A stretch of 64,000 bases of DNA from Candidatus Bathyarchaeia archaeon (GCA_049513715.1 JBEKVV010000006.1:32001-96000), one strand, 5' to 3'. Numbered from the stretch's first letter, positions 1-64,000 are shown. The notes: generated by a model from the letters alone, not told the origin. Translations and numbers: made by a program.

Positions 1-299
1 GAGTAAATGTTCCTGTAGATACCCAACGACTCCTCCTCGGGTTTCCGGGTTCTTCCGAAGAGGTAGTATTCGATCTCGTCCAGTGGTAATTCAAGCCTCG
101 GGCAGCTGTAATAACACACCTGGCATGCTGCGCACGGTCCTTTGATGACTGGTTCCTCGTTAGTGTTCACGTTCAGAACATTGATTGGGCAGGAGGCTAC
201 ACAGGCTCCGCACATCATGCAGTGGTTGGCGCGAACTACCTCGTTGAACAGGTGACCCCAGATTTTTGCATTCTTGGGGGGCGACCAACCATCAACCAT
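1..299 (-). CDS. Coenzyme F420 hydrogenase/dehydrogenase beta subunit family (FrhB/FdhB/FpoF-like), 3'-truncated by window edge
   Basis: Hand translation, absent from ORF track: MVDGWSPPKNAKIWGHLFNEVVRANHCMMCGACVASCP...GPCAACQVCYYSCPRL...LGIYRNIY. Two CxxCxxCxxxCP motifs followed by the typical 'LG.Y..IY' segment. Confidence 0.8.
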   Translation of the reverse strand, partial: MVDGWSPPKNAKIWGHLFNEVVRANHCMMCGACVASCPINVLNVNTNEEPVIKGPCAACQVCYYSCPRLELPLDEIEYYLFGRTRKPEEESLGIYRNIY

Positions 300-447
300 C
301 TATGTTGCACGCCCTGAAAGGTAGGTTTCCAGAACCACAAACCGTACATATGAATGCTTTGCGCCCATGGCTCCCGTTAACTTGGGCAAGCTTTGGGTTC
401 TTGGCCTTGGTCTTTCGACTTTTTGATTTCCTGCCTACTTCTGCCAT
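292..447 (-). CDS. Small basic hypothetical protein (51 aa) with CxxC
   Basis: MAEVGRKSKSRKTKAKNPKLAQVNGSHGRKAFICTVCGSGNLPFRACNIDG. Overlaps both neighbours by 8-13 nt, like an operon member. Confidence 0.4.
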   Translation of the reverse strand: MAEVGRKSKSRKTKAKNPKLAQVNGSHGRKAFICTVCGSGNLPFRACNIDG

Positions 448-689
448 AGTATTCGGGGGAGAATATGGATCGCAAGAAATCCCACTGCGACGATGCCCAG
501 CATGTATCCTGCGATGAGAAGAACTGTGACGAGAACGAATAATGACATACCCGTCAGGACACCGATTTGAGTTGTGGCAATGAAGTAAAAAATCAAGAAT
601 AATGAGAGCGCAACTGCGCCAAGTAACAGCAGTACTACCGCGAAACTCTTTTCGAGTAAACCTTCAAAACGATGTGTGCTAGCGCTCTT
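435..689 (-). CDS. Small membrane protein (~84 aa, 2-3 TM), start codon uncertain
   Basis: Open frame 701-435 directly after the TAG of the upstream gene: ..SASTHRFEGLLEKSFAVVLLLLGAVALSLFLIFYFIATTQIGVLTGMSLFVLVTVLLIAGYMLGIVAVGFLAIHILPRILWQK. No ATG/GTG/TTG before TM1; AAG at 689 follows SD-like GGATGTTGA. Confidence 0.6.
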   Translation of the reverse strand, partial: KSASTHRFEGLLEKSFAVVLLLLGAVALSLFLIFYFIATTQIGVLTGMSLFVLVTVLLIAGYMLGIVAVGFLAIHILPRILWQK

Positions 690-701
690 GTCTTCAACAT
701 C

Positions 702-1172
702 CTACGTTTTCGCGGCGGCGGTTTCTCGGGCCAACTTTTCGCCCGGTGAGCCTTTCCATGCACGCATCGTCTGCCACAGGTTGTATGCGTGCAAGTACAA
801 GGCAATGACTTGAATCAGAAGCGAGCCGGTGGCTATGTATTTCGTGTCGGGGCTGAATGGTAGAATCCCTGAGAATGACAATGTGAGGCCGATGACTCCG
901 ATGTTCATCAACCAGAACTGTAGATTCGCCATCTTGAGGCTGTGAAGAAAGCCGTGGGCAAAGGAGGGAACGAATAGGTAGGATAAGCCGAAGACCATCA
1001 TGGCCACGAATCCGTATAGCTGCATGAAGTAGAAGGCCGTCATCTCAAAAGGCAACAAGCGAGAGAAAGAAAGAAGCATCAATGTTCCGCCGGCGACAAG
1101 GTAGAGGAGGCTTGCCTTCACGTAGCGCAGGCTCAGACGCATGACAACTGCAGTCGTGGGACCTTGGGCCAA
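702..1172 (-). CDS. Four-TM membrane protein (resembles small haem-copper-oxidase-subunit-I-like/NnrS-like repeat proteins)
   Basis: Four hydrophobic helices and the motif LYGFVAMMVFGLSYLFVP..QFWLMNIG; family assignment tentative. Confidence 0.55.
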   Translation of the reverse strand: MAQGPTTAVVMRLSLRYVKASLLYLVAGGTLMLLSFSRLLPFEMTAFYFMQLYGFVAMMVFGLSYLFVPSFAHGFLHSLKMANLQFWLMNIGVIGLTLSFSGILPFSPDTKYIATGSLLIQVIALYLHAYNLWQTMRAWKGSPGEKLARETAAAKT

Positions 1173-1335
1173 TGTGAATCATCTGTTTGGCGGAGCAGCC
1201 TTTCAGATATGTTTGTCTGCTATGTTATGACCTCAAGGCTGTACCGACAAGGCCCAGCTTGAAACATAGACGCCCCCCTCCTTGAGCAGGGAGCTTCTGG
1301 TCGATTGGTCTGATATCGTAGGGGGGGGTCAGGGC

Positions 1336-2769
1336 TCAAAATAGGGCTTGTGTGCGAAGGGCTCTCAGAGATTCCTCCACGGCAATGATTGTCTCATCAA
1401 TTTCATGTTCAGTGTGAACTGCTGAAATGGACAGTCGTTCTAACCCATCTGGATGCATGTACACGCCGTGCTTTAGCATCTCGTTCCTAAAGCGTTTGTA
1501 CTTCTCGCCGTCCGCTTGAATTGCTTGCCTGTACGTTGAGACTTTCTTTAGCCTGGTGAAGTAAATTGATAGCAAAGGACCTACAGCATTGATCACGACA
1601 TTGTAACCAGCTGCGTGGAAGGTTTCCTCTAGTCTCGTCTTGAGTTTTGAACCGAGGTCAGCCATCCGGCGAAAGGCTTCACCATCATTCGCGAGCAGGG
1701 TTTGCAAAGTAGCCTTTGAAGCAGCAAGAGACAGAGGGTGAGCATTGTATGTTCCGCCGAAGCCTATTCTGCCTGGTCCGACTTGGCTCAACAAGTCTCT
1801 CCGTCCGGCGACGGCTGCAATCGGGGCGCCTCCTCCTAGCGCCTTTGCATAGCATGCGAGGTCAGGCTTGACTCCGTAGAATTCCTGTGCGCCTCCTTTC
1901 GCGAGCCTGAAGCCGGTGAGGACCTCGTCGAAGATTAGAAGAGTATCATATTTGATGGTCAGTTCGCGCAATTGTTTGAGGTAGTCAGCATCAGGTGGGA
2001 TCACGCCCTGACTGCACATTACGGGTTCGGTTATTACGGCTGCGATGTCAGTGTTGTTCTTTTTCAGCAAACGTTCAAGGCCTGCTACGTTGTTCCATGG
2101 AGCCACAATGACGGTTTTTGCAATTTCCTCAGGGATACCTGGGAAGTACGGAAGCTTAGCTGGACTGGATTCTAGCCCCGAGACGGGTGACGGGGAGTCT
2201 ACGCTGAACAGGACGTAGTCGTGATGGCCGTGATAATGCCCTTCAAACTTAACCAGCTTGTCCTTACCAGTAACCGCTCTTGCAATGCGCAATGCTTCCA
2301 TTGTTGCCTCTGTTCCAGAATTAGCGAATGTAACCATCTCAGCGCATGGAACTATGGTCGTAATCAACTTCGCAAGCTCAATCTCGCGCTCCGTCGTGGT
2401 TCCGAACATTATTCCTTCTTGCAACTGTTCTTCAATTTCAGCAATAATCCTGGGGTGCCGGTGACCGAGAATCAAAGCCCCATAAGCCATAAGATAATCG
2501 ATGTATCTGTTCCCATCGACATCCCAAACTCTGGCTCCCTTTCCTCTACTGAAGATTATCGGGGACGGATCGTGCATATGAACTCGAACGTTCGAGGACG
2601 CGCCCGAAGGCAGATACTTCTTCGCCTCTTCGTACAGTAGCTCAGATTTTTGCGTTGAAAATGCCTTCTCGCGCACAACGTTTGCGGGGAGAAAAAGTCT
2701 GCGCTCGGTAACAGTCTTCGGCTCTTCCGGACGTACGACGACTTGAGGCACTTCTAACATCTCCTTCAC
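1336..2769 (-). CDS. Class-III PLP aminotransferase, glutamate-1-semialdehyde aminomutase-like
   Basis: WDVDGNRYIDY, NSGTEATM, KFEGHYHG, LIFDEVLTGFR, AKALGGG, GTYNAHP motifs. Confidence 0.85.
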   Translation of the reverse strand: MKEMLEVPQVVVRPEEPKTVTERRLFLPANVVREKAFSTQKSELLYEEAKKYLPSGASSNVRVHMHDPSPIIFSRGKGARVWDVDGNRYIDYLMAYGALILGHRHPRIIAEIEEQLQEGIMFGTTTEREIELAKLITTIVPCAEMVTFANSGTEATMEALRIARAVTGKDKLVKFEGHYHGHHDYVLFSVDSPSPVSGLESSPAKLPYFPGIPEEIAKTVIVAPWNNVAGLERLLKKNNTDIAAVITEPVMCSQGVIPPDADYLKQLRELTIKYDTLLIFDEVLTGFRLAKGGAQEFYGVKPDLACYAKALGGGAPIAAVAGRRDLLSQVGPGRIGFGGTYNAHPLSLAASKATLQTLLANDGEAFRRMADLGSKLKTRLEETFHAAGYNVVINAVGPLLSIYFTRLKKVSTYRQAIQADGEKYKRFRNEMLKHGVYMHPDGLERLSISAVHTEHEIDETIIAVEESLRALRTQALF

Positions 2770-3192
2770 ACCAAAGACTACCTTATCCTACCATATAGGT
2801 TAGTATTATGGTACGCTCGCTCATTTTTAGCATTTTTTAGCCTCAAAACTGCGTTTTCTGGCTCAAAAGTGTACAGCTAAAGTTGAATCCAAGAGAATTC
2901 ATGATGAAGTTGAATCTTTCGAGTGAAACTTTGACTATACAATTCAGATTGAACTGTTCGTAATTGATGGAAATCAAGTTGAACAAAAGCAGAACAAAGC
3001 ACTGTCCCCTCTGCTACAGTTCGACAGATTCGGGTGAGATCGTTCATCTTGTTTTGAGCGCTCTTCACACTCGTTATCTACCGCGCAGCCCTTCCTGACT
3101 ACGATTGCCCGTTAAAGTTCTCAACAATTGGCGCTCAGGTGGTGTGGGCCTACGTCTAGGTTGAGAAGACAGGGCTCTAGTTTGGTCTTCAA

Positions 3193-4386
3193 ATGAGAAC
3201 TCTCGTTATCGGGGCTGCGGGTCAGATAGGGGCATATACCGTTCAGGATTTGGTTGAGTTCTATAACGCGGACATCATAGCGGCCGACCGAAGGCTAGCG
3301 AACCTGAAGAAAGCCATGGTCGACTTGGAACTCGCTGACAAAATCAAAACTATGGAGCTCGAAGCCGACAACATCGACGCTGTAGCAAAGGCCGTGAAAT
3401 CAGAAGGCATCGAAACAGTCGTAAACTGCGCTTGGTACCAAACAAACCTGTCCGTCATGGAGGCATGTCTACGAGCTGGCGCCCATTACACTGACCTAGG
3501 CGGTCTCTTCGACACAACCCTGAAACAACTTCAGCTTTATGAAAAGTGGAGAAAAGCGGGAATCAATGCCACCATCGGTTTAGGTAGCACGCCTGGGCTT
3601 ACGAATATTGCCTCAGCAGCCGGTGCAGCAAAACTCGAGCGGGTCGACACGATCAACATTTACTGCTCGTGGGGAGACACTCTCCCAGTCAAAGAGGCAG
3701 GATGGCCTAGCTACTCAATACGGACCGTGATGGACGAATTCACCCAAGAACCGGTGATGTGGCTGGACGGGCGGCACGTAAAGCAACCCGTGCTTTCTGG
3801 TGAGACGACGGTCACCATGCAAGAGCCGGTCGGCAAAATCACAGCCTATTACGTGTAACATTCCGAACCTGCAACCTTGGGGAAATATGTCGGTAAGGGC
3901 TGCCGAAACGTAACATTCCGAATAGGGTTCCCAAGCACCGACTTCGCCACCTTCAAGACCCTCAAGAACCTAGGCTTCGCAGAAACCGAAGGAGTCCAAG
4001 TGGGCGGCATTCAGGTTTCGCCCCTCGATTATCTGACGGCGATGTATCAACGAGCCAGCGCAAAATCGAGGCAAGACGCTCCGCGACGCGAAGAATACGA
4101 ATACGACGCGTTCAAGATTGATGTTTTTGGAACTCGCGGAGGTTCTCCTACAACAGTTACGTACCACATAATCACTTGGAACGATCCCCGGAGAGGAATA
4201 CCTTCAGCACGAGACACATCAGTACCACCTGCGGTGGTCACACAATGGCAGGCGACTGGGAAAATCAAGGAATCAGGAGTATTTCCCGCTGAAGCCACAG
4301 TTAACCCTGAACCGTTCTTCATGGAGATGGGAAAGAGGAAAATCAGGGTAGAGGAACACTTCACGGAAACAAAGAAGTTCTACTGA
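3193..4386 (+). pseudogene. Saccharopine dehydrogenase/lysine-6-dehydrogenase-like oxidoreductase interrupted by one in-frame TAA (3856-3858)
   Basis: Rossmann start LVIGAAGQIG, HYTDLGG, GLGSTPGLTN. ORFs 3193-3858 and 3877-4386 are in the same frame: AYYV*HSEPATLG; C-terminus GVFPAE. Confidence 0.75.
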
Positions 4387-4555
4387 GCAGTAGACGCGTG
4401 AACGTACCCTAGATAGCGTCGATATCGGCGATATACCATATATAGACGCCTTGGAAGCGCGGGAGCTTGATAATTAAGTTCTCACGGTTTGTCGACTCGC
4501 CTGAAAACTGTTAAAGGCCAGATACCAACAATCATGCTCAACTGGAAGGCCTCAA

Positions 4556-6424
4556 ATGCGAGTCAAGTTTCGTTTGAGCCGTGCAGCCATCGGAAGAACC
4601 CAAGGCATTGTAATTATCTTGGTGCTGTTGGTTGCTATCGCCGGAGCCGCTTACTTCTATTCCACAAGCAAGATTTCAACAGGAGGGACAACTTCAACCG
4701 GTCAAACCCCCACGTCGCTGGTGGTGGAAGAGGAAAGTCAACCAGATTCAATGGACCCAGCAGTTTCATACACAACGCCTGGCTGGGAAATTGTTGAGCA
4801 AGTCTATCAAGGACTCGTAGCTCCAGATGGCACGAGCTACAACACTTACATCGGGGTTCTCGCGCGAGACTGGACAGTTTCCTCAGACGCAATGACTTAC
4901 ACATTTACATTGAGGTCAGGCGTGACGTTCAGCAATGGGGATCCATTCAACGCGTATGTAATGTGGTTCTCAATTTACAGGGCTCTCTTGATGAATCAAG
5001 AGCCCTCTTGGATTCTCGGTCAAAATTTGGCCCACGGAAACGGTGCAGACTTCAACATAACCGACAATATACTCAACTCCATAGACTACGCGAATCCATC
5101 TTCCCAAGACTTGGCCTATATGACTGCGTCGAATCAATCCGTGCAAGCTAGCGCGCCAAATCAACTGATAATACATCTTGGCTACGGTTACAATGGGATG
5201 GCTCCTTACTCCGCATTTCTAGCCACTCTTAGTACACCCATAGCCATGGCCATTGACCCACAGGTTATGAAGGCAAATGGCGGAGTGCTTGCAGACGAGC
5301 GGAACAATTGGATGGAAACTCACGCAATTGGCACCAGCTTCTTTGAACTGCAATCGTGGATTCAAGGACAGAGCATAACGCTGATTAGAAATCAGAATTA
5401 CTGGGGGGCGAATGTTCCAGTAGCTGAGCGCAACTATGCGATACAACCCGCTATCCTTGACACAGTAAACTTCTACTACAAACCCACGTCCACAATGATT
5501 GCTGATTTGAAGGCTAACACTGCTCAGATCATCCTTCCGCCTTCATCACAGTATGGCGCTCTGAAACAAACACAAGGTGTTAGCGTGTCAATTCTGCCGA
5601 CGGCATTCGGGTCATCACAGAGCATCGTCTTCGTATACATGGACCCCTATGCCTTTCCGCCTTTTCAAGACCGCCGGGTCAGACAAGCAATTTCCTACGC
5701 GATTGACTACAAATCCATAATTCACACAGTCTTCAATGACTTGGCAACTCAATGGATAGGCCCTGTTCCACCAGGCTTCCCTTACTACAATGAATCGATA
5801 CAGGGGCTGCAACCCTACCAGTTTGATCCCGTCAAAGCTGCCACCTTACTCTCTGAAGCCGGTTACAAATCCACTCTTCCAGATGGCACTGTGATGAATG
5901 CAGCCGGCAAAGTTTTCCCATCGGTTAACTTCCTCTACGACGCAGATTCATCCACTCAATCACAGGTTGCTGAAATCATATCAACTGAACTGCATTCGAT
6001 CGGCGTCAACATTGCGCTTACGCCTCTCACATTCAAGCAGTATGCAAACGTTGTAAGCTCCTCTAGCGACGTGAACAGCACCACCTACCCATTTGGCATA
6101 AGTTACTATAGTGAAGACTACACCGCGAGCATAGATTACGTTTCGGCTGAAACCCAGACAGGACAGATAGGATTCTCAGCGTTTTACAACCAGACTGTCT
6201 ACGACTGGACGACTGCAGCGGCCACGGCTCTCGACGAGAACACTATAATCGAAAACTTCCGCCTGATCACTGGAGCCATGTATTACGACTACACCGACAT
6301 ATGGCTGTACGTGCCTTACTTCATAGCAGCGAACAGAAGCAACGTAGTCGGCATGGTCCCCAATCCTGCAGGTTCTGGTATGGGGTACTTCATGTTCTAC
6401 AACACCATACACTACACCTCGTAG
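4556..6424 (+). CDS. Peptide/nickel-family (SBP family 5) ABC substrate-binding protein
   Basis: N-terminal TM plus Thr/Ser linker, SMDPAVSY, LARDWTVSSD.TYTFTLRSGVTFSNGDPF, PFQDRRVRQAISYAID. Confidence 0.9.
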   Translation: MRVKFRLSRAAIGRTQGIVIILVLLVAIAGAAYFYSTSKISTGGTTSTGQTPTSLVVEEESQPDSMDPAVSYTTPGWEIVEQVYQGLVAPDGTSYNTYIGVLARDWTVSSDAMTYTFTLRSGVTFSNGDPFNAYVMWFSIYRALLMNQEPSWILGQNLAHGNGADFNITDNILNSIDYANPSSQDLAYMTASNQSVQASAPNQLIIHLGYGYNGMAPYSAFLATLSTPIAMAIDPQVMKANGGVLADERNNWMETHAIGTSFFELQSWIQGQSITLIRNQNYWGANVPVAERNYAIQPAILDTVNFYYKPTSTMIADLKANTAQIILPPSSQYGALKQTQGVSVSILPTAFGSSQSIVFVYMDPYAFPPFQDRRVRQAISYAIDYKSIIHTVFNDLATQWIGPVPPGFPYYNESIQGLQPYQFDPVKAATLLSEAGYKSTLPDGTVMNAAGKVFPSVNFLYDADSSTQSQVAEIISTELHSIGVNIALTPLTFKQYANVVSSSSDVNSTTYPFGISYYSEDYTASIDYVSAETQTGQIGFSAFYNQTVYDWTTAAATALDENTIIENFRLITGAMYYDYTDIWLYVPYFIAANRSNVVGMVPNPAGSGMGYFMFYNTIHYTS

Positions 6425-6434
6425 ATGAGAGCTC

Positions 6435-7481
6435 CTGGTTTACCTCAAGGACTTTCTATCACTTCTTGCAAAACGAATAGTGGGATCAATAGGAGTTTCG
6501 CTCGGAACAATTACAATAATTTTCTTCATCTCACACGTGCTCAGCCCAAACCCAGCTCGCCTTTGGGCTGGACCTAGGGCAAAGGCTTCAACCGTCATTG
6601 CCGTTGCAGCGAGGTACCACTTGAACGACCCGCTCTATACTCAATTCTACTATTTCTTGCGTGATCTCCTGACCGGGAATTTCGGAATCGATCCATTAAG
6701 TGGCCAGCCGATTCTGTCTGAGATAGTCTTCTACCTTCCAAACACACTTGAGCTGGTACTGGTTTCGTTCGTGATCCTGATAATCGTTGGAATTGGTTTG
6801 GGATACCTGTCTGGGATGCGCTTTAGCACTACTGCCGATTCCATAATCAGAGTCATTTATCTGACGTCGTGGTCGACTCCAATGTATTTCGCGGCAATTC
6901 TTGCAATCTTGGTTTTCGCAACTTACATTCCCCTCTTTCCGTCTGGTGGGATGTATTCGCTGTCTCTCACACCAGTCCACCCTATAACCGGGATCTATAT
7001 CGTAGATTCTCTTCTACAACTAAATATGCCTGCTCTGTTATCTGGCCTTCAGCATCTCGTGCTGCCGGCTGCGGTGCTTGCTTTTGTGAACTTCGGTTTG
7101 ATATCGAGAGCAGTGCGATCTTCTATACTGAATGTGAGATGGTCAACGCATGTGAAAACTGCACGAGCAAAAGGGTTGAGTGAAGCCGAAGTTAAGCGAA
7201 AACACATTCTCAGGAATGCATTGATTGACGCCACAAGTCTAAGCGCCGTTTTGTTTGGGTGGCTCTTGACGGGAACCGTTGTTGTAGAGGAGCTGTTCGC
7301 ATGGCCCGGATTGGGGCAGTTTGCCTACCAAGCTATTTACGCCAACGATTACCCGGTTCTAATCCCGATAGTTGTGGTATTTACACTCGGAGTGATCGTG
7401 GCCAATTTTGCCGCGGATGTACTCTACTCACTGCTCGATCCAAGGATAGCAATGGGTGCTCAAAGTGGCGCAGTCGCTTAA
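6435..7481 (+). CDS. Peptide ABC permease DppB/OppB-like
   Basis: NTLELV, TARAKGL (EAA loop), VVEELFAWPGLG, DVLYSLLDPRI. Frame extends upstream of the 6480 GTG (LVYLKDFLSLLAKRI); CTG at 6435 after AGATGA is the likely start. Confidence 0.88.
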   Translation: MVYLKDFLSLLAKRIVGSIGVSLGTITIIFFISHVLSPNPARLWAGPRAKASTVIAVAARYHLNDPLYTQFYYFLRDLLTGNFGIDPLSGQPILSEIVFYLPNTLELVLVSFVILIIVGIGLGYLSGMRFSTTADSIIRVIYLTSWSTPMYFAAILAILVFATYIPLFPSGGMYSLSLTPVHPITGIYIVDSLLQLNMPALLSGLQHLVLPAAVLAFVNFGLISRAVRSSILNVRWSTHVKTARAKGLSEAEVKRKHILRNALIDATSLSAVLFGWLLTGTVVVEELFAWPGLGQFAYQAIYANDYPVLIPIVVVFTLGVIVANFAADVLYSLLDPRIAMGAQSGAVA

Positions 7482-8403
7482 GTTCAGGCAATTAATTCTT
7501 TCGAACAGTCTATCAACGCTAGGTCTGGTCATCGTAATCATATCGGTCACATTTGCCGTGCTATTCAGTGTTTTTGGTAGAGGAATCACACCTTACGACC
7601 CGTATGCCCTCAACCTCCAACAATCCAATCTACCCCCAAACGCGTCCCATTTCTTTGGCACGGACTTTCAAGGTAGAGACATATTTTCCAGAGTAATCGC
7701 AGCCCTGCCGGTCGACCTCGGCATACCGATTGCAATCGTCCTACTCTCGTCCGTGTTGGGCATATTTCTCGGGATGGCCGCTGGTTACTTAGGAGGCGCA
7801 GTCGACGAGGTCATCATGAGAGTTACGGACCTGTTCATGGCTTTTCCAACCATAATAATGGTACTGGCTGTCGCGGCGACACTTGGTTCGGGCCTCGTGA
7901 ATGCCACGCTGTCATTCGTGTTCGTTTGGTGGCCCCCCTACGTCAGATTAGTTAGAGGTGGCGTGCTCGAGGTAGCTGCCGAAGATTACATCGCCATCTC
8001 GAAAGCATTGAATTCATCTTTTCCCTACATAATGGTGAAAGGCATTCTTCCAAACATCCTGCCGGCAGTCCTGACCTACGCAACTCTTGATGTCGGAACC
8101 GCACTTCTTGAAGTCTCTATCCTTGGCTTCCTCGGTGTTGGAATTCCGCCCGGGACTCCTGAGCTCGGTGTGATGGTGGGGTCAATCAGCTACAATTTGT
8201 ATAGTTACCCATGGGAGGCTATATTTCCAGCCTTGGTGACAATGGTTCTTGCAGTTGGTTTCAGTTTCATGGGAGAGGGCGCAAGAGAAGCTTCTGACGT
8301 GAAGGTTAGGCCCTACATTCTCTTTAGAGGTAAAGCGTTCAAACAGAAGGCGAAAGCACCCCAAAAAGAGCCGATATCAGTTACCCAGCCGGGTGCGACC
8401 TGA
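7456..8403 (+). CDS. Peptide ABC permease DppC/OppC-like
   Basis: HFFGTDFQGRDIFSR, IMRVTDLFMAFP, LGFLGVG. Confidence 0.88.
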   Translation: MLKVAQSLKFRQLILSNSLSTLGLVIVIISVTFAVLFSVFGRGITPYDPYALNLQQSNLPPNASHFFGTDFQGRDIFSRVIAALPVDLGIPIAIVLLSSVLGIFLGMAAGYLGGAVDEVIMRVTDLFMAFPTIIMVLAVAATLGSGLVNATLSFVFVWWPPYVRLVRGGVLEVAAEDYIAISKALNSSFPYIMVKGILPNILPAVLTYATLDVGTALLEVSILGFLGVGIPPGTPELGVMVGSISYNLYSYPWEAIFPALVTMVLAVGFSFMGEGAREASDVKVRPYILFRGKAFKQKAKAPQKEPISVTQPGAT

Positions 8404-9382
8404 GTTGCTCTTTCCGCGTTCCATTTCCGTCATATAGATGGCACGCGGCAAATCGGTCTGAACCTAGGCTAAACATCGGTGGGGGATTCACGCATTTTTC
8501 GAACGCCTCGGGACAAACTTTGCTGTATATGCAGCCAGTTGGCGCTGGCCCCTGTTCACTCAAAACCTCCTGCTTGCGTTCAGCTCGCTTGAGGTTCGGA
8601 ACATTCGCCATCAGTTTCTTTGTATACGGGTGCTTAGGATTCGTGACTACATCAACGGTTTTTCCCACTTCGACAAGTTTTCCGTAGTAGAGGATTCCGA
8701 GCGAGTTGCTCATGTACTTGATGACATTGATATCGTGAGTGATGAACAAGAAAGAGAGCTGCAACTCTGACTTCAATTTACGGAGTGTGTTCAAGACTTG
8801 GGCTTGGATCGACACGTCCAATGAACTTGTGGGTTCGTCAAGCACCAGCAATTTTCTCGGTACGACAAGCGCTCTTGCAAGGCTCACTCTCTGCTTCTCA
8901 CCGCCGCTAAGCTCTCTCGGATAGGCCTCGATACTGCTCTTCCTCAAGCCAACGATCTCGATCATTGTCTCTATTCTGCTGCCGAAGTCTCTTCTCGCAA
9001 AAGCTTTCGAGGCTAGTAGAGCTTCAGCGAATATCTCTCGAACCTTCGAACGTGGGTTCAAAGAACCAACTGGATCCTGGAAAACTATTCCGACGTTGCG
9101 TCTCAGATAGGCTATGTCTTCCTTTCTTCGGAAGTTTATTTCTTTGCCCAGCAGCTTGATGGATCCCGACCTGGGCCGGTATAGGCCAACTAGGACTCTG
9201 GCTATCGTCGATTTGCCGGAACCAGTCTCCCCGGCTAACCCGAAACTCTCTCCTTCCCTAACACGGAAAGAGGCATTGTCAACAGCGTTTATCATTCTCG
9301 AACCCCTCTCGAATAAGAAAGAGCCTCCTCCCCTTGCTCTAAAGGTAACAGTGAGGTTATCCGCTTCAACGATGTTGCTCAT
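8381..9382 (-). CDS. Peptide ABC ATPase DppF/OppF-like
   Basis: GETGSGKST, LSGGEKQR, LDEPTSSLD, HPYT, Cys-containing C-terminus; ATG at 9382 couples to the upstream TGA. Confidence 0.9.
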   Translation of the reverse strand: MSNIVEADNLTVTFRARGGGSFLFERGSRMINAVDNASFRVREGESFGLAGETGSGKSTIARVLVGLYRPRSGSIKLLGKEINFRRKEDIAYLRRNVGIVFQDPVGSLNPRSKVREIFAEALLASKAFARRDFGSRIETMIEIVGLRKSSIEAYPRELSGGEKQRVSLARALVVPRKLLVLDEPTSSLDVSIQAQVLNTLRKLKSELQLSFLFITHDINVIKYMSNSLGILYYGKLVEVGKTVDVVTNPKHPYTKKLMANVPNLKRAERKQEVLSEQGPAPTGCIYSKVCPEAFEKCVNPPPMFSLGSDRFAACHLYDGNGTRKEQLRSHPAG

Positions 9383-10380
9383 TTCTTTTCTACCAGCCAA
9401 CATGAAACCCGGCGACCGTCAGCAAGCTCAAGAGGGGGCGGTTCATTCTGCGCACATTTGTCCATCACAAATGGGCACCTAGGGTGGAATTTGCAGCCGG
9501 TTGGTAATCTTCTGAGATCTGGAGCCTCACCAGTAGGGGCAGGTAGCGGTGGGGAATCAATGAAACCTTGCGGAATCGCAGCCATGAGTTTCTGGGTGTA
9601 GGGATGTATGGGGGCATTGATCACGTCCTCAGATTTTCCCTCTTCCATCAGCCTGCCCGCATACATGACGTACAACTTGTCACAAATCTGTGAGGCAACT
9701 GTCAAGTCATGCGTGATGAGTATCATAGTTGTTCCTGTTCGGCGATTCAAGTCCTTGAGTATATTCAACATCCTGTTCTGAATGTAAACATCAAGTCCAG
9801 TGGTTACCTCATCCAATATCAGCAGTCTTGGCTTCTCTACTATGGCCATTGCTATCGATATGCGCTGTCTCATTCCGCCCGACAGTTCGTGAGGATACTT
9901 CCTCAGGACAACTTCTGGTTTGTCAAGGCGCAAATCTTTGAGAATCTCAATCATCATGTTGGCTTCAGTGCTTGGAGTGAGATCCAACTTCTGGGCCTTT
10001 CGTAGAACTTCTATCGACTCTCGGAGTTGTGCTTCAGTCTTGTAAACAGGGTTCAGCGCTGCGAGAGATTCTTGGAATACCATGCCAATTCCGGTCCCTC
10101 TAAATCGTGATATTTCAACGGGATTCATTTTGCGCATATCATGCCCTTCGAAAACTATGGAGCCATCAATGATATCTGCGGGCGGGGAGTCCAATAGACC
10201 GATTATCGCTAGCCCAAGCGTCGTCTTCCCTGAGCCGCTCTCGCCAACAACACCGATTATCTCTCCTTTCTTTACTCTCAACGCGACATTCTCTAGGACA
10301 CGCACCCTACCATCGACAGTCGCGTAATCCATTGTGAGGCCGTCAACATTCAGAAGCTCATCATCGGTAGTGCTAGACGA
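9379..10380 (-). CDS. Peptide ABC ATPase DppD/OppD-like
   Basis: GESGSGKTT, YPHELSGGMRQR, GCKFHPRCP. Frame extends upstream of ATG 10332 to SSSTTDDELLNVDGLT; start is non-canonical (TCG 10380 or CTG 10353). Confidence 0.88.
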   Translation of the reverse strand, partial: SSSTTDDELLNVDGLTMDYATVDGRVRVLENVALRVKKGEIIGVVGESGSGKTTLGLAIIGLLDSPPADIIDGSIVFEGHDMRKMNPVEISRFRGTGIGMVFQESLAALNPVYKTEAQLRESIEVLRKAQKLDLTPSTEANMMIEILKDLRLDKPEVVLRKYPHELSGGMRQRISIAMAIVEKPRLLILDEVTTGLDVYIQNRMLNILKDLNRRTGTTMILITHDLTVASQICDKLYVMYAGRLMEEGKSEDVINAPIHPYTQKLMAAIPQGFIDSPPLPAPTGEAPDLRRLPTGCKFHPRCPFVMDKCAQNEPPPLELADGRRVSCWLVEKK

Positions 10381-10669
10381 TTACATCAACTCCGATGGGA
10401 TTGCATTATGCCGACTCTACCAACATTGTAGTCTGCTGCGAGAAAGGGAAAGCCAGGAGCAGTGCGAGAGGGAAAACGGTGAGCGGTGTCCAAAAGAATG
10501 CTTTCTGAGAATATCAACGGTTAACTTCCGAAAAGTTCTCTGCCAAAACAGTTCCTTGCCTGTACTGGTTGCTCGTTCACAATTAAGTTCTTTTGATGCG
10601 CGTCCTTTTCAGTTCCCTCTGGAAAGGGGTTTAATTGGGTTATTAGTATAACCGGCAAGTGCTACGTTC

Positions 10670-11968
10670 TTGTCTGAGACTACTGAAGTTGTTGAGACGT
10701 ACAAAAAGCACGTAATAACTAACTGTGTGAGCAAGCTTGAACCTGTTGTGGTCAGCAGAGCCAGTGGAGCCACGATTACTGACACGGAAGGGAAAGAGTA
10801 CGTAGACTGTTTCTCTGGAATTTCAGTTGTAAATACAGGGCACAGCAATCCGAAAGTCATCGAGGCCGCGAAGAAGCAACTTGACAACTACACCCACGCA
10901 TGTGCTTACGTATACTACTCGGAACCTGTTGCGAAACTCGCGGAAAAACTCGCGAGGATAGCTCCTTCTGGACTCCAGAAGACTTTCTTCTCAAACAGCG
11001 GCGCGGAAGCAGTTGAATGTGGTCTGAAGCTTGCTAGGAAGTTCACCAAGAAGCACGAGATAATTGCGTTAATGCGTTCATTTCATGGCCGGACACTTGG
11101 GACGCTGAGTGTAACTGGGCAGGCTGGGAGAAGAAGCTACTCGATGGGGCCCTACCTAGGGTCAATCGCCTTTGCCCCGACACCCTACTGTTACCGATGC
11201 CCGCTCGGTCTCGAGTTTCCAAAATGCGGGATCGAATGCGCTAAAATGATTGAAGATGTGGTGCGATACGCTACCTCGGGCGACGTCGCAGCATTCATCG
11301 CTGAGCCGATTCTTGGGGAGGGCGGCATAATCGTGCCCCCAGAAGACTACTTCAAGGAAGCCAAGAAAATTCTCGACAAGTACGGGATCCTATTCATAGC
11401 CGACGAGGTTCAGACAGGTTTTGCGAGGACCGGCAAACTATTCGGGATCGAACACTACAACGTGATCCCTGACATCATGTGTTTTGCCAAAGCAATCGCA
11501 AACGGGCTACCCCTTGGCGCATGCACAGCTCGAACGGACATAGCCGACTCATTCCAGCCTGGTGACCACCTCTCCACTTTCGGCGGAAACCCAGTATGCT
11601 GCGCGGCTGCGTTGGCGAACATTGAATTCATTCAGGAAGAAGACCTGCCCAAACGAGCAACGGAAAGTGGACGATACGTGATGCACAGACTAGAGGAATT
11701 GAAGAGCAAACACAAGCTCATCGGCGACGTGAGAGGAAAGGGGCTGATGATAGGGCTTGAACTTGTGAAGAATCGGGAAAGCAAAGATCCAGCGTCCTCT
11801 GAAACCGCAAAGGTCAGAGCCTTGTGCAGGGACAAAGGCGTGTTGATTGGAAGCGGCGGAGTTCTCGGTAACGTACTGCGGATTCAGCCACCTTTGGTCA
11901 TCTCACAGAGCCAGCTCGACATTGCGATTGATGCTGTTGATCAATCGCTCAAAGAAGTGGAAGCATGA
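10670..11968 (+). CDS. Class-III aminotransferase (4-aminobutyrate/beta-alanine/omega-amino acid type)
   Basis: SNSGAEAVE, SFHGRT, IADEVQTGFARTG, AKAIANG, STFGGNP. Confidence 0.88.
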   Translation: MSETTEVVETYKKHVITNCVSKLEPVVVSRASGATITDTEGKEYVDCFSGISVVNTGHSNPKVIEAAKKQLDNYTHACAYVYYSEPVAKLAEKLARIAPSGLQKTFFSNSGAEAVECGLKLARKFTKKHEIIALMRSFHGRTLGTLSVTGQAGRRSYSMGPYLGSIAFAPTPYCYRCPLGLEFPKCGIECAKMIEDVVRYATSGDVAAFIAEPILGEGGIIVPPEDYFKEAKKILDKYGILFIADEVQTGFARTGKLFGIEHYNVIPDIMCFAKAIANGLPLGACTARTDIADSFQPGDHLSTFGGNPVCCAAALANIEFIQEEDLPKRATESGRYVMHRLEELKSKHKLIGDVRGKGLMIGLELVKNRESKDPASSETAKVRALCRDKGVLIGSGGVLGNVLRIQPPLVISQSQLDIAIDAVDQSLKEVEA

Positions 11969-13446
11969 CCCTTCTCTCCGAAATCGCCTACAAACCCAAC
12001 GCCCTGCAACTACTAATAGACAGCCAGTGGCGACCATCCAAGTCTCAAGAACTCCTACCTGTAATTAATCCCGCAACGGGTAAGCGAATAACCACCGTAC
12101 CCATGGCTCTTAAGGAAGAGGTGGATGAAGCGGTTACCTCTTCACAGAACGCTTTCGAGAAATGGAAAGAGGTCCCGCTGCCTGAAAGAGTACAATACCT
12201 GTTCAGGATGAAGAATGTTCTCGAGGAACACTTGGAGGACCTCGCCAGGATCAACACGCAGAACCATGGCAAGACAGTGTCCGAGAGCAGGGGAGATGTC
12301 AGACGAGCGGTCGACAACGTCGACGCCGCCATAGGTGCAGCCTACACGCTCATGAAAGGTGAGCACTTAGACCAGATCGCCGCTGGAATCGATGAGGGAA
12401 CCGTCAAGGAACCGTTAGGCGTCTTCGGCATAATCTGCCCGTTTAATTTTCCAATAATGATCCCCTTCTGGTTCCTCCCATACGCAATTGTCGCCGGATG
12501 TTCCGTGGTCATAAAACCCAGCGAGGTCACGCCCCTACCCTTCACGTACACAGCGGAGCTAATTCAGAGAGAAGTCAAGCTTCCCCCTGGCGTCATGAAC
12601 CTCGTTCATGGCGCCAAAGAAACAGTCGAGGCCCTGATCTCGCATCCACTCGTCAAGGGCGTTACGTTCGTCGGGTCAACTCCGGTCGGAAAGCAAGTCT
12701 ACAAACTTGCCGGGGATCACGGTAAACGTGCTATCGTTCAAGCTGGCGCGAAGAACGCCATTCTAGTCATGCCAGACGCTAATCTGCCAGACACCGTTGA
12801 ATCCTGCGTTTCATCCTTCTTCGGGAATGCTGGGCAACGATGCCTTGCCGGAGCGAACTTGTTGGTGGCAAGCGAAATTCGAAAAGACCTGCTGAAAAAG
12901 TTCGCCAACCGGTCAGAGACATTGAGGCTCGGCTATGGGTTAGATGAGTCAGCGGAAATTGGACCAATGGTCTCGCAAAACGCGAAGCAACGAGTCCTGA
13001 AATACATAGACAAAGGCAAGTCAGAGGGAGCACAATTGATTCTTGACGGAAGCAGCGCTCATGCGAAAGGATACGAAGACGGTTACTTCCTCGGGGCTAC
13101 AATCTTCGACGGAGTCGAGCAGGACTTTACGATTGCCAAGGAGGAGATCTTCGGCCCAGTCGCTGCCGTCAAAGAAGTGGCCGACATGGACGAAGCGATC
13201 GAGATCATCAACAACGGAACCAACTACGGCAATGCAGCAAGCGTTTTCACGCAAAACGGCAAGAATGCAAGAGAGTTCCGCCGTCGAGCTCGGGCTGGAA
13301 ACGTAGGCATAAACGTAGGCGTAGTTGCACCGATGGCGTTCTTCCCGTTCGGGGGAATGCGGGACTCATTCTACGGAATCCTACACGGCCAAATAGGCTC
13401 AATGGATTTCTTCACAGACAATAAAGTAATCATAACCAGATGGTGA
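11965..13446 (+). CDS. CoA-acylating (methyl)malonate-semialdehyde dehydrogenase (MmsA/IolA-like)
   Basis: CPFNFP, FVGSTPVG, GAKN, GNAGQRCLA, EEIFGPV, GNVGINVGVVAPMAFFPFGG; ATGA coupling to the aminotransferase. Confidence 0.85.
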   Translation: MTLLSEIAYKPNALQLLIDSQWRPSKSQELLPVINPATGKRITTVPMALKEEVDEAVTSSQNAFEKWKEVPLPERVQYLFRMKNVLEEHLEDLARINTQNHGKTVSESRGDVRRAVDNVDAAIGAAYTLMKGEHLDQIAAGIDEGTVKEPLGVFGIICPFNFPIMIPFWFLPYAIVAGCSVVIKPSEVTPLPFTYTAELIQREVKLPPGVMNLVHGAKETVEALISHPLVKGVTFVGSTPVGKQVYKLAGDHGKRAIVQAGAKNAILVMPDANLPDTVESCVSSFFGNAGQRCLAGANLLVASEIRKDLLKKFANRSETLRLGYGLDESAEIGPMVSQNAKQRVLKYIDKGKSEGAQLILDGSSAHAKGYEDGYFLGATIFDGVEQDFTIAKEEIFGPVAAVKEVADMDEAIEIINNGTNYGNAASVFTQNGKNAREFRRRARAGNVGINVGVVAPMAFFPFGGMRDSFYGILHGQIGSMDFFTDNKVIITRW

Positions 13447-13509
13447 ACCCAACCGCAGCCTAGTATCGAAAACTGATGCCTCCTGACTGCCAGAACAGCC
13501 CGTGTGTTC

Positions 13510-14313
13510 CTAGCCTTGAGTATTGGCCGTCGGAGATGATTGAGTTGTGACTCGAAAATCAACGACTTCTTTGTCTTTCTCAGGCAGTTCATACCATCGA
13601 ACCTTCTCACCAACACGTGCTCTGAGTTTCCAGCGAGTCGTCTTGGGCACGCTCTCGATACGGTCCCGCAGATCTTGAACATGCTTCTGCACAATATCCT
13701 GATACTCCGCATCTAGGCTGTAATTCGGCAATGCAGTCAGGACGTTCGCCAGGTTGATCGTGAAAGTCTTGTAAACACCCCATTCTTCCGCGCAGAGTTG
13801 CGCAAGGTATCGGCCGTTTATGGTTTCTTGGCCGTCAGAATCACCCACATCATGATCGTGGAGTAGAGATATCGTGTCTCTGTACTCACGTTCTGTGATT
13901 TCTACAACCTGCAACTTGGTTGCAATTAAGTCCGCTAGGGGGATCGTAGGTTTGTTCACCGAGAGGCGGTCTTTCAAATCAAACTTGTGGCACATTTCAA
14001 AAACATCTAGGAAGATGTCGATCCGTCTCCCGTTCTCGATATCGTTGAAAACCAGTCTCGTGTCGCCATGCAAAGCGTTGAAGATATCGCGCGGAGTATA
14101 ACCCAGATCTATGAATAGTTTCTTCATGCCCCGACCTTGCTTTCGAAGGCCCATGAAATCAATGTCCGCGTACTTCCGCGCTAGAAGCCTATGAGTGGCG
14201 CTCGGGCAGTGAAATCGCACCGCTATTCCACCGAACAGTCGAAGTGTTATCTGATTCTTCTCCGCGGTGTCAACAATTCGTTGTGCTTCTTGGACTATGT
14301 CTGAAAGCGGCGT
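13510..14313 (-). CDS. Uncharacterised Pol-beta-fold nucleotidyltransferase-like protein, copy 1
   Basis: Frame extends upstream of GTG 14220: PLSDIVQEAQRIVDTAEKNQITLRLFGGIAVRFHC...YADIDF...RRIDIFLD (GG..A, DxD, third Asp). Paralogue of 44988-45770; probable ACG start at 14313. Confidence 0.75.
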   Translation of the reverse strand, partial: TPLSDIVQEAQRIVDTAEKNQITLRLFGGIAVRFHCPSATHRLLARKYADIDFMGLRKQGRGMKKLFIDLGYTPRDIFNALHGDTRLVFNDIENGRRIDIFLDVFEMCHKFDLKDRLSVNKPTIPLADLIATKLQVVEITEREYRDTISLLHDHDVGDSDGQETINGRYLAQLCAEEWGVYKTFTINLANVLTALPNYSLDAEYQDIVQKHVQDLRDRIESVPKTTRWKLRARVGEKVRWYELPEKDKEVVDFRVTTQSSPTANTQG

Positions 14314-14455
14314 TAGGATCGCCCTCTATGATTTGAACTGATTGCGGAGACTTAATTGGTTTAGGATTTGACGCATGTAAAGACTATAGAGTAAGGAGGA
14401 AGGCTACGCGGCGGTGAAGCAACCACTTAAATGGCGAAAAAGCAGAAGTCATGGC

Positions 14456-15412
14456 ATGGCATTTACACGGATTTTCTTTACCTCTGATATTCACGGTTCC
14501 GAAGTCGGTTTCATGAAGTTCGTTAATGCCGCGAAGGTCTACAAGGCGAACGCGCTCATATTGGGCGGGGATATAACCGGAAAAATGATAGTCCCCATAG
14601 TCGAACAACCCGATGGAACCTTCGCTGCCACCTTTCTAGGCAACTCACAAATCATGAAGACGCATGAAGAGCGTGATGCACTGGAGAAGAACATACGACA
14701 TAGCGGTTACTACCCATACCGGACCACGCCGGCTGAAGTGGAGAAGCTTCAGGCCGACAAGAAAACTGTAGACGAACTGTTCTCCAAAATAATGGTGGAC
14801 GGAATCAGGCGGTGGGTTTCCATCGCGGAAGAGCGACTCAAAGGGTCGGAAGCTAAGTGCTACATCAGCCCCGGGAATGATGACCGATTTGATATCGACG
14901 AGGTTCTGAAGTCTTCGTCGGTGGTTCAGTGTCCTGAGGATGAAGTGGTCTGGGTTGATGACCACCACGAAATGATCACCAGCGGGTGGACCAATGCTTC
15001 TCCCTGGAATAGCCCACGCGAAACCACTGAAGAGAAGCTAACGGAGATTTTCGATCGTATGATTTCCAAGGTTCAGCGAATGGAGAACTGTATCTTCAAC
15101 CTCCATTCTCCACCATTTGACACTCCCCTGGATTTGGCGCCGGAACTCGACAAGACTCTGAAACCCATCGTTCGCAGCGGCGGGGAAGTTAGTATGATTC
15201 ATGTTGGGAGCAAAGCGGTAAGGCAGGTAATTGAAAAACACAAACCTTTCTTGGGGTTGCACGGACACATTCATGAGGCACGTGGTTTCGCCAAAATTGG
15301 CCGAACTCTATGTATAAACCCGGGCAGCGAATACGGCGAAGGAATATTGCGCGGAGCGCTACTGAATATCGATGAAAAAGGCTTGAAGAGCTATCTGCTA
15401 ACACAAGGATAG
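14456..15412 (+). CDS. Icc-related metallophosphoesterase, copy 1
   Basis: SDIHG, GGDITG, PGNDD, HSPP, GHIHE, INPGS motifs. Confidence 0.85.
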   Translation: MAFTRIFFTSDIHGSEVGFMKFVNAAKVYKANALILGGDITGKMIVPIVEQPDGTFAATFLGNSQIMKTHEERDALEKNIRHSGYYPYRTTPAEVEKLQADKKTVDELFSKIMVDGIRRWVSIAEERLKGSEAKCYISPGNDDRFDIDEVLKSSSVVQCPEDEVVWVDDHHEMITSGWTNASPWNSPRETTEEKLTEIFDRMISKVQRMENCIFNLHSPPFDTPLDLAPELDKTLKPIVRSGGEVSMIHVGSKAVRQVIEKHKPFLGLHGHIHEARGFAKIGRTLCINPGSEYGEGILRGALLNIDEKGLKSYLLTQG

Positions 15413-15623
15413 CGAAAAATCAGCTGGAACTTTTGGGTTTCACCGTAGCCCGCCCCATCGAGTTAAAGAGGCTTTGAGGAATTTTGAGGCGCGAAAAACG
15501 CCGTGATAGCGTTTCGAATTCTCCTTTTTCTACTTACCGTGAGCCTGGGTAAGGTAGCATATGTTGCATAGTGCTAAATATTGAAAGCCTACTGTTGAGA
15601 ATTCATCATAGGGACGTTGTGAT

Positions 15624-17195
15624 TTGGAAAAGAAACCACCGGTTTTCGTCAGGGAGGCAACGGGCCTCATTCGGGAAGTTGGTGCTTGGTCTTCCTTTAT
15701 GGCGGTGCTGGCACTTGTGACGGGAGGTGTTCCTGTCCTCTGGGTTGCTTTAATGTACGAGGCGCCGGGGGCAAATTGGCCGTTAGCCTTCTTGGTTGCC
15801 TACTTCCCAAGTCTCTTGATGGCCGGTTTGTTCACCTTAGTCGGAATCTCGATGCCAAGATCCGGAGGAGATTATGTCTTCACAACCCGAGGAGTCAATC
15901 CTTATGTTGGATTCGTTAACTACTGGGGAATCGCGGCGGCTTTCGTTATCAATGCAGGCATATTCTCATTCTACACGGGTAACTATGTTGGGTACGTGCT
16001 TGCAAGCCTAGGAGCTTTCTACAACAACCCCGGCATAGCTGCCTTAGGGTCGTCCCTGACTGAGCCGGTCCTTTCCTTTGTTTTGGCCACAGTGGTGTTA
16101 GTTATCTCATGCTTGCTCTCGATCATAAGGCCGCGAATTACTTGGGCGCTCGTTTTCTGGTCAGGAGTGATTTCGTTGATTGCTACCGTAATCATGTTCG
16201 TAGCGCTCGCGGGCATTGATGCCTCCACTTTTGCTGCCAGCTATAATTCGTTCATGGGTAATTCTACAGCATACGATGCCGTAATACAAACTGGAGGGAT
16301 TACTGCACCTCCTAATGCGATGCTGGCCACAGCAGCCGCGCTTCCAATTGTTTGGTTCTACTACGTTTGGTATAATCTCCCAACAACATGGAGCGGAGAA
16401 ATGAAGAATGTGAGAAGGTCTATGCCTATTGCAATTCTAGCTTCGCTGACCGCGATCGCGATCTTCTACGTGTTGCTCGTCCTAATTGTTACACATGCCT
16501 TTGGACAATCCTTCCTTGAGAATTGGGGCAGCCTTGCCGCAAATGGAAGTGAACCTGTTTCAGGCGTTGGAGGATTCATACCGTTCTTCGCACTTCTGGT
16601 CTACAAGAGCCCTGCACTTTTCGGTGTGATGTTCCTAGCTCTCTGGCTCCCTATCTTCTTTGAGTTCCCGCCGCTACTGATATCGCAGACTAGATACTTG
16701 TTCGCATGGGCTTTTGACAGAATTCTGCCAGATCGTGTAGCATCGGTGAACGAGAGGTTCCACACCCCCGTGGTCGCCACCGTACTTGTGACTATTGGGG
16801 CGATAGTTGCAGCTGGAATAATGGCCTTCGCAGCTGATTCGGGAGAGTTCGCAACGTTGAGCTTCACAATGTTCTCGTTTGGTTTCATAATCCCCGCTAT
16901 TGCCGCGATTCTATTTCCATTCAGGAAGAAACAGCTCTATGAAACCGCTTTTGTCGTGAAGAAGAAATTGGTGCTTCCCCTCATTAGCTGGCTAGGGATA
17001 GGATCGTTAGTCTACCTTACTTACTCAACGTACCTCTCCATTCAATCAGGGGGCCTGCCGATAGACAATGTCTCCATGACTATGTACGGTACAATCTACG
17101 GTCTCGGTGTAATCGTCCTGGTCGTAGGTTACCTCAGAAACAGGAGTAGAGGACTACCGTTAGGATTGGTCTTCGCAGAAATCCCGCCTGAATAA
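15624..17195 (+). CDS. APC-superfamily amino acid/polyamine permease, copy 1
   Basis: About 12 TM, VFVREATGLIR N-terminus, MPRSGGDYVF, RYLFAWAFDR, C-terminal EIPPE. Confidence 0.88.
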   Translation: MEKKPPVFVREATGLIREVGAWSSFMAVLALVTGGVPVLWVALMYEAPGANWPLAFLVAYFPSLLMAGLFTLVGISMPRSGGDYVFTTRGVNPYVGFVNYWGIAAAFVINAGIFSFYTGNYVGYVLASLGAFYNNPGIAALGSSLTEPVLSFVLATVVLVISCLLSIIRPRITWALVFWSGVISLIATVIMFVALAGIDASTFAASYNSFMGNSTAYDAVIQTGGITAPPNAMLATAAALPIVWFYYVWYNLPTTWSGEMKNVRRSMPIAILASLTAIAIFYVLLVLIVTHAFGQSFLENWGSLAANGSEPVSGVGGFIPFFALLVYKSPALFGVMFLALWLPIFFEFPPLLISQTRYLFAWAFDRILPDRVASVNERFHTPVVATVLVTIGAIVAAGIMAFAADSGEFATLSFTMFSFGFIIPAIAAILFPFRKKQLYETAFVVKKKLVLPLISWLGIGSLVYLTYSTYLSIQSGGLPIDNVSMTMYGTIYGLGVIVLVVGYLRNRSRGLPLGLVFAEIPPE

Positions 17196-17448
17196 GTCGA
17201 TCTAAAGTCGACTAGCAACGCCTGGTCGCGCGTATCAACGTATCAAGATATCCCGTTCCTTGGCGGATCTTCATTATCTCGGTCCGCTCTTCAATAATCC
17301 GTTCACCAATCCCAACCATCTCCATTGAACCATTCTTCTTCATCGGCTTGGTGAGGGAGCCTATACTGTAATTGCTTTGCAGAGAATCAATTACAGATTT
17401 TGCAGACATTTTATAGATAGGGCGAGCATTATTGGGTCGGAGTTATTC

Positions 17449-18816
17449 TTGAGCGCTCTGCAAGACGTAGAAATGGCGAAACTCGAAAAGAGAACACCCA
17501 AGTCTAAGGCGATTTACGAGAAGGCAAAGATCGATGTGCCCTTTGGTGTACACAGCACCTACAGGTATTCTGACCCATACCCACTCTACTTCACCCGTTC
17601 CAAAGGTACGAGGTTATGGGACGTAGACGGAAACGAGTACACAGACTACAACATGGGTTTCGGCGTCTTAGTCGCGGGACATGCCCACCCCCTCGTTGTT
17701 GAGGCAATCAAAGAGCAAGCTGAGAAAGGCACAGACTTCGGCTTCGAATGGGAGGAAACCCCGAAATTCGCTAGAATGATCTGCGAGAGATTTGCCGTTG
17801 ACCAAGTGAGGCTTTCCAACACAGGCGCGGAGGCGACCATGTACGCTGTCCGATTCGCGAGGAGTTTCACAGGAAAGAACAAAATCATCAAGTTTGAGGG
17901 CTGCTATCACGGTGGCAACGATGCATTGATCGTCAGCGTCAAGCCATCCAAAGCTAAAGAAGGTGACGCGCGATTCCCCAACTCGGTGCCTTCTTCACAG
18001 GGCGTTCCTGAAGGATACTACAAGAATACACTTGTGGCGCCGTTCAATAACTTGGAAGCCGTCGAAGAAATAGTACGAAAGAACAGCTCCGATCTTGCGG
18101 GAATGATCCTGGAACCCATACCCATGAATATGGGCTACATACTTCCCAAACCAGGCTTCCTGGAAGGGTTGAGGAAGCTGGCCGACCAATACGGTTTCGT
18201 CCTGATCTTCGATGAGATCAAAACCTGTGGAAAATTCTACGGTGGAATGCGAGACTACGTCAACGTGAAGCCTGACCTAATTACTTTGGGCAAAGCAATC
18301 GGAGGCGGCGTTCCAATCTCAGGGATAGCGGGTAAACGCAAGATCATGGAAACCATAGTACCTGGTGTTGTGAGTCACGCAGGGACATTCAACTCGAACC
18401 CACTATGCGTTGCCGCTGGCATCGTAACCTTATCGAAGGTCCTTACGAAAGACGCAATGGGCAAGGCTGCCAGATTCAGTGAGACCCTTGCAAAAGGATA
18501 CCAGGATCTAATCAGAGACAATGGTCTTACAGCACACATGTCACAGGCAGGACTAAGTGGCGCAATCGCATTTTCCCAGAAGCCCATTACGGACTGGAGA
18601 AGCTTCCAAGAGGGCGATACTGGCAAGTGGTTCGCTTACTGCTTCGCCATGATGAACCGGGGAATAATCCCAGCCGGCCCTTCACCAGATGAACAATGGA
18701 CAGTATCAGTTGTCCACACGAAGGAAGAGATTGACGAGCATCTGGAAGCATTCAAAGAAGTCGTTGGCTACGTCAAGAAATACGACAAGCCCGCAGAAGT
18801 AGTCGAAGCCATCTAA
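17449..18816 (+). CDS. Class-III aminotransferase, GSA-aminomutase-like
   Basis: WDVDGNEY, NTGAEAT, KFEGCYHG, LIFDEIKT, GKAIGGG, GTFNSNP; TTG 17449 follows GGAGT. Confidence 0.85.
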   Translation: MSALQDVEMAKLEKRTPKSKAIYEKAKIDVPFGVHSTYRYSDPYPLYFTRSKGTRLWDVDGNEYTDYNMGFGVLVAGHAHPLVVEAIKEQAEKGTDFGFEWEETPKFARMICERFAVDQVRLSNTGAEATMYAVRFARSFTGKNKIIKFEGCYHGGNDALIVSVKPSKAKEGDARFPNSVPSSQGVPEGYYKNTLVAPFNNLEAVEEIVRKNSSDLAGMILEPIPMNMGYILPKPGFLEGLRKLADQYGFVLIFDEIKTCGKFYGGMRDYVNVKPDLITLGKAIGGGVPISGIAGKRKIMETIVPGVVSHAGTFNSNPLCVAAGIVTLSKVLTKDAMGKAARFSETLAKGYQDLIRDNGLTAHMSQAGLSGAIAFSQKPITDWRSFQEGDTGKWFAYCFAMMNRGIIPAGPSPDEQWTVSVVHTKEEIDEHLEAFKEVVGYVKKYDKPAEVVEAI

Positions 18817-19011
18817 GGCGCTGCTTTCAAGAGAGTTACAGCCTAAGCACCAAAACCGAAAATTCCAGAATAACCAGAGACGGCTCTGAAAAGCCGTCCG
18901 TGTAGCAGCCTAAGAAGCTCAGAGAGAAGTCGAGTCCTTCGTACGGTCGGAAGTAATCCGTAAATATACCTCTTGCGCGAAAGACCCGAAACAATTTCAG
19001 AAGGTGATTTC

Positions 19012-19215
19012 TTGGACAAAACAATGGTTGCTGCAGGAGTCTTACTCACTTTGGCTGGCCTCACGGGACTGTTTTACGGCGCTGGAATCAACCTCCAAGG
19101 AATGTTGGCGAGGGGGGCATCGGACTTCTCCTTCATCACAGCGTACATCGCAGAATGGTTCCTGGTGCTCCTTGCCGGTTTGGCCTTGGCGATTGGCGGG
19201 GCACGCAAGAAATAG
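19012..19215 (+). CDS. Small 2-TM membrane protein
   Basis: AAGGTGA SD 4 nt before TTG; two hydrophobic helices and a basic tail. Confidence 0.6.
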   Translation: MDKTMVAAGVLLTLAGLTGLFYGAGINLQGMLARGASDFSFITAYIAEWFLVLLAGLALAIGGARKK

Positions 19216-19332
19216 AATAAGAGCTGGCCTAGATCTAATCGTCCGCGCTCACAGGTATGCGAAGGCTAACCCACACATTCTTTCGTAACTAGCCCTAGTG
19301 TGTATGCTCAATAGAGTGCAGAGGAATAGGAT

Positions 19333-19446
19333 TTGGAGAAATCAGAATTGTACCTCCAGCTCGCCAAAATCCTGATGATGGCGATTTTTCTGGGACTTTT
19401 CGTCGTTCTCCTGTTGTTGGGGAAGGTCACGATAAGAATCGGATAG
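19333..19446 (+). CDS. 37-aa single-TM peptide
   Basis: MEKSELYLQLAKILMMAIFLGLFVVLLLLGKVTIRIG, preceded by GAGGAATAGG; below the ORF-track cutoff. Confidence 0.45.
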   Translation: MEKSELYLQLAKILMMAIFLGLFVVLLLLGKVTIRIG

Positions 19447-19506
19447 GAACCCGGCGCGGAGAAAATTGCGGCCTATTGATTCAGACGGACATGGGATCGA
19501 AGGCCA

Positions 19507-20034
19507 CTAATCTGTCTGTGGGAAGTCTCCATGAAAGATTTCCTCGATGGCTTTGCGTGGGGTGGGTTGTGGTTCTTCGGCTGCGTAGCCTACGGCGAAC
19601 ATAGCTACGGGGCGGGCTGATTGTGCGCCGATAACTTCCCGTACTTTGTCCTCATCGAAGTCTCCTATCCACACTGTTGCGAGCCCTAGATCTGCGGCTG
19701 CGAGCATTGCGAAGGCGCCGGCTATTGTGGCGTCCTGCACACAATACAGTTCCGAGCCCCTTTTGCCATATCTTTCAGCAGAGCGCTCTGGGTCAGCGCA
19801 GAAGACGAGGCAGATTGGGGCCTGAGTGATGAACTTCTGGTCATAGGCGGCCTTCGTCAGAGCCTTTCGCTTGGCTTCCTCCTTGACAGTGTAGACTTGG
19901 TAGGCTTGCAAGTTACCAGCGGAGGGAGCCAAATTCGCCGCCTCAAATATGGACTTCAACTTGTCCTCCTCAACCATCTGGGATTTGTATGCGCGAACTG
20001 AACGCCTACGCTTTAAAACCTCCACAAATTCCAA
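19507..20034 (-). CDS. Nitroreductase family flavoprotein
   Basis: RRSVRAY, APSAGNLQ, LGLATVWIG, AVGY. Confidence 0.9.
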   Translation of the reverse strand: MEFVEVLKRRRSVRAYKSQMVEEDKLKSIFEAANLAPSAGNLQAYQVYTVKEEAKRKALTKAAYDQKFITQAPICLVFCADPERSAERYGKRGSELYCVQDATIAGAFAMLAAADLGLATVWIGDFDEDKVREVIGAQSARPVAMFAVGYAAEEPQPTPRKAIEEIFHGDFPQTD

Positions 20035-20127
20035 CGCGTATCATGAAAGTACTCGTGTAAGAAGAATTAAACATACCAACTGGGTTTGCATCTTAGAAAG
20101 AAGTCAGCCAGAATGAGAGTGGGCAAA

Positions 20128-21186
20128 ATGTCTGCTGAATTCAAGGTTCAAGCAAAGTTTCTGGAGGCGTGTAAGTACAATCTGCAGCTTAAGCCCGGCC
20201 AGAGGCTTCTCATCATCCATGACAGCACGAGCGAAAGCCTGCTCAACCTGTTGAAGCCGGCAATTGACAAGTCAGGCTACGCCACGGAAATTCTCAATAT
20301 GGGTCCGAACCGGCCGTATGGGTCGATTCCAACGGAGCTTTCGAAGAGAATTTCAGACCATGAAGCGGTCATTGGCTTCTTTAATTACGAAGGGCACGAC
20401 GACTGGAACAGGTCTGAGTTATCGTTCCGGATGGATCTGATTAATTTCATTCAAAGCAAGCCCATGCGGTACGCTCACGCACCCGGGCTCAGTTTGGACA
20501 TGCTGTCCAACGGCTCTTTCCAGTGCGATTTCAAAGAAATGGCTGAAAGTGCCAAGCATCTGCTTAGAGTCCTCGACGGAGCCAGGACAATTCATGTAAT
20601 TGCGCCTGCAGGCACAGATTTCCATTTAGAGCTTGACCCGGGAATGCAGTTCGAAACAGATGCCATAATTGTTCCACCCGGCTTACAGGCACCGGGAAAG
20701 ATGGGAAATTGGCCTCCAGGGGAGGTCTGGGTTGAATCATTCTCGAACGTACCCATCGCGGGAATTGTCCCGGCCCGCATAAGGTCTCACGGAAGAATAG
20801 TGTGTGACCTGTGTGTCGGAGGCATCCTCGCCAAGGTCAACCCGGCACAGCCTGTCGTGGTCGATGTAGGTGAGGATGGGTGGCTCAAGAAGTATGATTC
20901 GGCTGACGAGAGGTTCAGGCGGATCCAGCAGGACTATGATGAGGACTCGGCGAAGTGGAATGTCCAGCCTTACACTCAAGAGCTTGGATTAGGCCTGAAC
21001 GACAAAGCTAGGGTAGGTACGGGGAACCTTCTCGAGGATGAAAAAGCTAAGAAAACATGCCATGTTGCGGTTGGAAGCTACCGGACACACACAGATTTCC
21101 TAATCGGCAAACCCACGATCGATGTCACCTACAATAATCAAAGGACCTCTACCGTCTTGAAACACGGAGAACTGCAACTGAACTAG
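20128..21186 (+). CDS. M29/leucyl-aminopeptidase-like metalloprotein
   Basis: PAGTDF, GNWPPGEV, ELGLGLN, LLEDEK, HVAVG, HTD. Confidence 0.7.
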   Translation: MSAEFKVQAKFLEACKYNLQLKPGQRLLIIHDSTSESLLNLLKPAIDKSGYATEILNMGPNRPYGSIPTELSKRISDHEAVIGFFNYEGHDDWNRSELSFRMDLINFIQSKPMRYAHAPGLSLDMLSNGSFQCDFKEMAESAKHLLRVLDGARTIHVIAPAGTDFHLELDPGMQFETDAIIVPPGLQAPGKMGNWPPGEVWVESFSNVPIAGIVPARIRSHGRIVCDLCVGGILAKVNPAQPVVVDVGEDGWLKKYDSADERFRRIQQDYDEDSAKWNVQPYTQELGLGLNDKARVGTGNLLEDEKAKKTCHVAVGSYRTHTDFLIGKPTIDVTYNNQRTSTVLKHGELQLN

Positions 21187-21249
21187 AAGCTGCAGACCAC
21201 CAGCAGATTGTGGCTCGGTTATTCAAGCTGCGGTGTCCTCGGGCGGGTT

Positions 21250-21861
21250 CTAGTTAGAAGTTTTCTGTAATCCTGCGAGTTCTGACGCTCGCTTAACAAC
21301 CGTCTCGTAAAGTCGTTCGAACCTTCCATCGGTCAACGCCTTTTCTAAGTCCGCGTAGTCAGTGAGGTCGATTCCGTAGACATCTGAATATTCCTCATGC
21401 AACAGGCCGCTGTCTATTGGATGCCGGTCAAGCATCGCATAGAATGTTGCTTTATGTAGAATCGTGACGAAAACGCCGGCCAGTCCACCTCTCTCGAGCA
21501 AGTCTTGTCGTTGACTCATGAAGGGACAGTTGGCGAACTTTTTGACGTTGCAGGATTGGTTCCTTTCGTCGAAGAGTCTTGCATAGATTTGAGCCACGGT
21601 GTTCAGGAATTGCGCGTCCGAGGAGAGTTCTTCAACGGACTTGGTGTTGGGTGAGGCCGTGCTGGCTTGGGCCTTGGTTTGCTGTAGTGTTATCACCGCC
21701 CTTTGTGCTTCGGAGGCCGAATGATCCTTGGACCAGAGCAGGCATGACCACTCGCACTTTTGCTCTGCTTTGGTATCCAGCCGGAGGTCTCGAATGAAAT
21801 CAGCAGCAAATTTCCCGGCAGCGTGGCTCGCTTGATTTTCTGACAACACAACACATCTCAC
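21250..21861 (-). CDS. Hypothetical protein
   Basis: 203-aa ORF co-oriented with pyrD; no family recognised. Confidence 0.55.
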   Translation of the reverse strand: MRCVVLSENQASHAAGKFAADFIRDLRLDTKAEQKCEWSCLLWSKDHSASEAQRAVITLQQTKAQASTASPNTKSVEELSSDAQFLNTVAQIYARLFDERNQSCNVKKFANCPFMSQRQDLLERGGLAGVFVTILHKATFYAMLDRHPIDSGLLHEEYSDVYGIDLTDYADLEKALTDGRFERLYETVVKRASELAGLQKTSN

Positions 21862-21918
21862 TGAAGTGTGGGCAATTTCAAATTAGGTTTTGCATATAAT
21901 TCCTTTGTCCAGTCATCA

Positions 21919-22959
21919 TTACAGACCGGATCCGATGATTTGGTTAAGGGAGCTTGACTTGGAGCTTTCTAGAAGGCTGAGAAGTTCCTTGTTTATCTTA
22001 GCAATTACACTTGGGCCCTCATAGATTAGGGCGGTGTAAAGTTGTACTGAGGAGGCGCCTGCTTCAAAGGCACGCCAAGCGTTTAGTCCAGACGATATGC
22101 CGCCGCATGCGTTGATTGGAATCTTGCCTTCCGTGTTTCGGTAAATGTCTGCTACGATTCTAAGCATGTCCTCGAAGATTGGAGGGCCACTGAGCCCACC
22201 TGTTCCAATGCTGGCTCGCGGTTCATTGATCATCTTTGTGTTAGCCGCGGTTATACCATCCACAGAGTTCTTTACGCAGGTTTCAACGAGGTCTAGGACG
22301 TTCTCGCGCTCTTTCTCAGTGAAATACGGTGGAACCTTCACCCAAACTGGTTTTCCACGGCTCCTAACCGCGTTTGTGGCGTCCAGCAGGCTAGTGAGAA
22401 CCGCTGGGTCTTGAAAAACTCTCACACCCACAGTGTTCGGCGTACTTATGTTCAACTCAATTCCATCTGCTAATGGCTCCATGACGCGGTAACAGCCTGT
22501 AAACTCCTCAACGCTCAACCCCGATACGCTTACTATGATTCGTCCACGATGGTTCTTCTTCTGCTGGAGATTTCCAGCGATTTTTTCAGCTCCGTCGTTT
22601 GGGAGCCCCATCGAGTTTACTAGGGAGTTCCCTGGGTACCGCCACACCCTCGGCTTGGGGTTACCTTCGCGGGGGTTCAATGTAACCGTGCCCAAAGTCA
22701 AGTAGCCAAAGCCCATTTTGAAAAGTGCCCTGACCATCTCACAATTCTTGTCGAACCCGGCCGCAAGCCCAACAGGGTTTGGAAATTCCAGATGGCCGAC
22801 CGAAGCGTTCAACCGTTCATCGTCAACGCAGAAACGGGAACGCAAGAGCGTCCATAACCAAGAACGTTTGAAGAAGCACTTCGCAATGCTATGTGCGGTC
22901 TCTGGCGGTGTAAGAAACATCGCTGGCTTGGCGATTGTTTTGTATAAACTCAGTTTCAA
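21919..22959 (-). CDS. pyrD: Dihydroorotate dehydrogenase, class 2 (quinone) type
   Basis: PETAH, NPVGLAAGFDKN, GNPKPR, NISTPNT, GGLSG, GASSVQLYTALIYEGP. Confidence 0.88.
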   Translation of the reverse strand: MKLSLYKTIAKPAMFLTPPETAHSIAKCFFKRSWLWTLLRSRFCVDDERLNASVGHLEFPNPVGLAAGFDKNCEMVRALFKMGFGYLTLGTVTLNPREGNPKPRVWRYPGNSLVNSMGLPNDGAEKIAGNLQQKKNHRGRIIVSVSGLSVEEFTGCYRVMEPLADGIELNISTPNTVGVRVFQDPAVLTSLLDATNAVRSRGKPVWVKVPPYFTEKERENVLDLVETCVKNSVDGITAANTKMINEPRASIGTGGLSGPPIFEDMLRIVADIYRNTEGKIPINACGGISSGLNAWRAFEAGASSVQLYTALIYEGPSVIAKINKELLSLLESSKSSSLNQIIGSGL

Positions 22960-23080
22960 GGAAAACTACTCAGGTGAATTCGCGGCTACACATGGCGTGC
23001 TAACTGTTTCATCGGTAAAATAGCCTTCCAATCCCTCCCGGAGTTACCTGGCAACTGCACGCACGATATCCCACAAGTAT

Positions 23081-23287
23081 GAGTGTGTGTCCCACACTCT
23101 AACAAGGGAGGATGGGTGGCAGCCACCTATGAGAGGGTGGCATACACCCTCACGAGGGGTGCGACACCCCCAAGGCACACACACGAAAAGCCACCAGAAT
23201 AGACGGTTCAATTTTGGATGCTCGCACCACTAGACCCACACACACAAAATTACATAAACGACGACGAACGACGGTTCAATTATGCGC
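23081..23287. repeat. Palindrome array plus tRNA-3'-like/(CA)n element
   Basis: Four GTG..CAC palindromes at 23081-23170; GGTTCAATTTTGGATGCTCGCACCA at 23205-23229 flanked by CACACACAC tracts. Confidence 0.7.
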
Positions 23288-23343
23288 ATGTCGCGTGTCG
23301 TTAGAAAGTCATAAGAAACAATACGCATTAGTCTTGTCGTGTC

Positions 23344-25047
23344 ATGTTGAGCATGCGAGAACGTCGGATCCATTTTTGCTGTAGACACCGATTGCTTCGC
23401 AGGTTTATGTGTCGACTGGAAGGCCTGATTCTAATCACACTATTTCTAGGCCTATTGCTCCATAATGTTGGGAACGTTAATGGTGATTGGCCTCCCTTCG
23501 AACATGTTTTGGGAAAGCAAACGATACTTGTTATTACTGTTGACTTCTCTGACACAGAGCATTCAGTCACCAAATCCTACGTAGAAGACATGATCTTTTC
23601 CAAAGTGAGTTCATATTTTAGAGAGGCTTCGTTCAACCAGACCTGGATTGAAGGCCAGGTCACCGATCGCTGGTACCGTCTATCTGGTACAGTTACCTCC
23701 TATGCCGAACGTAATGCCTTAGGGCGTGGTAATCCGTGGAAAGACATGCAGCGGCTCGTTAGAGATGTAGTGTCGATCGCGGATCATGACGTTGACTTTT
23801 CGAAGTTCCGCTATGTTGTAATCGTCCACTCAGGCGAACTAAACGGAGCATGGGGATTAATCAGTCCATACGAAATCGTCACTAAGGAGGGACCGCTATC
23901 TCGGAATTTTGCAATTCTCTCTGAACGGCATTCCCTCAGCGTTTACGCGCACGAGTTTGGTCACCTTTTCGGTTACCTTCCGGACATGTATGCAGTTCCA
24001 AGCGGCAACCCTGCCTTCGCTGGGCCATGGGATCTGATGTCATGCACATGTTACAGCAGTCCACAACACTTTTCGGCCTGGAGCAAGATTAAGATGGGAT
24101 GGATTCATCAAAATCAAGTACTCACCGTAGATTCCTCCGCCGTAACAAGATTGCGACTCGACGCTCAAGAGGTCGAATCCAATGGAGTGCTTGCTATAAG
24201 AGTCCAATTACCGAGCACGAATGCATACTATCTCTTAGAATTGAGAACTAAGATTGGTTACGATTCAGTGTTACCAGACCAAGGTGTTGTCGCCTATCTT
24301 GTTGATGAGCGCAAGACTGACTGGGGAGAATCTGTCCTAAGTGTTGTACAATACAACACCTCTTCGCTTGAACATGCCACATTTGACATGCGTCCAGGCA
24401 AGGTCCCCGGATTCTTGGACGAGCTACACGGGTTCGGGCTTGTAGTAATATCTTCGCACGGCTCGTCCAGAGAGCTCTTGATAGGAAAACTTACGGCTAC
24501 ACGACCTGCGTTAACGGCGTCCGCGCATATTCAAATGGCTAACGCAACGATCGAATGGGCATGGAGTGAAGGACGAATTCAGGGACTGGAAGCGGCTCGC
24601 GAAAGCTTTCTGGCCTCCTTCGACGCCTTCAACAACACTCATTATGAAGAGGCCGACCGATTAGCAACAGCTGCTGCAACGCTCGCGGCAAAGGCAACAC
24701 GACCATCCTCATACGAGCAAGCGGACCAGATGATCAATTCAGCAAGGCAATTGTTGCTCAACTCGTCGTTCACAGTTCCTGAGGCTCTGGAGCTTCGTCA
24801 GCAAGCAGCCATAGCCCTGCAGAATGCCACGTCTTTATTCTATACGAATCGCTTTGACGAGGCACTAGTTCAGGCTCAGCGTTCATTGGACTTGCTGCGC
24901 GAAGCCAGAAAGGTCGAGGCATCCGTTCTAGAACAAGCTAGGCAGGCTGGAAGTAATCAGCGGACAACGACCTTCTCAATCATAGCGATCATTGCCGTCT
25001 CGGCTATGGTTCTGACCTTGACGTTGGGAAAGAAGAGAAAGAAATGA
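23344..25047 (+). CDS. Membrane-anchored M6 (InhA-like) metalloprotease domain protein
   Basis: Signal-like segment, YFREASF, HEFGH...LPDMY, WDLMS, SAWSKIKMGW, helical repeat, C-terminal TM plus KKRKK; true start may be 23407. Confidence 0.8.
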   Translation: MLSMRERRIHFCCRHRLLRRFMCRLEGLILITLFLGLLLHNVGNVNGDWPPFEHVLGKQTILVITVDFSDTEHSVTKSYVEDMIFSKVSSYFREASFNQTWIEGQVTDRWYRLSGTVTSYAERNALGRGNPWKDMQRLVRDVVSIADHDVDFSKFRYVVIVHSGELNGAWGLISPYEIVTKEGPLSRNFAILSERHSLSVYAHEFGHLFGYLPDMYAVPSGNPAFAGPWDLMSCTCYSSPQHFSAWSKIKMGWIHQNQVLTVDSSAVTRLRLDAQEVESNGVLAIRVQLPSTNAYYLLELRTKIGYDSVLPDQGVVAYLVDERKTDWGESVLSVVQYNTSSLEHATFDMRPGKVPGFLDELHGFGLVVISSHGSSRELLIGKLTATRPALTASAHIQMANATIEWAWSEGRIQGLEAARESFLASFDAFNNTHYEEADRLATAAATLAAKATRPSSYEQADQMINSARQLLLNSSFTVPEALELRQQAAIALQNATSLFYTNRFDEALVQAQRSLDLLREARKVEASVLEQARQAGSNQRTTTFSIIAIIAVSAMVLTLTLGKKRKK

Positions 25048-25137
25048 GAAATTTGTGTTCTGATCTAGGTTTCGTGCGCGGTTTTCACATTAACCACCAG
25101 GTCCAGTCGGACCACTTAGCCTGACATAACTCCAAGA

Positions 25138-25226
25138 TGGTGCGGGTAAGCTTGAGTAAAGGTGTCCTGAATCGGACCGTTGTTTTCGTGTGTGTGAGCT
25201 AGTGGTGCGCACACACACTAAAAACC
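25138..25226 (-). repeat. Inverted copies of the CGCACCA/(CA)n element
   Basis: Minus strand reads ...GCGCACCA CTAGCTCACACACACGAAAAC... and ...CCCGCACCA; TGGTGCG at 25138 and 25203. Confidence 0.65.
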
Positions 25227-25474
25227 AGGGTTGCGTCGTGAGGAATTCGTATGGCATTGCCCGTCATGGCTTCACTTACGGGATCGGTTCGCCATGATTG
25301 GGATAAATCGATGACCATGAAATCGCCGTTGGTTGCGGTACATAAAGAGGCGTGTGTGGTTATCAGGCGTGAATACTGGCAATTGCTTCCATAGGCGTTT
25401 CTTCTTTCACCATGTTCGTTCTCATTTGTGGTAATTGTTGACGGTTCTATTATACGCCGCAGAAGTTACTTTCC

Positions 25475-26020
25475 ATGATCGTGATGAATAGGCCAGAGCA
25501 TAGTTCTCTCTCTGAAATCATGACGAGTAAAGTCGTCACAGTGGACATTAGTGAACGGGTAGAGGAAGCGTTGCGGCTTATGGTTAGGTTTGATGTGGGG
25601 TGCGTCATCGTTACTGATAGGTCAAAGCCTGTGGGCATTGTTACTGAGAGGGACGTCACAAGGGCAGCTCTGCGAGGCGACAGCCTGCTCAAACTCCCGG
25701 TACGAAGCCTGATGTCTAGGCCGTTACAGACGGCTCCACCGGACATGGAGACATGGCGTGCTTTTGAGATCCTTTTGAAGACCGGAGTCAGAAGATTGCC
25801 AGTCGTCGAAAATGACAGGCTGGTCGGAATTGTTACAGAAAACGACCTCACCCGATGGGTCCTTCGAATTTTCTACGAACCCAATCTACCACCCGAGATC
25901 CGAAACCTTGTTCACAACCCAAGAATCGAAGCCTTTGCAGGGCGAGTGAAATGCCCCAACTGTGGCCATTATCAGGACGAGTGCATCTGCGTTAGAACCG
26001 CCGTGGCTGCAGAAGAATAA
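25475..26020 (+). CDS. CBS-pair protein with C-terminal CxxC-x5-CxC tail
   Basis: VGIVTERD, RRLPVV, LVGIVTEND; CPNCGHYQDECIC. Confidence 0.85.
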   Translation: MIVMNRPEHSSLSEIMTSKVVTVDISERVEEALRLMVRFDVGCVIVTDRSKPVGIVTERDVTRAALRGDSLLKLPVRSLMSRPLQTAPPDMETWRAFEILLKTGVRRLPVVENDRLVGIVTENDLTRWVLRIFYEPNLPPEIRNLVHNPRIEAFAGRVKCPNCGHYQDECICVRTAVAAEE

Positions 26021-26141
26021 ACTCCCCAGTCGGATTCATAATCATCGTCATCAGGGTAATCACCGCAGCGGGCACCGTTCAAGAGTGCGGTCTCCTGTGA
26101 AGATGGCTACAGCCGAGCAGTTATTTCCGTCGACCGTTTTT

Positions 26142-26429
26142 TCATTTGAATGCGTAGATTGAATAGATAATTACGGCGAAACCTAAACTTGTGACCATTG
26201 TGCCCATCGCGATTGCGGCTAGAAGGGCTTCACCGAATATCACATAGAAAAGCCCTTCAACGACCGTTCCAGCGGTTATGAGACCAAAGCCTAAGGCTAC
26301 GTATCGCAAAGGTTCGCTTCTGTTCCGTCTGTAGCCCCTGTAGGCTAAGTATACTATGAAAGCTCCCAAGACGAGAGCCAAAACCTTCGGGATAGTTGCG
26401 AGCCATACGTCCACGGTAAACTCAATCAT
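26142..26429 (-). CDS. Small 3-TM membrane protein partnered with HTH regulator
   Basis: YLAYRGYRR..ALGFGLI..G..IIYSIY pattern typical of archaeal HTH-linked membrane proteins. Confidence 0.7.
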   Translation of the reverse strand: MIEFTVDVWLATIPKVLALVLGAFIVYLAYRGYRRNRSEPLRYVALGFGLITAGTVVEGLFYVIFGEALLAAIAMGTMVTSLGFAVIIYSIYAFK

Positions 26430-26446
26430 TAATGCTTCCTTCAAAA

Positions 26447-26806
26447 CTATACCGTTGGTATTGATGTCCACATTCGCGTGAATCGATCCGCCACGTGGTC
26501 GTTCACGATTACATCGATCCTAACATCGCCTTTCTCGAAGCTAACATCTATGCGTCGCAGCAGGCTTCTGTACAGATCGTACCATTTGCCGTCCGTCGTA
26601 CGCCCCGACTTGACAGCAGCAATCAGCCCCGCCTCGACCAGCTCTTCAATGCGGCGGTAGACCGTGGTAATCGGTATTTCATACTTCTTGCTCAGCTCCA
26701 AGGCGCTCATTGGGGACTCGATGGTCGCAGTGAGTATTTTCCTAGAATACTCATCAGCCATCGCTGAGAGAATTCGTTGCTTTGCTGGTTCCTCGCTGAC
26801 TATCAA
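26447..26806 (-). CDS. ArsR-like winged HTH regulator
   Basis: DEYSRKIL...MSALELS...IPITTVYRRIEELVEAGLI. Confidence 0.8.
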   Translation of the reverse strand: MIVSEEPAKQRILSAMADEYSRKILTATIESPMSALELSKKYEIPITTVYRRIEELVEAGLIAAVKSGRTTDGKWYDLYRSLLRRIDVSFEKGDVRIDVIVNDHVADRFTRMWTSIPTV

Positions 26807-26915
26807 AGGCGCGCCCTAATCCGCTGCTTATCAGGCTAGTAAGCTTGGTTGTATGCCTTTTAAGCTAACGTAAAATAAGCTCATCGTTAATGCCCGTCAG
26901 ATCCGGGTGTGCTAA

Positions 26916-28067
26916 TTGCGAGTCGGCATTGTAGGTGTAGGACAGACACCTTTCGGAAAACTTTCGGATTCTTCAAGTCGTGAACTGGTGGCCGACGCTT
27001 TCAGGGAGGCTTTGTCAGACGCAGGCCTAGCTAGGAAGGATATTTCCACACTCATAGTATGCTCAGGATCGCAGTACGATAGGCAACGTTCCCCCGCGGG
27101 TATTATGGCGGAGTACGTTGGCCTGAACCCAACCCCGACGCTCCATGTGGAAGCAGCTTGTGCTTCCTCGGGCGTGGGGGTCAGAGTCGGTTGGTCGATG
27201 ATACAGGCTGGTTTGCATGATACCGTCGCTGTTGTCGGCTTTCAGAAGATGACTGAGCTTGACGCAGCTGAGATTCAAGACGTGATGAGTCGGTCGGGCG
27301 ATGTTATGTGGGAATCCCCTTTCGGCCCCACCATGCCCGCATATTACGCTATGCACGCGAGGGCTCACATGAAACGGTATGGAACAACGGAGGAGCAATT
27401 CGCCCTCGTCTCGGTGAAGAACCATAAGTATGGTGCCACGAACCCGCTGGCGATGTTCAAGAAAGAGATCACAGTGGAAGATGTGCTAAAGTCTCGGGTT
27501 GTGGCGAGCCCACTGAAGCTTCTTGATTGTTGCGCGAACGCCGATGGTGCAGCTTGCGTGATAATGGCAGGAGAGAAGTTTGCCAGAAAGACGACTGATA
27601 ACCCGGTTTGGATTGCGGGCCTAGGATTGGCGTCCAGCCCCATGTCCCTCACAGGCCGTAGCGAGTTTGCGAGCTTCGAATGCAGCGTCCACGCCGTGAA
27701 ACAGGCCTACAAGATGGCCAAAGTGACGGCCCGCGACTTGGATGTGGCTGAGGTTCATGACAGTTTCACCTCTGCCGAGATAATCGATTATGAAGACTTG
27801 GGTTTCTGCAGAAAGGGGATGGGAGGGAAACTAATCCAGGATGAACAAACATCCATTGGAGGAAGAATTCCCGTAAACGTTGATGGGGGGTTACTGGCTA
27901 AAGGCCACCCTGTTGGCGCAACAGGCGCGTCCCACATAATCTCAATTGTGAAGCAACTTAGGAATCAAGCGGGCCCCAACCAAGTTCCGAAGGCGAACGT
28001 CGGCTTGGCACACAACATTGGCGGAATCGGAATGTACGCCGTCTGTACAGTGCTTCGGGCAACTTGA
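26916..28067 (+). CDS. Archaeal thiolase (acetyl-CoA acetyltransferase, SCP-x type)
   Basis: EAACASS, DGAAC, AEVHDSF, NVDGGLLAKGHPVGATG, HNIGG. Confidence 0.9.
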   Translation: MRVGIVGVGQTPFGKLSDSSSRELVADAFREALSDAGLARKDISTLIVCSGSQYDRQRSPAGIMAEYVGLNPTPTLHVEAACASSGVGVRVGWSMIQAGLHDTVAVVGFQKMTELDAAEIQDVMSRSGDVMWESPFGPTMPAYYAMHARAHMKRYGTTEEQFALVSVKNHKYGATNPLAMFKKEITVEDVLKSRVVASPLKLLDCCANADGAACVIMAGEKFARKTTDNPVWIAGLGLASSPMSLTGRSEFASFECSVHAVKQAYKMAKVTARDLDVAEVHDSFTSAEIIDYEDLGFCRKGMGGKLIQDEQTSIGGRIPVNVDGGLLAKGHPVGATGASHIISIVKQLRNQAGPNQVPKANVGLAHNIGGIGMYAVCTVLRAT

Positions 28068-28095
28068 TTTTGACCAGATGGGAGGTTGTTAGAGT

Positions 28096-28524
28096 ATGGG
28101 GTTCGAGAAGTTTGGGTTCATATCTTTCTCCAGCCAAACCAAGGTAGCAAAATTCGTCGACTATTTACAGGATGGAAAAATCTACGGCACCAAATGCAAG
28201 GAGTGCGGTCGTCTTCAATTTCCTCCAAGGGCACATTGCAATCGGTGCTTATCGAGCAAGTATGAATGGGAAGAACTGTCAGGCGACTGCACTCTCATAA
28301 CATTCACGAAAGTCGAGGCCTCACCAGCCGCATTCAAGGAACAGTCGCCGTACGTGATTGGCCTTGCAGAATTTGTTGAGGGCCCAAAGGTTTTCGCATG
28401 GATGGACAAATCGATATCCGAAGGTGAAGTCACAATTGGAATGAAATTGAAGCTGAAATCCTCGAAGCTTCCAAATGGAAACCTGTCGTACACTCTTTTC
28501 AGAACCGAAACAGAGCACGATTGA
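28096..28524 (+). CDS. DUF35 Zn-ribbon/OB-fold thiolase partner
   Basis: KCKECG..FPPRAHCNRC directly downstream of the thiolase. Confidence 0.88.
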   Translation: MGFEKFGFISFSSQTKVAKFVDYLQDGKIYGTKCKECGRLQFPPRAHCNRCLSSKYEWEELSGDCTLITFTKVEASPAAFKEQSPYVIGLAEFVEGPKVFAWMDKSISEGEVTIGMKLKLKSSKLPNGNLSYTLFRTETEHD

Positions 28525-28760
28525 TGGGTTGTACTGAATTCGAGGAGCGTGAACCCTAGCGCAGACGAGCCTATGAAGTTTAGAACTCAAACCGGGTGAC
28601 TGTGTGGTCGCCCGTTACGGCAGCAAGCTGGCAAATACTCGTCGTCTATTTGTTCTTCGCTTGCTTGCGGTTTTTTCTCTGTCACGAAGCCCTCTCAACC
28701 ATACTACGGCATCGCTTAAATGATTTTTCAAACAGAAAATTCCGCTAACAAGAAACTCGA

Positions 28761-28785
28761 CGTTCAAATCAGGTGGCTCAGCCCA
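28761..28785 (+). repeat. Degenerate tRNA-3'-like 25-mer
   Basis: CGTTCAAATCAGGTGGCTCAGCCCA has the T-loop-to-CCA spacing and is preceded by ACAAGAAAC, which is also seen next to other copies. Confidence 0.4.
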
Positions 28786-28830
28786 AGCTATCCAGAACTT
28801 AGGTCATGCATGCCGCAAGACGTCGATCAA

Positions 28831-29115
28831 TTACGCGTCATTACTGAGGTATAGCGTGAGTTGGCCTTTCTTTTGGAACCAGTCAGTGACTTGGTATCCC
28901 CCATCGTCCAGTTTTGCGGATGTGAGTAAGCTCAAAAGCCCCTGTAAAATTGGTGAATCGTATTTTGTACCCGATAGATACCAGAACCCATTCAAACCTA
29001 ACAGAAGTATTTCAGAAACGGTCAATCTTCCTACGAACAACAGCTTCTTTCTGTACCGTCTAATGAAATGCAGGTACTGTCTAGTTCTGATTCGCTCGTA
29101 AATCAGGACTGGCAC
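28831..29115 (-). CDS. Hypothetical protein (start uncertain)
   Basis: Lower-GC ORF; frame stays open to about 29181; TATA-like TATATA upstream. Confidence 0.4.
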   Translation of the reverse strand: MPVLIYERIRTRQYLHFIRRYRKKLLFVGRLTVSEILLLGLNGFWYLSGTKYDSPILQGLLSLLTSAKLDDGGYQVTDWFQKKGQLTLYLSNDA

Positions 29116-29311
29116 GCGTCTTTTGAGTTGGACGAGCTGTTCTAGGCTGGCCGAGGTTCTCGCCTCGATTAGCGCAAAACATCAGTTTCCATACGGCATA
29201 TATATGAAATATACAGCCGCCCGAAACTCAGCCTAACCTGTGCAGTTTGATGGGGTAGTTCACGGAGCAAGGAACATTTAGGTCTCCATCATCTAATGAG
29301 GCTCGCGTCTC

Positions 29312-30097
29312 ATGGGGCAGGAGTTCACACTGCGGCTATCAGGCAAAGTTGCCATCATCACAGGGTCGACCGGAGGAATAGGCCATGCTGCCGCGTTGGA
29401 ATTGGCGAAGGAAGGTGCGAATATTGTTCTCCAATACAGGTCGAAGAAAGTTGAAGCGGATAATCTAGCGGGGAGGATTGCCGCCCTAGGCCGCAGAGCA
29501 ATACTTGCGCAAGTCGATTTTACAAACGTGAGAACAGCTCCGAATGAAGTTGAGCAGATGGTTAATGGAACCATAGATCAGCTCGGCAGAATCGATGCAC
29601 TAGTAAACCTAGCCGGCTACCCCGCAAAGGGTGAGTGGAACAAACGCTTCATGGATCTATCGCCTGAGGATTTCTTCAAACCCATCAATGTTGACCTCTT
29701 CGGTTCTTACCTCTGCGCCCGAGCAGCAGCCCCTTACTTCCTGAAACAGAAGAGCGGGGTTATAGTGAATGTGAGTTCGACACCCGCGCTCAGCGGTCAC
29801 GATAGAGGTTTTGCGTTTACTGTTGCGAAGGCAGGGGTGATTGGGTTAACGAAAGCCCTCGCCTTTGAACTCGCCCCTCACGTGCGCGTGAACACTCTGG
29901 CTCTGGGAAATGTGGAGACCACATGGGTCAGCGAGCTGAGCAGTGAAGAGCTGAGCAAGCAGCGTCAGGATAACCTCATCAGAAGGTTTGGGTCCCCAGA
30001 AGAGATTGCTAAGAGTATTGTATTTCTTTGCTCCAACGAATCCTCGTTTCTAAATGGGCAGACGATAGTCCTCGATGGTGGGAGCACACTTCACTAA
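29312..30097 (+). CDS. SDR oxidoreductase (FabG-like)
   Basis: TGSTGGIG, NLAG, NVSS, FTVAK (Phe in place of the catalytic Tyr), VRVN, LDGG; true start may be CTG 29330 (RLSGKVAII). Confidence 0.85.
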   Translation: MGQEFTLRLSGKVAIITGSTGGIGHAAALELAKEGANIVLQYRSKKVEADNLAGRIAALGRRAILAQVDFTNVRTAPNEVEQMVNGTIDQLGRIDALVNLAGYPAKGEWNKRFMDLSPEDFFKPINVDLFGSYLCARAAAPYFLKQKSGVIVNVSSTPALSGHDRGFAFTVAKAGVIGLTKALAFELAPHVRVNTLALGNVETTWVSELSSEELSKQRQDNLIRRFGSPEEIAKSIVFLCSNESSFLNGQTIVLDGGSTLH

Positions 30098-30131
30098 CGT
30101 GGTACGAAACTGCGAGTGGAGCTGGGATTGA

Positions 30132-31013
30132 ATGAATCACGCAGTAGAGGATGACAAGACCCGTTTCGGGTTATTGGCTGTCATCCTAATTCTCATCGCA
30201 GTCTTCGCGGTTTTCCGGTTCGCATTGTACACTCTGGAGAGTGTGTACGGCATCTCAGTGCCCTTCCCGCAAGTCACGATTGCTCTAACGTGGGCAGTGT
30301 TGGGGCTCGTCGGAGCGTATGTGGTTGGCCGTACGATTCAGACCACGACAGCACCGCTCATCGGAGCCCGAGGCGCGTCCACGGCCCGCAAGGTGGTCAC
30401 CGTGACACTGATCTTTGCAGTCTTGATTGTAACCCTGGTGAACCTGCGCGTCGACGTTTCGGGATATTTGGTGAGCCTCGGAATCAGTGCCGTTGTGATT
30501 GGGTTTGCTGCGCAGGCTACCATTGGGAACTTGATCTCGGGAGTTTTGGTGTTGATTAGCAAGCCTTTCCGGAAGGGTGACTACATCAAGGTCAACATGC
30601 CCGGAGCCCCCATAGAGGGAACGATTGACGAGATATCGTTCCTGCGAAGCCGGATTTTCACTAATGATGGGGTTTCAATTTCCGTCCCAAACACAGTCAT
30701 GCTCGCCGTTCCGATTAGCAATTTCACGGTCTTCGAGCACCGCCCCCTTGTCCTCAACATATCACTCGAACGCAATGTCTCCGTAGATGATTTCAAGAGC
30801 AAAATTGAGTCGGCAATGCTCGCGAATGGGGAAAATATGCACGAGGTTCGCCTGTACGTGAAGGGTCTAGATCAAGATTCAACGAACATGGAACTCTGGG
30901 TTCATGTTGCAACCCAAAGTTTTCTCAAAGAACGAAGTCTCATCGTACAGAGCATCAAGAAAATCTGCGAAAAAGAAAACATACCCTTAAAGAAAATCGA
31001 ACTCCAAAGCTAA
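30132..31013 (+). CDS. MscS mechanosensitive channel family
   Basis: IGFAAQATIGNLISG, PFRKGDYI, VPNT. Confidence 0.88.
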   Translation: MNHAVEDDKTRFGLLAVILILIAVFAVFRFALYTLESVYGISVPFPQVTIALTWAVLGLVGAYVVGRTIQTTTAPLIGARGASTARKVVTVTLIFAVLIVTLVNLRVDVSGYLVSLGISAVVIGFAAQATIGNLISGVLVLISKPFRKGDYIKVNMPGAPIEGTIDEISFLRSRIFTNDGVSISVPNTVMLAVPISNFTVFEHRPLVLNISLERNVSVDDFKSKIESAMLANGENMHEVRLYVKGLDQDSTNMELWVHVATQSFLKERSLIVQSIKKICEKENIPLKKIELQS

Positions 31014-31315
31014 CCAACAGAAACCAAGCAGCACCCAGCCTTCAGAACTTTACGCTGGGAGCTATATTGTTCCAGTTGTCCTTTATTGTGGTCGACGCAA
31101 ATGCGCTCGCAGTCTACGTCCTCGGCGCTGCAGGGCTCCTTCAATCACTAATGAATTGGGCAGACTGGGCATTCTTCTAATTGCAGCCGACTAGAGGCCA
31201 GTTTTCGTATTCCACATTCACGAGGTGGAATACAAGAACTCAAGACCTGCAAGCGGATGGTCGAGGAAAACGGCTCCTCTATTTATCGCACCCACACTAA
31301 ATTGAACTAACGACC

Positions 31316-31422
31316 GGTTAGAATTCTCTTGTCCGCACCATTGATCTCACACGCACAAGAAACTACTAGAATCATGGTTCAATTTCTGCCGGTCGCACCA
31401 GCTATACTGCACACACGAAAAC
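31316..31422 (+). repeat. Tandem tRNA-3'-like/(CA)n elements (60-bp period)
   Basis: GGTTAGAATTCTCTTGTCCGCACCA (31316) and GGTTCAATTTCTGCCGGTCGCACCA (31376), each followed by CACAC..GAAAC/GAAAAC. Confidence 0.7.
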
Positions 31423-31428
31423 GTATAA

Positions 31429-32421
31429 TCAATTGACCCTGTCCGAGATAGGCTCGCCCTTCAGAAATCGCTTTACATTTTCCGCGGCATGAATCATGGC
31501 ATTTTGCAGGGAGCCTGGCACTATGGCCGAGTTATGTGGTGAACCAAGAAAATTCGGTAGATCGAAAAACGGGTAGTTTACGTGAAAGTCTCCCGTGGTG
31601 TACGGCTCATGCCACCAAGCGTCCAGCGCCGCAGAGAACCGGGGATGAGTCTTGAGGTGCTCGAATAGCGCCTTTTCTTGAATAATCGCACCGCGAGACA
31701 CATTCACCAGTATGGCGTCTTCCCTCATCCATCCCAGTTCTCTGACTCCTAGAAGCCCATTAGTTGAGCTGGTCAAAGGAAGGGCGATGAGGACGATATC
31801 GGCCACCCGCAACACTCGCTCAAGGTCTTTGAGGGTTCCAACGAATTCCACGGGTTCACTTGTGTTACCGGTCGTGTTGATCGCAAATATCTTGACGTCG
31901 AAGCATCGCAAGAGTCGGCCTGTAGCTTTCCCAATTCCACCAAAGCCCAAGATTGCGCAAGTAGAGCCGTGAAGCATACGATTCATGTTGTGTTGGTCGA
32001 AGTTGGCGGCTTTGAGTTTACTATGCCGGTCCAAGAGGTTCTTTTCGAGGGCTAAGATCATTGCTAGGGCGTGTTCTGCCATAGGTTCTGCATAGGCTCC
32101 AGCGTTGCTCGCAACTAGAATGTTGGGAGGTAGCCTGGAGAAGGGTACTTGGTCAGCTCCGGCAGAGAGAAGTTGCATTATTCGTGCACCCGTGATTCCT
32201 GCGAATTCCTCGGCGTTTCTCAGCTCGCGGTCGGGGAACCATGTCAAGATGGCGTCAGCTCTTCTAAGTTGCACCAGTCGCTCTTCTTGTCGAAGTTCAG
32301 GGAGAAACACAACTTGAGCCGTTTTGCCGAAAACGTTGCTGAGCGTGGTTCGGTCTTCTTTGTCTGTGTCAAAGGTGACCGCGATCACGTGATCGACGCG
32401 TCCATTGGAGCTTGCTTTCAT
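31429..32421 (-). CDS. D-isomer-specific 2-hydroxyacid dehydrogenase
   Basis: SAGAD, AEHALA, GFGGIG, LPLT, VNVSRG, ALDAW, SPHNS. Confidence 0.88.
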   Translation of the reverse strand: MKASSNGRVDHVIAVTFDTDKEDRTTLSNVFGKTAQVVFLPELRQEERLVQLRRADAILTWFPDRELRNAEEFAGITGARIMQLLSAGADQVPFSRLPPNILVASNAGAYAEPMAEHALAMILALEKNLLDRHSKLKAANFDQHNMNRMLHGSTCAILGFGGIGKATGRLLRCFDVKIFAINTTGNTSEPVEFVGTLKDLERVLRVADIVLIALPLTSSTNGLLGVRELGWMREDAILVNVSRGAIIQEKALFEHLKTHPRFSAALDAWWHEPYTTGDFHVNYPFFDLPNFLGSPHNSAIVPGSLQNAMIHAAENVKRFLKGEPISDRVN

Positions 32422-32518
32422 AAACTTTCGTCCATCGTCTCTTTGATGCCGACGTAAGGTATGTTGGCTTATATCTCAAGCTTCTGACTTCAAGTGATTT
32501 GCTTGTGTGCAATCATCA

Positions 32519-32565
32519 TGGTGCGCACACACACAACTGGAGTTCAATTTTGGATGCTCGCACCA
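32519..32565. repeat. Back-to-back element TGGTGCG-(CA)n...GTTCAATTTTGGATGCT-CGCACCA
   Basis: 24-nt identity to 23206-23229 and 16-nt identity to 25203-25218; its ends form a 7-bp inverted repeat. Confidence 0.75.
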
Positions 32566-32632
32566 GCATAATCGTCATCATCGCGCACCGGCAGATCCAC
32601 AGAAGTGTATTTATTTCTCGTAATAGCGTTTT

Positions 32633-34105
32633 TTGCAAGGCTTCAGATTGATTCGTCGGTTAGTTGCACTGTTCCTACTGATCTTGGTTCTATCGTGCTA
32701 CTTTTCGGCAACGTCTGAGGCGCAAGCAGCGGCTACCGTTCCGGATATCAGCTACGTGTTCGGCTCGCCCGTCACCTTCGCGACGCACACCGAGCTCGTG
32801 GGCTATGGCTTCTCCTTTGGCCCCTCAGACGGTCAGTTCGGAGCAATCCCCGCGGGCGGCGCGAGCTACACCTTCTACGGCACCGCCGGCTCCACGCGTT
32901 CGTGCGCCGGAACTCCAAACGTCAAGGGCGCATTTACGTTCGCGGGCACGCTTGATCATGTGACCGGAAGCAATGGCTGTAGGAGGCTGTTTGGTCATGG
33001 AGATGGCCCGGCGGGTTGGGTCTTCGACGCGGACTATGCGGGCGGCGGTCAGATCGTGCGCTTCGAGGGTGGAGGAAAGAAGGGGTGGCTGATGCCCTTC
33101 CACGGCGAGGTCTGGTGGCAGAACCCGGCGACCCCGGATCACAAATGCAACAACGTGAACTGCTTCTACTCATCGCTTGGGTTGGCGGCGTCAACCGATG
33201 ACGGGAAGACCTTCAAGGTTGTGGGGCAGATCCTCCAGCCGAGCCAGCCCATGTCAGTCTTCACCGGCGGAGGCAAGAACATGGCGGTCGGTTACGGCTC
33301 GCTGGTCGTCGCTGATGCGAACGGCAAACACCTCGACAATCCGCCAGCAGACCCTCGCCGTGCCTACTTCTATCTCTTCTATACTGACCTCTTGCCGGGG
33401 TTGCCTGGCGTGTGCGCCAATGCGATCTGCATGGGTGCCGCGCGTGCACCGTACGCCGACGTGATAGCGGCCGCGCTCTCCAGCGACCCGCACAAAGCCG
33501 CGAAGGTGTTCCACAAGTACGACGGAGCTTCACCGAACCCTTGGACCCAGCCCGCTACCAGCGACACGCCCGACCTGTCGGGGACCGCTGGGAAGTACGC
33601 GCCTCTCTGGACCGACGAGCCCGGAGGCGCCGAAGTGATCTACGACAGCAGCTTCGATGTGTACCTAGCCGTCTACCAGTCCAGTGCCGGCATCAAGCTG
33701 CGAGCCTCAAGCGATCTGATCCATTGGTCCGGACCGATCGGCGCCCCATATCACGAGGCAGGCCGCACACTGTATTACCCGACCCTCATGGGCGAAACCG
33801 GAGACCCAACCATCGCGGGACCGGCACCGCGAGTTTATTTCAGCAGTTTCCTCACCGGTTCATTCCCGGACTACGCAACGTCGGTCTTCGAGAGCGTCAG
33901 CTGTACGCTCTCGACCCAGACCTCGTTGACCACGACAAGTGTAAGGACTAGCGCCTCGGTGTCTAGTTTTGCAACAACATCATCTGTTACGATGCCAAGC
34001 TTACAGTACTCTTGGCAAGGCGAGATTGGATTACTCGTGACGGCTGTTGTAGCTGGCGTTCTCGGGGGCATAATCGTTTTGAGAAAACGCGGAAGAAAGC
34101 CCTAG
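32633..34105 (+). CDS. Secreted, membrane-anchored beta-propeller/glycosidase-like protein
   Basis: Signal peptide, Asp-box STDDGKTF, SSDLIHWS, Thr/Ser linker, C-terminal TM plus RKRGRK; GC-rich core. Confidence 0.7.
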   Translation: MQGFRLIRRLVALFLLILVLSCYFSATSEAQAAATVPDISYVFGSPVTFATHTELVGYGFSFGPSDGQFGAIPAGGASYTFYGTAGSTRSCAGTPNVKGAFTFAGTLDHVTGSNGCRRLFGHGDGPAGWVFDADYAGGGQIVRFEGGGKKGWLMPFHGEVWWQNPATPDHKCNNVNCFYSSLGLAASTDDGKTFKVVGQILQPSQPMSVFTGGGKNMAVGYGSLVVADANGKHLDNPPADPRRAYFYLFYTDLLPGLPGVCANAICMGAARAPYADVIAAALSSDPHKAAKVFHKYDGASPNPWTQPATSDTPDLSGTAGKYAPLWTDEPGGAEVIYDSSFDVYLAVYQSSAGIKLRASSDLIHWSGPIGAPYHEAGRTLYYPTLMGETGDPTIAGPAPRVYFSSFLTGSFPDYATSVFESVSCTLSTQTSLTTTSVRTSASVSSFATTSSVTMPSLQYSWQGEIGLLVTAVVAGVLGGIIVLRKRGRKP

Positions 34106-34338
34106 TCTCCACGTCTCCGTCTTTCATGAGTGGGTCACGTTATGGCAAGTCTGGCCGTTGCAAATAATACCGCCGCTAGAAGTCATTGGCTGAACGTGAA
34201 GTTGCAGTATAGCTGTTCGCAGGGCGGGGGCATCGCGAGACGGAGTTCTATTTGAATGAGCCGATATCTATGAAAGACAGGCTAGAGGCCATGATGAGGT
34301 TTCGAAACTTCTTCCGATGGCAGAATGTGTTGGTGTGA

Positions 34339-34430
34339 TGGTGCGACGACGACGAAAAAACGGTAACGAGTGGTCGCGGTTTCTTGTTGCGTGGTGTGTG
34401 GTTGCTGGTGTGCTAGAATGCGCTTCAACA
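34339..34430 (-). repeat. Degenerate inverted copies of the CGCACCA element
   Basis: TGGTGCG at 34339 and TGGTGTGC at 34406; minus strand GCACACCA GCAACCACACACCACGCAACAAGAAAC resembles 31334-31363. Confidence 0.5.
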
Positions 34431-34961
34431 GATGTCAGCCGTAGGTGATCATCAGAGCTACGGTTTCAGTGTTGCAGGCGCCGTCTTGGAATACTTCCTA
34501 ACAAGAAGAAGGATTCTGCGTGTGGTACTATTGGTGTGTGTGCAACAGCTGACCCATCAGAGGGGGCGTAAGTCTCCACATGCACGATTTTGTCGTTTGG
34601 GCATCAAAACCTCGACCCACAAGAACGGGGAGTGAAACTGAGAATGAAGGGGGGGGTCCACCCTTTTGCCGAAAATGCAGCAAACTGAGAAAGCCGTATC
34701 GGACAGATGAAATGGGCCCTCTTTCTACACGAAATGGGCCTACTTCATCGGAAAGTGGTCTCTACGCATACACACCCTCACCAGCCCAGTATCCGAAGGG
34801 AACTGTCTACGGATTGAGCTTGGCTTGTCTGCAGACTTTAGTCTACAGCAAACCCCACAGAAGTCTATGAACCTAGCAGGTTGCTTTGCACGAAAATGAT
34901 GTCTAGCCTATGTTATACACTGAAGCAGAGTGGAATCCACGATCCGAACAGGTTTCGTGTT

Positions 34962-35288
34962 CTAGAATCTGAACAAGACTTTCTCGAAGTCTACGATTTT
35001 TCCGTCACTGACTTCGACATCTTCTTCTCTTAACATTCGAATCTTCTTTTCCACGGTTTTTCCGGAGGTTTTCCCTGAGAAACCTCCAATTGACCCGTCG
35101 GATTTTACTACTCTGTGGCAGGGTACTCTTGGGGCGTAGGGATTGTGTCGACAAGCGTTCCCAACCGCTTGGTAAGCTCTGGTGTTCAGTTTCTTAGCAA
35201 TCTGGCCGTAAGTCGTAACTTTACCTTTTGGGATTCTCTCCATCAGTTTCCAGACTTTCTCCTCGAACTTCAACCTGAAGGTCACCAC
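34962..35288 (-). CDS. MGMT/Ogt family methylated-DNA cysteine methyltransferase (single domain)
   Basis: IPKGKVTTYGQIA, AVGNA, VPCHRVV active site. Confidence 0.88.
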   Translation of the reverse strand: MVTFRLKFEEKVWKLMERIPKGKVTTYGQIAKKLNTRAYQAVGNACRHNPYAPRVPCHRVVKSDGSIGGFSGKTSGKTVEKKIRMLREEDVEVSDGKIVDFEKVLFRF

Positions 35289-35493
35289 GTCTCATATGTC
35301 GATTGTTCCAAGCTAAAAGTGATAGTGGTTCTCTGAGTAGATTCTCCAGCACCTTGCAGTGCAGATGCCCGTAAAATTCTAGGGAACGCTTAAAGGCGCA
35401 GCAAATTCCCCGTACCATGATTTCGCTTGTCCGCCCCCCCATGCTGAGCCAAACATTTTCCCCGGCAACTGGACGGTTAAGACACAACAACTG

Positions 35494-36414
35494 TTGCGCA
35501 TGTACGAGCAATCTTTCGTTCAGGACTGGAACCCGGTTACCCTGTCTTGGGACTCGTTGGACCCGACGGGTTTGGATTTGAAGGAACGGGTTGCTCAGGC
35601 TTATTGGATGGCGAAGCTCGCATTATTCGAAAAATCCGGCATTGGAGCCTTCGGCACAGCTATGCTGAAAGCAGCCATGTATGACATGGAGGACCCAACC
35701 AAGAAATTCCTAGCCGCCGTAACCTTCGACGAATGCAGGCACGACGAAGTCTGCCGCAGAGCATGCAACAAACTCTGCCCCAACTTCCCCTACAAATACA
35801 ATCCCACAACCAACTTCGAAAAAAGGGCGCTGAAGAACATTCAAGCCCTGTATGAAAATGGGAAACGCTACTGGAAAGGCTTCATGATGGCCTGGGACAA
35901 ATATCCTCTGGAACTGATCTTCTCAAGCTTCTTCTTCGCCGAAATCGGGGCACAATTAATCTTCAACACCGTAAGCGATCTATCAAACATTAAACTCTAC
36001 AAAGAAGCGTTTCAAAACGTCACAATCGACGAATCCCGCCACCTAGCAGGAACCATGTCTCTGCTCGATAATCTCGTGAGAGATTTCCCAGCTGAACAGA
36101 AACTAATGATAACCCGCCAGATGAAACACGGCTTCATCTTCCTCTCACCCCTACTCTACAAACCCATGTCGATATTCTGGCAACTACCAAAAGACTTTGA
36201 ACAAATCGACCGAGAAATGGAAGAAGTGGCACGCAACTCGGGCCTAGGCGTCCCCACCATGGACGAAAAGTCGAAGGGCTGGTTGAAAGCAATAGAGCGA
36301 CGAAGGGAACAGATCGAAAAACTAGGCGTCCTGATTCCAGCTATTCACGAAATCAACTTGGAAGGAGAAGAAGTGGACATTAGAAAAGACGAACCAGTGG
36401 CTACACCATTCTAG
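35494..36414 (+). CDS. Ferritin-like di-iron carboxylate protein
   Basis: Paired E...DECRH and E...DESRH motifs. Confidence 0.7.
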   Translation: MRMYEQSFVQDWNPVTLSWDSLDPTGLDLKERVAQAYWMAKLALFEKSGIGAFGTAMLKAAMYDMEDPTKKFLAAVTFDECRHDEVCRRACNKLCPNFPYKYNPTTNFEKRALKNIQALYENGKRYWKGFMMAWDKYPLELIFSSFFFAEIGAQLIFNTVSDLSNIKLYKEAFQNVTIDESRHLAGTMSLLDNLVRDFPAEQKLMITRQMKHGFIFLSPLLYKPMSIFWQLPKDFEQIDREMEEVARNSGLGVPTMDEKSKGWLKAIERRREQIEKLGVLIPAIHEINLEGEEVDIRKDEPVATPF

Positions 36415-36446
36415 GCGCTTTCTGCAAAGTACTCCTGGTAAGGCCA

Positions 36447-37253
36447 TCATTTGCCCGTGAAGACTGGTTTCCGTTTCTCGAAGAACGCTTTCACAGCTTC
36501 AATATGGTCCGAAGTTGCTCCAGCAATCTCCTGAAGATAACTCTCATACCCAAGCACCGTTTCCAAGTCTGATGATATGGATTTGTTGAGGGCTCGCTTC
36601 GTGAGAGCGATGCCCCTAGGCGACCCTGCAGCGAATTTCGCTGCAAGCTCGCGGGCAGTGGACATCAGTTGATCCGCTGGAACCACTTTCGAGACTATAC
36701 CAAACCGTTCAGCATCTTTACTCGACAATTCGTCTCCGGAAAGCGCCAATTCCAGAGCTTTTGAGAACCCAACCAGTCGTGGAAGAAAGAAACTTGTTCC
36801 AGAATCTGGGGCAAGCCCTATCTTGACAAAGGCTTGAAAGAACTTGGCTGTGTCGGAGGCTATGCGAAGGTCGCATGAATAGGCAATCCCAGCTCCCGCA
36901 CCTGCTGCAGCACCATTCACTGCTGCAATGACCGGTTTCTCCATTCCTCGGATTCGGCGAATTATCGGATTGTATTTGTAGAGAAGTCTCTCGCCGAGTT
37001 TCGGGTTCTCACCTCGCTCATACTGTCCCTTCAAGGCCTGGATGTCCTCTCCGGCACAGAACGCGCGTCCCTTTCCTGTTATGATCAGGCATCGAATCTC
37101 AGGATCCCGCTCAGCAATCTTCAGGGCTTCTTGAAGCTCTTGCCCCATCTTCTCATTCACTGCATTGAGAACATCCGGCCTGTTGAGTGTGATCGTTGCG
37201 ATGCCCTGTGACTTTTCGTAAATGATGGTCTGAGAAGTTGGCGAAGCCGTCAC
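36447..37253 (-). CDS. Enoyl-CoA hydratase/isomerase (PaaG-like)
   Basis: LNRPDVLNA, AFCAGEDI, AVNGAAAGAG, IGLAPDSG, EKRKPVF. Confidence 0.85.
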   Translation of the reverse strand: MTASPTSQTIIYEKSQGIATITLNRPDVLNAVNEKMGQELQEALKIAERDPEIRCLIITGKGRAFCAGEDIQALKGQYERGENPKLGERLLYKYNPIIRRIRGMEKPVIAAVNGAAAGAGAGIAYSCDLRIASDTAKFFQAFVKIGLAPDSGTSFFLPRLVGFSKALELALSGDELSSKDAERFGIVSKVVPADQLMSTARELAAKFAAGSPRGIALTKRALNKSISSDLETVLGYESYLQEIAGATSDHIEAVKAFFEKRKPVFTGK

Positions 37254-37262
37254 ATGTCTGGC

Positions 37263-38036
37263 CTACCTTTCTTTGAAAACAGGTTTTCGTTTCTCCAGAA
37301 ACGCTTTCATGCCTTCCCGGGCGTCTTCGGTGGCGAAGAGTGTGTAGAAGGCCTTCCGCTCAAAGTCCAGACCAACTTCTAGCGTTGTGTCCTGCGCATG
37401 GAGAATCGCCTCCTTTGCAGCCCTAACTGAGATGGGAGGTTTGGAGGCAATTTCGTTTGCCATCTTCTTCGCCTCATCCATCAAGCTCTCGACTGGGACG
37501 ACTCGATTTACGAGGCCGATTCTGTAAGCTTCGTCTGCAGAGATCGATTTGCCGATTAGAATCATCTCCATTGCCTTCTGCTTCCCAACAAGCCGAGGTA
37601 GTCGTTGTGTGCCACCTGCACCGGGCATTATTCCCACGTTCACTTCCGGCTGGCCGAAGCTAGCTGTCTCCGACGCGATGATGATGTCGCAATTCATGGC
37701 CAACTCGTTTCCGCCGCCTAGGCAGTAACCGCTGACGGCCGCTATGATGGGTTTTGAAATCTTCCTGAACCTATCCCAGTATTCGAAGCGTCTTCCCAGC
37801 AGCAGGCTTACGGGGGTTGCATCGGACATTTCCTTCAGGTCCGCGCCTGCTGCGAAAGCCTTCTCGTCACCGGTGAGCACGACAACGTAGACACTGTGGT
37901 CCTTGTCCAAGTCTTCCAAAGCTTCAACAAGTTCGCGCACCATGTCTAAACTAAGCGCGTTGAGAACTTTGGGCCGGTTCAGTCTTACTATTCCGATGGG
38001 TCCCTCTTTACTTGCGAGTATGTGTTGATAATTCAA
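37263..38036 (-). CDS. Enoyl-CoA hydratase (PaaF/crotonase-like)
   Basis: AFAAGADL, LGGGNELAM, FGQPEVNVGIMPGAGGTQRL. Confidence 0.88.
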   Translation of the reverse strand: MNYQHILASKEGPIGIVRLNRPKVLNALSLDMVRELVEALEDLDKDHSVYVVVLTGDEKAFAAGADLKEMSDATPVSLLLGRRFEYWDRFRKISKPIIAAVSGYCLGGGNELAMNCDIIIASETASFGQPEVNVGIMPGAGGTQRLPRLVGKQKAMEMILIGKSISADEAYRIGLVNRVVPVESLMDEAKKMANEIASKPPISVRAAKEAILHAQDTTLEVGLDFERKAFYTLFATEDAREGMKAFLEKRKPVFKER

Positions 38037-38092
38037 ACCTTACGCCGGACACATGGTCGTCGCTTATTGAACTTAAGCTTCACCGAAAACAG

Positions 38093-39091
38093 TCACGCAG
38101 TGCTAGCGGACCCGCGTGTGAGTTCAATCCAGCTTGGAACGTTGTTGAGGCTTTGTGCCGCCTTCACGCTTCTGACAACGGCTCGTGCAACGCAACGAGT
38201 TGCCGTGTAACCCAAAATGTCCACCATGCGTTTGGATTCGCGCACTCCCGCAATCTTTGCCGTGGAGGCGGCGAAGAGCGTGTCCCCGTCCCGAGACATA
38301 TGGACCGGCCTAACCGACATCGCCAACCCATCATGGGCCATTTGCGCAATTCGAATCATGCCTTCATGTGATATGTCCACGTTGGTCGCAACGATACCTA
38401 TCGTGGTTTTGCTTCGCGGGATCTCTTCACGCAAATATTCCGGAATAACGTCGTCGAGTTCGAGAAATCCTCCGCCGGCATTTCGGGTTCCAACCACAAT
38501 CTTACCGTCAGCATCAAGGTCGTATATGTTTCCAACCGAGTTGGTAATGATCAAAGCCCCTACTACGATGTCGTTCGGCAAGTGCGCGGCGTAGGATCCG
38601 CAGCCGCCTTTGCACGCGAAATTCAATCCCTTCAACTTGCCAACGGTCGCTCCTTTTCCCGCACCCACGTTACCCTCAGCTACTGGGTCGGAGGACGCGT
38701 TCAGACCTGCGGAGTAGCCTAGGTCGGGGTAGTTTGCCTCATGTATGTTTGCGAATTCCAGGTCCCAAATGTTCGCGCCCAGTATGCCCGGAACTTTTCC
38801 CGCACCGCCAAGTGCTGCCAATTTCTTTTCGATGAGGAATCTTCTTACACCCATTGCTGTGTCAAGACCAAAGATATCCCCACCAGTCAAGAACACCGCG
38901 TGTTTCTTGACGTACGTTTTTCCCACGTCGACTGAGTGGGTGTCGTAGGTTCCAGGCCAACCACCTCGCGGGTCGCATCCAACATCTGCTTCAGATTCGA
39001 AGAGGATTACGGTGCAACCAGTGCGGGCGTGGTCGCTGTGGGCGTGACCAACCTTCACTCCGTCAACAGCTGTCAGTGTCTCGTTCGTCAA
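38093..39091 (-). CDS. DmpA/P1 (S58) family peptidase
   Basis: VGHA, TGCTVI, RGGWPGT, EGNVGAGKGA, TTIGIVATN, AHDGLA, DGDTLFA. Confidence 0.82.
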   Translation of the reverse strand: MTNETLTAVDGVKVGHAHSDHARTGCTVILFESEADVGCDPRGGWPGTYDTHSVDVGKTYVKKHAVFLTGGDIFGLDTAMGVRRFLIEKKLAALGGAGKVPGILGANIWDLEFANIHEANYPDLGYSAGLNASSDPVAEGNVGAGKGATVGKLKGLNFACKGGCGSYAAHLPNDIVVGALIITNSVGNIYDLDADGKIVVGTRNAGGGFLELDDVIPEYLREEIPRSKTTIGIVATNVDISHEGMIRIAQMAHDGLAMSVRPVHMSRDGDTLFAASTAKIAGVRESKRMVDILGYTATRCVARAVVRSVKAAQSLNNVPSWIELTRGSASTA

Positions 39092-39285
39092 TGCAGTGTC
39101 GCCGCCACTGCCTGCTGAAGGGCAGACTTAACGTTTCGCGCGTGTTCGCGTTGTCCAAAAGGTGCCAACACTAGAAAGCGAGTTCTCCTTCGCCCCTGTA
39201 TTCCTGCACAGGGTTAGCGCCGTCTTCTAGGGAGTCATGTAGGAAATGACTCCTAGATGACTACACGGGTGTCGTGAGTTTTGGG

Positions 39286-40602
39286 TTAGTTCACCCAGAC
39301 TGTTCTCTTAGCTGTGAATTCAAGCAACCCGTAGCGAGATAGCTCTGATCCAATTCCGCTCTTCTTCACGCCTCCGAACGGTAGACGTGGGTCTGAAGCG
39401 ACTACTTTGTTTATGAAGACCAAGCCAGCTTCGATGTATGGAACGAGTTTCTCCGCCTTCTCTGCCTCCCCCCACATCGAAGCGCCTAAGCCGAACGGTG
39501 TCTCATTTGCGATTCTGACAGCCTCTTCAGTGGTCTTGAATTTCTTGAGCACTGCGACCGGCCCGAATACTTCTTCATCGAATAGGGGTTCAATCCTTGC
39601 CACGGTTGGCGGAATGAAGTTCCCTTTGAGTCCTTGTGCGAGTTCTTCTACTGGGCCCATTGTTTTGAGTTTCTTGATTTGCTCAGCCACTGTGTCTTTT
39701 TGTTCTTTGCTGGATAGTGGTCCTAGGAACGTGTTGGTGTCGAGGGGGTCGCCGATTTTGACTTTGGAGAATTCTTCTTTCATTCCTTTGTAGAACTGTT
39801 CGAACACACTCTCGTGAACGATGAATCTTTTGGAAGCGATGCACGATTGACCGTTGTTCTGCATTCGTGCGTAAACGCAGTTCTTAATCGCTTGGTCAAG
39901 GTTCGAGCCGTCGAGAACAATGTACGGATCTGATCCGCCGAGCTCGAGCACTACTTTCTTGAGGTGTTTTCCTGCCTCTCCGGCTACCATTTCGCCAACT
40001 TCAGTGGATCCCGTCAATGAAACACCATCGGAGTACTTGATCGCCTCCAATGCTACCGGCCCGCGAGCAACCGTCGATTTGAAGACGTCCACGTCGAAGA
40101 TTTCCTGCATCTTGAGGCTGGTGCCGGTGACTATTGATGCGTGTTTGAGGAGGACGGCGTTGCCTGCTGCTAGGGCTGGAATCGCTGCACGTATGAATTG
40201 CCATGCGGGGAAATTCCATGGCATTATCAGAAAGACTACTCCGAGTGGGTCGAACCTGATATAGCTTTTCTTGGCCTCAGTTTTCACGTGCTCGGGCGCC
40301 AACATCTTTTCCGCGTTTTCTACAATGTAATCGGTTGTCCAAATGCACTTCTTGAGTTCGGCTTCGCTCTGAGTTACGGGTTTTCCCATCTCAGTACTCA
40401 TCAGTTGAGCGAGTTCCTTTGAGTTGGCTTCGAATCTCTTTCTTACTTCCTTGAGCTGCCGCAGTCTCTCGTCGATGTCGAGCCTCCATTGCTGCTGAGC
40501 TTTCCTTAAGCCAGCGATTTTCGTTTTGATGTCTTCGATGGACTCTTCCTTGTATTCGTGTAGCATCTTTTCTGTGTAAGGATTCGTCGTTTTGACGGTC
40601 AT
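39286..40602 (-). CDS. NAD(P)-dependent succinate-semialdehyde dehydrogenase-like ALDH
   Basis: IMPWNFP, LKHAS, LELGGSDP, NNGQSCIASKR, EEVFGPV, PFGGVKKSG. Confidence 0.88.
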   Translation of the reverse strand: MTVKTTNPYTEKMLHEYKEESIEDIKTKIAGLRKAQQQWRLDIDERLRQLKEVRKRFEANSKELAQLMSTEMGKPVTQSEAELKKCIWTTDYIVENAEKMLAPEHVKTEAKKSYIRFDPLGVVFLIMPWNFPAWQFIRAAIPALAAGNAVLLKHASIVTGTSLKMQEIFDVDVFKSTVARGPVALEAIKYSDGVSLTGSTEVGEMVAGEAGKHLKKVVLELGGSDPYIVLDGSNLDQAIKNCVYARMQNNGQSCIASKRFIVHESVFEQFYKGMKEEFSKVKIGDPLDTNTFLGPLSSKEQKDTVAEQIKKLKTMGPVEELAQGLKGNFIPPTVARIEPLFDEEVFGPVAVLKKFKTTEEAVRIANETPFGLGASMWGEAEKAEKLVPYIEAGLVFINKVVASDPRLPFGGVKKSGIGSELSRYGLLEFTAKRTVWVN

Positions 40603-40637
40603 CTCAGATCACCGTCTATTCCGAGGTCAAGCGAGGT

Positions 40638-42002
40638 TCAGATTGACTTTACCGCTTTCTCGTAGACGTTGAGTCCCTTTTGCATCAAATTCTCGCTGAT
40701 GATAAGCGGAGCCATGAATCTCATTACATTCCCGAAGTGGCCGCATGTGTGCATTAGCAATCCGTTCTCGAACATTGTTTTCCGAAGTCGCACCGCCAAA
40801 TCCTTCGCGGGTACCTTGCTGTCCTTTGATCCCACGATTTCATTGCCGATCATGAATCCTATTCCTCTGACCTCTCCGACATTCTTGCTGGCATTGGCAA
40901 TTCGTTCAAATTCCGACTTCGCCTTCGCACCTTGCTTCTCAGCTTTGCTGAGTAGGTTCTCTTGTTTGATGTAGTCGATGGTTGCTGCTCCCGCTGCCAT
41001 GGCGAGAGGGTTTCCGCGATAAGTGCCGAGATGGAATCCATCTGGAAGATTCTGATCGTATTCTTCGCGGTAGGTAATTAGTGAGAGTGGTAATCCGGCC
41101 CCGACAGATTTTGAGATGCACATTATGTCCGGGGAAGTGTTTGTTACTTCACAGCCCCAGAATTTTCCTGTTCTTCCGAATCCGGTTTGCACTTCATCAA
41201 TGATGAGCGGGATTTGGTACTTGTCCGCTAATTCCCTTAATCCTGGAAGGAAGTCGCTTGGTGGAATAATGTAGCCTCCCTCACCTTGGATTGGTTCAAC
41301 CAATATGCCCGCGGGCATGTCGAGGCCCGAGTGTTCGTCAGATAGCAGATTCTCTAGGTACCTAAGGATCACTTTGCCCTCGTCTCCTTTGTGCTCGACT
41401 GGAAACGGAAAGCGGTAGGAATAGGGGAAGGGCATGTGGAAGACTCCGTGCCTAACAGTTCCCGAGCTTTTCAGATATCCTCGGCTGGCTGTGAGGCTCA
41501 CGATGCCCTGGTGTATGCCATGATATGATCCTCCGAATGCGACGATCGTGCTTCTTCCCGTGACATGTTTTGCTAGGCTGATCGCCGCTTCACACGCGTC
41601 TCCTCCAGTAACCGTTATGAGCGCTTTCGAGTGGCCTCGCAATTTCCCTGGGAGAACAGAGTTCACCTTCTCAAGAAATTGAATTCTAATCTCAGTGGGG
41701 ATTTCAAGCGCATGCCAGATTCGGTCCATCTGAGCTTTGACAGCCGCGGTCACAGCTGGGTTGTTGTGTCCGACGTTTAGGACACAAATGCCGCTCAACC
41801 AGTCAATGAACGTGTTACCATCAACATCTTTGATGGTTGCCCCTCGAGCTGAATCAATCGCGAACGGGAAAGCCTTGCTGTAAATCACGGCTCGGGTTTC
41901 AAATTGCGATTGTTTCGAGAGGAGTTGTTTCGATTTTGGCCCAGGCGGTGTTACAAGTATCCGGGGCGCGTCTTCGTCACTTAATTCCTGAATAGTCACC
42001 AA
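40638..42002 (-). CDS. Class-III aminotransferase (4-aminobutyrate/diaminobutyrate type)
   Basis: PPGPKS, EPIQGEGG, DEVQTGFGRTG, SKSVG, GTYRGNP. Confidence 0.88.
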   Translation of the reverse strand: MVTIQELSDEDAPRILVTPPGPKSKQLLSKQSQFETRAVIYSKAFPFAIDSARGATIKDVDGNTFIDWLSGICVLNVGHNNPAVTAAVKAQMDRIWHALEIPTEIRIQFLEKVNSVLPGKLRGHSKALITVTGGDACEAAISLAKHVTGRSTIVAFGGSYHGIHQGIVSLTASRGYLKSSGTVRHGVFHMPFPYSYRFPFPVEHKGDEGKVILRYLENLLSDEHSGLDMPAGILVEPIQGEGGYIIPPSDFLPGLRELADKYQIPLIIDEVQTGFGRTGKFWGCEVTNTSPDIMCISKSVGAGLPLSLITYREEYDQNLPDGFHLGTYRGNPLAMAAGAATIDYIKQENLLSKAEKQGAKAKSEFERIANASKNVGEVRGIGFMIGNEIVGSKDSKVPAKDLAVRLRKTMFENGLLMHTCGHFGNVMRFMAPLIISENLMQKGLNVYEKAVKSI

Positions 42003-42205
42003 GACAAACCCTCACGAGAATGAGCGAAAACGTATCAAACGGGGTTATATGATTAAGGGATGACTATCGCCCGCAACTATCACGGCGTAAATTAGGTCGC
42101 TGTGCGGGAAATCTAAGATAGCTCGCATTTCCTCTGGCGAGTGGCCTGATGCAAAGCCTTAACTTTCAACAACTTGAGCATTCCCAAATCGTGGCCGGGT
42201 CCGCA

Positions 42206-43189
42206 ATGTCGAAACAGCAAAGGAACAGGAAGTTTCACAAACTCTTCTTTTCAACTGATGTGCATGCTTCTGAGGTCGCTTTCAGGAAGTTCATTAGCGC
42301 AGCCAAGTTTTACGAGGTCGACACTCTGGTTATGGGTGGAGATATTACTGGGAAAACCGTGGTTCCTCTTGTTCAAGCTCCGAATGGAAGGTACCATTTC
42401 AACTTCCAAGGGCAAGAATTCAACGACGTTCCTGCTGAGGCTTTGGCGGATCACGAGTCCGGAATGATGAACGCCGGCCTGTACCCCTCTAGGGTCTCAG
42501 AAAGCGAGTACGATTCGTTGAAATCTAACCCGGATAAAGTCACGGTGCTTTTTGAGAAACTAATGAAAGACCGCCTGACGCATTGGGCGGACATGGCTGA
42601 GGAGAACTTGGCTCCGCTTGGGGTGAAGTGTTATTGGACAGGTGGTAATGATGACCGGCAGGACGTACTTGAAGGTGCAAAGAGCACCGAACACTACGTG
42701 AACGTAGACGGCAAAGTTGTAACATTAGAAAGTGGGCATGAAATGATCAACGTTGGTTGGAGCAATCGAACCCCATGGAAGACCCCCAGGGAATGTACGG
42801 AGGAAGAAATAGCTGCCAAACTCGAACCCCTCGTGAGTAAGGTCAAGGAGTCTTCGAGTTGCATCTACAACGTGCACGTACCGCCTTTCGATTCGTCCTT
42901 AGACATCGCGGCAAAGCTCGACGAAAGTTATGACCCTCCGAAACCGATCATTCAAGGTGGTCAACAGGTTCTGATTCCTGTTGGTAGCACCGCCGTTCGC
43001 ACATCGATTGAAAAAGTGCAACCTCTATTGATGCTCTGCGGACATATTCACGAAGCGAAGAATGCGGTCAAAATAAAGCGAACCACTTGCATAAACCCAG
43101 GGTCCGAATACGCATCAGGGCTTCTACGCGGAGTCATAGTCAACCTGCTGAAGGACAAGGTTTTGAGTTATCAGTTCACATCAGGATAG
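42206..43189 (+). CDS. Icc-related metallophosphoesterase, copy 2
   Basis: TDVHAS, GGDITG, GGNDD, HVPP, GHIHE, INPGSEY; paralogue of 14456-15412. Confidence 0.85.
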   Translation: MSKQQRNRKFHKLFFSTDVHASEVAFRKFISAAKFYEVDTLVMGGDITGKTVVPLVQAPNGRYHFNFQGQEFNDVPAEALADHESGMMNAGLYPSRVSESEYDSLKSNPDKVTVLFEKLMKDRLTHWADMAEENLAPLGVKCYWTGGNDDRQDVLEGAKSTEHYVNVDGKVVTLESGHEMINVGWSNRTPWKTPRECTEEEIAAKLEPLVSKVKESSSCIYNVHVPPFDSSLDIAAKLDESYDPPKPIIQGGQQVLIPVGSTAVRTSIEKVQPLLMLCGHIHEAKNAVKIKRTTCINPGSEYASGLLRGVIVNLLKDKVLSYQFTSG

Positions 43190-43192
43190 AAT

Positions 43193-43226
43193 AGAAAAAA
43201 AAGAGAAAAAGGAAGGGGATCGAGGG
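43193..43226 (-). terminator. Oligo-pyrimidine/oligo-T terminator after APC permease 2
   Basis: Minus strand CCCCTTCCTTTTTCTCTTTTTTTTCT between convergent genes; typical archaeal U-tract. Confidence 0.55.
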
Positions 43227-43228
43227 AT

Positions 43229-44854
43229 CTAGACTGGTGGAATTTCTTTGAAAGCTAAGTCTAGGTTGATGCCGATCCTCTTCAGCCACCAACGTCTAAT
43301 GAAGAAGTAGGCAACCCAGAACAGGAAGATTGCTACCATTATTATGGCTGATGTCAGGTTTTGGAAGTTAATCACGCCGAGTCCTGGAACTGTAATGTAC
43401 CAGTAGAGCATCCAAGCGCTGAACACTGTGGCGATGATTCCGCAGATCGTTATCACCGGAATTCCCGCAATCTTGTACTTCGCCATCGGAGATGTATTGT
43501 AGACTTCCTTTCTTGTCCACGGGAAGATTGCACCGCCCATTGCTGTTCCAATATACATCACGGTAGCGACCGCCGTCACTGCGAGCGTTAATAGGATGTA
43601 GCCTGGGACGAAGTTGTAGATCCAGCTGTACACTACTCCGCCTGCTACCGCGAAGAATATGTGGGCGTTCACTGGGGTATGAGTTCGTTCGTTAACTGCG
43701 CTGACGACTTTGGGAAAGACTCCGTCGATAGACATGGCTACGGATACTCTTGTCCAACCAATTATGACGTTCCAGACAACCTGCACTGCATTTAGCAAGA
43801 TTCCTATGATCATAAAGAAGATCAGGAACGGGTTATCGGTCAGCACGGCAGCGAGGTTGCTGAACCATGGTGGAATTGGCATGCTCACGGTTCCCGTAAT
43901 GAAGTTCCCGTATGCTGCGCTGGCCAACCAATCTTGCCCAACCGTGTGGATGAAGGAATACGCCAGTATCATCATTAGAACTGTGCTGAAGAGTCCACCG
44001 CCCAGGTTGATGAAGAGTTGGTTCTTGAAGCTTGAAGCTCCCTGAATTTCACCAGCTTGTTCTTGCGTATACCCAACCCAACCCAGACTTGTCAATGCAA
44101 CTGGGATGACGAATAGTGTTGAGATGAGGGAGATGCCTGCGACTGGTGCGAAGCCGTTTGCGATTGCTTGCGTAGTAACGCTATGGTAGAAGTCGACCGT
44201 GCCAGGCGCTATAACGCTCATTTCTTGGTTGAATCGCTGAATGAACACCGCCTTGGGCGTCATGAGGAAGAGGGCTACCATTATGACGAAGCTAAGTAGG
44301 AAACCGTACCACATGACCCATTGTATTTGAACGAACAATTTGAAGCCCTTAATCAGAACAACAGCGCCGACCAAAGATGTGACTATGCTAGTGATCCAAA
44401 TGCCATAAGGTGTCGTGAACCAGAGTCCTAGATCCAGCATTTGCGTGTTGCCTGTCGAGAGCCCTAAGCCTGTGAACATTGGTGCCAATCCCAAGACCGA
44501 GGTTAACCATCCTCCCAGTGCCTCCCAGTGGAGGAAGAAGGTGGGAATCATTGTTGCGACTATTGCGAAGCCGATCCAAGGTTTGAGCGTGCGGCTTTGG
44601 AAGACGTAGTCGCCGCCAGTTCTGGGCATTGCAGCTGCGAGGCCTGAGTAGACAACGGCCAAGAATGCTGTGAGGATTCCGCAGATCATTATCCCCGTCG
44701 GGACATCTGCGTCGGGCCAGACGCCTAGCGATAGGAGGTAGACCCATGGAAAGATTACGCCGATGTTCAGGACATTGTATGCGAATGCTGAGTATGGTGA
44801 CATCACTCTGACGAGGCCGGATGACTTTCTTGCGAATACTTGGGTACTTTTCAT
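43229..44854 (-). CDS. APC-superfamily amino acid/polyamine permease, copy 2
   Basis: VFARKSSGLVR, MPRTGGDYVF, about 12 TM, C-terminal EIPPV. Confidence 0.88.
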   Translation of the reverse strand: MKSTQVFARKSSGLVRVMSPYSAFAYNVLNIGVIFPWVYLLSLGVWPDADVPTGIMICGILTAFLAVVYSGLAAAMPRTGGDYVFQSRTLKPWIGFAIVATMIPTFFLHWEALGGWLTSVLGLAPMFTGLGLSTGNTQMLDLGLWFTTPYGIWITSIVTSLVGAVVLIKGFKLFVQIQWVMWYGFLLSFVIMVALFLMTPKAVFIQRFNQEMSVIAPGTVDFYHSVTTQAIANGFAPVAGISLISTLFVIPVALTSLGWVGYTQEQAGEIQGASSFKNQLFINLGGGLFSTVLMMILAYSFIHTVGQDWLASAAYGNFITGTVSMPIPPWFSNLAAVLTDNPFLIFFMIIGILLNAVQVVWNVIIGWTRVSVAMSIDGVFPKVVSAVNERTHTPVNAHIFFAVAGGVVYSWIYNFVPGYILLTLAVTAVATVMYIGTAMGGAIFPWTRKEVYNTSPMAKYKIAGIPVITICGIIATVFSAWMLYWYITVPGLGVINFQNLTSAIIMVAIFLFWVAYFFIRRWWLKRIGINLDLAFKEIPPV

Positions 44855-44987
44855 GAACGGGCGATTGCGGTCGATTCCGTATATTACACTTTCCCAGCGC
44901 GAAGGTGAGAATTCGAGGTTAGCCGCGTCAAAAACAGAGATATGAGAACTTAGGGACAAGCATTGAGGGAGTATGTACTGTAACTGT

Positions 44988-45770
44988 TCAACGATTCACT
45001 TCTTCTACGTCCTTGTACCACTTACCCTTTGGCCCGACTTTAGCTCTCAGCCGCCATGAAAGCGCTTTTGGCTCTTTCTCTATTGCAGCAAGTAATTCCT
45101 CGATCTTACCGGATATATCGGCGCGATCGTCCACGCTCAATTCCACGAGTTGGGCCAGTCCACTTTCGATTTTCTGAAGGTTCGTGGTCATGGTGTAGTA
45201 GAAGCCCCAATCGCCTGATAGGAGCTTGGATATGTAACTAGCATCGATAGTCCTCTGAGCGTGACCTTTCACAATCGCGTGTTCACGCAAAATCATGATT
45301 GTATCTATGATGTCCTTCTGATTGATGTGGACAATCTGCATTTTCTCTAGCAACATGTCGGCAAGCGGGATAGTTAGGTCGTCAATATCCAGGCGTCTCT
45401 CGAAGGGAATGTCGTGGTTCATCTCCAACTTGTCGAAGAAGATGTCGGCATGGTGTCCATTTGATTTGTTATCCCAAATCATACGCCTGTGTCCGAACAG
45501 GGCTGTGACGGTTGGTTCGTCGGCATACCCGAATTCTTTCATCATTTCAGCCACTTTGTTTCCCTCCCTGCTGTACCCCGCGAAGTCGAGGTCGGTAAGG
45601 ATCCTGTTGAGCTTTCGACTCAGATAGTTGTATTTTGGGCATTGAATTTGGAATGCTATGGCGCCTAGAAGGCGCAAGTGTAGGTTGCGTTCCTTTGCTC
45701 CAGCAATTATGCGTCTTGCCTCCGCAATCATCGCCTCTGTTCGCTGTACATTATTCACTGTATTTTCCAA
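44988..45770 (-). CDS. Uncharacterised Pol-beta-fold nucleotidyltransferase-like protein, copy 2
   Basis: LRLLGAIA...LTDLDF...HADIFFD; TIPLADMLLEKMQIV; WRLRAKVG..KWY. Confidence 0.75.
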   Translation of the reverse strand: MENTVNNVQRTEAMIAEARRIIAGAKERNLHLRLLGAIAFQIQCPKYNYLSRKLNRILTDLDFAGYSREGNKVAEMMKEFGYADEPTVTALFGHRRMIWDNKSNGHHADIFFDKLEMNHDIPFERRLDIDDLTIPLADMLLEKMQIVHINQKDIIDTIMILREHAIVKGHAQRTIDASYISKLLSGDWGFYYTMTTNLQKIESGLAQLVELSVDDRADISGKIEELLAAIEKEPKALSWRLRAKVGPKGKWYKDVEEVNR

Positions 45771-45905
45771 TTTGTTGACCTGCAGTGTTTTTCGATAGAC
45801 ATTAGGATCGTGAATCTTGGTGGTCTTCGTGTGGTTTCCTCACGTAGCGTTCCATCAGATCGCTTTAATGTTTGTGAATTCCAGTAGCCCGCGTTTCCCG
45901 GTTTG

Positions 45906-47792
45906 TCACTTCTGCCGATGCTGAGCTCCCAATTCAGCTAACCCAAGTTCCTGAATTCCGACCGCCGTGGGCTTTCCTTGGTCGTCCCAGCCCCAGATGT
46001 GGTAGTATTCGGTGAGCATTTTCTCGAAGTCTTGAGTGGTGACAACTTTTCCTTTCGCGTTGCCATCGGGGAGGGGGTCGAGGTACATCCGAGGCGGCAT
46101 TATGTCGTCCTTCTTGGAGAAGCCCTCTCTCACGTTGAAGAGCCGCGCCAATGTCCAGATACGCTTCCCCATGGTTTTCATGGTCTCCTCGGTGTAGTTG
46201 GTTTCGCATGCTACGTTTAGGAGTCTTGCGCATAGGGCGAGGTTTGCAGCGAGGAAGTCGCACATTTCTATGCTCCATTTCACACTCGTTCGAATTTGAT
46301 CTGTTTGAACGATCTCGGCTTTGCCGTCTGGTGTGAATGGGTCAAGCTTTCCGAAAGCGTCGTAGCCAACCGGCCACGCCCTATTGTGGTCCGCGCCTCT
46401 CTCAGATGTTGCATAGGCTAGGGCCATTCCGAATGTTGCTCGAGGGTCGTAGCCAGGGTACTCCAGCCCTTTCGCGTGCACTGCGTATCTTTCTGAGCTT
46501 TTTCCTATCTGCTTTGATGCTTGTGCGACGCCCTCAGCTAGCACGTTTCCGATGCTTTTTCTCGTAGCGATGAGTTGAGGAAGTGCCACCGCTGCTTCCA
46601 CGTTTCCGAACTTAAGATCTAATCCACCGGTATCTTTCTTGGTCAAGATTCCTCTTTCGAAGAGTTCCATTGCCCATGCACAGACATTGCCTGCTGATAT
46701 TGTGTCGAGGCCCATGTTCGAGCAATCTTCGTTGAACTTCAAAATGACTCGTATGTCTCCGATGCCCATGTTAGAGCCGCATAACGCCAACGTTTCATAC
46801 TCGGGTCCCTCGCCTTCTAAGCCCGCGTATTGGCCGTCTTTGATTTTTGTAATGTTGCGGCATCCTATTGAACAGCTGTAGCAAGTTGTTGTATGCCGGA
46901 CAAGTATCTGGTCGGAGAGCGCGTCAGCGTTTATTTGATCGGCTTGAGCGAAGGTGCCAGCTTGGAAATTCCTTGTGGGAAGTAGGCCTGCGCCTTGGCT
47001 CAGAGCCACTATTCCCGGCGTTCCTGTTTTCATGAGCATTTCTTCATCGGGGTTTTCACGGATGTCTTTCTTGATGACTTCCCTGACCATGGTTAGGAAG
47101 GCTGGGTCAGAGTTTATGCTAAGGGCCTTGGCTTGTTTCGTTCCGCGCGCGGAAATTGCTTTCAGGTTCTTCGAACCCATGACGGCACCGGTCCCGCCTC
47201 TGCCGGCAAAGTGGTGCCCGTCGTATGCGATTGCTGCGAATCTCACCTTGTTTTCCCCTGCAGGTCCAATGCAGCCGACTTTGGGGCCGTCTGCGTAGTG
47301 GCGGGGGTTCTCGCCTGACTCTTTCACAATCAAATCGGTGGTTTCGAACACACCTTTGCCCCAGAGATGGCTTGCGTCTCTCAATTCCGCTTTTCCATCT
47401 TTGATTGCTAGATGTACGGGTTTGGGCGATCGTCCTTTGATAATGACTCCGTCGAATCCTGCGAATTTGAGTTCAGCGGGGAAGTACCCGCCGGAGTGAC
47501 TGTCGCTCATAGTCCCACTCAGGGGTGACTTGGTCACATTTGCCATGCGTGACATTGTGGAGGCCACTGTTCCTGTGAGCGGCCCAGTCATCAGAATGAT
47601 GGGGTTCTCAGGGGCGAAAGGATCAGTTCCCGGCCTGATGAGGTCATACAGATATCGGATACCAAGCCCTTTTCCTCCAATGAATTGCTCCGCCCAGTCA
47701 AATCGGAGTGGCTCTTCTCGCGTTTCGCCTTTCGTAAGGTCAACGGATAGGATTCTTCCGCAATATGCGCGGCCCGCTTTCAACATATACAT
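45906..47792 (-). CDS. Tungsten-type aldehyde:ferredoxin oxidoreductase family
   Basis: KSPLSG, IGPAGEN, GRGGTGAVMGSKNLKA, CYSCSIGC, EYETL, GLDTIS, YDPR. Confidence 0.9.
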   Translation of the reverse strand: MYMLKAGRAYCGRILSVDLTKGETREEPLRFDWAEQFIGGKGLGIRYLYDLIRPGTDPFAPENPIILMTGPLTGTVASTMSRMANVTKSPLSGTMSDSHSGGYFPAELKFAGFDGVIIKGRSPKPVHLAIKDGKAELRDASHLWGKGVFETTDLIVKESGENPRHYADGPKVGCIGPAGENKVRFAAIAYDGHHFAGRGGTGAVMGSKNLKAISARGTKQAKALSINSDPAFLTMVREVIKKDIRENPDEEMLMKTGTPGIVALSQGAGLLPTRNFQAGTFAQADQINADALSDQILVRHTTTCYSCSIGCRNITKIKDGQYAGLEGEGPEYETLALCGSNMGIGDIRVILKFNEDCSNMGLDTISAGNVCAWAMELFERGILTKKDTGGLDLKFGNVEAAVALPQLIATRKSIGNVLAEGVAQASKQIGKSSERYAVHAKGLEYPGYDPRATFGMALAYATSERGADHNRAWPVGYDAFGKLDPFTPDGKAEIVQTDQIRTSVKWSIEMCDFLAANLALCARLLNVACETNYTEETMKTMGKRIWTLARLFNVREGFSKKDDIMPPRMYLDPLPDGNAKGKVVTTQDFEKMLTEYYHIWGWDDQGKPTAVGIQELGLAELGAQHRQK

Positions 47793-48013
47793 CAGGACAT
47801 AGTGGTTCGGTTTCCGGTAAAAGAATTCATCGTATTCATAGTATTGTTTGCCAAGAAAGACAGGTTGTCTCGCAGAGAAAATGGTCGTGGAGATTAGGAG
47901 CGCGCCCGCACGCTTGAAGAGGAGGAAGGTGGGGGGGGGGGTTTACTTTCGTGGGGACAACCTGTTACCTTGCCCAGGATGCTTGACAACGTGTTGTCTT
48001 TGCGACGACGAGC

Positions 48014-48301
48014 CTAACCCCCTGATGTGGGGGGAAAAATCATCATGGTGGCGTCTTCTGTGACTTCTGCTGAGAACCCGCCCATCATGGAAACTGACCG
48101 ACCGTTCAAAAGAAATTGAAGATGAGGTCTTGGGTTGCCAGATTCAGGGTCAAAGAGGTACTCCTTCAGCTTGTCGCCGTGCCTAGCGGCGAGTGCTTTC
48201 AGAATCTCTAGGACTGTGGTGGCGCCTTCAAGCTGCAATGTCTCCTCCCGAACCCCGGCTTTTTCGCGGGCAGCTGCAAGGAATTTCACTGTCACTTTCA
48301 A
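48014..48301 (-). CDS. MoaD/ThiS/SAMP ubiquitin-like sulfur carrier
   Basis: KVTVKFLAAARE...LLNGR...IFPPTSGG with C-terminal GG; upstream of AOR. Confidence 0.85.
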   Translation of the reverse strand: MKVTVKFLAAAREKAGVREETLQLEGATTVLEILKALAARHGDKLKEYLFDPESGNPRPHLQFLLNGRSVSMMGGFSAEVTEDATMMIFPPTSGG

Positions 48302-48430
48302 ATCGGAGGTTCCCTTAGCGTAAATTTGCGAGTAATGGTTCCAGCGGTTACCCATAAACAATACCTGCCCGCAGGCGATTGCTTGTGTTGGGGTCCGGTG
48401 TCCGGATGGTCAGAGACAGTCTACGGATTC

Positions 48431-48450
48431 TATATAACGAACGTTAAATA
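48431..48450. promoter_or_regulatory. Palindromic operator, copy A
   Basis: TATATAACGAACGTTAAATA, 19/20 match to 49917-49936, upstream of the rSAM gene. Confidence 0.7.
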
Positions 48451-48514
48451 GCGTACTTGACCGTGCCTGAAACATTCGAGGATTCAAACGCTGCTCGGAG
48501 TTGACAAACTTAAC

Positions 48515-49663
48515 TTGACAAGGCCGCCATGGACCATGCGCACGAACCTAAGTGAGGCACCGATTTTCGTCTGTTGGGAAACAACCAAAGCCTGTTTACT
48601 CGCGTGCAGGCATTGTAGGGCTAAAGCAATCAGAAAATCCCTACCAGAAGAACTGAGCCACGAGCAGGGAATAGCCCTAATTGACCAATTGGTAGAATTC
48701 GGGGAACCATACCCGGCACTGCTCTTGACGGGCGGGGATCCTTTGATGCGTGAGGATTTCTTCGACCTCATCGCACACGCCAAGAAACTTGGAATCTACG
48801 TTGCAGTAGCGGCTAGCGTAACACCAAAACTGAACGAAGATTCAATCAAGCGAATGAAGGAGCTTGACGTTGACATAATGTCCGTAAGCCTCGACGGATC
48901 AACACCCAAAACTCACGATAAACTCCGAGGTGTCCCAGGGACATGGGCCGAGACAGTAAGATCCCTCAAACTTGCTAGGGATCGAGGGTTGAGAGCTCAG
49001 ATCAACACCACAGTAATGCGGAGCAACATTGAGGAGTTGCCTGACATTTTCCACATAGTGAGAGAGGCTGGTTCGGTCGCTTGGGAAGTTTTCTTCCTCA
49101 TACGCACAGGCCGAGGCGCGGCCCTAGAGAGTCTCGAACCCGCTGAGTGTGAAGAGGTGATGCATTTCCTCTACGAGGCCGCTCAGTATGGCATCCCAGT
49201 GAGGACTGCGGAGGGCCCACACTTCAGAAGAGTTCGGGCTCAGCGTGAGAGCAATCAGGCCACTCCAAACGGGGAACTTTACGAGCGGCTCAAGGCGAAA
49301 CTATTGGACCTGGAGGGGAAGCCCACCAACCCACCCTCCCTGAAGATGACGCCGACAAGAGATGGCAAAGGCATAGTATTCATCGCGCATAATGGGGAAG
49401 TACATCCTAGCGGCTTTCTCCCAATCAAATCAGGCAAGGTGCCAGAGGCTCACCTGACCACGATTTACAGAACCAACCCCCTCTTCGTGTCTCTAAGAGA
49501 TCCTTCGCAGCTGAAAGGACGTTGTGGAAGATGCGAATACAACACAATTTGTGGCGGCTCAAGGTCAAGAGCATTCGCCGAATTCGGCGACCCACTCGGA
49601 GAAGACCCGGCCTGCATGTATACCCCCAATTCTGTAGACATGACCCAAGCGATGACCGCATGA
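48515..49663 (+). CDS. Radical SAM/SPASM protein, NirJ/AhbD-like (haem-related)
   Basis: WETTKACLLACRHCRA, TGGDPLMR, SLDG..HDKLRG, GRCGRCEY..ICGGSRSRA...EDPAC. Confidence 0.82.
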   Translation: MTRPPWTMRTNLSEAPIFVCWETTKACLLACRHCRAKAIRKSLPEELSHEQGIALIDQLVEFGEPYPALLLTGGDPLMREDFFDLIAHAKKLGIYVAVAASVTPKLNEDSIKRMKELDVDIMSVSLDGSTPKTHDKLRGVPGTWAETVRSLKLARDRGLRAQINTTVMRSNIEELPDIFHIVREAGSVAWEVFFLIRTGRGAALESLEPAECEEVMHFLYEAAQYGIPVRTAEGPHFRRVRAQRESNQATPNGELYERLKAKLLDLEGKPTNPPSLKMTPTRDGKGIVFIAHNGEVHPSGFLPIKSGKVPEAHLTTIYRTNPLFVSLRDPSQLKGRCGRCEYNTICGGSRSRAFAEFGDPLGEDPACMYTPNSVDMTQAMTA

Positions 49664-49699
49664 GTTGAACAGGAGCCTTTAGAGCAAGATGCCGATGAA

Positions 49700-49852
49700 T
49701 TGGGCAGGTCAACATTGCTGCCGGGAGAATTCTGTGGGTTCTGTGGGCGCGCACTAGAAGCTCCTTTGAAGACATGCAAGAACTGTGCCAATACGATGTG
49801 CGAGCTTTGCATCGTGGAGCACGAAAGAACATGCCTCGCCAAGCAGAGCTAG
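49700..49852 (+). CDS. Small Cys-rich zinc-finger-like protein
   Basis: FCGFCG...TCKNCANTMCELCIVEHERTC; below the ORF-track cutoff; start uncertain. Confidence 0.6.
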   Translation: MGRSTLLPGEFCGFCGRALEAPLKTCKNCANTMCELCIVEHERTCLAKQS

Positions 49853-49916
49853 TTCTTATGCCTGAATAGAAATCGAATGCGGTTGGGCTTCGTTCGGGTT
49901 CTTAATGCACGAGAAG

Positions 49917-49936
49917 TATATAACGAACGTTATATA
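49917..49936. promoter_or_regulatory. Palindromic operator, copy B (TetR autoregulation candidate)
   Basis: Perfect TATATAACG-AA-CGTTATATA about 40 nt upstream of the TetR gene. Confidence 0.75.
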
Positions 49937-49976
49937 GAACGCCATTCCAGAAAACGAAACGTCGAGTTGACCACTC

Positions 49977-50570
49977 ACGACTCCAAACGAATCCTCTGAG
50001 CAACACATACTCGAAGTCGCGAAAGCATTGTTCACGGAACGCGGCTTTGCTAATGTGTCAGTTCGCGATATCTGTCGCAAAGCGCGCGTGACGGCCCCAA
50101 CAGTCTACTATCATTTCAAAAACAAGGAAGGCCTGTTCGACGCGGTGGTTCGCGAAACAGTAACCATGGCCGAATTCACTTCTGAATTAGAGCAGGAGTG
50201 CGGAAAGGCATTGCACTCCACTGACAAGATTAAGGCTTTCACCGAGATGTATCTGTCTTCGTTTCCTATCAAGCTGATAAACACCGGCCTCTACCTCAAA
50301 GGCTCAACTGCGCTTGACGCTGTGGGCGCAAGTACGCTGATGTCCGAGTTCGCGCGCATACAATCAATTCTCGTTCAGATAATCCGCTCAGGGATTGCGT
50401 CTGGGGAACTCAGGAAGACTGACGCTAATATGGCGTCCGAATGCTTACTTGGAATGATGCATAGGTTCGTGTTTCAGCGAATCCACTTCCAACGTGGTTA
50501 CAACCCATCAGAAGCGGCCTCCTACTTGTCTGAGTTCTTCTTGAAGGCCATGAAACGGGCAGAGAGTTGA
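49977..50570 (+). CDS. TetR/AcrR family regulator
   Basis: EQHILEVAKALFTERGF...VRDIC...PTVYYHFKNKEGLF; helix 1 lies upstream of the TTG at 50028; probable ACG start at 49977. Confidence 0.88.
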   Translation, partial: TTPNESSEQHILEVAKALFTERGFANVSVRDICRKARVTAPTVYYHFKNKEGLFDAVVRETVTMAEFTSELEQECGKALHSTDKIKAFTEMYLSSFPIKLINTGLYLKGSTALDAVGASTLMSEFARIQSILVQIIRSGIASGELRKTDANMASECLLGMMHRFVFQRIHFQRGYNPSEAASYLSEFFLKAMKRAES

Positions 50571-50591
50571 CATCAGTCAGGGAAGACCAGA

Positions 50592-51506
50592 ATGAAGACT
50601 CGTCTGCTTCTGGGCACGCGGGGGAGCCCTCTTGCGCTCGCACAGACAAATGAAGTGATTGAATCGTTGAAGAATGTCGCCCCTAGCATGCGGTTCGAGG
50701 TTGTGCCGATTAAGACAAAGGGAGACAAACTGCACGACACAGGAATAACCGTCGAGGGGAAGAGCATCTTCACAAAGGAGATAGAGGAATCTCTCGCGAA
50801 AGCAGAGATCGATGTAGCTATTCACAGCATGAAAGACCTAGTTGTTGAGTTGCCGCCTGGTTTAGTTATAGCGGCCGTTCCGAAAAGGGTTAACCCAAGG
50901 GACGCATTGATTTCTCGGAACAAACGGAAGCTCAACGATCTTCCAGGCGGGGCGCGAGTTGGGACAAGCAGCCCAAGACGGAAAGCGCAGCTCCTAGCCG
51001 CACGCGGGGACTTGGAGATTCTAGATGCGCGCGGGAACATCGGTACACGGCTCGTCAAGTTGAAGGACGGCGAATATGATGCCGTTGTGTTGGCAGCTGC
51101 AGGGCTCATCAGACTAGGCTTGGAGAGGGAAGTCACTGAGTTCATCTCAACAAGCGTCATGTTGCCCGCAGTCGGTCAAGGAGCACTAGCGATTGAAGCC
51201 AAAGAAACTGACGAACAAACGATAGGGCTTCTCTCGAAAATCGACGACAAACCAAGCCACATGGCAATTGAAGCTGAGAGAGCGTTCGCACGGAAATTGG
51301 GTGCCGATTGCAAAAAGCCGATAGCTGCATATGCTAAGTTAGAATCAGGAAAATTAAGCATCGAAGGCATGGTGGCCGCCCCGACCGGGAAAATGCTCGT
51401 GCGAGGTCGGATTATTTTCGACAGTCCGGACGCAAAGGAAGCTGGCGAGGCATTGGCCGAGGATATGCTCAGCAAAGGTGCAGCATCTGTTCTGGAGGCC
51501 TCATGA
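50592..51506 (+). CDS. hemC: Hydroxymethylbilane synthase
   Basis: GTRGSPLALAQ, FTKEIE, HSMKD, GTSSPRR, RGNIGTRL, PAVGQG, GADCKKPI. Confidence 0.93.
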   Translation: MKTRLLLGTRGSPLALAQTNEVIESLKNVAPSMRFEVVPIKTKGDKLHDTGITVEGKSIFTKEIEESLAKAEIDVAIHSMKDLVVELPPGLVIAAVPKRVNPRDALISRNKRKLNDLPGGARVGTSSPRRKAQLLAARGDLEILDARGNIGTRLVKLKDGEYDAVVLAAAGLIRLGLEREVTEFISTSVMLPAVGQGALAIEAKETDEQTIGLLSKIDDKPSHMAIEAERAFARKLGADCKKPIAAYAKLESGKLSIEGMVAAPTGKMLVRGRIIFDSPDAKEAGEALAEDMLSKGAASVLEAS

Positions 51507-52285
51507 TGCAAACTGCGTCCATGAAGCGACTGTCTGGAATCAAGATCATGGTCACGCGCCCCAAAGAACAGACACAGGAACTCTCCGAACAGCTGCGAGC
51601 GCTAGGGGGCACTGTGATTGAGCTTCCCACAATCGAAATCCTGCCGCCAGCTGAGCTAGCTCCATTGGACGACGCTGCCCAGAATCTGAGGAACTATGAC
51701 TGGGTAATATTCACGAGCGTGCATGGCGTCCGGTCATTCCTTTCGCGGTTGAAGTCGCTGAATATTCCAATTCGGAATCTCGGTTTAACGAAGGTAGCAG
51801 CAATTGGGCCTGTGACAGCTTCAGCTCTCAAGAGCGTTGCGATTGAGCCAAAGTACGTGCCTAGCGAATACCTGCCCGAACGCATAGTTCAAGGTTTAGG
51901 CAACGTGCGCGGAAAACGAATACTCCTCCCGCGAGCTGACATAGCATCAAAGGTGCTTCCGACCTTACTTCGAGAGAATGGCGCCATAGTTGCTGAAGTC
52001 GCCGCGTATCGAACAGTTGTCCCACAAGAGCTGACCCTTGAAAGAGTCAAAGGGCTCTTCGCTGACGGCATTGACCTAGTGACTTTCACGAGCCCCTCCA
52101 CCGTAAGAAACCTAGTTCAAGTTGTTGGGAAAAATGAGTTGGTAGAGTTCTTGAGTAAAGTGAAACTGGCGTGCATTGGACCTGTGACTGTTGAAGCGGT
52201 AAGAGAGTTGGGTTTGGATGTTGAAATCATTAGTAGAGAACACACGGTCAATGGTTTAGTTGAGGCGATAGCGAATGAAATCTGA
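51503..52285 (+). CDS. hemD: Uroporphyrinogen-III synthase
   Basis: [34 protein letters not shown]. Confidence 0.9.
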
Positions 52286-53285
52286 ACTCTATGAAACGAA
52301 ACTCAAGTTTGCTTTAACCGAGAGACCGAGGCGGCTGAGAAAGCTTCCATTACTCAGAGCCCTCGTGCAAGAAACCAGACTCTCCGCTGCAGACTTTGTC
52401 TATCCAATCTTTGTCGACCAGCGTCTAGCGAAGCGCGAGGAAATATCCTCGATGCCTGAGATATACCGGCTCGCAATGAAGGACATCCCCGCCGAAATTG
52501 AGGAAGTCAAGTCTCTAGAGATCTCAGCGGTACTGGTCTTTGGGTTGCCGGACCAGAAAAATCCGATGGCCACCGAAGCCTACGCTTGGGACGGAGTTGT
52601 GCAGCAAGCTATCAGGGCCATAAAAAAGGCGGCTCCCGAGCTGATCGTTGTCGCAGACCTCTGTCTTTGCGAATATACTGACCATGGCCATTGTGGCGTA
52701 GTTCAAGGCGGAAAAATAGACAATGACCAAACGTTAGAGCTACTCTCGAAGACTGCGGTTTCTCAAGCTGAAGCCGGCGCGGACATTGTGGCACCTAGCG
52801 GAATGATGGACGGCCAAGTCAAAGCAATTCGTACAGGGCTAGACGAGGGGGGGTTCGCGGATACTACCATAATGTCTTACGCGGCAAAGTACGCATCCTC
52901 ATTCTACGGACCGTTCCGCGAGGCAGCTGAATGTGCCCCCGTCTGGGGGGATAGGCGAAGCTACCAAATGGATCCGCCAAACAGACGAGAGGCCCTGAAA
53001 GAAATCGCAATGGATATCGACCAGGGGGCAGACATAGTCATGGTTAAACCTGCTCTGAGCTACTTGGACGTGATCCACGCCGCGCGAGCCGAATTCCAAG
53101 TACCAATAGCCGCTTACAATGTGAGCGGCGAGTACGCCATGGTCAAAGCCGCGGCCCGCAATGGTTGGCTTAATGAAAGATCCATCGCCCTAGAAATCCT
53201 AACGGGCATCAAGCGGGCAGGCGCAGACATCATCATCACATATTTCGCGAAGCAAGCATCGCGATGGTTGCAGGAAAACAAGTAA
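52275..53285 (+). CDS. hemB: Porphobilinogen synthase
   Basis: [47 protein letters not shown]. Confidence 0.95.
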
Positions 53286-54004
53286 TGAAAACACAGATTT
53301 CAACGGAAACAAAACCTGTCGAGACGACAGAAAGAGAGTTCCTCAAGTACACGTTCTTCAAAGTCGGCTCTCAATGGCGTGGACTGGACAGAAGTGAGAA
53401 GGAAGCTTCCAAGCAACAGTTCACCTCCATCGTCGAAAATTTCGCGGAAGAGAATCTTCTGAAGAGTTATTCACTCGTCGGCATTCGTGGCGATGCAGAT
53501 ATCATGCTGTGGAGAATCAGCAAAGAGCTCGAAGCGTTCCAGGACTTCACTTCGCAGCTCCTTGCATCACGGTTGGGTGAATTTCTTGAAATTCCGTACT
53601 CGTACCTTGCAATGTCTAGACAATCCGAATACCTCGGGAGCCACCATCATGAAGGACAAGAAGCCCCCACCCATTTTCCGAGTGATTCGAAGTACCTCTT
53701 CGTCTACCCGTTCGTCAAGAAGCGCGAGTGGTATTTCCTACCACATGAAGAAAGAAGACTCATGATGGCCCAACACTTCAAAATCGGCCACAAATACCCC
53801 TCCGTGAAAATCCACACAGGATATTCATTCGGACTCGACGATCAAGAATTCGTGTTGGCCTTCGAAACCGACAAACCTGCAGATTTCTCTGAACTCGTGA
53901 TGGAGCTTCGGAGCAGCGAAGCAGGCCGTTACACCGCCCTTGAAACTCCATTGTTCACATGCATAGCGATGGATATCAACGAAATTCTCAACCTACTCGG
54001 ATAG
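53285..54004 (+). CDS. Chlorite-dismutase-family protein, probable coproheme decarboxylase (ChdC/HemQ)
   Basis: FVYPFVK.REWY, MMAQH, YSFGLDDQEF, LVMELR; haem-operon context; TAATG coupling. Confidence 0.8.
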   Translation: MKTQISTETKPVETTEREFLKYTFFKVGSQWRGLDRSEKEASKQQFTSIVENFAEENLLKSYSLVGIRGDADIMLWRISKELEAFQDFTSQLLASRLGEFLEIPYSYLAMSRQSEYLGSHHHEGQEAPTHFPSDSKYLFVYPFVKKREWYFLPHEERRLMMAQHFKIGHKYPSVKIHTGYSFGLDDQEFVLAFETDKPADFSELVMELRSSEAGRYTALETPLFTCIAMDINEILNLLG

Positions 54005-54094
54005 AATCCTACACCACTTCAATTTCATTGTGAAACCCTTGACGGTACAACAGTGCACGAAAAAACTACCAAGAAGAACACAGCCGTGTAGGCC

Positions 54095-55126
54095 TTGAAT
54101 GATCGCTTTCTGAAAGCTTGCAGGCGTCAAGTCGTTGACGAAACACCTGTCTGGTTCATGCGTCAAGCGGGTAGATACCTGCCGCAGTACAGGAAGATCA
54201 GGGAGAAACATGATGTAGTGTCCATTTGCAAAGACCCTGACTTGTGCTCCCAAGTCACCACACTTCCCGTTGACGTGCTCGGCGTGGATGCGGCCATAAT
54301 GTTCGCGGACATAATGCTCCCCCTCGAAGGCTTGGGCGTGGAATTTGAAATCAAGGAAGGCGTGGGACCAATTATCCAAAAACCGATCCGAGACCTGCAG
54401 ACAGCTCAGTCCCTAAGTGATCTCGATCCGAAGAACGATGTTCCATTCGTACTCGAAGCAATCAAGGAAACCAAGAAGCGTTTGGGCGGCCGAGTTCCGC
54501 TGATCGGTTTTTGCGGCGCACCGTTCACATTAGCCAGCTACATGATTGAAGGCCGGCCATCTCGAGATTTCGTGAACACGAAGACCTTGATGTACCGAGA
54601 TCCGAAAACATGGCAGCTCCTAATGGATGCACTGTCAACTGGAATGTCCCTCTACCTGCAAGCCCAGATTCGTGCAGGTGTTGACGCCGTACAGCTTTTT
54701 GACAGTTGGGTAGGCTGCCTGAGCCCGCAAGATTACCGGGAATACGTGCTCCCGTATTCACGACGGATTATGAAGGACCTTGAGGGAACAGGTGTGCCAC
54801 GTATTCATTTTGGGACTGGGACATCAAACTTCCTTGTCGAGATGAAAGAGGCGGGAGGGGATGTATTCAGCATAGATTGGAGAATCCCGATCGATGTAGC
54901 TTGGCAGAGGTTGGGTACGGATGTCGCAATTCAAGGAAATCTGGACCCAACGGTTCTTATGGCTGACCAAACCCTGATCGAATCTCAAGCCGCTGCAATC
55001 CTTAAGCGGGTCGGGGGGAGGCCCGGGCACATATTCAACTTAGGTCATGGTATGCTGCCAGAAGTCCCAACCGAGAAAGTTGTAGAGCTAGTGAAATTCG
55101 TTCACGAATCAACCAAACGAACATAA
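54095..55126 (+). CDS. hemE: Uroporphyrinogen decarboxylase
   Basis: PVWFMRQAGRYLP, DAAIMFADI, GAPFTLASY, QLFDSW, QGNLDP, FNLGHG. Confidence 0.95.
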   Translation: MNDRFLKACRRQVVDETPVWFMRQAGRYLPQYRKIREKHDVVSICKDPDLCSQVTTLPVDVLGVDAAIMFADIMLPLEGLGVEFEIKEGVGPIIQKPIRDLQTAQSLSDLDPKNDVPFVLEAIKETKKRLGGRVPLIGFCGAPFTLASYMIEGRPSRDFVNTKTLMYRDPKTWQLLMDALSTGMSLYLQAQIRAGVDAVQLFDSWVGCLSPQDYREYVLPYSRRIMKDLEGTGVPRIHFGTGTSNFLVEMKEAGGDVFSIDWRIPIDVAWQRLGTDVAIQGNLDPTVLMADQTLIESQAAAILKRVGGRPGHIFNLGHGMLPEVPTEKVVELVKFVHESTKRT

Positions 55127-55142
55127 CTAAAGACCATCCAAG

Positions 55143-56075
55143 GTGAACAGTCTGTCCAAGACAGCCGTACTTCTCATGGCTTACGGGACGCCACGCTCAA
55201 CAGCCGAGATTGAGCCGTACCTCACCAACATACGCAGGGGTCGGAAACCAACCCCACAAGTGGTGGAGGAGCTCAAGGAACGGTACCGCAAGATTGGGGG
55301 GAAATCACCCCTTCTCGAAATCACAAACAACCAGGCCTCAGCGTTGGAAGTCTCACTGAAAACAGGTGGGCTTGATGCTCGCGTCTACGTTGGCATGAAG
55401 CATTGGCACCCCTACGTCAAAGAAGTCGTTCCGAAAATTGCGGATGATGGCTTCCAACGAATAATCGCCTTGGCCCTAGCACCACACTATTCCGAAATCA
55501 GCATCGGTGGTTATCGGGAGGCTCTCCAAGAAGCCCTGCGGCAATTCCCGAAAGTGGAGCTCGATTTTATTGAGAGTTGGTTTGACAACTCATTGTTTCG
55601 TAGAGCAGTCGCCGACAAGGTTAAGGAAGGTCTCAAGAAGTTCCCAGCTTCCTCTGAGGTTCAAATGGTGTTCACAGCGCACAGTCTCCCGGAACGAATA
55701 CTACAGAAAAACGACCCATACCCAGACCAACTGCGCTCATCCTGCGAAGGTGTAGCGAGGCTTCTAGATCTCGACGATTGGGCTTTCGCCTACCAGAGCG
55801 CAGGCCAAACAGACGAGAAATGGCTAGGGCCAGACATCCTAAAGTACCTCGGCCAGTTAGACTCCAACGCTAACGCGACAAGAAACATCTTAGTGATTCC
55901 GATCGGTTTCGTGGCGGACCACTTGGAAATCCTGTACGACATCGACATAGAGGCACAAGAATTCGCCAAAACTCACGGGTTGAACCTCAGCAGAACAGGT
56001 TCCCTAAACGCAACACCAACCTTCATCGCAGCACTCGCAGACATAGTCATGAAGCACGTGAACAGGACCAGCTAA
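55143..56075 (+). CDS. hemH: Ferrochelatase (coproporphyrin/CpfC-like)
   Basis: LLMAYGTP, RYRKIGG.SPL, GMKHWHP, LAPHYS, FTAHSLP, YQSAG...WLGPD, GFVADHLEILYDID (monoderm-type signature). Confidence 0.9.
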   Translation: MNSLSKTAVLLMAYGTPRSTAEIEPYLTNIRRGRKPTPQVVEELKERYRKIGGKSPLLEITNNQASALEVSLKTGGLDARVYVGMKHWHPYVKEVVPKIADDGFQRIIALALAPHYSEISIGGYREALQEALRQFPKVELDFIESWFDNSLFRRAVADKVKEGLKKFPASSEVQMVFTAHSLPERILQKNDPYPDQLRSSCEGVARLLDLDDWAFAYQSAGQTDEKWLGPDILKYLGQLDSNANATRNILVIPIGFVADHLEILYDIDIEAQEFAKTHGLNLSRTGSLNATPTFIAALADIVMKHVNRTS

Positions 56076-56283
56076 TCCGTCAACACTCTCAACGCCGAAT
56101 TCAAGGAAACTATAACCATCAACGATGAAGGATTTCAATTTCGCCCTAGGCTGCATGAAAGAAGAAATGTGAGAGTTGGCTAACACTGTGGGGACGCGGT
56201 TCTGTTCTGCCGGCTGCATGCCATACAGCGTTGGTGTAAGTAATTACATTCGAGCGATGAGGACTCAACACAGCCCTCGGTGA

Positions 56284-57447
56284 TCAGACTACAACCTTTG
56301 TTACGATCTCTTCTTTATATCCCGTGATTACCCGCCTGTACCCCGACAGCATTTCGTTCAGATCGACATCGCCCGTGTCCAAGCGAAGTGTTTTTCCTCC
56401 TTGAATCGAAGAGAGCTTGTTTCGAGTCGCTATAATCCACACGTTTTCGACGCCGACTTTTCGTATGACTTTGGGGCTGATTTGTTGGTTTCCCCTCCCA
56501 AAGATGAACCCCTGTCGCCCAATAGGCGAAACAACAATCTTCACTTTCCTCCCCTCAATCACCCTCAGTAACTGCTCCTCGTTCGCATCAGACAGAACAG
56601 TTTTTCCTCTGTTTACGACATCGATACCGAGGAGTGTTTTTGTCGCCGTGAGACGATCAGCAACTGCTTTTACAGTGGTTCCTGGGCCCAAGACGTAGTA
56701 CCACTCGTCCTCCATCAGTTCCGCAACATAATCAGCAATGATCTGTTGACTCATTTTCTCGTCGAGTAGTGCGGAGCTCTCCCCTTTCGTCGATTGAATG
56801 AGCTCCTCCTCGTAAGGAACGCGCAGGTAACCGTATAGTTTCGCCGAAACGCGCCCCATTCGGAATGCTTCTTCATCAATATCCATCACTTCAGCTTCTC
56901 GCAGTTTAGTCTCACCCCGTAGAAATTTCGCTGCCAGCTCTCCAGCTTTTTGTGAGGTGACGCCGAAAACCCCCGAGTGGATCTTGACACCTGCCGGCAC
57001 ACCCAAAACGGGAACTGATTGCCCGACTGATTCGTATACATCCCTCGCGGTCCCGTCTCCCCCAACGAACATGATTAGTTCGACGTGCATGTTCATCATT
57101 TCTCTGGCCGCCGCTTTTGTGTCTGCCGCAGAAGTTGCACCCGATGATATTCCACTCACAACTTTGAAATCAAATCCGCATTCTCTCACTTCATCCTCAC
57201 CCATGCCGAGGGGGCAAGTTACGATCTCGAAATCGCCCCTCAGGGGTAAGAGACTTTGGAGAGCCTCAACAGCCCTCGCAGGTGAGACCTCAATTGCGCC
57301 AAGCTCTCTTGCTTTTTGAACTGTTGCCTTGCCGTCAGTCCCCTTAAGACCCACTTTCCCTCCCATTCCGGCAATCGGGTTCACGATGAGCCCCAGCTTT
57401 CTTGACTTTGAATCGGTGGTCTCACTCTTGAGATCTTCAATTCTCAC
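56284..57447 (-). CDS. ATP-NAD kinase-like family protein
   Basis: GLIVNPIAGMGG, VGGDGTARD, GVPAGVK, GRGNQQ; start uncertain (ORF track extends to 57633). Confidence 0.82.
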   Translation of the reverse strand: MRIEDLKSETTDSKSRKLGLIVNPIAGMGGKVGLKGTDGKATVQKARELGAIEVSPARAVEALQSLLPLRGDFEIVTCPLGMGEDEVRECGFDFKVVSGISSGATSAADTKAAAREMMNMHVELIMFVGGDGTARDVYESVGQSVPVLGVPAGVKIHSGVFGVTSQKAGELAAKFLRGETKLREAEVMDIDEEAFRMGRVSAKLYGYLRVPYEEELIQSTKGESSALLDEKMSQQIIADYVAELMEDEWYYVLGPGTTVKAVADRLTATKTLLGIDVVNRGKTVLSDANEEQLLRVIEGRKVKIVVSPIGRQGFIFGRGNQQISPKVIRKVGVENVWIIATRNKLSSIQGGKTLRLDTGDVDLNEMLSGYRRVITGYKEEIVTKVVV

Positions 57448-57717
57448 CTGCTCAGTCTGTCGGCCGTTGTCTACAGGCTTGATTCTAGCTAGACTTCCGC
57501 AGAAATTGCCCGACGCATCAGGGTTGCCGGTAATCATGCTACCTGCGAATACCTCGGTCTCATAATGCTGCGACTGGTGAATAGTAGATGCGCTAGGAAT
57601 TAGTGTGCTTACTCGACGAATGTATCTAGCCAACTACATTCACTCGCAATGAGTCAATATGTGGGATAAAATTCCTCTTTATGAATGCCCCCTAGAACCT
57701 CTAACCAATCTGGGGCG

Positions 57718-58176
57718 TTAAGGCTCAGAGGCTTGTCCATCATGGTCGCCAAGTACCATGTATGTTACAAGGCCTTTCGCGATTAGGAACCCAGCTTTGT
57801 CTCTAACGTTAGCTTCGCCGACCGCTGTACGTTTTCCTTTGTGTAAGATTCGGCCCTTTGCTCTGAGGAGCCCAGGTTTGGCTGGTGCGATGAAATTGAC
57901 CTTCAACTCTATGGTCGTGATGAACTCGGGGCCAGCAAGCATCGTGCACAGTGCCAATCCGACGGCTGAGTCAATGAGGGTGGCGGCTACGCCTCCGTGA
58001 GCAGCGCCCTTACCTTGTGTGAGATTTCTTCTCACATTCACTTGGATCGTGGATTGGCCGTAACTGACTCTCTGTAGAGTTATTCCCAGATACCTGTAAA
58101 AGGGCATGTCCTTCGCGGTTCGTCGAATCCAAGCGGCCTGATTAGTGGACAATCTCCTAGTCAACCAACGACACAT
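57718..58176 (-). CDS. PaaI family thioesterase
   Basis: AHGGVAATLIDSAVG, TIELKVNF. Confidence 0.85.
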   Translation of the reverse strand: MCRWLTRRLSTNQAAWIRRTAKDMPFYRYLGITLQRVSYGQSTIQVNVRRNLTQGKGAAHGGVAATLIDSAVGLALCTMLAGPEFITTIELKVNFIAPAKPGLLRAKGRILHKGKRTAVGEANVRDKAGFLIAKGLVTYMVLGDHDGQASEP

Positions 58177-58245
58177 CCAACCGGAGTAGCGTCCGACTGG
58201 AAGTACGGAAAAATAAGGGTGCGTTTGTTGGGGCCAGATCGCAGG

Positions 58246-58977
58246 TCAGCGTGGGGGTTTTTCGGCTAACCAAGCGACGCTTTTTACAGTGACGCCACCT
58301 GAGCAACAGCTTTCAGGAAGAGCAGGGCTTTCGTCGAGAGGTTTGATTTTCTGGAACCCTACTTCCTGCAGCAATCTTTCATATTCTTCCATGGTCACCG
58401 CGCCTGCAATGCATTCGGCCCACTCGTCAGGATCGATCGGTTGTGTGAACTTACTCGAAGCTACCATGTCAGATACTGCGATCCTGCCGCCGGGTTTGAG
58501 CACGCGATAGATTTCTTTGAATGCAAGAGCTTTGTCGGGAACAAGGTTCAGGACACAGTTGCTGATCACAACATCTATCGAGTCGCTTTCAACTGGCAAG
58601 TGTTCGATCTCGCCCAAACGAAATTCCACGTTTTCGTAAGCGTACTTCTTGGCTAACTCTCTGGCTTTGAAGATCATCTCAGGGGTAGAATCAATCCCGA
58701 TAACCTTCCCGGTTGGGCCAACCAACTTTGATGCGCGGAAGACATCAATTCCTCCACCGCTTCCAAGGTCAACTACAATTTCGCCTTGGCGTAGTGATGC
58801 GTGTAATACTGGGCTTCCGCAGCTCGCGGCCGACGCCACAGACTCCTTTGGAAGTCTTTCGCCAGCGGTGATCACTTGCTCACCACAGCAAGCTTCGTTG
58901 CGGGCCACCCCAGCATACTTTCGCCTTACCGCCTCTTTGATCTGCACTTCGGTTAATTCTGCCAAGGGCGAATTCAC
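58246..58977 (-). CDS. arsM: Arsenite S-adenosylmethionine methyltransferase-like
   Basis: SCGSP, DLGSGGGIDV, FRLGEIEHLP, VISNCVLNL, WAECIAGA. Confidence 0.82.
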   Translation of the reverse strand: MNSPLAELTEVQIKEAVRRKYAGVARNEACCGEQVITAGERLPKESVASAASCGSPVLHASLRQGEIVVDLGSGGGIDVFRASKLVGPTGKVIGIDSTPEMIFKARELAKKYAYENVEFRLGEIEHLPVESDSIDVVISNCVLNLVPDKALAFKEIYRVLKPGGRIAVSDMVASSKFTQPIDPDEWAECIAGAVTMEEYERLLQEVGFQKIKPLDESPALPESCCSGGVTVKSVAWLAEKPPR

Positions 58978-59058
58978 CTACTGCTTACAGGTAGTAGAAG
59001 ATGATAAAAAGCCTGCCCAACTGGTTCTACGGAGAACAAGGAGAACTCCGGTCTTCTT

Positions 59059-59838
59059 CTAGCTCCTGTAGCAGCAACGGGGGCTCTCGAAATACTCGCG
59101 GCTCATGTGCACGATAACTGAGTCCTGAGTCAAGATGGCGTGGCATCGCTCAGTCTTCCACTCGGACGAGGAGATCACAGTTCTGCCATCGACGAGAGTG
59201 ATCCAACAGTCCTGACAATTCGATGTCGTCTCTCGGGTTTCAGTGAAGCGCGCTCGGTCGACCTTTTTCAGGATTTTCTTTGGAGCAGCGAGCCTCACTT
59301 TCACCCCACGTTTGTGGAGGTTGGCCAAATGTGGTTCTAACCTGTCATAGATGGCCAGTTCAGGGATGAATGTGATGGCCTCGTGGGTAGCGCTCTTGAG
59401 GAGTTCAACTGTTCTGGTGAGTACGTTTTCGAGCCCTTTCACGACATACGCTAGTTCAACATCGTTCCGCTCCTTCCGCGTGTAGAGTGGTTCAAGAAGA
59501 ATCGTAAGTTTGTTGAGTCTGTCAACTCGGCTCTCATAATCTTGAGTCATCATGGACTTCAACTTGCCAAGGGCCTCTTTTGGGGGCAAAGCTCTGTAAT
59601 GCTTCGGAACACCCTCGCTGACCACAACTAGGCCTTTCTTCTGAAGCTCTTCTAAGGCGAAGTAGATCTTTGAATCTGGAATGCTTGCCTCAGTGCACAA
59701 CTGCGTCGCAGAAACATCTTGGTTCCGAGTAAGGGCTAGGTACGCCTGGGCTTCGTAAGTTGTAAGACCTGAATCACGCAACTGATTCAGTACACTCTTC
59801 GTTGCTTCACTAGTAAGCCTACTCTGGACGGATGCCAT
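59059..59838 (-). CDS. TrmB family regulator with Cys-rich C-terminus
   Basis: GLTTYEAQAYLAL, IPDSKIY..L..L.KKGLV, P.HYRALPP; ends PRCCYRS. Confidence 0.85.
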   Translation of the reverse strand: MASVQSRLTSEATKSVLNQLRDSGLTTYEAQAYLALTRNQDVSATQLCTEASIPDSKIYFALEELQKKGLVVVSEGVPKHYRALPPKEALGKLKSMMTQDYESRVDRLNKLTILLEPLYTRKERNDVELAYVVKGLENVLTRTVELLKSATHEAITFIPELAIYDRLEPHLANLHKRGVKVRLAAPKKILKKVDRARFTETRETTSNCQDCWITLVDGRTVISSSEWKTERCHAILTQDSVIVHMSREYFESPRCCYRS

Positions 59839-60042
59839 GCTTCGCACACCAGGTGCAGAGACGCCGTTTGTACAAGATAACGTTTCTCCTTACTAGTGGT
59901 AGTAGCCAGCTGATTCACATGTATCTTTCCTCTTTAATGGGGTAGCTTTGGCGATTGCACGCCCAGCATGTTCCGATTGCTACTACAGACGTAGGAGGAA
60001 GATTTTAATACATGAAAATCCATTCGGCCCACTTGATGAGAA

Positions 60043-60483
60043 ATGACCTCGAAACTAATGGCATTCATGTTCCCCAAAGCCACGAGTAAGGGTCAATACG
60101 CATACGTCGCTCTCAGGCTGGCTATTGCCGCGTTTTGGCTCAACTCTGATCTGCCACGTTGGGTTAGCTTAGCTGCTGGAAACCCACAAGCGAACGGCAT
60201 CGTTCGAAACCTCTTCGGAGCCAGCATGGTTGTACCTCTAACTTACCTTTTCACAACCCTAGAAACTCTCGGAGCAATTGCCCTAATCCTAGGGCTACTC
60301 ACAAGACTGACCTCCGTCTGGGCAATTGTGGAATTCGCAATAACGGGCACTACTGGCGTCATGGGCGGCAGCGCAGGGCTGGCCAAGGACTTCGGCCTGT
60401 TGGCTGGCGCTTTGGTGTTGCTCGCGAATGGAAGCCCGCTGCTGAGTATTGACGGGCTAATCGCGAAGAAAACCAACAAATAG
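60043..60483 (+). CDS. DoxX family membrane protein
   Basis: ALRLA, ETLGAIALILGLLTR, KDFGLL, LSIDG. Confidence 0.8.
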   Translation: MTSKLMAFMFPKATSKGQYAYVALRLAIAAFWLNSDLPRWVSLAAGNPQANGIVRNLFGASMVVPLTYLFTTLETLGAIALILGLLTRLTSVWAIVEFAITGTTGVMGGSAGLAKDFGLLAGALVLLANGSPLLSIDGLIAKKTNK

Positions 60484-61423
60484 CGCAGAACATGGGTACC
60501 CAAACGCTGACTAGACAGCCCTCAACACATTCCCTGGCCACCTACGGAAGGTCGTCTAGGCACTGGACATCATGTAGAATTACGAGAGCTTACAGTATTC
60601 ACCTATGCAATTCATAAGAAGCAACCGAAAAGGAGATTCTCTGGTCGCTTGCCGCGTCGCAATGATGGAAAGATCTTCAATCTCTGATTTTTGTTCTCTT
60701 TAACAAACTCCGCCTAAAGTAACGAACGGAAGAATGTTGCCTGCCACGTTAGCTCACGTTCCGCATTCCATCCTTGAGTGATGGAGGCACGATGAAAAAG
60801 CGCAGAGTGCTCCACTAAGTAGAAACACGTTTTTGTTTTCCGGAGGCGATATATTGAGGATTGAAAATGAAACGCAATCCAGGAGCAATGGCCATCCCGG
60901 CTCCCTCGATGATGGTTATCGGAACACCGCCTTTGAAAGCGCCAGCGTGGGCATGCTTGGGATCATTCGACTGGATGAATCATCCTCAGCGCTTAAAGCG
61001 CATGCAATTCTGATTCCTTCGGAGAAGTGAGAACGCATGTCTGGCGTGTGGGGTAAGATTGATGCGGCGATGAACTGGATAGCTACTAACGCAAGGTCGT
61101 TCAGTTACTTGCTTCCAGACACATTGGAGCTGGCACTCTATCTAACCCTAGTAGCATACCTGTCAATCCAACTTGCACAACAACAAATGTAAACGGCAGG
61201 TCGTAGAGTAAGATACCAAACATACTGATTTCAAAAAACTGCAGTCGACATGCTTGAGTTTCCGTTACCGCGCCTCCGAAAAAGACTGCGAAAATCACTG
61301 GATACTCAAGTAACAAATTGTATGCTCTTCACTCCAAATCAGCATACACTTCAAGTTCACTTAAATGCTGGACGTTAGGTGTTCCCCGTAACGCACAGCT
61401 TCACATTCATCAATGTGTGGCAA

Positions 61424-61735
61424 TCAATTGATCGGGTATTCATCGATGAATAGCGTTGTCATCTTGCTCGTAAAAGTCTCCGAATCTTTCTGCGTCAGTT
61501 GGCCTTCTGACGAGGCGAAAGCTTTCTTCATGCTGTCCGTGTCATCAAACCACAGCTCAACGAGCCCGTTGTATTCTGGTTCCCGATTCGGCCGACGCTT
61601 GACCACATTCACAACATACTTTCTAAGCCCGGGCATTTTCCTAGCGATGGGCGAGTGAATATTCAGCCAATATTCTGAGAACTGTTCCTCTGTCATATTG
61701 TCCTTCTTGTTCAAGAGGATGATTAACTTGAACAT
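61424..61735 (-). CDS. EthD family protein
   Basis: EQFSEYWLNIHSPIA..MPGLRKYV, YNGLVELWFD. Confidence 0.85.
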   Translation of the reverse strand: MFKLIILLNKKDNMTEEQFSEYWLNIHSPIARKMPGLRKYVVNVVKRRPNREPEYNGLVELWFDDTDSMKKAFASSEGQLTQKDSETFTSKMTTLFIDEYPIN

Positions 61736-61774
61736 TCAACGTCACCCGCGGAGGCGATTTAGCCGTGGTTGCTG

Positions 61775-62674
61775 TTAACGGTTTTCATTCGACTTCTCGC
61801 TGAATGAGATTAGTAGAATGCTGCTGATTATCAACGCTAGGCCGACGAGTGAGTCATAGGAAAGTGTCTCTCCAAAGAACAGGAATGCCAACGAAACTGC
61901 TCCAATCGGTTCCGTGATAGCGAAGACGCTCGCCTTGGTCGCATCAACCAATTTCAACCCAGTCAGGTAGAACATGTAAGCCATTGTTGTAGGTATGATT
62001 CCAACCGCGGCCACAAGTTCCCACGCGAGCAGACTTTGAGGCAATCGAGTAGCCTCCAACGCAACCACTAGTGGGACGAAAAATACGGCCCCGAATAATA
62101 GTGCGAAGAATGACGTTACCGCGGCCTCGCGATTTCTTCCCAGGACCTTACCAAAAATATACCAAGTGGCATAGGCCAAGCCTGAACCTAAGGCGAGCCA
62201 ATCACCAACCTGGGTTCTGGACGCGAACAGGTGCTCTCCTCGAAGCAAACCCATGATCAGAAATGCACCTGAAATGGAAAGCACGACTGCGACAATCTTC
62301 CGTCGGGTCAACTTCTCCTTCAGAACAAACCATGACAGTACTGCTACAAACCCCGGAGCGGTATACAGTAAAGCGGCGGCGTGTTGGACGCTTGTATAAG
62401 CAAATGAGGTGAAATAGAGAGACTCGAACACGGTGAGGCTGCAGAATCCAAAGGCCAGGAATAGCAAGAGCTCGCGGCGGTTCAGGGAGAATGAAGCGTG
62501 CCGTGTTGTTGCGAGAAGGCCTAGCATTGGTAGGGCAATTAAGATTCGTAGCCACGCAAGTGAAATCGGCCCTATGGTGGTATTGGCGTAGGTCCATTTC
62601 GCAAGTATGCCTGTTGTTCCCCAGAGTAAACCTGCCACCATAACCAAGATCGCTCCTCTGGTTTGATTGTTCAA
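61775..62674 (-). CDS. EamA/DMT transporter
   Basis: LWGTTG, LLYTAP, LKEKL, EPIGA, FFGE; about 10 TM. Confidence 0.88.
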   Translation of the reverse strand: MNNQTRGAILVMVAGLLWGTTGILAKWTYANTTIGPISLAWLRILIALPMLGLLATTRHASFSLNRRELLLFLAFGFCSLTVFESLYFTSFAYTSVQHAAALLYTAPGFVAVLSWFVLKEKLTRRKIVAVVLSISGAFLIMGLLRGEHLFASRTQVGDWLALGSGLAYATWYIFGKVLGRNREAAVTSFFALLFGAVFFVPLVVALEATRLPQSLLAWELVAAVGIIPTTMAYMFYLTGLKLVDATKASVFAITEPIGAVSLAFLFFGETLSYDSLVGLALIISSILLISFSEKSNENR

Positions 62675-62784
62675 TGCAACTTCCTCAATGGGGCCCGGGA
62701 ACAGTTTGGAATTGTGACCTCTAAATAGCCATTCGGATGTCTAGGGTCGAGCGAACTTTAGACGCAAATGAGGGCTGTCCCTAA

Positions 62785-63654
62785 ATGTTTCCATCGAAGG
62801 GTATCGGGGCACTGTTAGTTGCGTCGGTTTCTTTCGGCTCCAGCGCAATTTTGGTCAGGTTCGCAACCGAGGCATCAACAGTCTCGTTGACGTTCTTTCG
62901 GCTTTCGATTGCAGCTTTCGCCATGATTCTCCTTGCCCTTTCCAGTCGCAGCCTAAGGCGTCTAGATAGGCACGACTTAATGCTTGTCGCTGTTGCGGGC
63001 GCGTTTCTCAGCCTGCATTTCGCTACGTTCATTTTAGCGGTTAAGGAGACCACCGTGGCTAACGCGACTTTTCTCGTGAACACGGGCCCTGTAATGCTGG
63101 CAATTCTCTCCCCGATCGTAATCAAAGAACGGACAACTTCACGGGAAGTGGTTGGGGTAGTCGTCGCGACTTTAGGAGTTCTGTTGATTGCTTATGCGGG
63201 GAACGGTTTCCGCACATTCGGGTTAGGCGATATTTCTGCAATCGCGGCGGCCTTCTTGGTTGCTGTGTACTCGCTTGTTGGCCGGCACCTACGCACAGGT
63301 GGTGTGAGCACCCAGTGTTACACATCCTATGTTTACGCCGCTGCGACTCTAGTATCACTAGCCATGACTCAACTCCTAGGCGGTGGCACGTTCAGGTCTT
63401 ACAATACGGTCAACATAGTCGCGATATTGGGTCTCGGAATCGTACCTACCTTAGTTGGGCATTCACTCTACAACTACTCCCTTGGTTCGGTGAAGGTTGT
63501 TACTGCAAATCTCTTCCCGCTCCTCGAGCCCATCATAGCTTCTATTCTGGCTGTTTTGTTATTCAGCGAAATTCCAACTCTCGCGCAGATCGGTGGATAT
63601 TCACTAGTCCTAGTATCGGTCGCGATAGTTGTCACCAGCCTACAGAAAGGATGA
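62785..63654 (+). CDS. EamA/DMT transporter
   Basis: SAILVR, FFRL, LHF, GHSLYN, LEPI. Confidence 0.88.
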   Translation: MFPSKGIGALLVASVSFGSSAILVRFATEASTVSLTFFRLSIAAFAMILLALSSRSLRRLDRHDLMLVAVAGAFLSLHFATFILAVKETTVANATFLVNTGPVMLAILSPIVIKERTTSREVVGVVVATLGVLLIAYAGNGFRTFGLGDISAIAAAFLVAVYSLVGRHLRTGGVSTQCYTSYVYAAATLVSLAMTQLLGGGTFRSYNTVNIVAILGLGIVPTLVGHSLYNYSLGSVKVVTANLFPLLEPIIASILAVLLFSEIPTLAQIGGYSLVLVSVAIVVTSLQKG

Positions 63655-63907
63655 TCATCGGGAATTCACCTTTACAACTCTGGAATTCGCGACAACGAAA
63701 ATTCATTCTATCACCGAAAAGGGTGCTGCGCTTAATTGGGGCACTTGAGAATTGGCGTTTGCTGAGTGGGTGTTGATGTTCCGCTAACCATGACAGGCGA
63801 ACCACTTGTTGGCGCAGTTTGGTGGGTAAAGCAACCTTTCAAAAGCAACCGTTCTGTACAACTTGGATGGGACAACACAGACGCTGTGCGCAACCAAGGT
63901 GAGGATT

Positions 63908-64000
63908 ATGCTTGAGATGAAGTTCGTTCGCGAAAACCCAGGTGCCGTAAGGGAGAACCTGGAACGCAGGGGCAACCCTGAACAGGTTGCTTGGGTAGAC
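63908..64000 (+). CDS. serS: Seryl-tRNA synthetase N-terminus (truncated by window edge)
   Basis: AAGGTGA SD then MLEMKFVRENPGAVRENLERRG, matching the SerRS 'MLD.K.IRENP..V...L..RG' start. Confidence 0.8.
   Translation, partial: MLEMKFVRENPGAVRENLERRGNPEQVAWVD

Follow-up and report, generated by a model that had tools for sequence, protein, structure and literature searches.

Which codons start the genes of this archaeon is the question raised by a window of 64,000 nucleotides, the whole stretch of DNA analysed here, from a Bathyarchaeia genome recovered from peat or soil (G000; a MAG with an estimated contamination of 8.8%). A preliminary description of the window had placed the N-termini of four genes between an in-frame stop and the first ATG, GTG or TTG (NTG), and had assigned their starts to two ACG codons, a TCG and an AAG, each behind a Shine-Dalgarno (SD) motif. 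All four codons, the motifs preceding them and the in-frame stops are present where they had been reported, and conserved sequence lies upstream of the first in-frame NTG in all four genes. A canonical start is indeed missing at the ACG codons 14313 and 49977, but not in DppD, which has an ATG followed by TAA. Two of the four sites look like near-cognate starts, one firm and one moderate.

Assembly or consensus errors are a next to negligible source of these codons. The genome is a MAG, which gives the idea some footing, but from 400 to 14500 the window shows 0 differences over 14.1 kb to the Logan contigs of four runs (depth 14-50), with no other letters and no gaps in the long pieces across it. 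This comparison spans the sites at 689, 10380 and 14313, three of the four, while the TetR site at 49977 lies outside it. Since independent contigs are identical there, consensus errors do not explain codons 689, 10380 and 14313. Furthermore, all sampled words of positions 5000-14900 were found in 24 runs, with no RNA run among those listed, and the same codons recur in separately assembled genomes of other species.

On the minus strand, a nucleotidyltransferase-like gene (13510..14313, 267 aa when read from ACG) begins with the arrangement TAG..GAGGGCGATCC-N5-ACG. The TAG (14326-14328) is in frame, five codons upstream of the ACG (14311..14313), and the SD-like GAGGGCGATCC (14316..14326), which includes an exact 5-mer of the SD consensus (GATCC), lies 5 nt before it. 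No NTG occurs between this stop and the conserved N-terminus; the first one, GTG 14220, is located 31 codons downstream, within a conserved G-G strand. Among 14 loci of the genus, four have a stop followed by ACG without any NTG, two have GGTGA 7 nt before the ACG (GGTGA-N7-ACG), and one (G021) carries ATG at exactly the ACG codon. A TTG in frame upstream in G017 and G018 counts against the assignment. The site was also recovered by a homology-free scan, and ACG 14313 is a well-supported candidate for the initiation codon of this gene, as had been proposed. The protein has a single weak, below cut-off match in Pfam (NTP_transf_5, E=0.0017), and its family is expanded, with 12 matches in G000.

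The second ACG (49977..49979, plus strand) is likely the start of a TetR-family gene (49977..50570; Pfam TetR_N, 1.1e-18). It is preceded at a distance of 6 nt by GAGTTGA (49964..49970), an imperfect SD-like motif with one mismatch to GAGGTGA, and the in-frame TGA (49968-49970) lies inside the arrangement GAGTTGA-N6-ACG. This SD is weaker than those of the other sites because it lacks an exact 5-mer. The TetR_N domain begins at residue 13 of the frame read from 49971, before the first NTG (TTG 50028). At the aligned codon, G002 has an ATG directly after an in-frame TAG, and G011 has AGGAGATGA-N6-ACG with no NTG at all. In-frame ATGs are also found nearby in three orthologues with ACG, which counts against this start. 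On these alignments, initiation of the TetR-family gene at ACG 49977 is moderately supported.

CTG had been suggested as the start of two further genes. For the ABC permease dppB (Pfam BPD_transp_1; 6435..7481, plus strand, when read from CTG), the start region reads TAGATGA-N6-CTG, with a TGA in frame at 6426-6428 and the first NTG at GTG 6480. The same codon is CTG (6435..6437 here) in 9 of 11 loci of the genus, the other two having a GTG nearby, and all 11 share the N-terminal residues VYLKDFL. The comparison makes CTG 6435 the probable, well-supported initiation codon of dppB. The CTG at 29330 proposed for an SDR gene is unnecessary, as the ATG at 29312, preceded by GAGG, is enough.

The two remaining sites, both on the minus strand, are not supported as starts. 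Their SD motifs are look-alikes with one or two mismatches; by hand arithmetic, a 5-mer with at most one mismatch occurs by chance at about 1 codon in 20 when three spacings are allowed. At 10380 the sequence reads GGAGTTG ATG TAA TCG, and the corresponding region of DppD orthologues is ATG GAA TCG (G014, G013) or TTG ACT GAA TCA (G010). An NTG start is present in 11 of 11 close orthologues. Because the ATG is kept and is followed by TAA where the orthologues read GAA (10381..10386), DppD has suffered a nonsense mutation rather than a loss of its start. The GAA to TAA change is confined to G000, and the reads match the assembly. By this alignment, DppD in the window is a gene whose codon 2 has mutated to a stop; the TCG (10378-10380) that opens the remaining ABC ATPase frame (9379..10380) is unsupported as a start, and CTG 10351-10353 or ATG 10330-10332 are candidate rescue starts. 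At 689 the sequence is TAG GAT GTT GAA GAC AAG. The small membrane ORF (435..689) lacks a canonical start, and the AAG (687-689) is the sole single-mismatch near-cognate upstream of its conserved F-x-x-L-L-E-K-S-F. Nevertheless, AAG is not enriched behind SD sequences, either in the homology-free scan or among the SD-anchored codons of the N-terminal cases discussed below, and five orthologous loci have ATG or GTG in place of the AGC that stands here three codons after the AAG.

The membrane ORF is in frame with its upstream gene across the TAG (702-704) of the latter, an arrangement that could indicate recoding, in which the preceding stop is read through (TAG as pyrrolysine, or TGA) or the ribosome shifts frame from an out-of-frame TTG or ATG. 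Such codons are found a few bases upstream of the TetR and membrane ORFs, and Aragorn called a 'tRNA-Pyl'. However, that call is an ordinary tRNA with an intron rather than a dedicated one, and TAG terminates 875 of 2572 greedy ORFs. Both results speak against stop-codon recoding. All three stop codons are represented among the preceding stops, with no start upstream of them either, no slippery motif was seen, and any TGA after A, G or T makes an NTG by itself. The membrane ORF also has an ATG of its own in orthologues and is placed elsewhere in some genomes. Recoding is, in our estimation, very improbable.

Starts were mapped by homology in G000 against 1.2 Mb of the congener G014 (48% of that genome), which yielded 877 ORF pairs; the comparison thus involves a single comparator genome, and congeners are not independent samples. 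At least 8 conserved codons precede the first NTG in 52 ORFs of G000 and 42 of G014, of which 7 and 4, respectively, represent the 3' part of a split gene. Codon positions 1/2/3 of these stretches carry 230/159/387 differences, a coding-like pattern. In total, 82 frames of the two genomes have a conserved N-terminus without ATG, GTG or TTG, part of which is noise because overlaps with upstream genes were unfiltered. The 3' end of 16S rRNA is ..GGATCACCTCCT, its SD-pairing part also being written ..GGAUCACCUCCU, and exact matches of at least 6 nt to AGGAGGTGATCC are most frequent 4-9 nt upstream of NTG starts. Of 248 well-anchored NTG starts, 41 have an exact match of 5 nt or more at a distance of 5-7 nt, versus 97 of 4385 internal codons; TTG is heavily used (95 of the 248). 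The ATG starts at 40602 and 61735, cited earlier as canonical examples of the spacing, are present with GGTGA-N6-ATG, whereas the serS and 19012 examples are absent from the canonical-start scan, which was bounded by an ORF limit of 80 aa and by the window edge.

Within the 82 frames, 21 in-frame codons stand 5-7 nt behind an exact SD match of at least 5 nt: CTG (8), ACG (4), ATC (1) and others (8), near-cognates therefore making up 13. CTG and ACG account for 12 of 21 codons in frame and for 0 of 40 out-of-frame triplets at the same spacings (Fisher p=1.7e-7). The homology-free scan gives a CTG excess in G000 (12/277 in frame vs 11/564 out of frame, p=0.04) and in G014 (10/105 vs 1/203, p=1e-4). 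ACG alone is not significant in that scan (7/277 vs 10/564, p=0.31, in G000; 5/105 vs 5/203, p=0.23, in G014), except in the 6-mer set of G014 (3 vs 0, p=0.04), and an initial rough count found ACG 10 times versus 7 in a reversed-motif control. The earlier proposal that the SD position sets initiation with relaxed codon checking stands for near-cognates, namely CTG and ACG, with ATC once or twice, which alternate with ATG, TTG or GTG in congeners. It fails for arbitrary codons: TCG and AAG are both absent from the 21 SD-anchored codons and have odds ratios below 1 in the homology-free scan. ACG, CTG and ATC differ from AUG by a single base, as AAG formally does, but TCG differs by two.

Both enriched codons are also exactly one C-to-U change away from a canonical start, and RNA editing of ACG to AUG and of CUG to UUG in the transcript would let the ribosome meet canonical starts. 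In plant organelles, ACG-to-AUG start-codon editing of RNA occurs, and the genomic ACG where a protein must start is the same in both systems. The codon spectrum argues against editing here. UCG to UUG and GCG to GUG would be expected too, the use of all C-to-U-convertible codons being our own expectation of generic editing and not a curated criterion, but TCG and GCG are found 0 times among the 21 codons, versus 8 for CTG and 4 for ACG. TCG is not enriched in the homology-free scan (odds ratio 0.67), and the ATC starts of Orc1/Cdc6 in G000 and G001 cannot become NTG. Editing with a site-specific sequence preference would evade the codon-spectrum argument. We know of no C-to-U editing of this kind in archaea, and start-creating editing would, if true, be the first such mRNA editing in this domain. 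We consider it improbable, and a lineage with a systematically relaxed, eukaryote-like start hierarchy (CUG, ACG) that affects at most 5% of genes appears the likelier of the two.

Orthologues in the genus reveal how the start codon varies at a given site. Of 17 malic enzyme loci, CTG stands at the start position in 8 genomes, TTG in 6 and ATG in 1, and in another two with CTG a TTG precedes it by two codons. In 15 of these 17 loci, among them 7 of the 8 with CTG, a TGA occurs in frame two codons before this position. In four other genera, 19 of 19 malic enzyme loci start with ATG, TTG or GTG. A RidA-like gene has AGGTGA-N6-ACG in G000, with no NTG across 60 of 126 codons, and NTG in 21 other loci. 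Orc1/Cdc6 of G000 has GGAGGTG-N5-ATC directly after TAA, and a CysRS paralogue and an ABC ATPase both have GGAGG-N6-CTG, with ATG in G014.

This pattern bears on the decay of dispensable genes through start-loss mutations, or the production of truncated proteins from a downstream NTG, which we regard as unlikely in general. T-to-C transitions are the easiest route from ATG or TTG to ACG or CTG, 7 of the 877 ORFs of G000 represent the 3' part of a split gene, the membrane ORF simply lacks a start, and DppD carries its nonsense codon. In the same window, saccharopine dehydrogenase has TAA where orthologues carry AAG or AAA. Disabling changes unshared with other species are found in DppD and saccharopine dehydrogenase, but the ACG and CTG starts are common to several species. 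Neutral changes from TTG to TCG and from ATG to ATA would be expected as often as those to CTG and ACG, and neither TCG nor ATA is found among the 21 codons. Between 8 and 10 species keep CTG or ACG at the aligned position, with conserved N-terminal residues, and truncation would take away essential parts: the nucleotidyltransferase-like protein would lose its G-G strand, RidA 60 of its 126 residues and an ABC ATPase 51. Decay holds for DppD only, and possibly for the membrane ORF.

Near-cognate initiation behind an SD sequence is therefore the best reading, and a likely one. It draws on the absence of canonical starts, the SD spacing, the codon enrichment, the alternation with ATG and TTG and the agreement of independent assemblies. 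The SD would pair with the 3' end of 16S rRNA and fix the small subunit so that a codon 5-7 nt downstream, mostly CUG or ACG and occasionally AUC, occupies the P site, where the initiator Met-tRNA would read it with one mismatch. Between species, the start codon of one site would drift among ATG, TTG, GTG, CTG and ACG. From the sequences we infer that Met-tRNAi decodes the near-cognate codons and that the proteins are produced. The share of genes concerned in the genus is estimated at about 1% or more, perhaps up to 5%, and such starts would perhaps set low expression levels.

Eukaryotic Met-tRNAi initiates at near-cognate CUG and then ACG, the same preferred codons as here; eukaryotes, however, rely on scanning and Kozak context, whereas the SD positions the start in this archaeon. 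Archaeal aIF1, aIF1A and aIF2 have been described as homologues of eukaryotic initiation factors. CUG/ACG use at the per-cent level in an archaeon with eukaryote-type factors would bear on the evolution of start stringency and on SD-guided versus scanning initiation, and the occurrence of ATG, TTG, CTG and ACG at one site across species offers natural variation for studying this stringency. SD-led initiation with the same anti-SD is standard in archaea, for which the accessible text of a review names no start codons other than AUG, GUG and UUG, CUG and ACG being absent from it (PMC7531240). In the part of the Methanosarcina mazei Ribo-seq report available, 5% of the new small ORFs are predicted to have CTG (PMC11456600).

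The closest bacterial parallel considered is Deinococcus, for which the available portion of one study describes non-canonical starts by N-terminal proteomics in four genes, including dnaA (ATC) and rpsL (CTG) (PMC2830850). As here, the starts are conserved near-cognates of ordinary or essential genes, with conserved N-termini before the annotated start, and were missed by gene callers (PMC2830850). Deinococcus is, however, a bacterium with IF3-based fidelity, and ACG was not among the codons searched for (PMC2830850) in that study, which also cites the AUU starts of infC and pcnB; the present case concerns an archaeon with aIF1/aIF2-type initiation, the predicted use of ACG and a per-cent frequency. 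In the accessible sections of an Escherichia coli study, initiator tRNA starts at CUG, AUA, AUC and AUU on an SD-led mRNA at 1-2% of AUG, and ACG initiation yields an N-terminal Met (10.1101/063800). Near-cognates are weak in E. coli and rare among the genes it naturally carries; the species compared here retain them in many native genes, which implies that expression from them reaches a useful level.

Neither gene callers nor NCBI table 11 allow ACG, and CTG is seldom used, so genes would be truncated, over-extended or missing in all automatically annotated Bathyarchaeia genomes, and metabolic reconstructions of these archaea, which are abundant in peat, soils and sediments, would be distorted. 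The earlier expectation that callers truncate genes with SD-placed non-NTG starts is borne out for near-cognate codons, and the affected genes include core ones such as Orc1/Cdc6, the CysRS paralogue, ABC transporters and regulators.

All four non-NTG codons that the preliminary description had proposed as starts behind a Shine-Dalgarno (SD) sequence (NTG denoting ATG, GTG or TTG) are present in the DNA together with the flanking motifs and stop codons ascribed to them: ACG at 14313, ACG at 49977, TCG at 10380 and AAG at 689. Of the 31-mers sampled from positions 5000–14900 of the window, 100% were found in 24 peat and wetland metagenome runs dated 2017–2020. Contigs from four of the 24 runs, at depths of 14 to 50, display no other letter and, on long pieces, no gap over positions 400–14500, which rules out an assembly artefact in that stretch; the TetR site at 49977 lies outside it. 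Because the matching runs possibly include the source sample or belong to one campaign, the agreement chiefly rules out a consensus error. Either the population is, by all appearances, very clonal, or these are closely related samples. The source genome (G000) is a metagenome-assembled genome of 2.79 Mb in 11 contigs with an estimated contamination of 8.8%. It was compared with 22 congeners (G001–G022), which are related to each other, so that counts across them overstate independence.

The ACG at 14313 is well supported by comparative sequence as the probable start of the nucleotidyltransferase-like gene. The frame, on the minus strand, opens at the ACG of TAG AGG GCG ATC CTA ACG and spans 267 codons, and its first NTG, GTG 14220, falls within the conserved RLFGGIAV strand. 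The SD of the ACG is an exact 5-mer, GATCC, located 5 nt upstream. Among 14 genus loci, four (G000, G022, G013 and G014) lack an NTG and have an in-frame stop no more than five codons upstream of the ACG, and two (G017 and G018) show GGTGA-N7-ACG along with an in-frame TTG farther upstream or within the SD. One locus (G021) carries ATG at the exact codon of the window's ACG, with the GGTGA-N7 spacing kept. In six others a GTG or ATG occurs a few codons earlier, and there the threonine codon varies (ACG in two, ACA in one, ACT in three); the start region of the remaining locus (G004) differs. Two paralogous loci from the species collection display GGTGAG..ACG after TAA without any NTG. A Pfam search of the protein returned a nucleotidyltransferase match below threshold only, and the same search of the neighbouring genes gave no match. 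The family is strongly expanded, with 12 matches in the source genome and at least about 190 over the 23 genomes.

For the TetR gene, on the plus strand, alignments make ACG 49977 the best start candidate, with moderate support. The ACG stands in TGA CCA CTC ACG behind GAGTTGA, an SD with one mismatch, and in the frame read from 49971 the Pfam TetR_N match starts at residue 13, seven codons ahead of the first NTG (TTG 50028). In a comparison of 12 loci, G002 has ATG aligned to the window's ACG, immediately after an in-frame TAG, and G011 shows AGGAGATGA-N6-ACG without NTG. Three loci (G003, G005 and G009) also have the ACG, with additional in-frame ATGs one to three codons upstream and three codons downstream; at the position of the downstream ATG the window has AAC. 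The five remaining loci have different N-termini and start with ATG or TTG. ATA 50007 is a conceivable alternative start. A frameshift from an out-of-frame TTG in this gene, or from an out-of-frame ATG in the membrane ORF, was rejected as unparsimonious and devoid of a slippery site, orthologue frames having been compared for TetR only.

A CTG had also been considered likely for dppB and for the SDR gene, with different outcomes. On the plus strand, CTG 6435 follows TAGATGA-N6 and is well supported as the probable dppB start: nine of 11 genus loci carry CTG at the same codon, eight of them with a TGA two codons upstream, and the other two have a GTG nearby. The CTG at 29330 is not needed for the SDR, for which ATG 29312, preceded by GAGG, is adequate. 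In the ferrochelatase region (window 55143–55154, plus strand), GTG 55143, the start chosen by ORF finders, sits inside AAGGTGA, and CTG 55152, 5 nt after this motif, is a second start candidate.

The TCG and AAG proposals were not borne out. The DppD frame (minus strand) reads GGAG TTG ATG TAA TCG up to TCG 10380. Each of the 11 close orthologues starts with NTG, and G014 and G013 read ATG GAA TCG where the window has ATG TAA TCG, a codon-2 nonsense mutation rather than a TCG start; CTG 10353 or ATG 10332 may serve as a rescue start. The saccharopine-dehydrogenase-like gene at 3193–4386 (plus strand) contains an in-frame TAA at 3856–3858 where G021, G022 and G018 have AAG or AAA (Lys). This TAA is a plain nonsense mutation, backed by reads. 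The G018 copy is itself broken. The window has two TAA nonsense codons, in this gene and in DppD, inside 7 kb. The membrane ORF (minus strand, 87 codons) is preceded by TAG GAT GTT GAA GAC AAG and is in phase with the TAG of the upstream gene. AAG 689 is the sole single-mismatch codon available to it and is otherwise without support as a start; in five orthologous loci an ATG or GTG aligns with an AGC that the window carries three codons past the AAG, and in some genomes the ORF is sited elsewhere. Neutral loss of the start codon fits DppD, the saccharopine dehydrogenase, with TAA for Lys, and perhaps the membrane ORF, the ACG and CTG starts being excepted. In a gene of unknown function at 35383–36414 (plus strand), all 16 residues upstream of the first NTG (TTG 35494) are identical to the G014 orthologue; the window retains the region of the orthologous ATG in a different frame, and neither CTG nor ACG occurs upstream.

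The 3' end of the 16S rRNA reads ..GGATCACCTCCT, and exact matches of at least 6 nt to AGGAGGTGATCC peak 4–9 nt upstream of NTG starts, counted from the A of GGTGA. The 248 homology-anchored starts comprise 135 ATG, 95 TTG and 18 GTG. An exact SD of at least 5 nt stands at 5–7 nt from 41 of these 248 (16.5%) compared with 97 of 4385 internal codons, indicating that the SD serves a minority of genes at a well-defined spacing.

Crude tallies of the codons behind GGTGA or SD 6-mers, taken from every long open frame, gave no signal. Since such frames are mostly internal or non-coding, a homology-anchored mapping with an in-frame versus out-of-frame control was adopted instead. Stop-to-stop frames of the source genome were compared by BLASTP with 1.2 Mb of G014, part of a single comparator genome, which left 877 pairs after removal of shadow frames. 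At least eight conserved codons precede the first NTG in 52 frames of the source genome and 42 of G014, of which seven and four, respectively, are 3' fragments of split genes. Over the 1034 codons of these pre-NTG stretches, differences number 230, 159 and 387 at codon positions 1, 2 and 3, against 5569, 3644 and 12985 over 22760 codons behind ordinary starts, a pattern indicating that the stretches are largely coding but diluted.

The triplets 5, 6 and 7 nt behind each exact SD of at least 5 nt were then recorded in 82 distinct N-terminal cases, a list unfiltered for overlap with upstream genes. The 21 in-frame triplets are CTG (eight), ACG (four), TTC (two) and ATC, CAA, TTA, GTC, GAA, AGC and GGC (one each). 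CTG and ACG are absent from the 40 out-of-frame triplets (Fisher p = 1.7e-7 versus in frame). The proposal of relaxed starts at SD spacing therefore stands for CTG and ACG (12/21 versus 0/40) and fails for TCG and AAG, which show no enrichment. In a homology-free scan, CTG is found at 12 of 277 in-frame versus 11 of 564 out-of-frame positions in the source genome (p = 0.04) and at 10 of 105 versus 1 of 203 in G014 (p = 1e-4). The excess of ACG in that scan is weak and not significant (seven in frame versus 10 out of frame in the source genome, five versus five in G014), and TCG and AAG have an odds ratio below 1 in the source genome and no in-frame case in G014. Extrapolated from the 13 SD-anchored CTG, ACG and ATC codons, near-cognate starts would account for roughly 4–5% of genes if their SD rate equals the 16.5% of NTG starts, the same order as 82 of 1754 frames; about 1% of genes is a firm lower bound.

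These codons bear on neutral start loss as a general explanation, which predicts TCG and ATA to be as frequent as CTG and ACG, each of these being one transition away from TTG or ATG; nor would the codons be expected to persist from species to species. C-to-U editing could create starts on the RNA, a possible but improbable alternative: generic editing would also convert UCG to UUG and GCG to GUG, and neither is found among the 21 codons, versus eight CTG, while ATC is not editable into a start. The simplest account is that the SD positions initiation and that the initiator Met-tRNA would accept one codon mismatch, at the first position for CUG (like UUG, which is very common), the second for ACG and the third for AUC.

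Several genes outside the window display the same near-cognate codons. Among 17 orthologous malic enzyme loci, eight have CTG, two have CTG and, two codons before it, a TTG, six have TTG and one has ATG. Of the 17, 15 carry a TGA in frame two codons ahead of the start, seven of the eight CTG loci among them, and most have an SD of the AGGAGnTGA type before it. The 21 residues after the start are conserved; in G000 and G014 this stretch is free of NTG. In 19 loci from four other genera of the family the start is ATG, TTG or GTG, so the CTG originated inside this genus. The source genome has AGGTGA-N6-ACG and no NTG for 60 codons in a RidA-like gene, for which 21 other loci have NTG. Its Orc1/Cdc6 gene has GGAGGTG-N5-ATC after TAA, and G001 has ATC without any NTG; G014 carries ACG versus ATG in G013, both with a further ATG six codons on. 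A CysRS paralogue and an ABC ATPase have GGAGG-N6-CTG in the source genome versus ATG in G014; a second CysRS-like gene in the source genome precludes an argument from essentiality.

The start codons named in the text of a review of archaeal initiation are AUG, GUG and UUG, and the terms CUG and ACG are absent from that text (PMC7531240). In a Ribo-seq study of Methanosarcina, 5% of the new small ORFs were predicted to begin with CTG (PMC11456600). In Deinococcus, dnaA starts with ATC and rpsL with CTG (PMC2830850), and in Escherichia coli CUG, AUA, AUC and AUU reach 1–2% of AUG, with ACG giving Met-initiated protein (10.1101/063800). Judged by title and abstract, literature searches returned nothing on Bathyarchaeia start codons. 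For non-canonical CTG starts in archaea only the M. mazei Ribo-seq study was relevant, and for CUG or ACG starts in Haloferax volcanii nothing was relevant by title or abstract.

Recoding of TAG by pyrrolysine was rejected: TAG terminates 875 of 2572 frames, and the 'tRNA-Pyl' called by aragorn is an ordinary intron-bearing tRNA. The tRNA genes of the source genome are intron-rich and difficult to call: Rfam RF00005 gives 18, and aragorn nine, or 33 when introns are searched for, many of the aragorn calls being doubtful. An initiator-like anticodon-stem pattern has eight matches there, none with flanks that look tRNA-like.

A 30–34-nt insert interrupts a serine hydroxymethyltransferase (glyA-like) gene outside the window, at about 59581–59613 (plus strand) of contig C7 in the source genome (locus L278/L279) and at about 706116–706149 of C1 in G014. 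The insertion point is exactly TAC GCG GAA / GGA TGG GT (RYAE|GWVGER). Nine loci carry the insert (G000, G001, G011, G013, G014, G016, G020, G021 and G056, the last from another genus), and in 20 further loci of the family the junction is uninterrupted. Nearly all inserts start with TAG, and some have a length not divisible by 3, as in G014, where the frame shifts. By its sequence, the insert is a candidate archaeal intron of the endonuclease-spliced kind, here in the mRNA of a protein-coding gene that is not cbf5 (PMC2738675). It fits a bulge-helix-bulge with a central 4-bp helix (GCGG/CCGU), 3-nt bulges and an inner hairpin with a covarying stem, and the central helix of the G056 insert has the compensatory pairing GCAG/CUGC.
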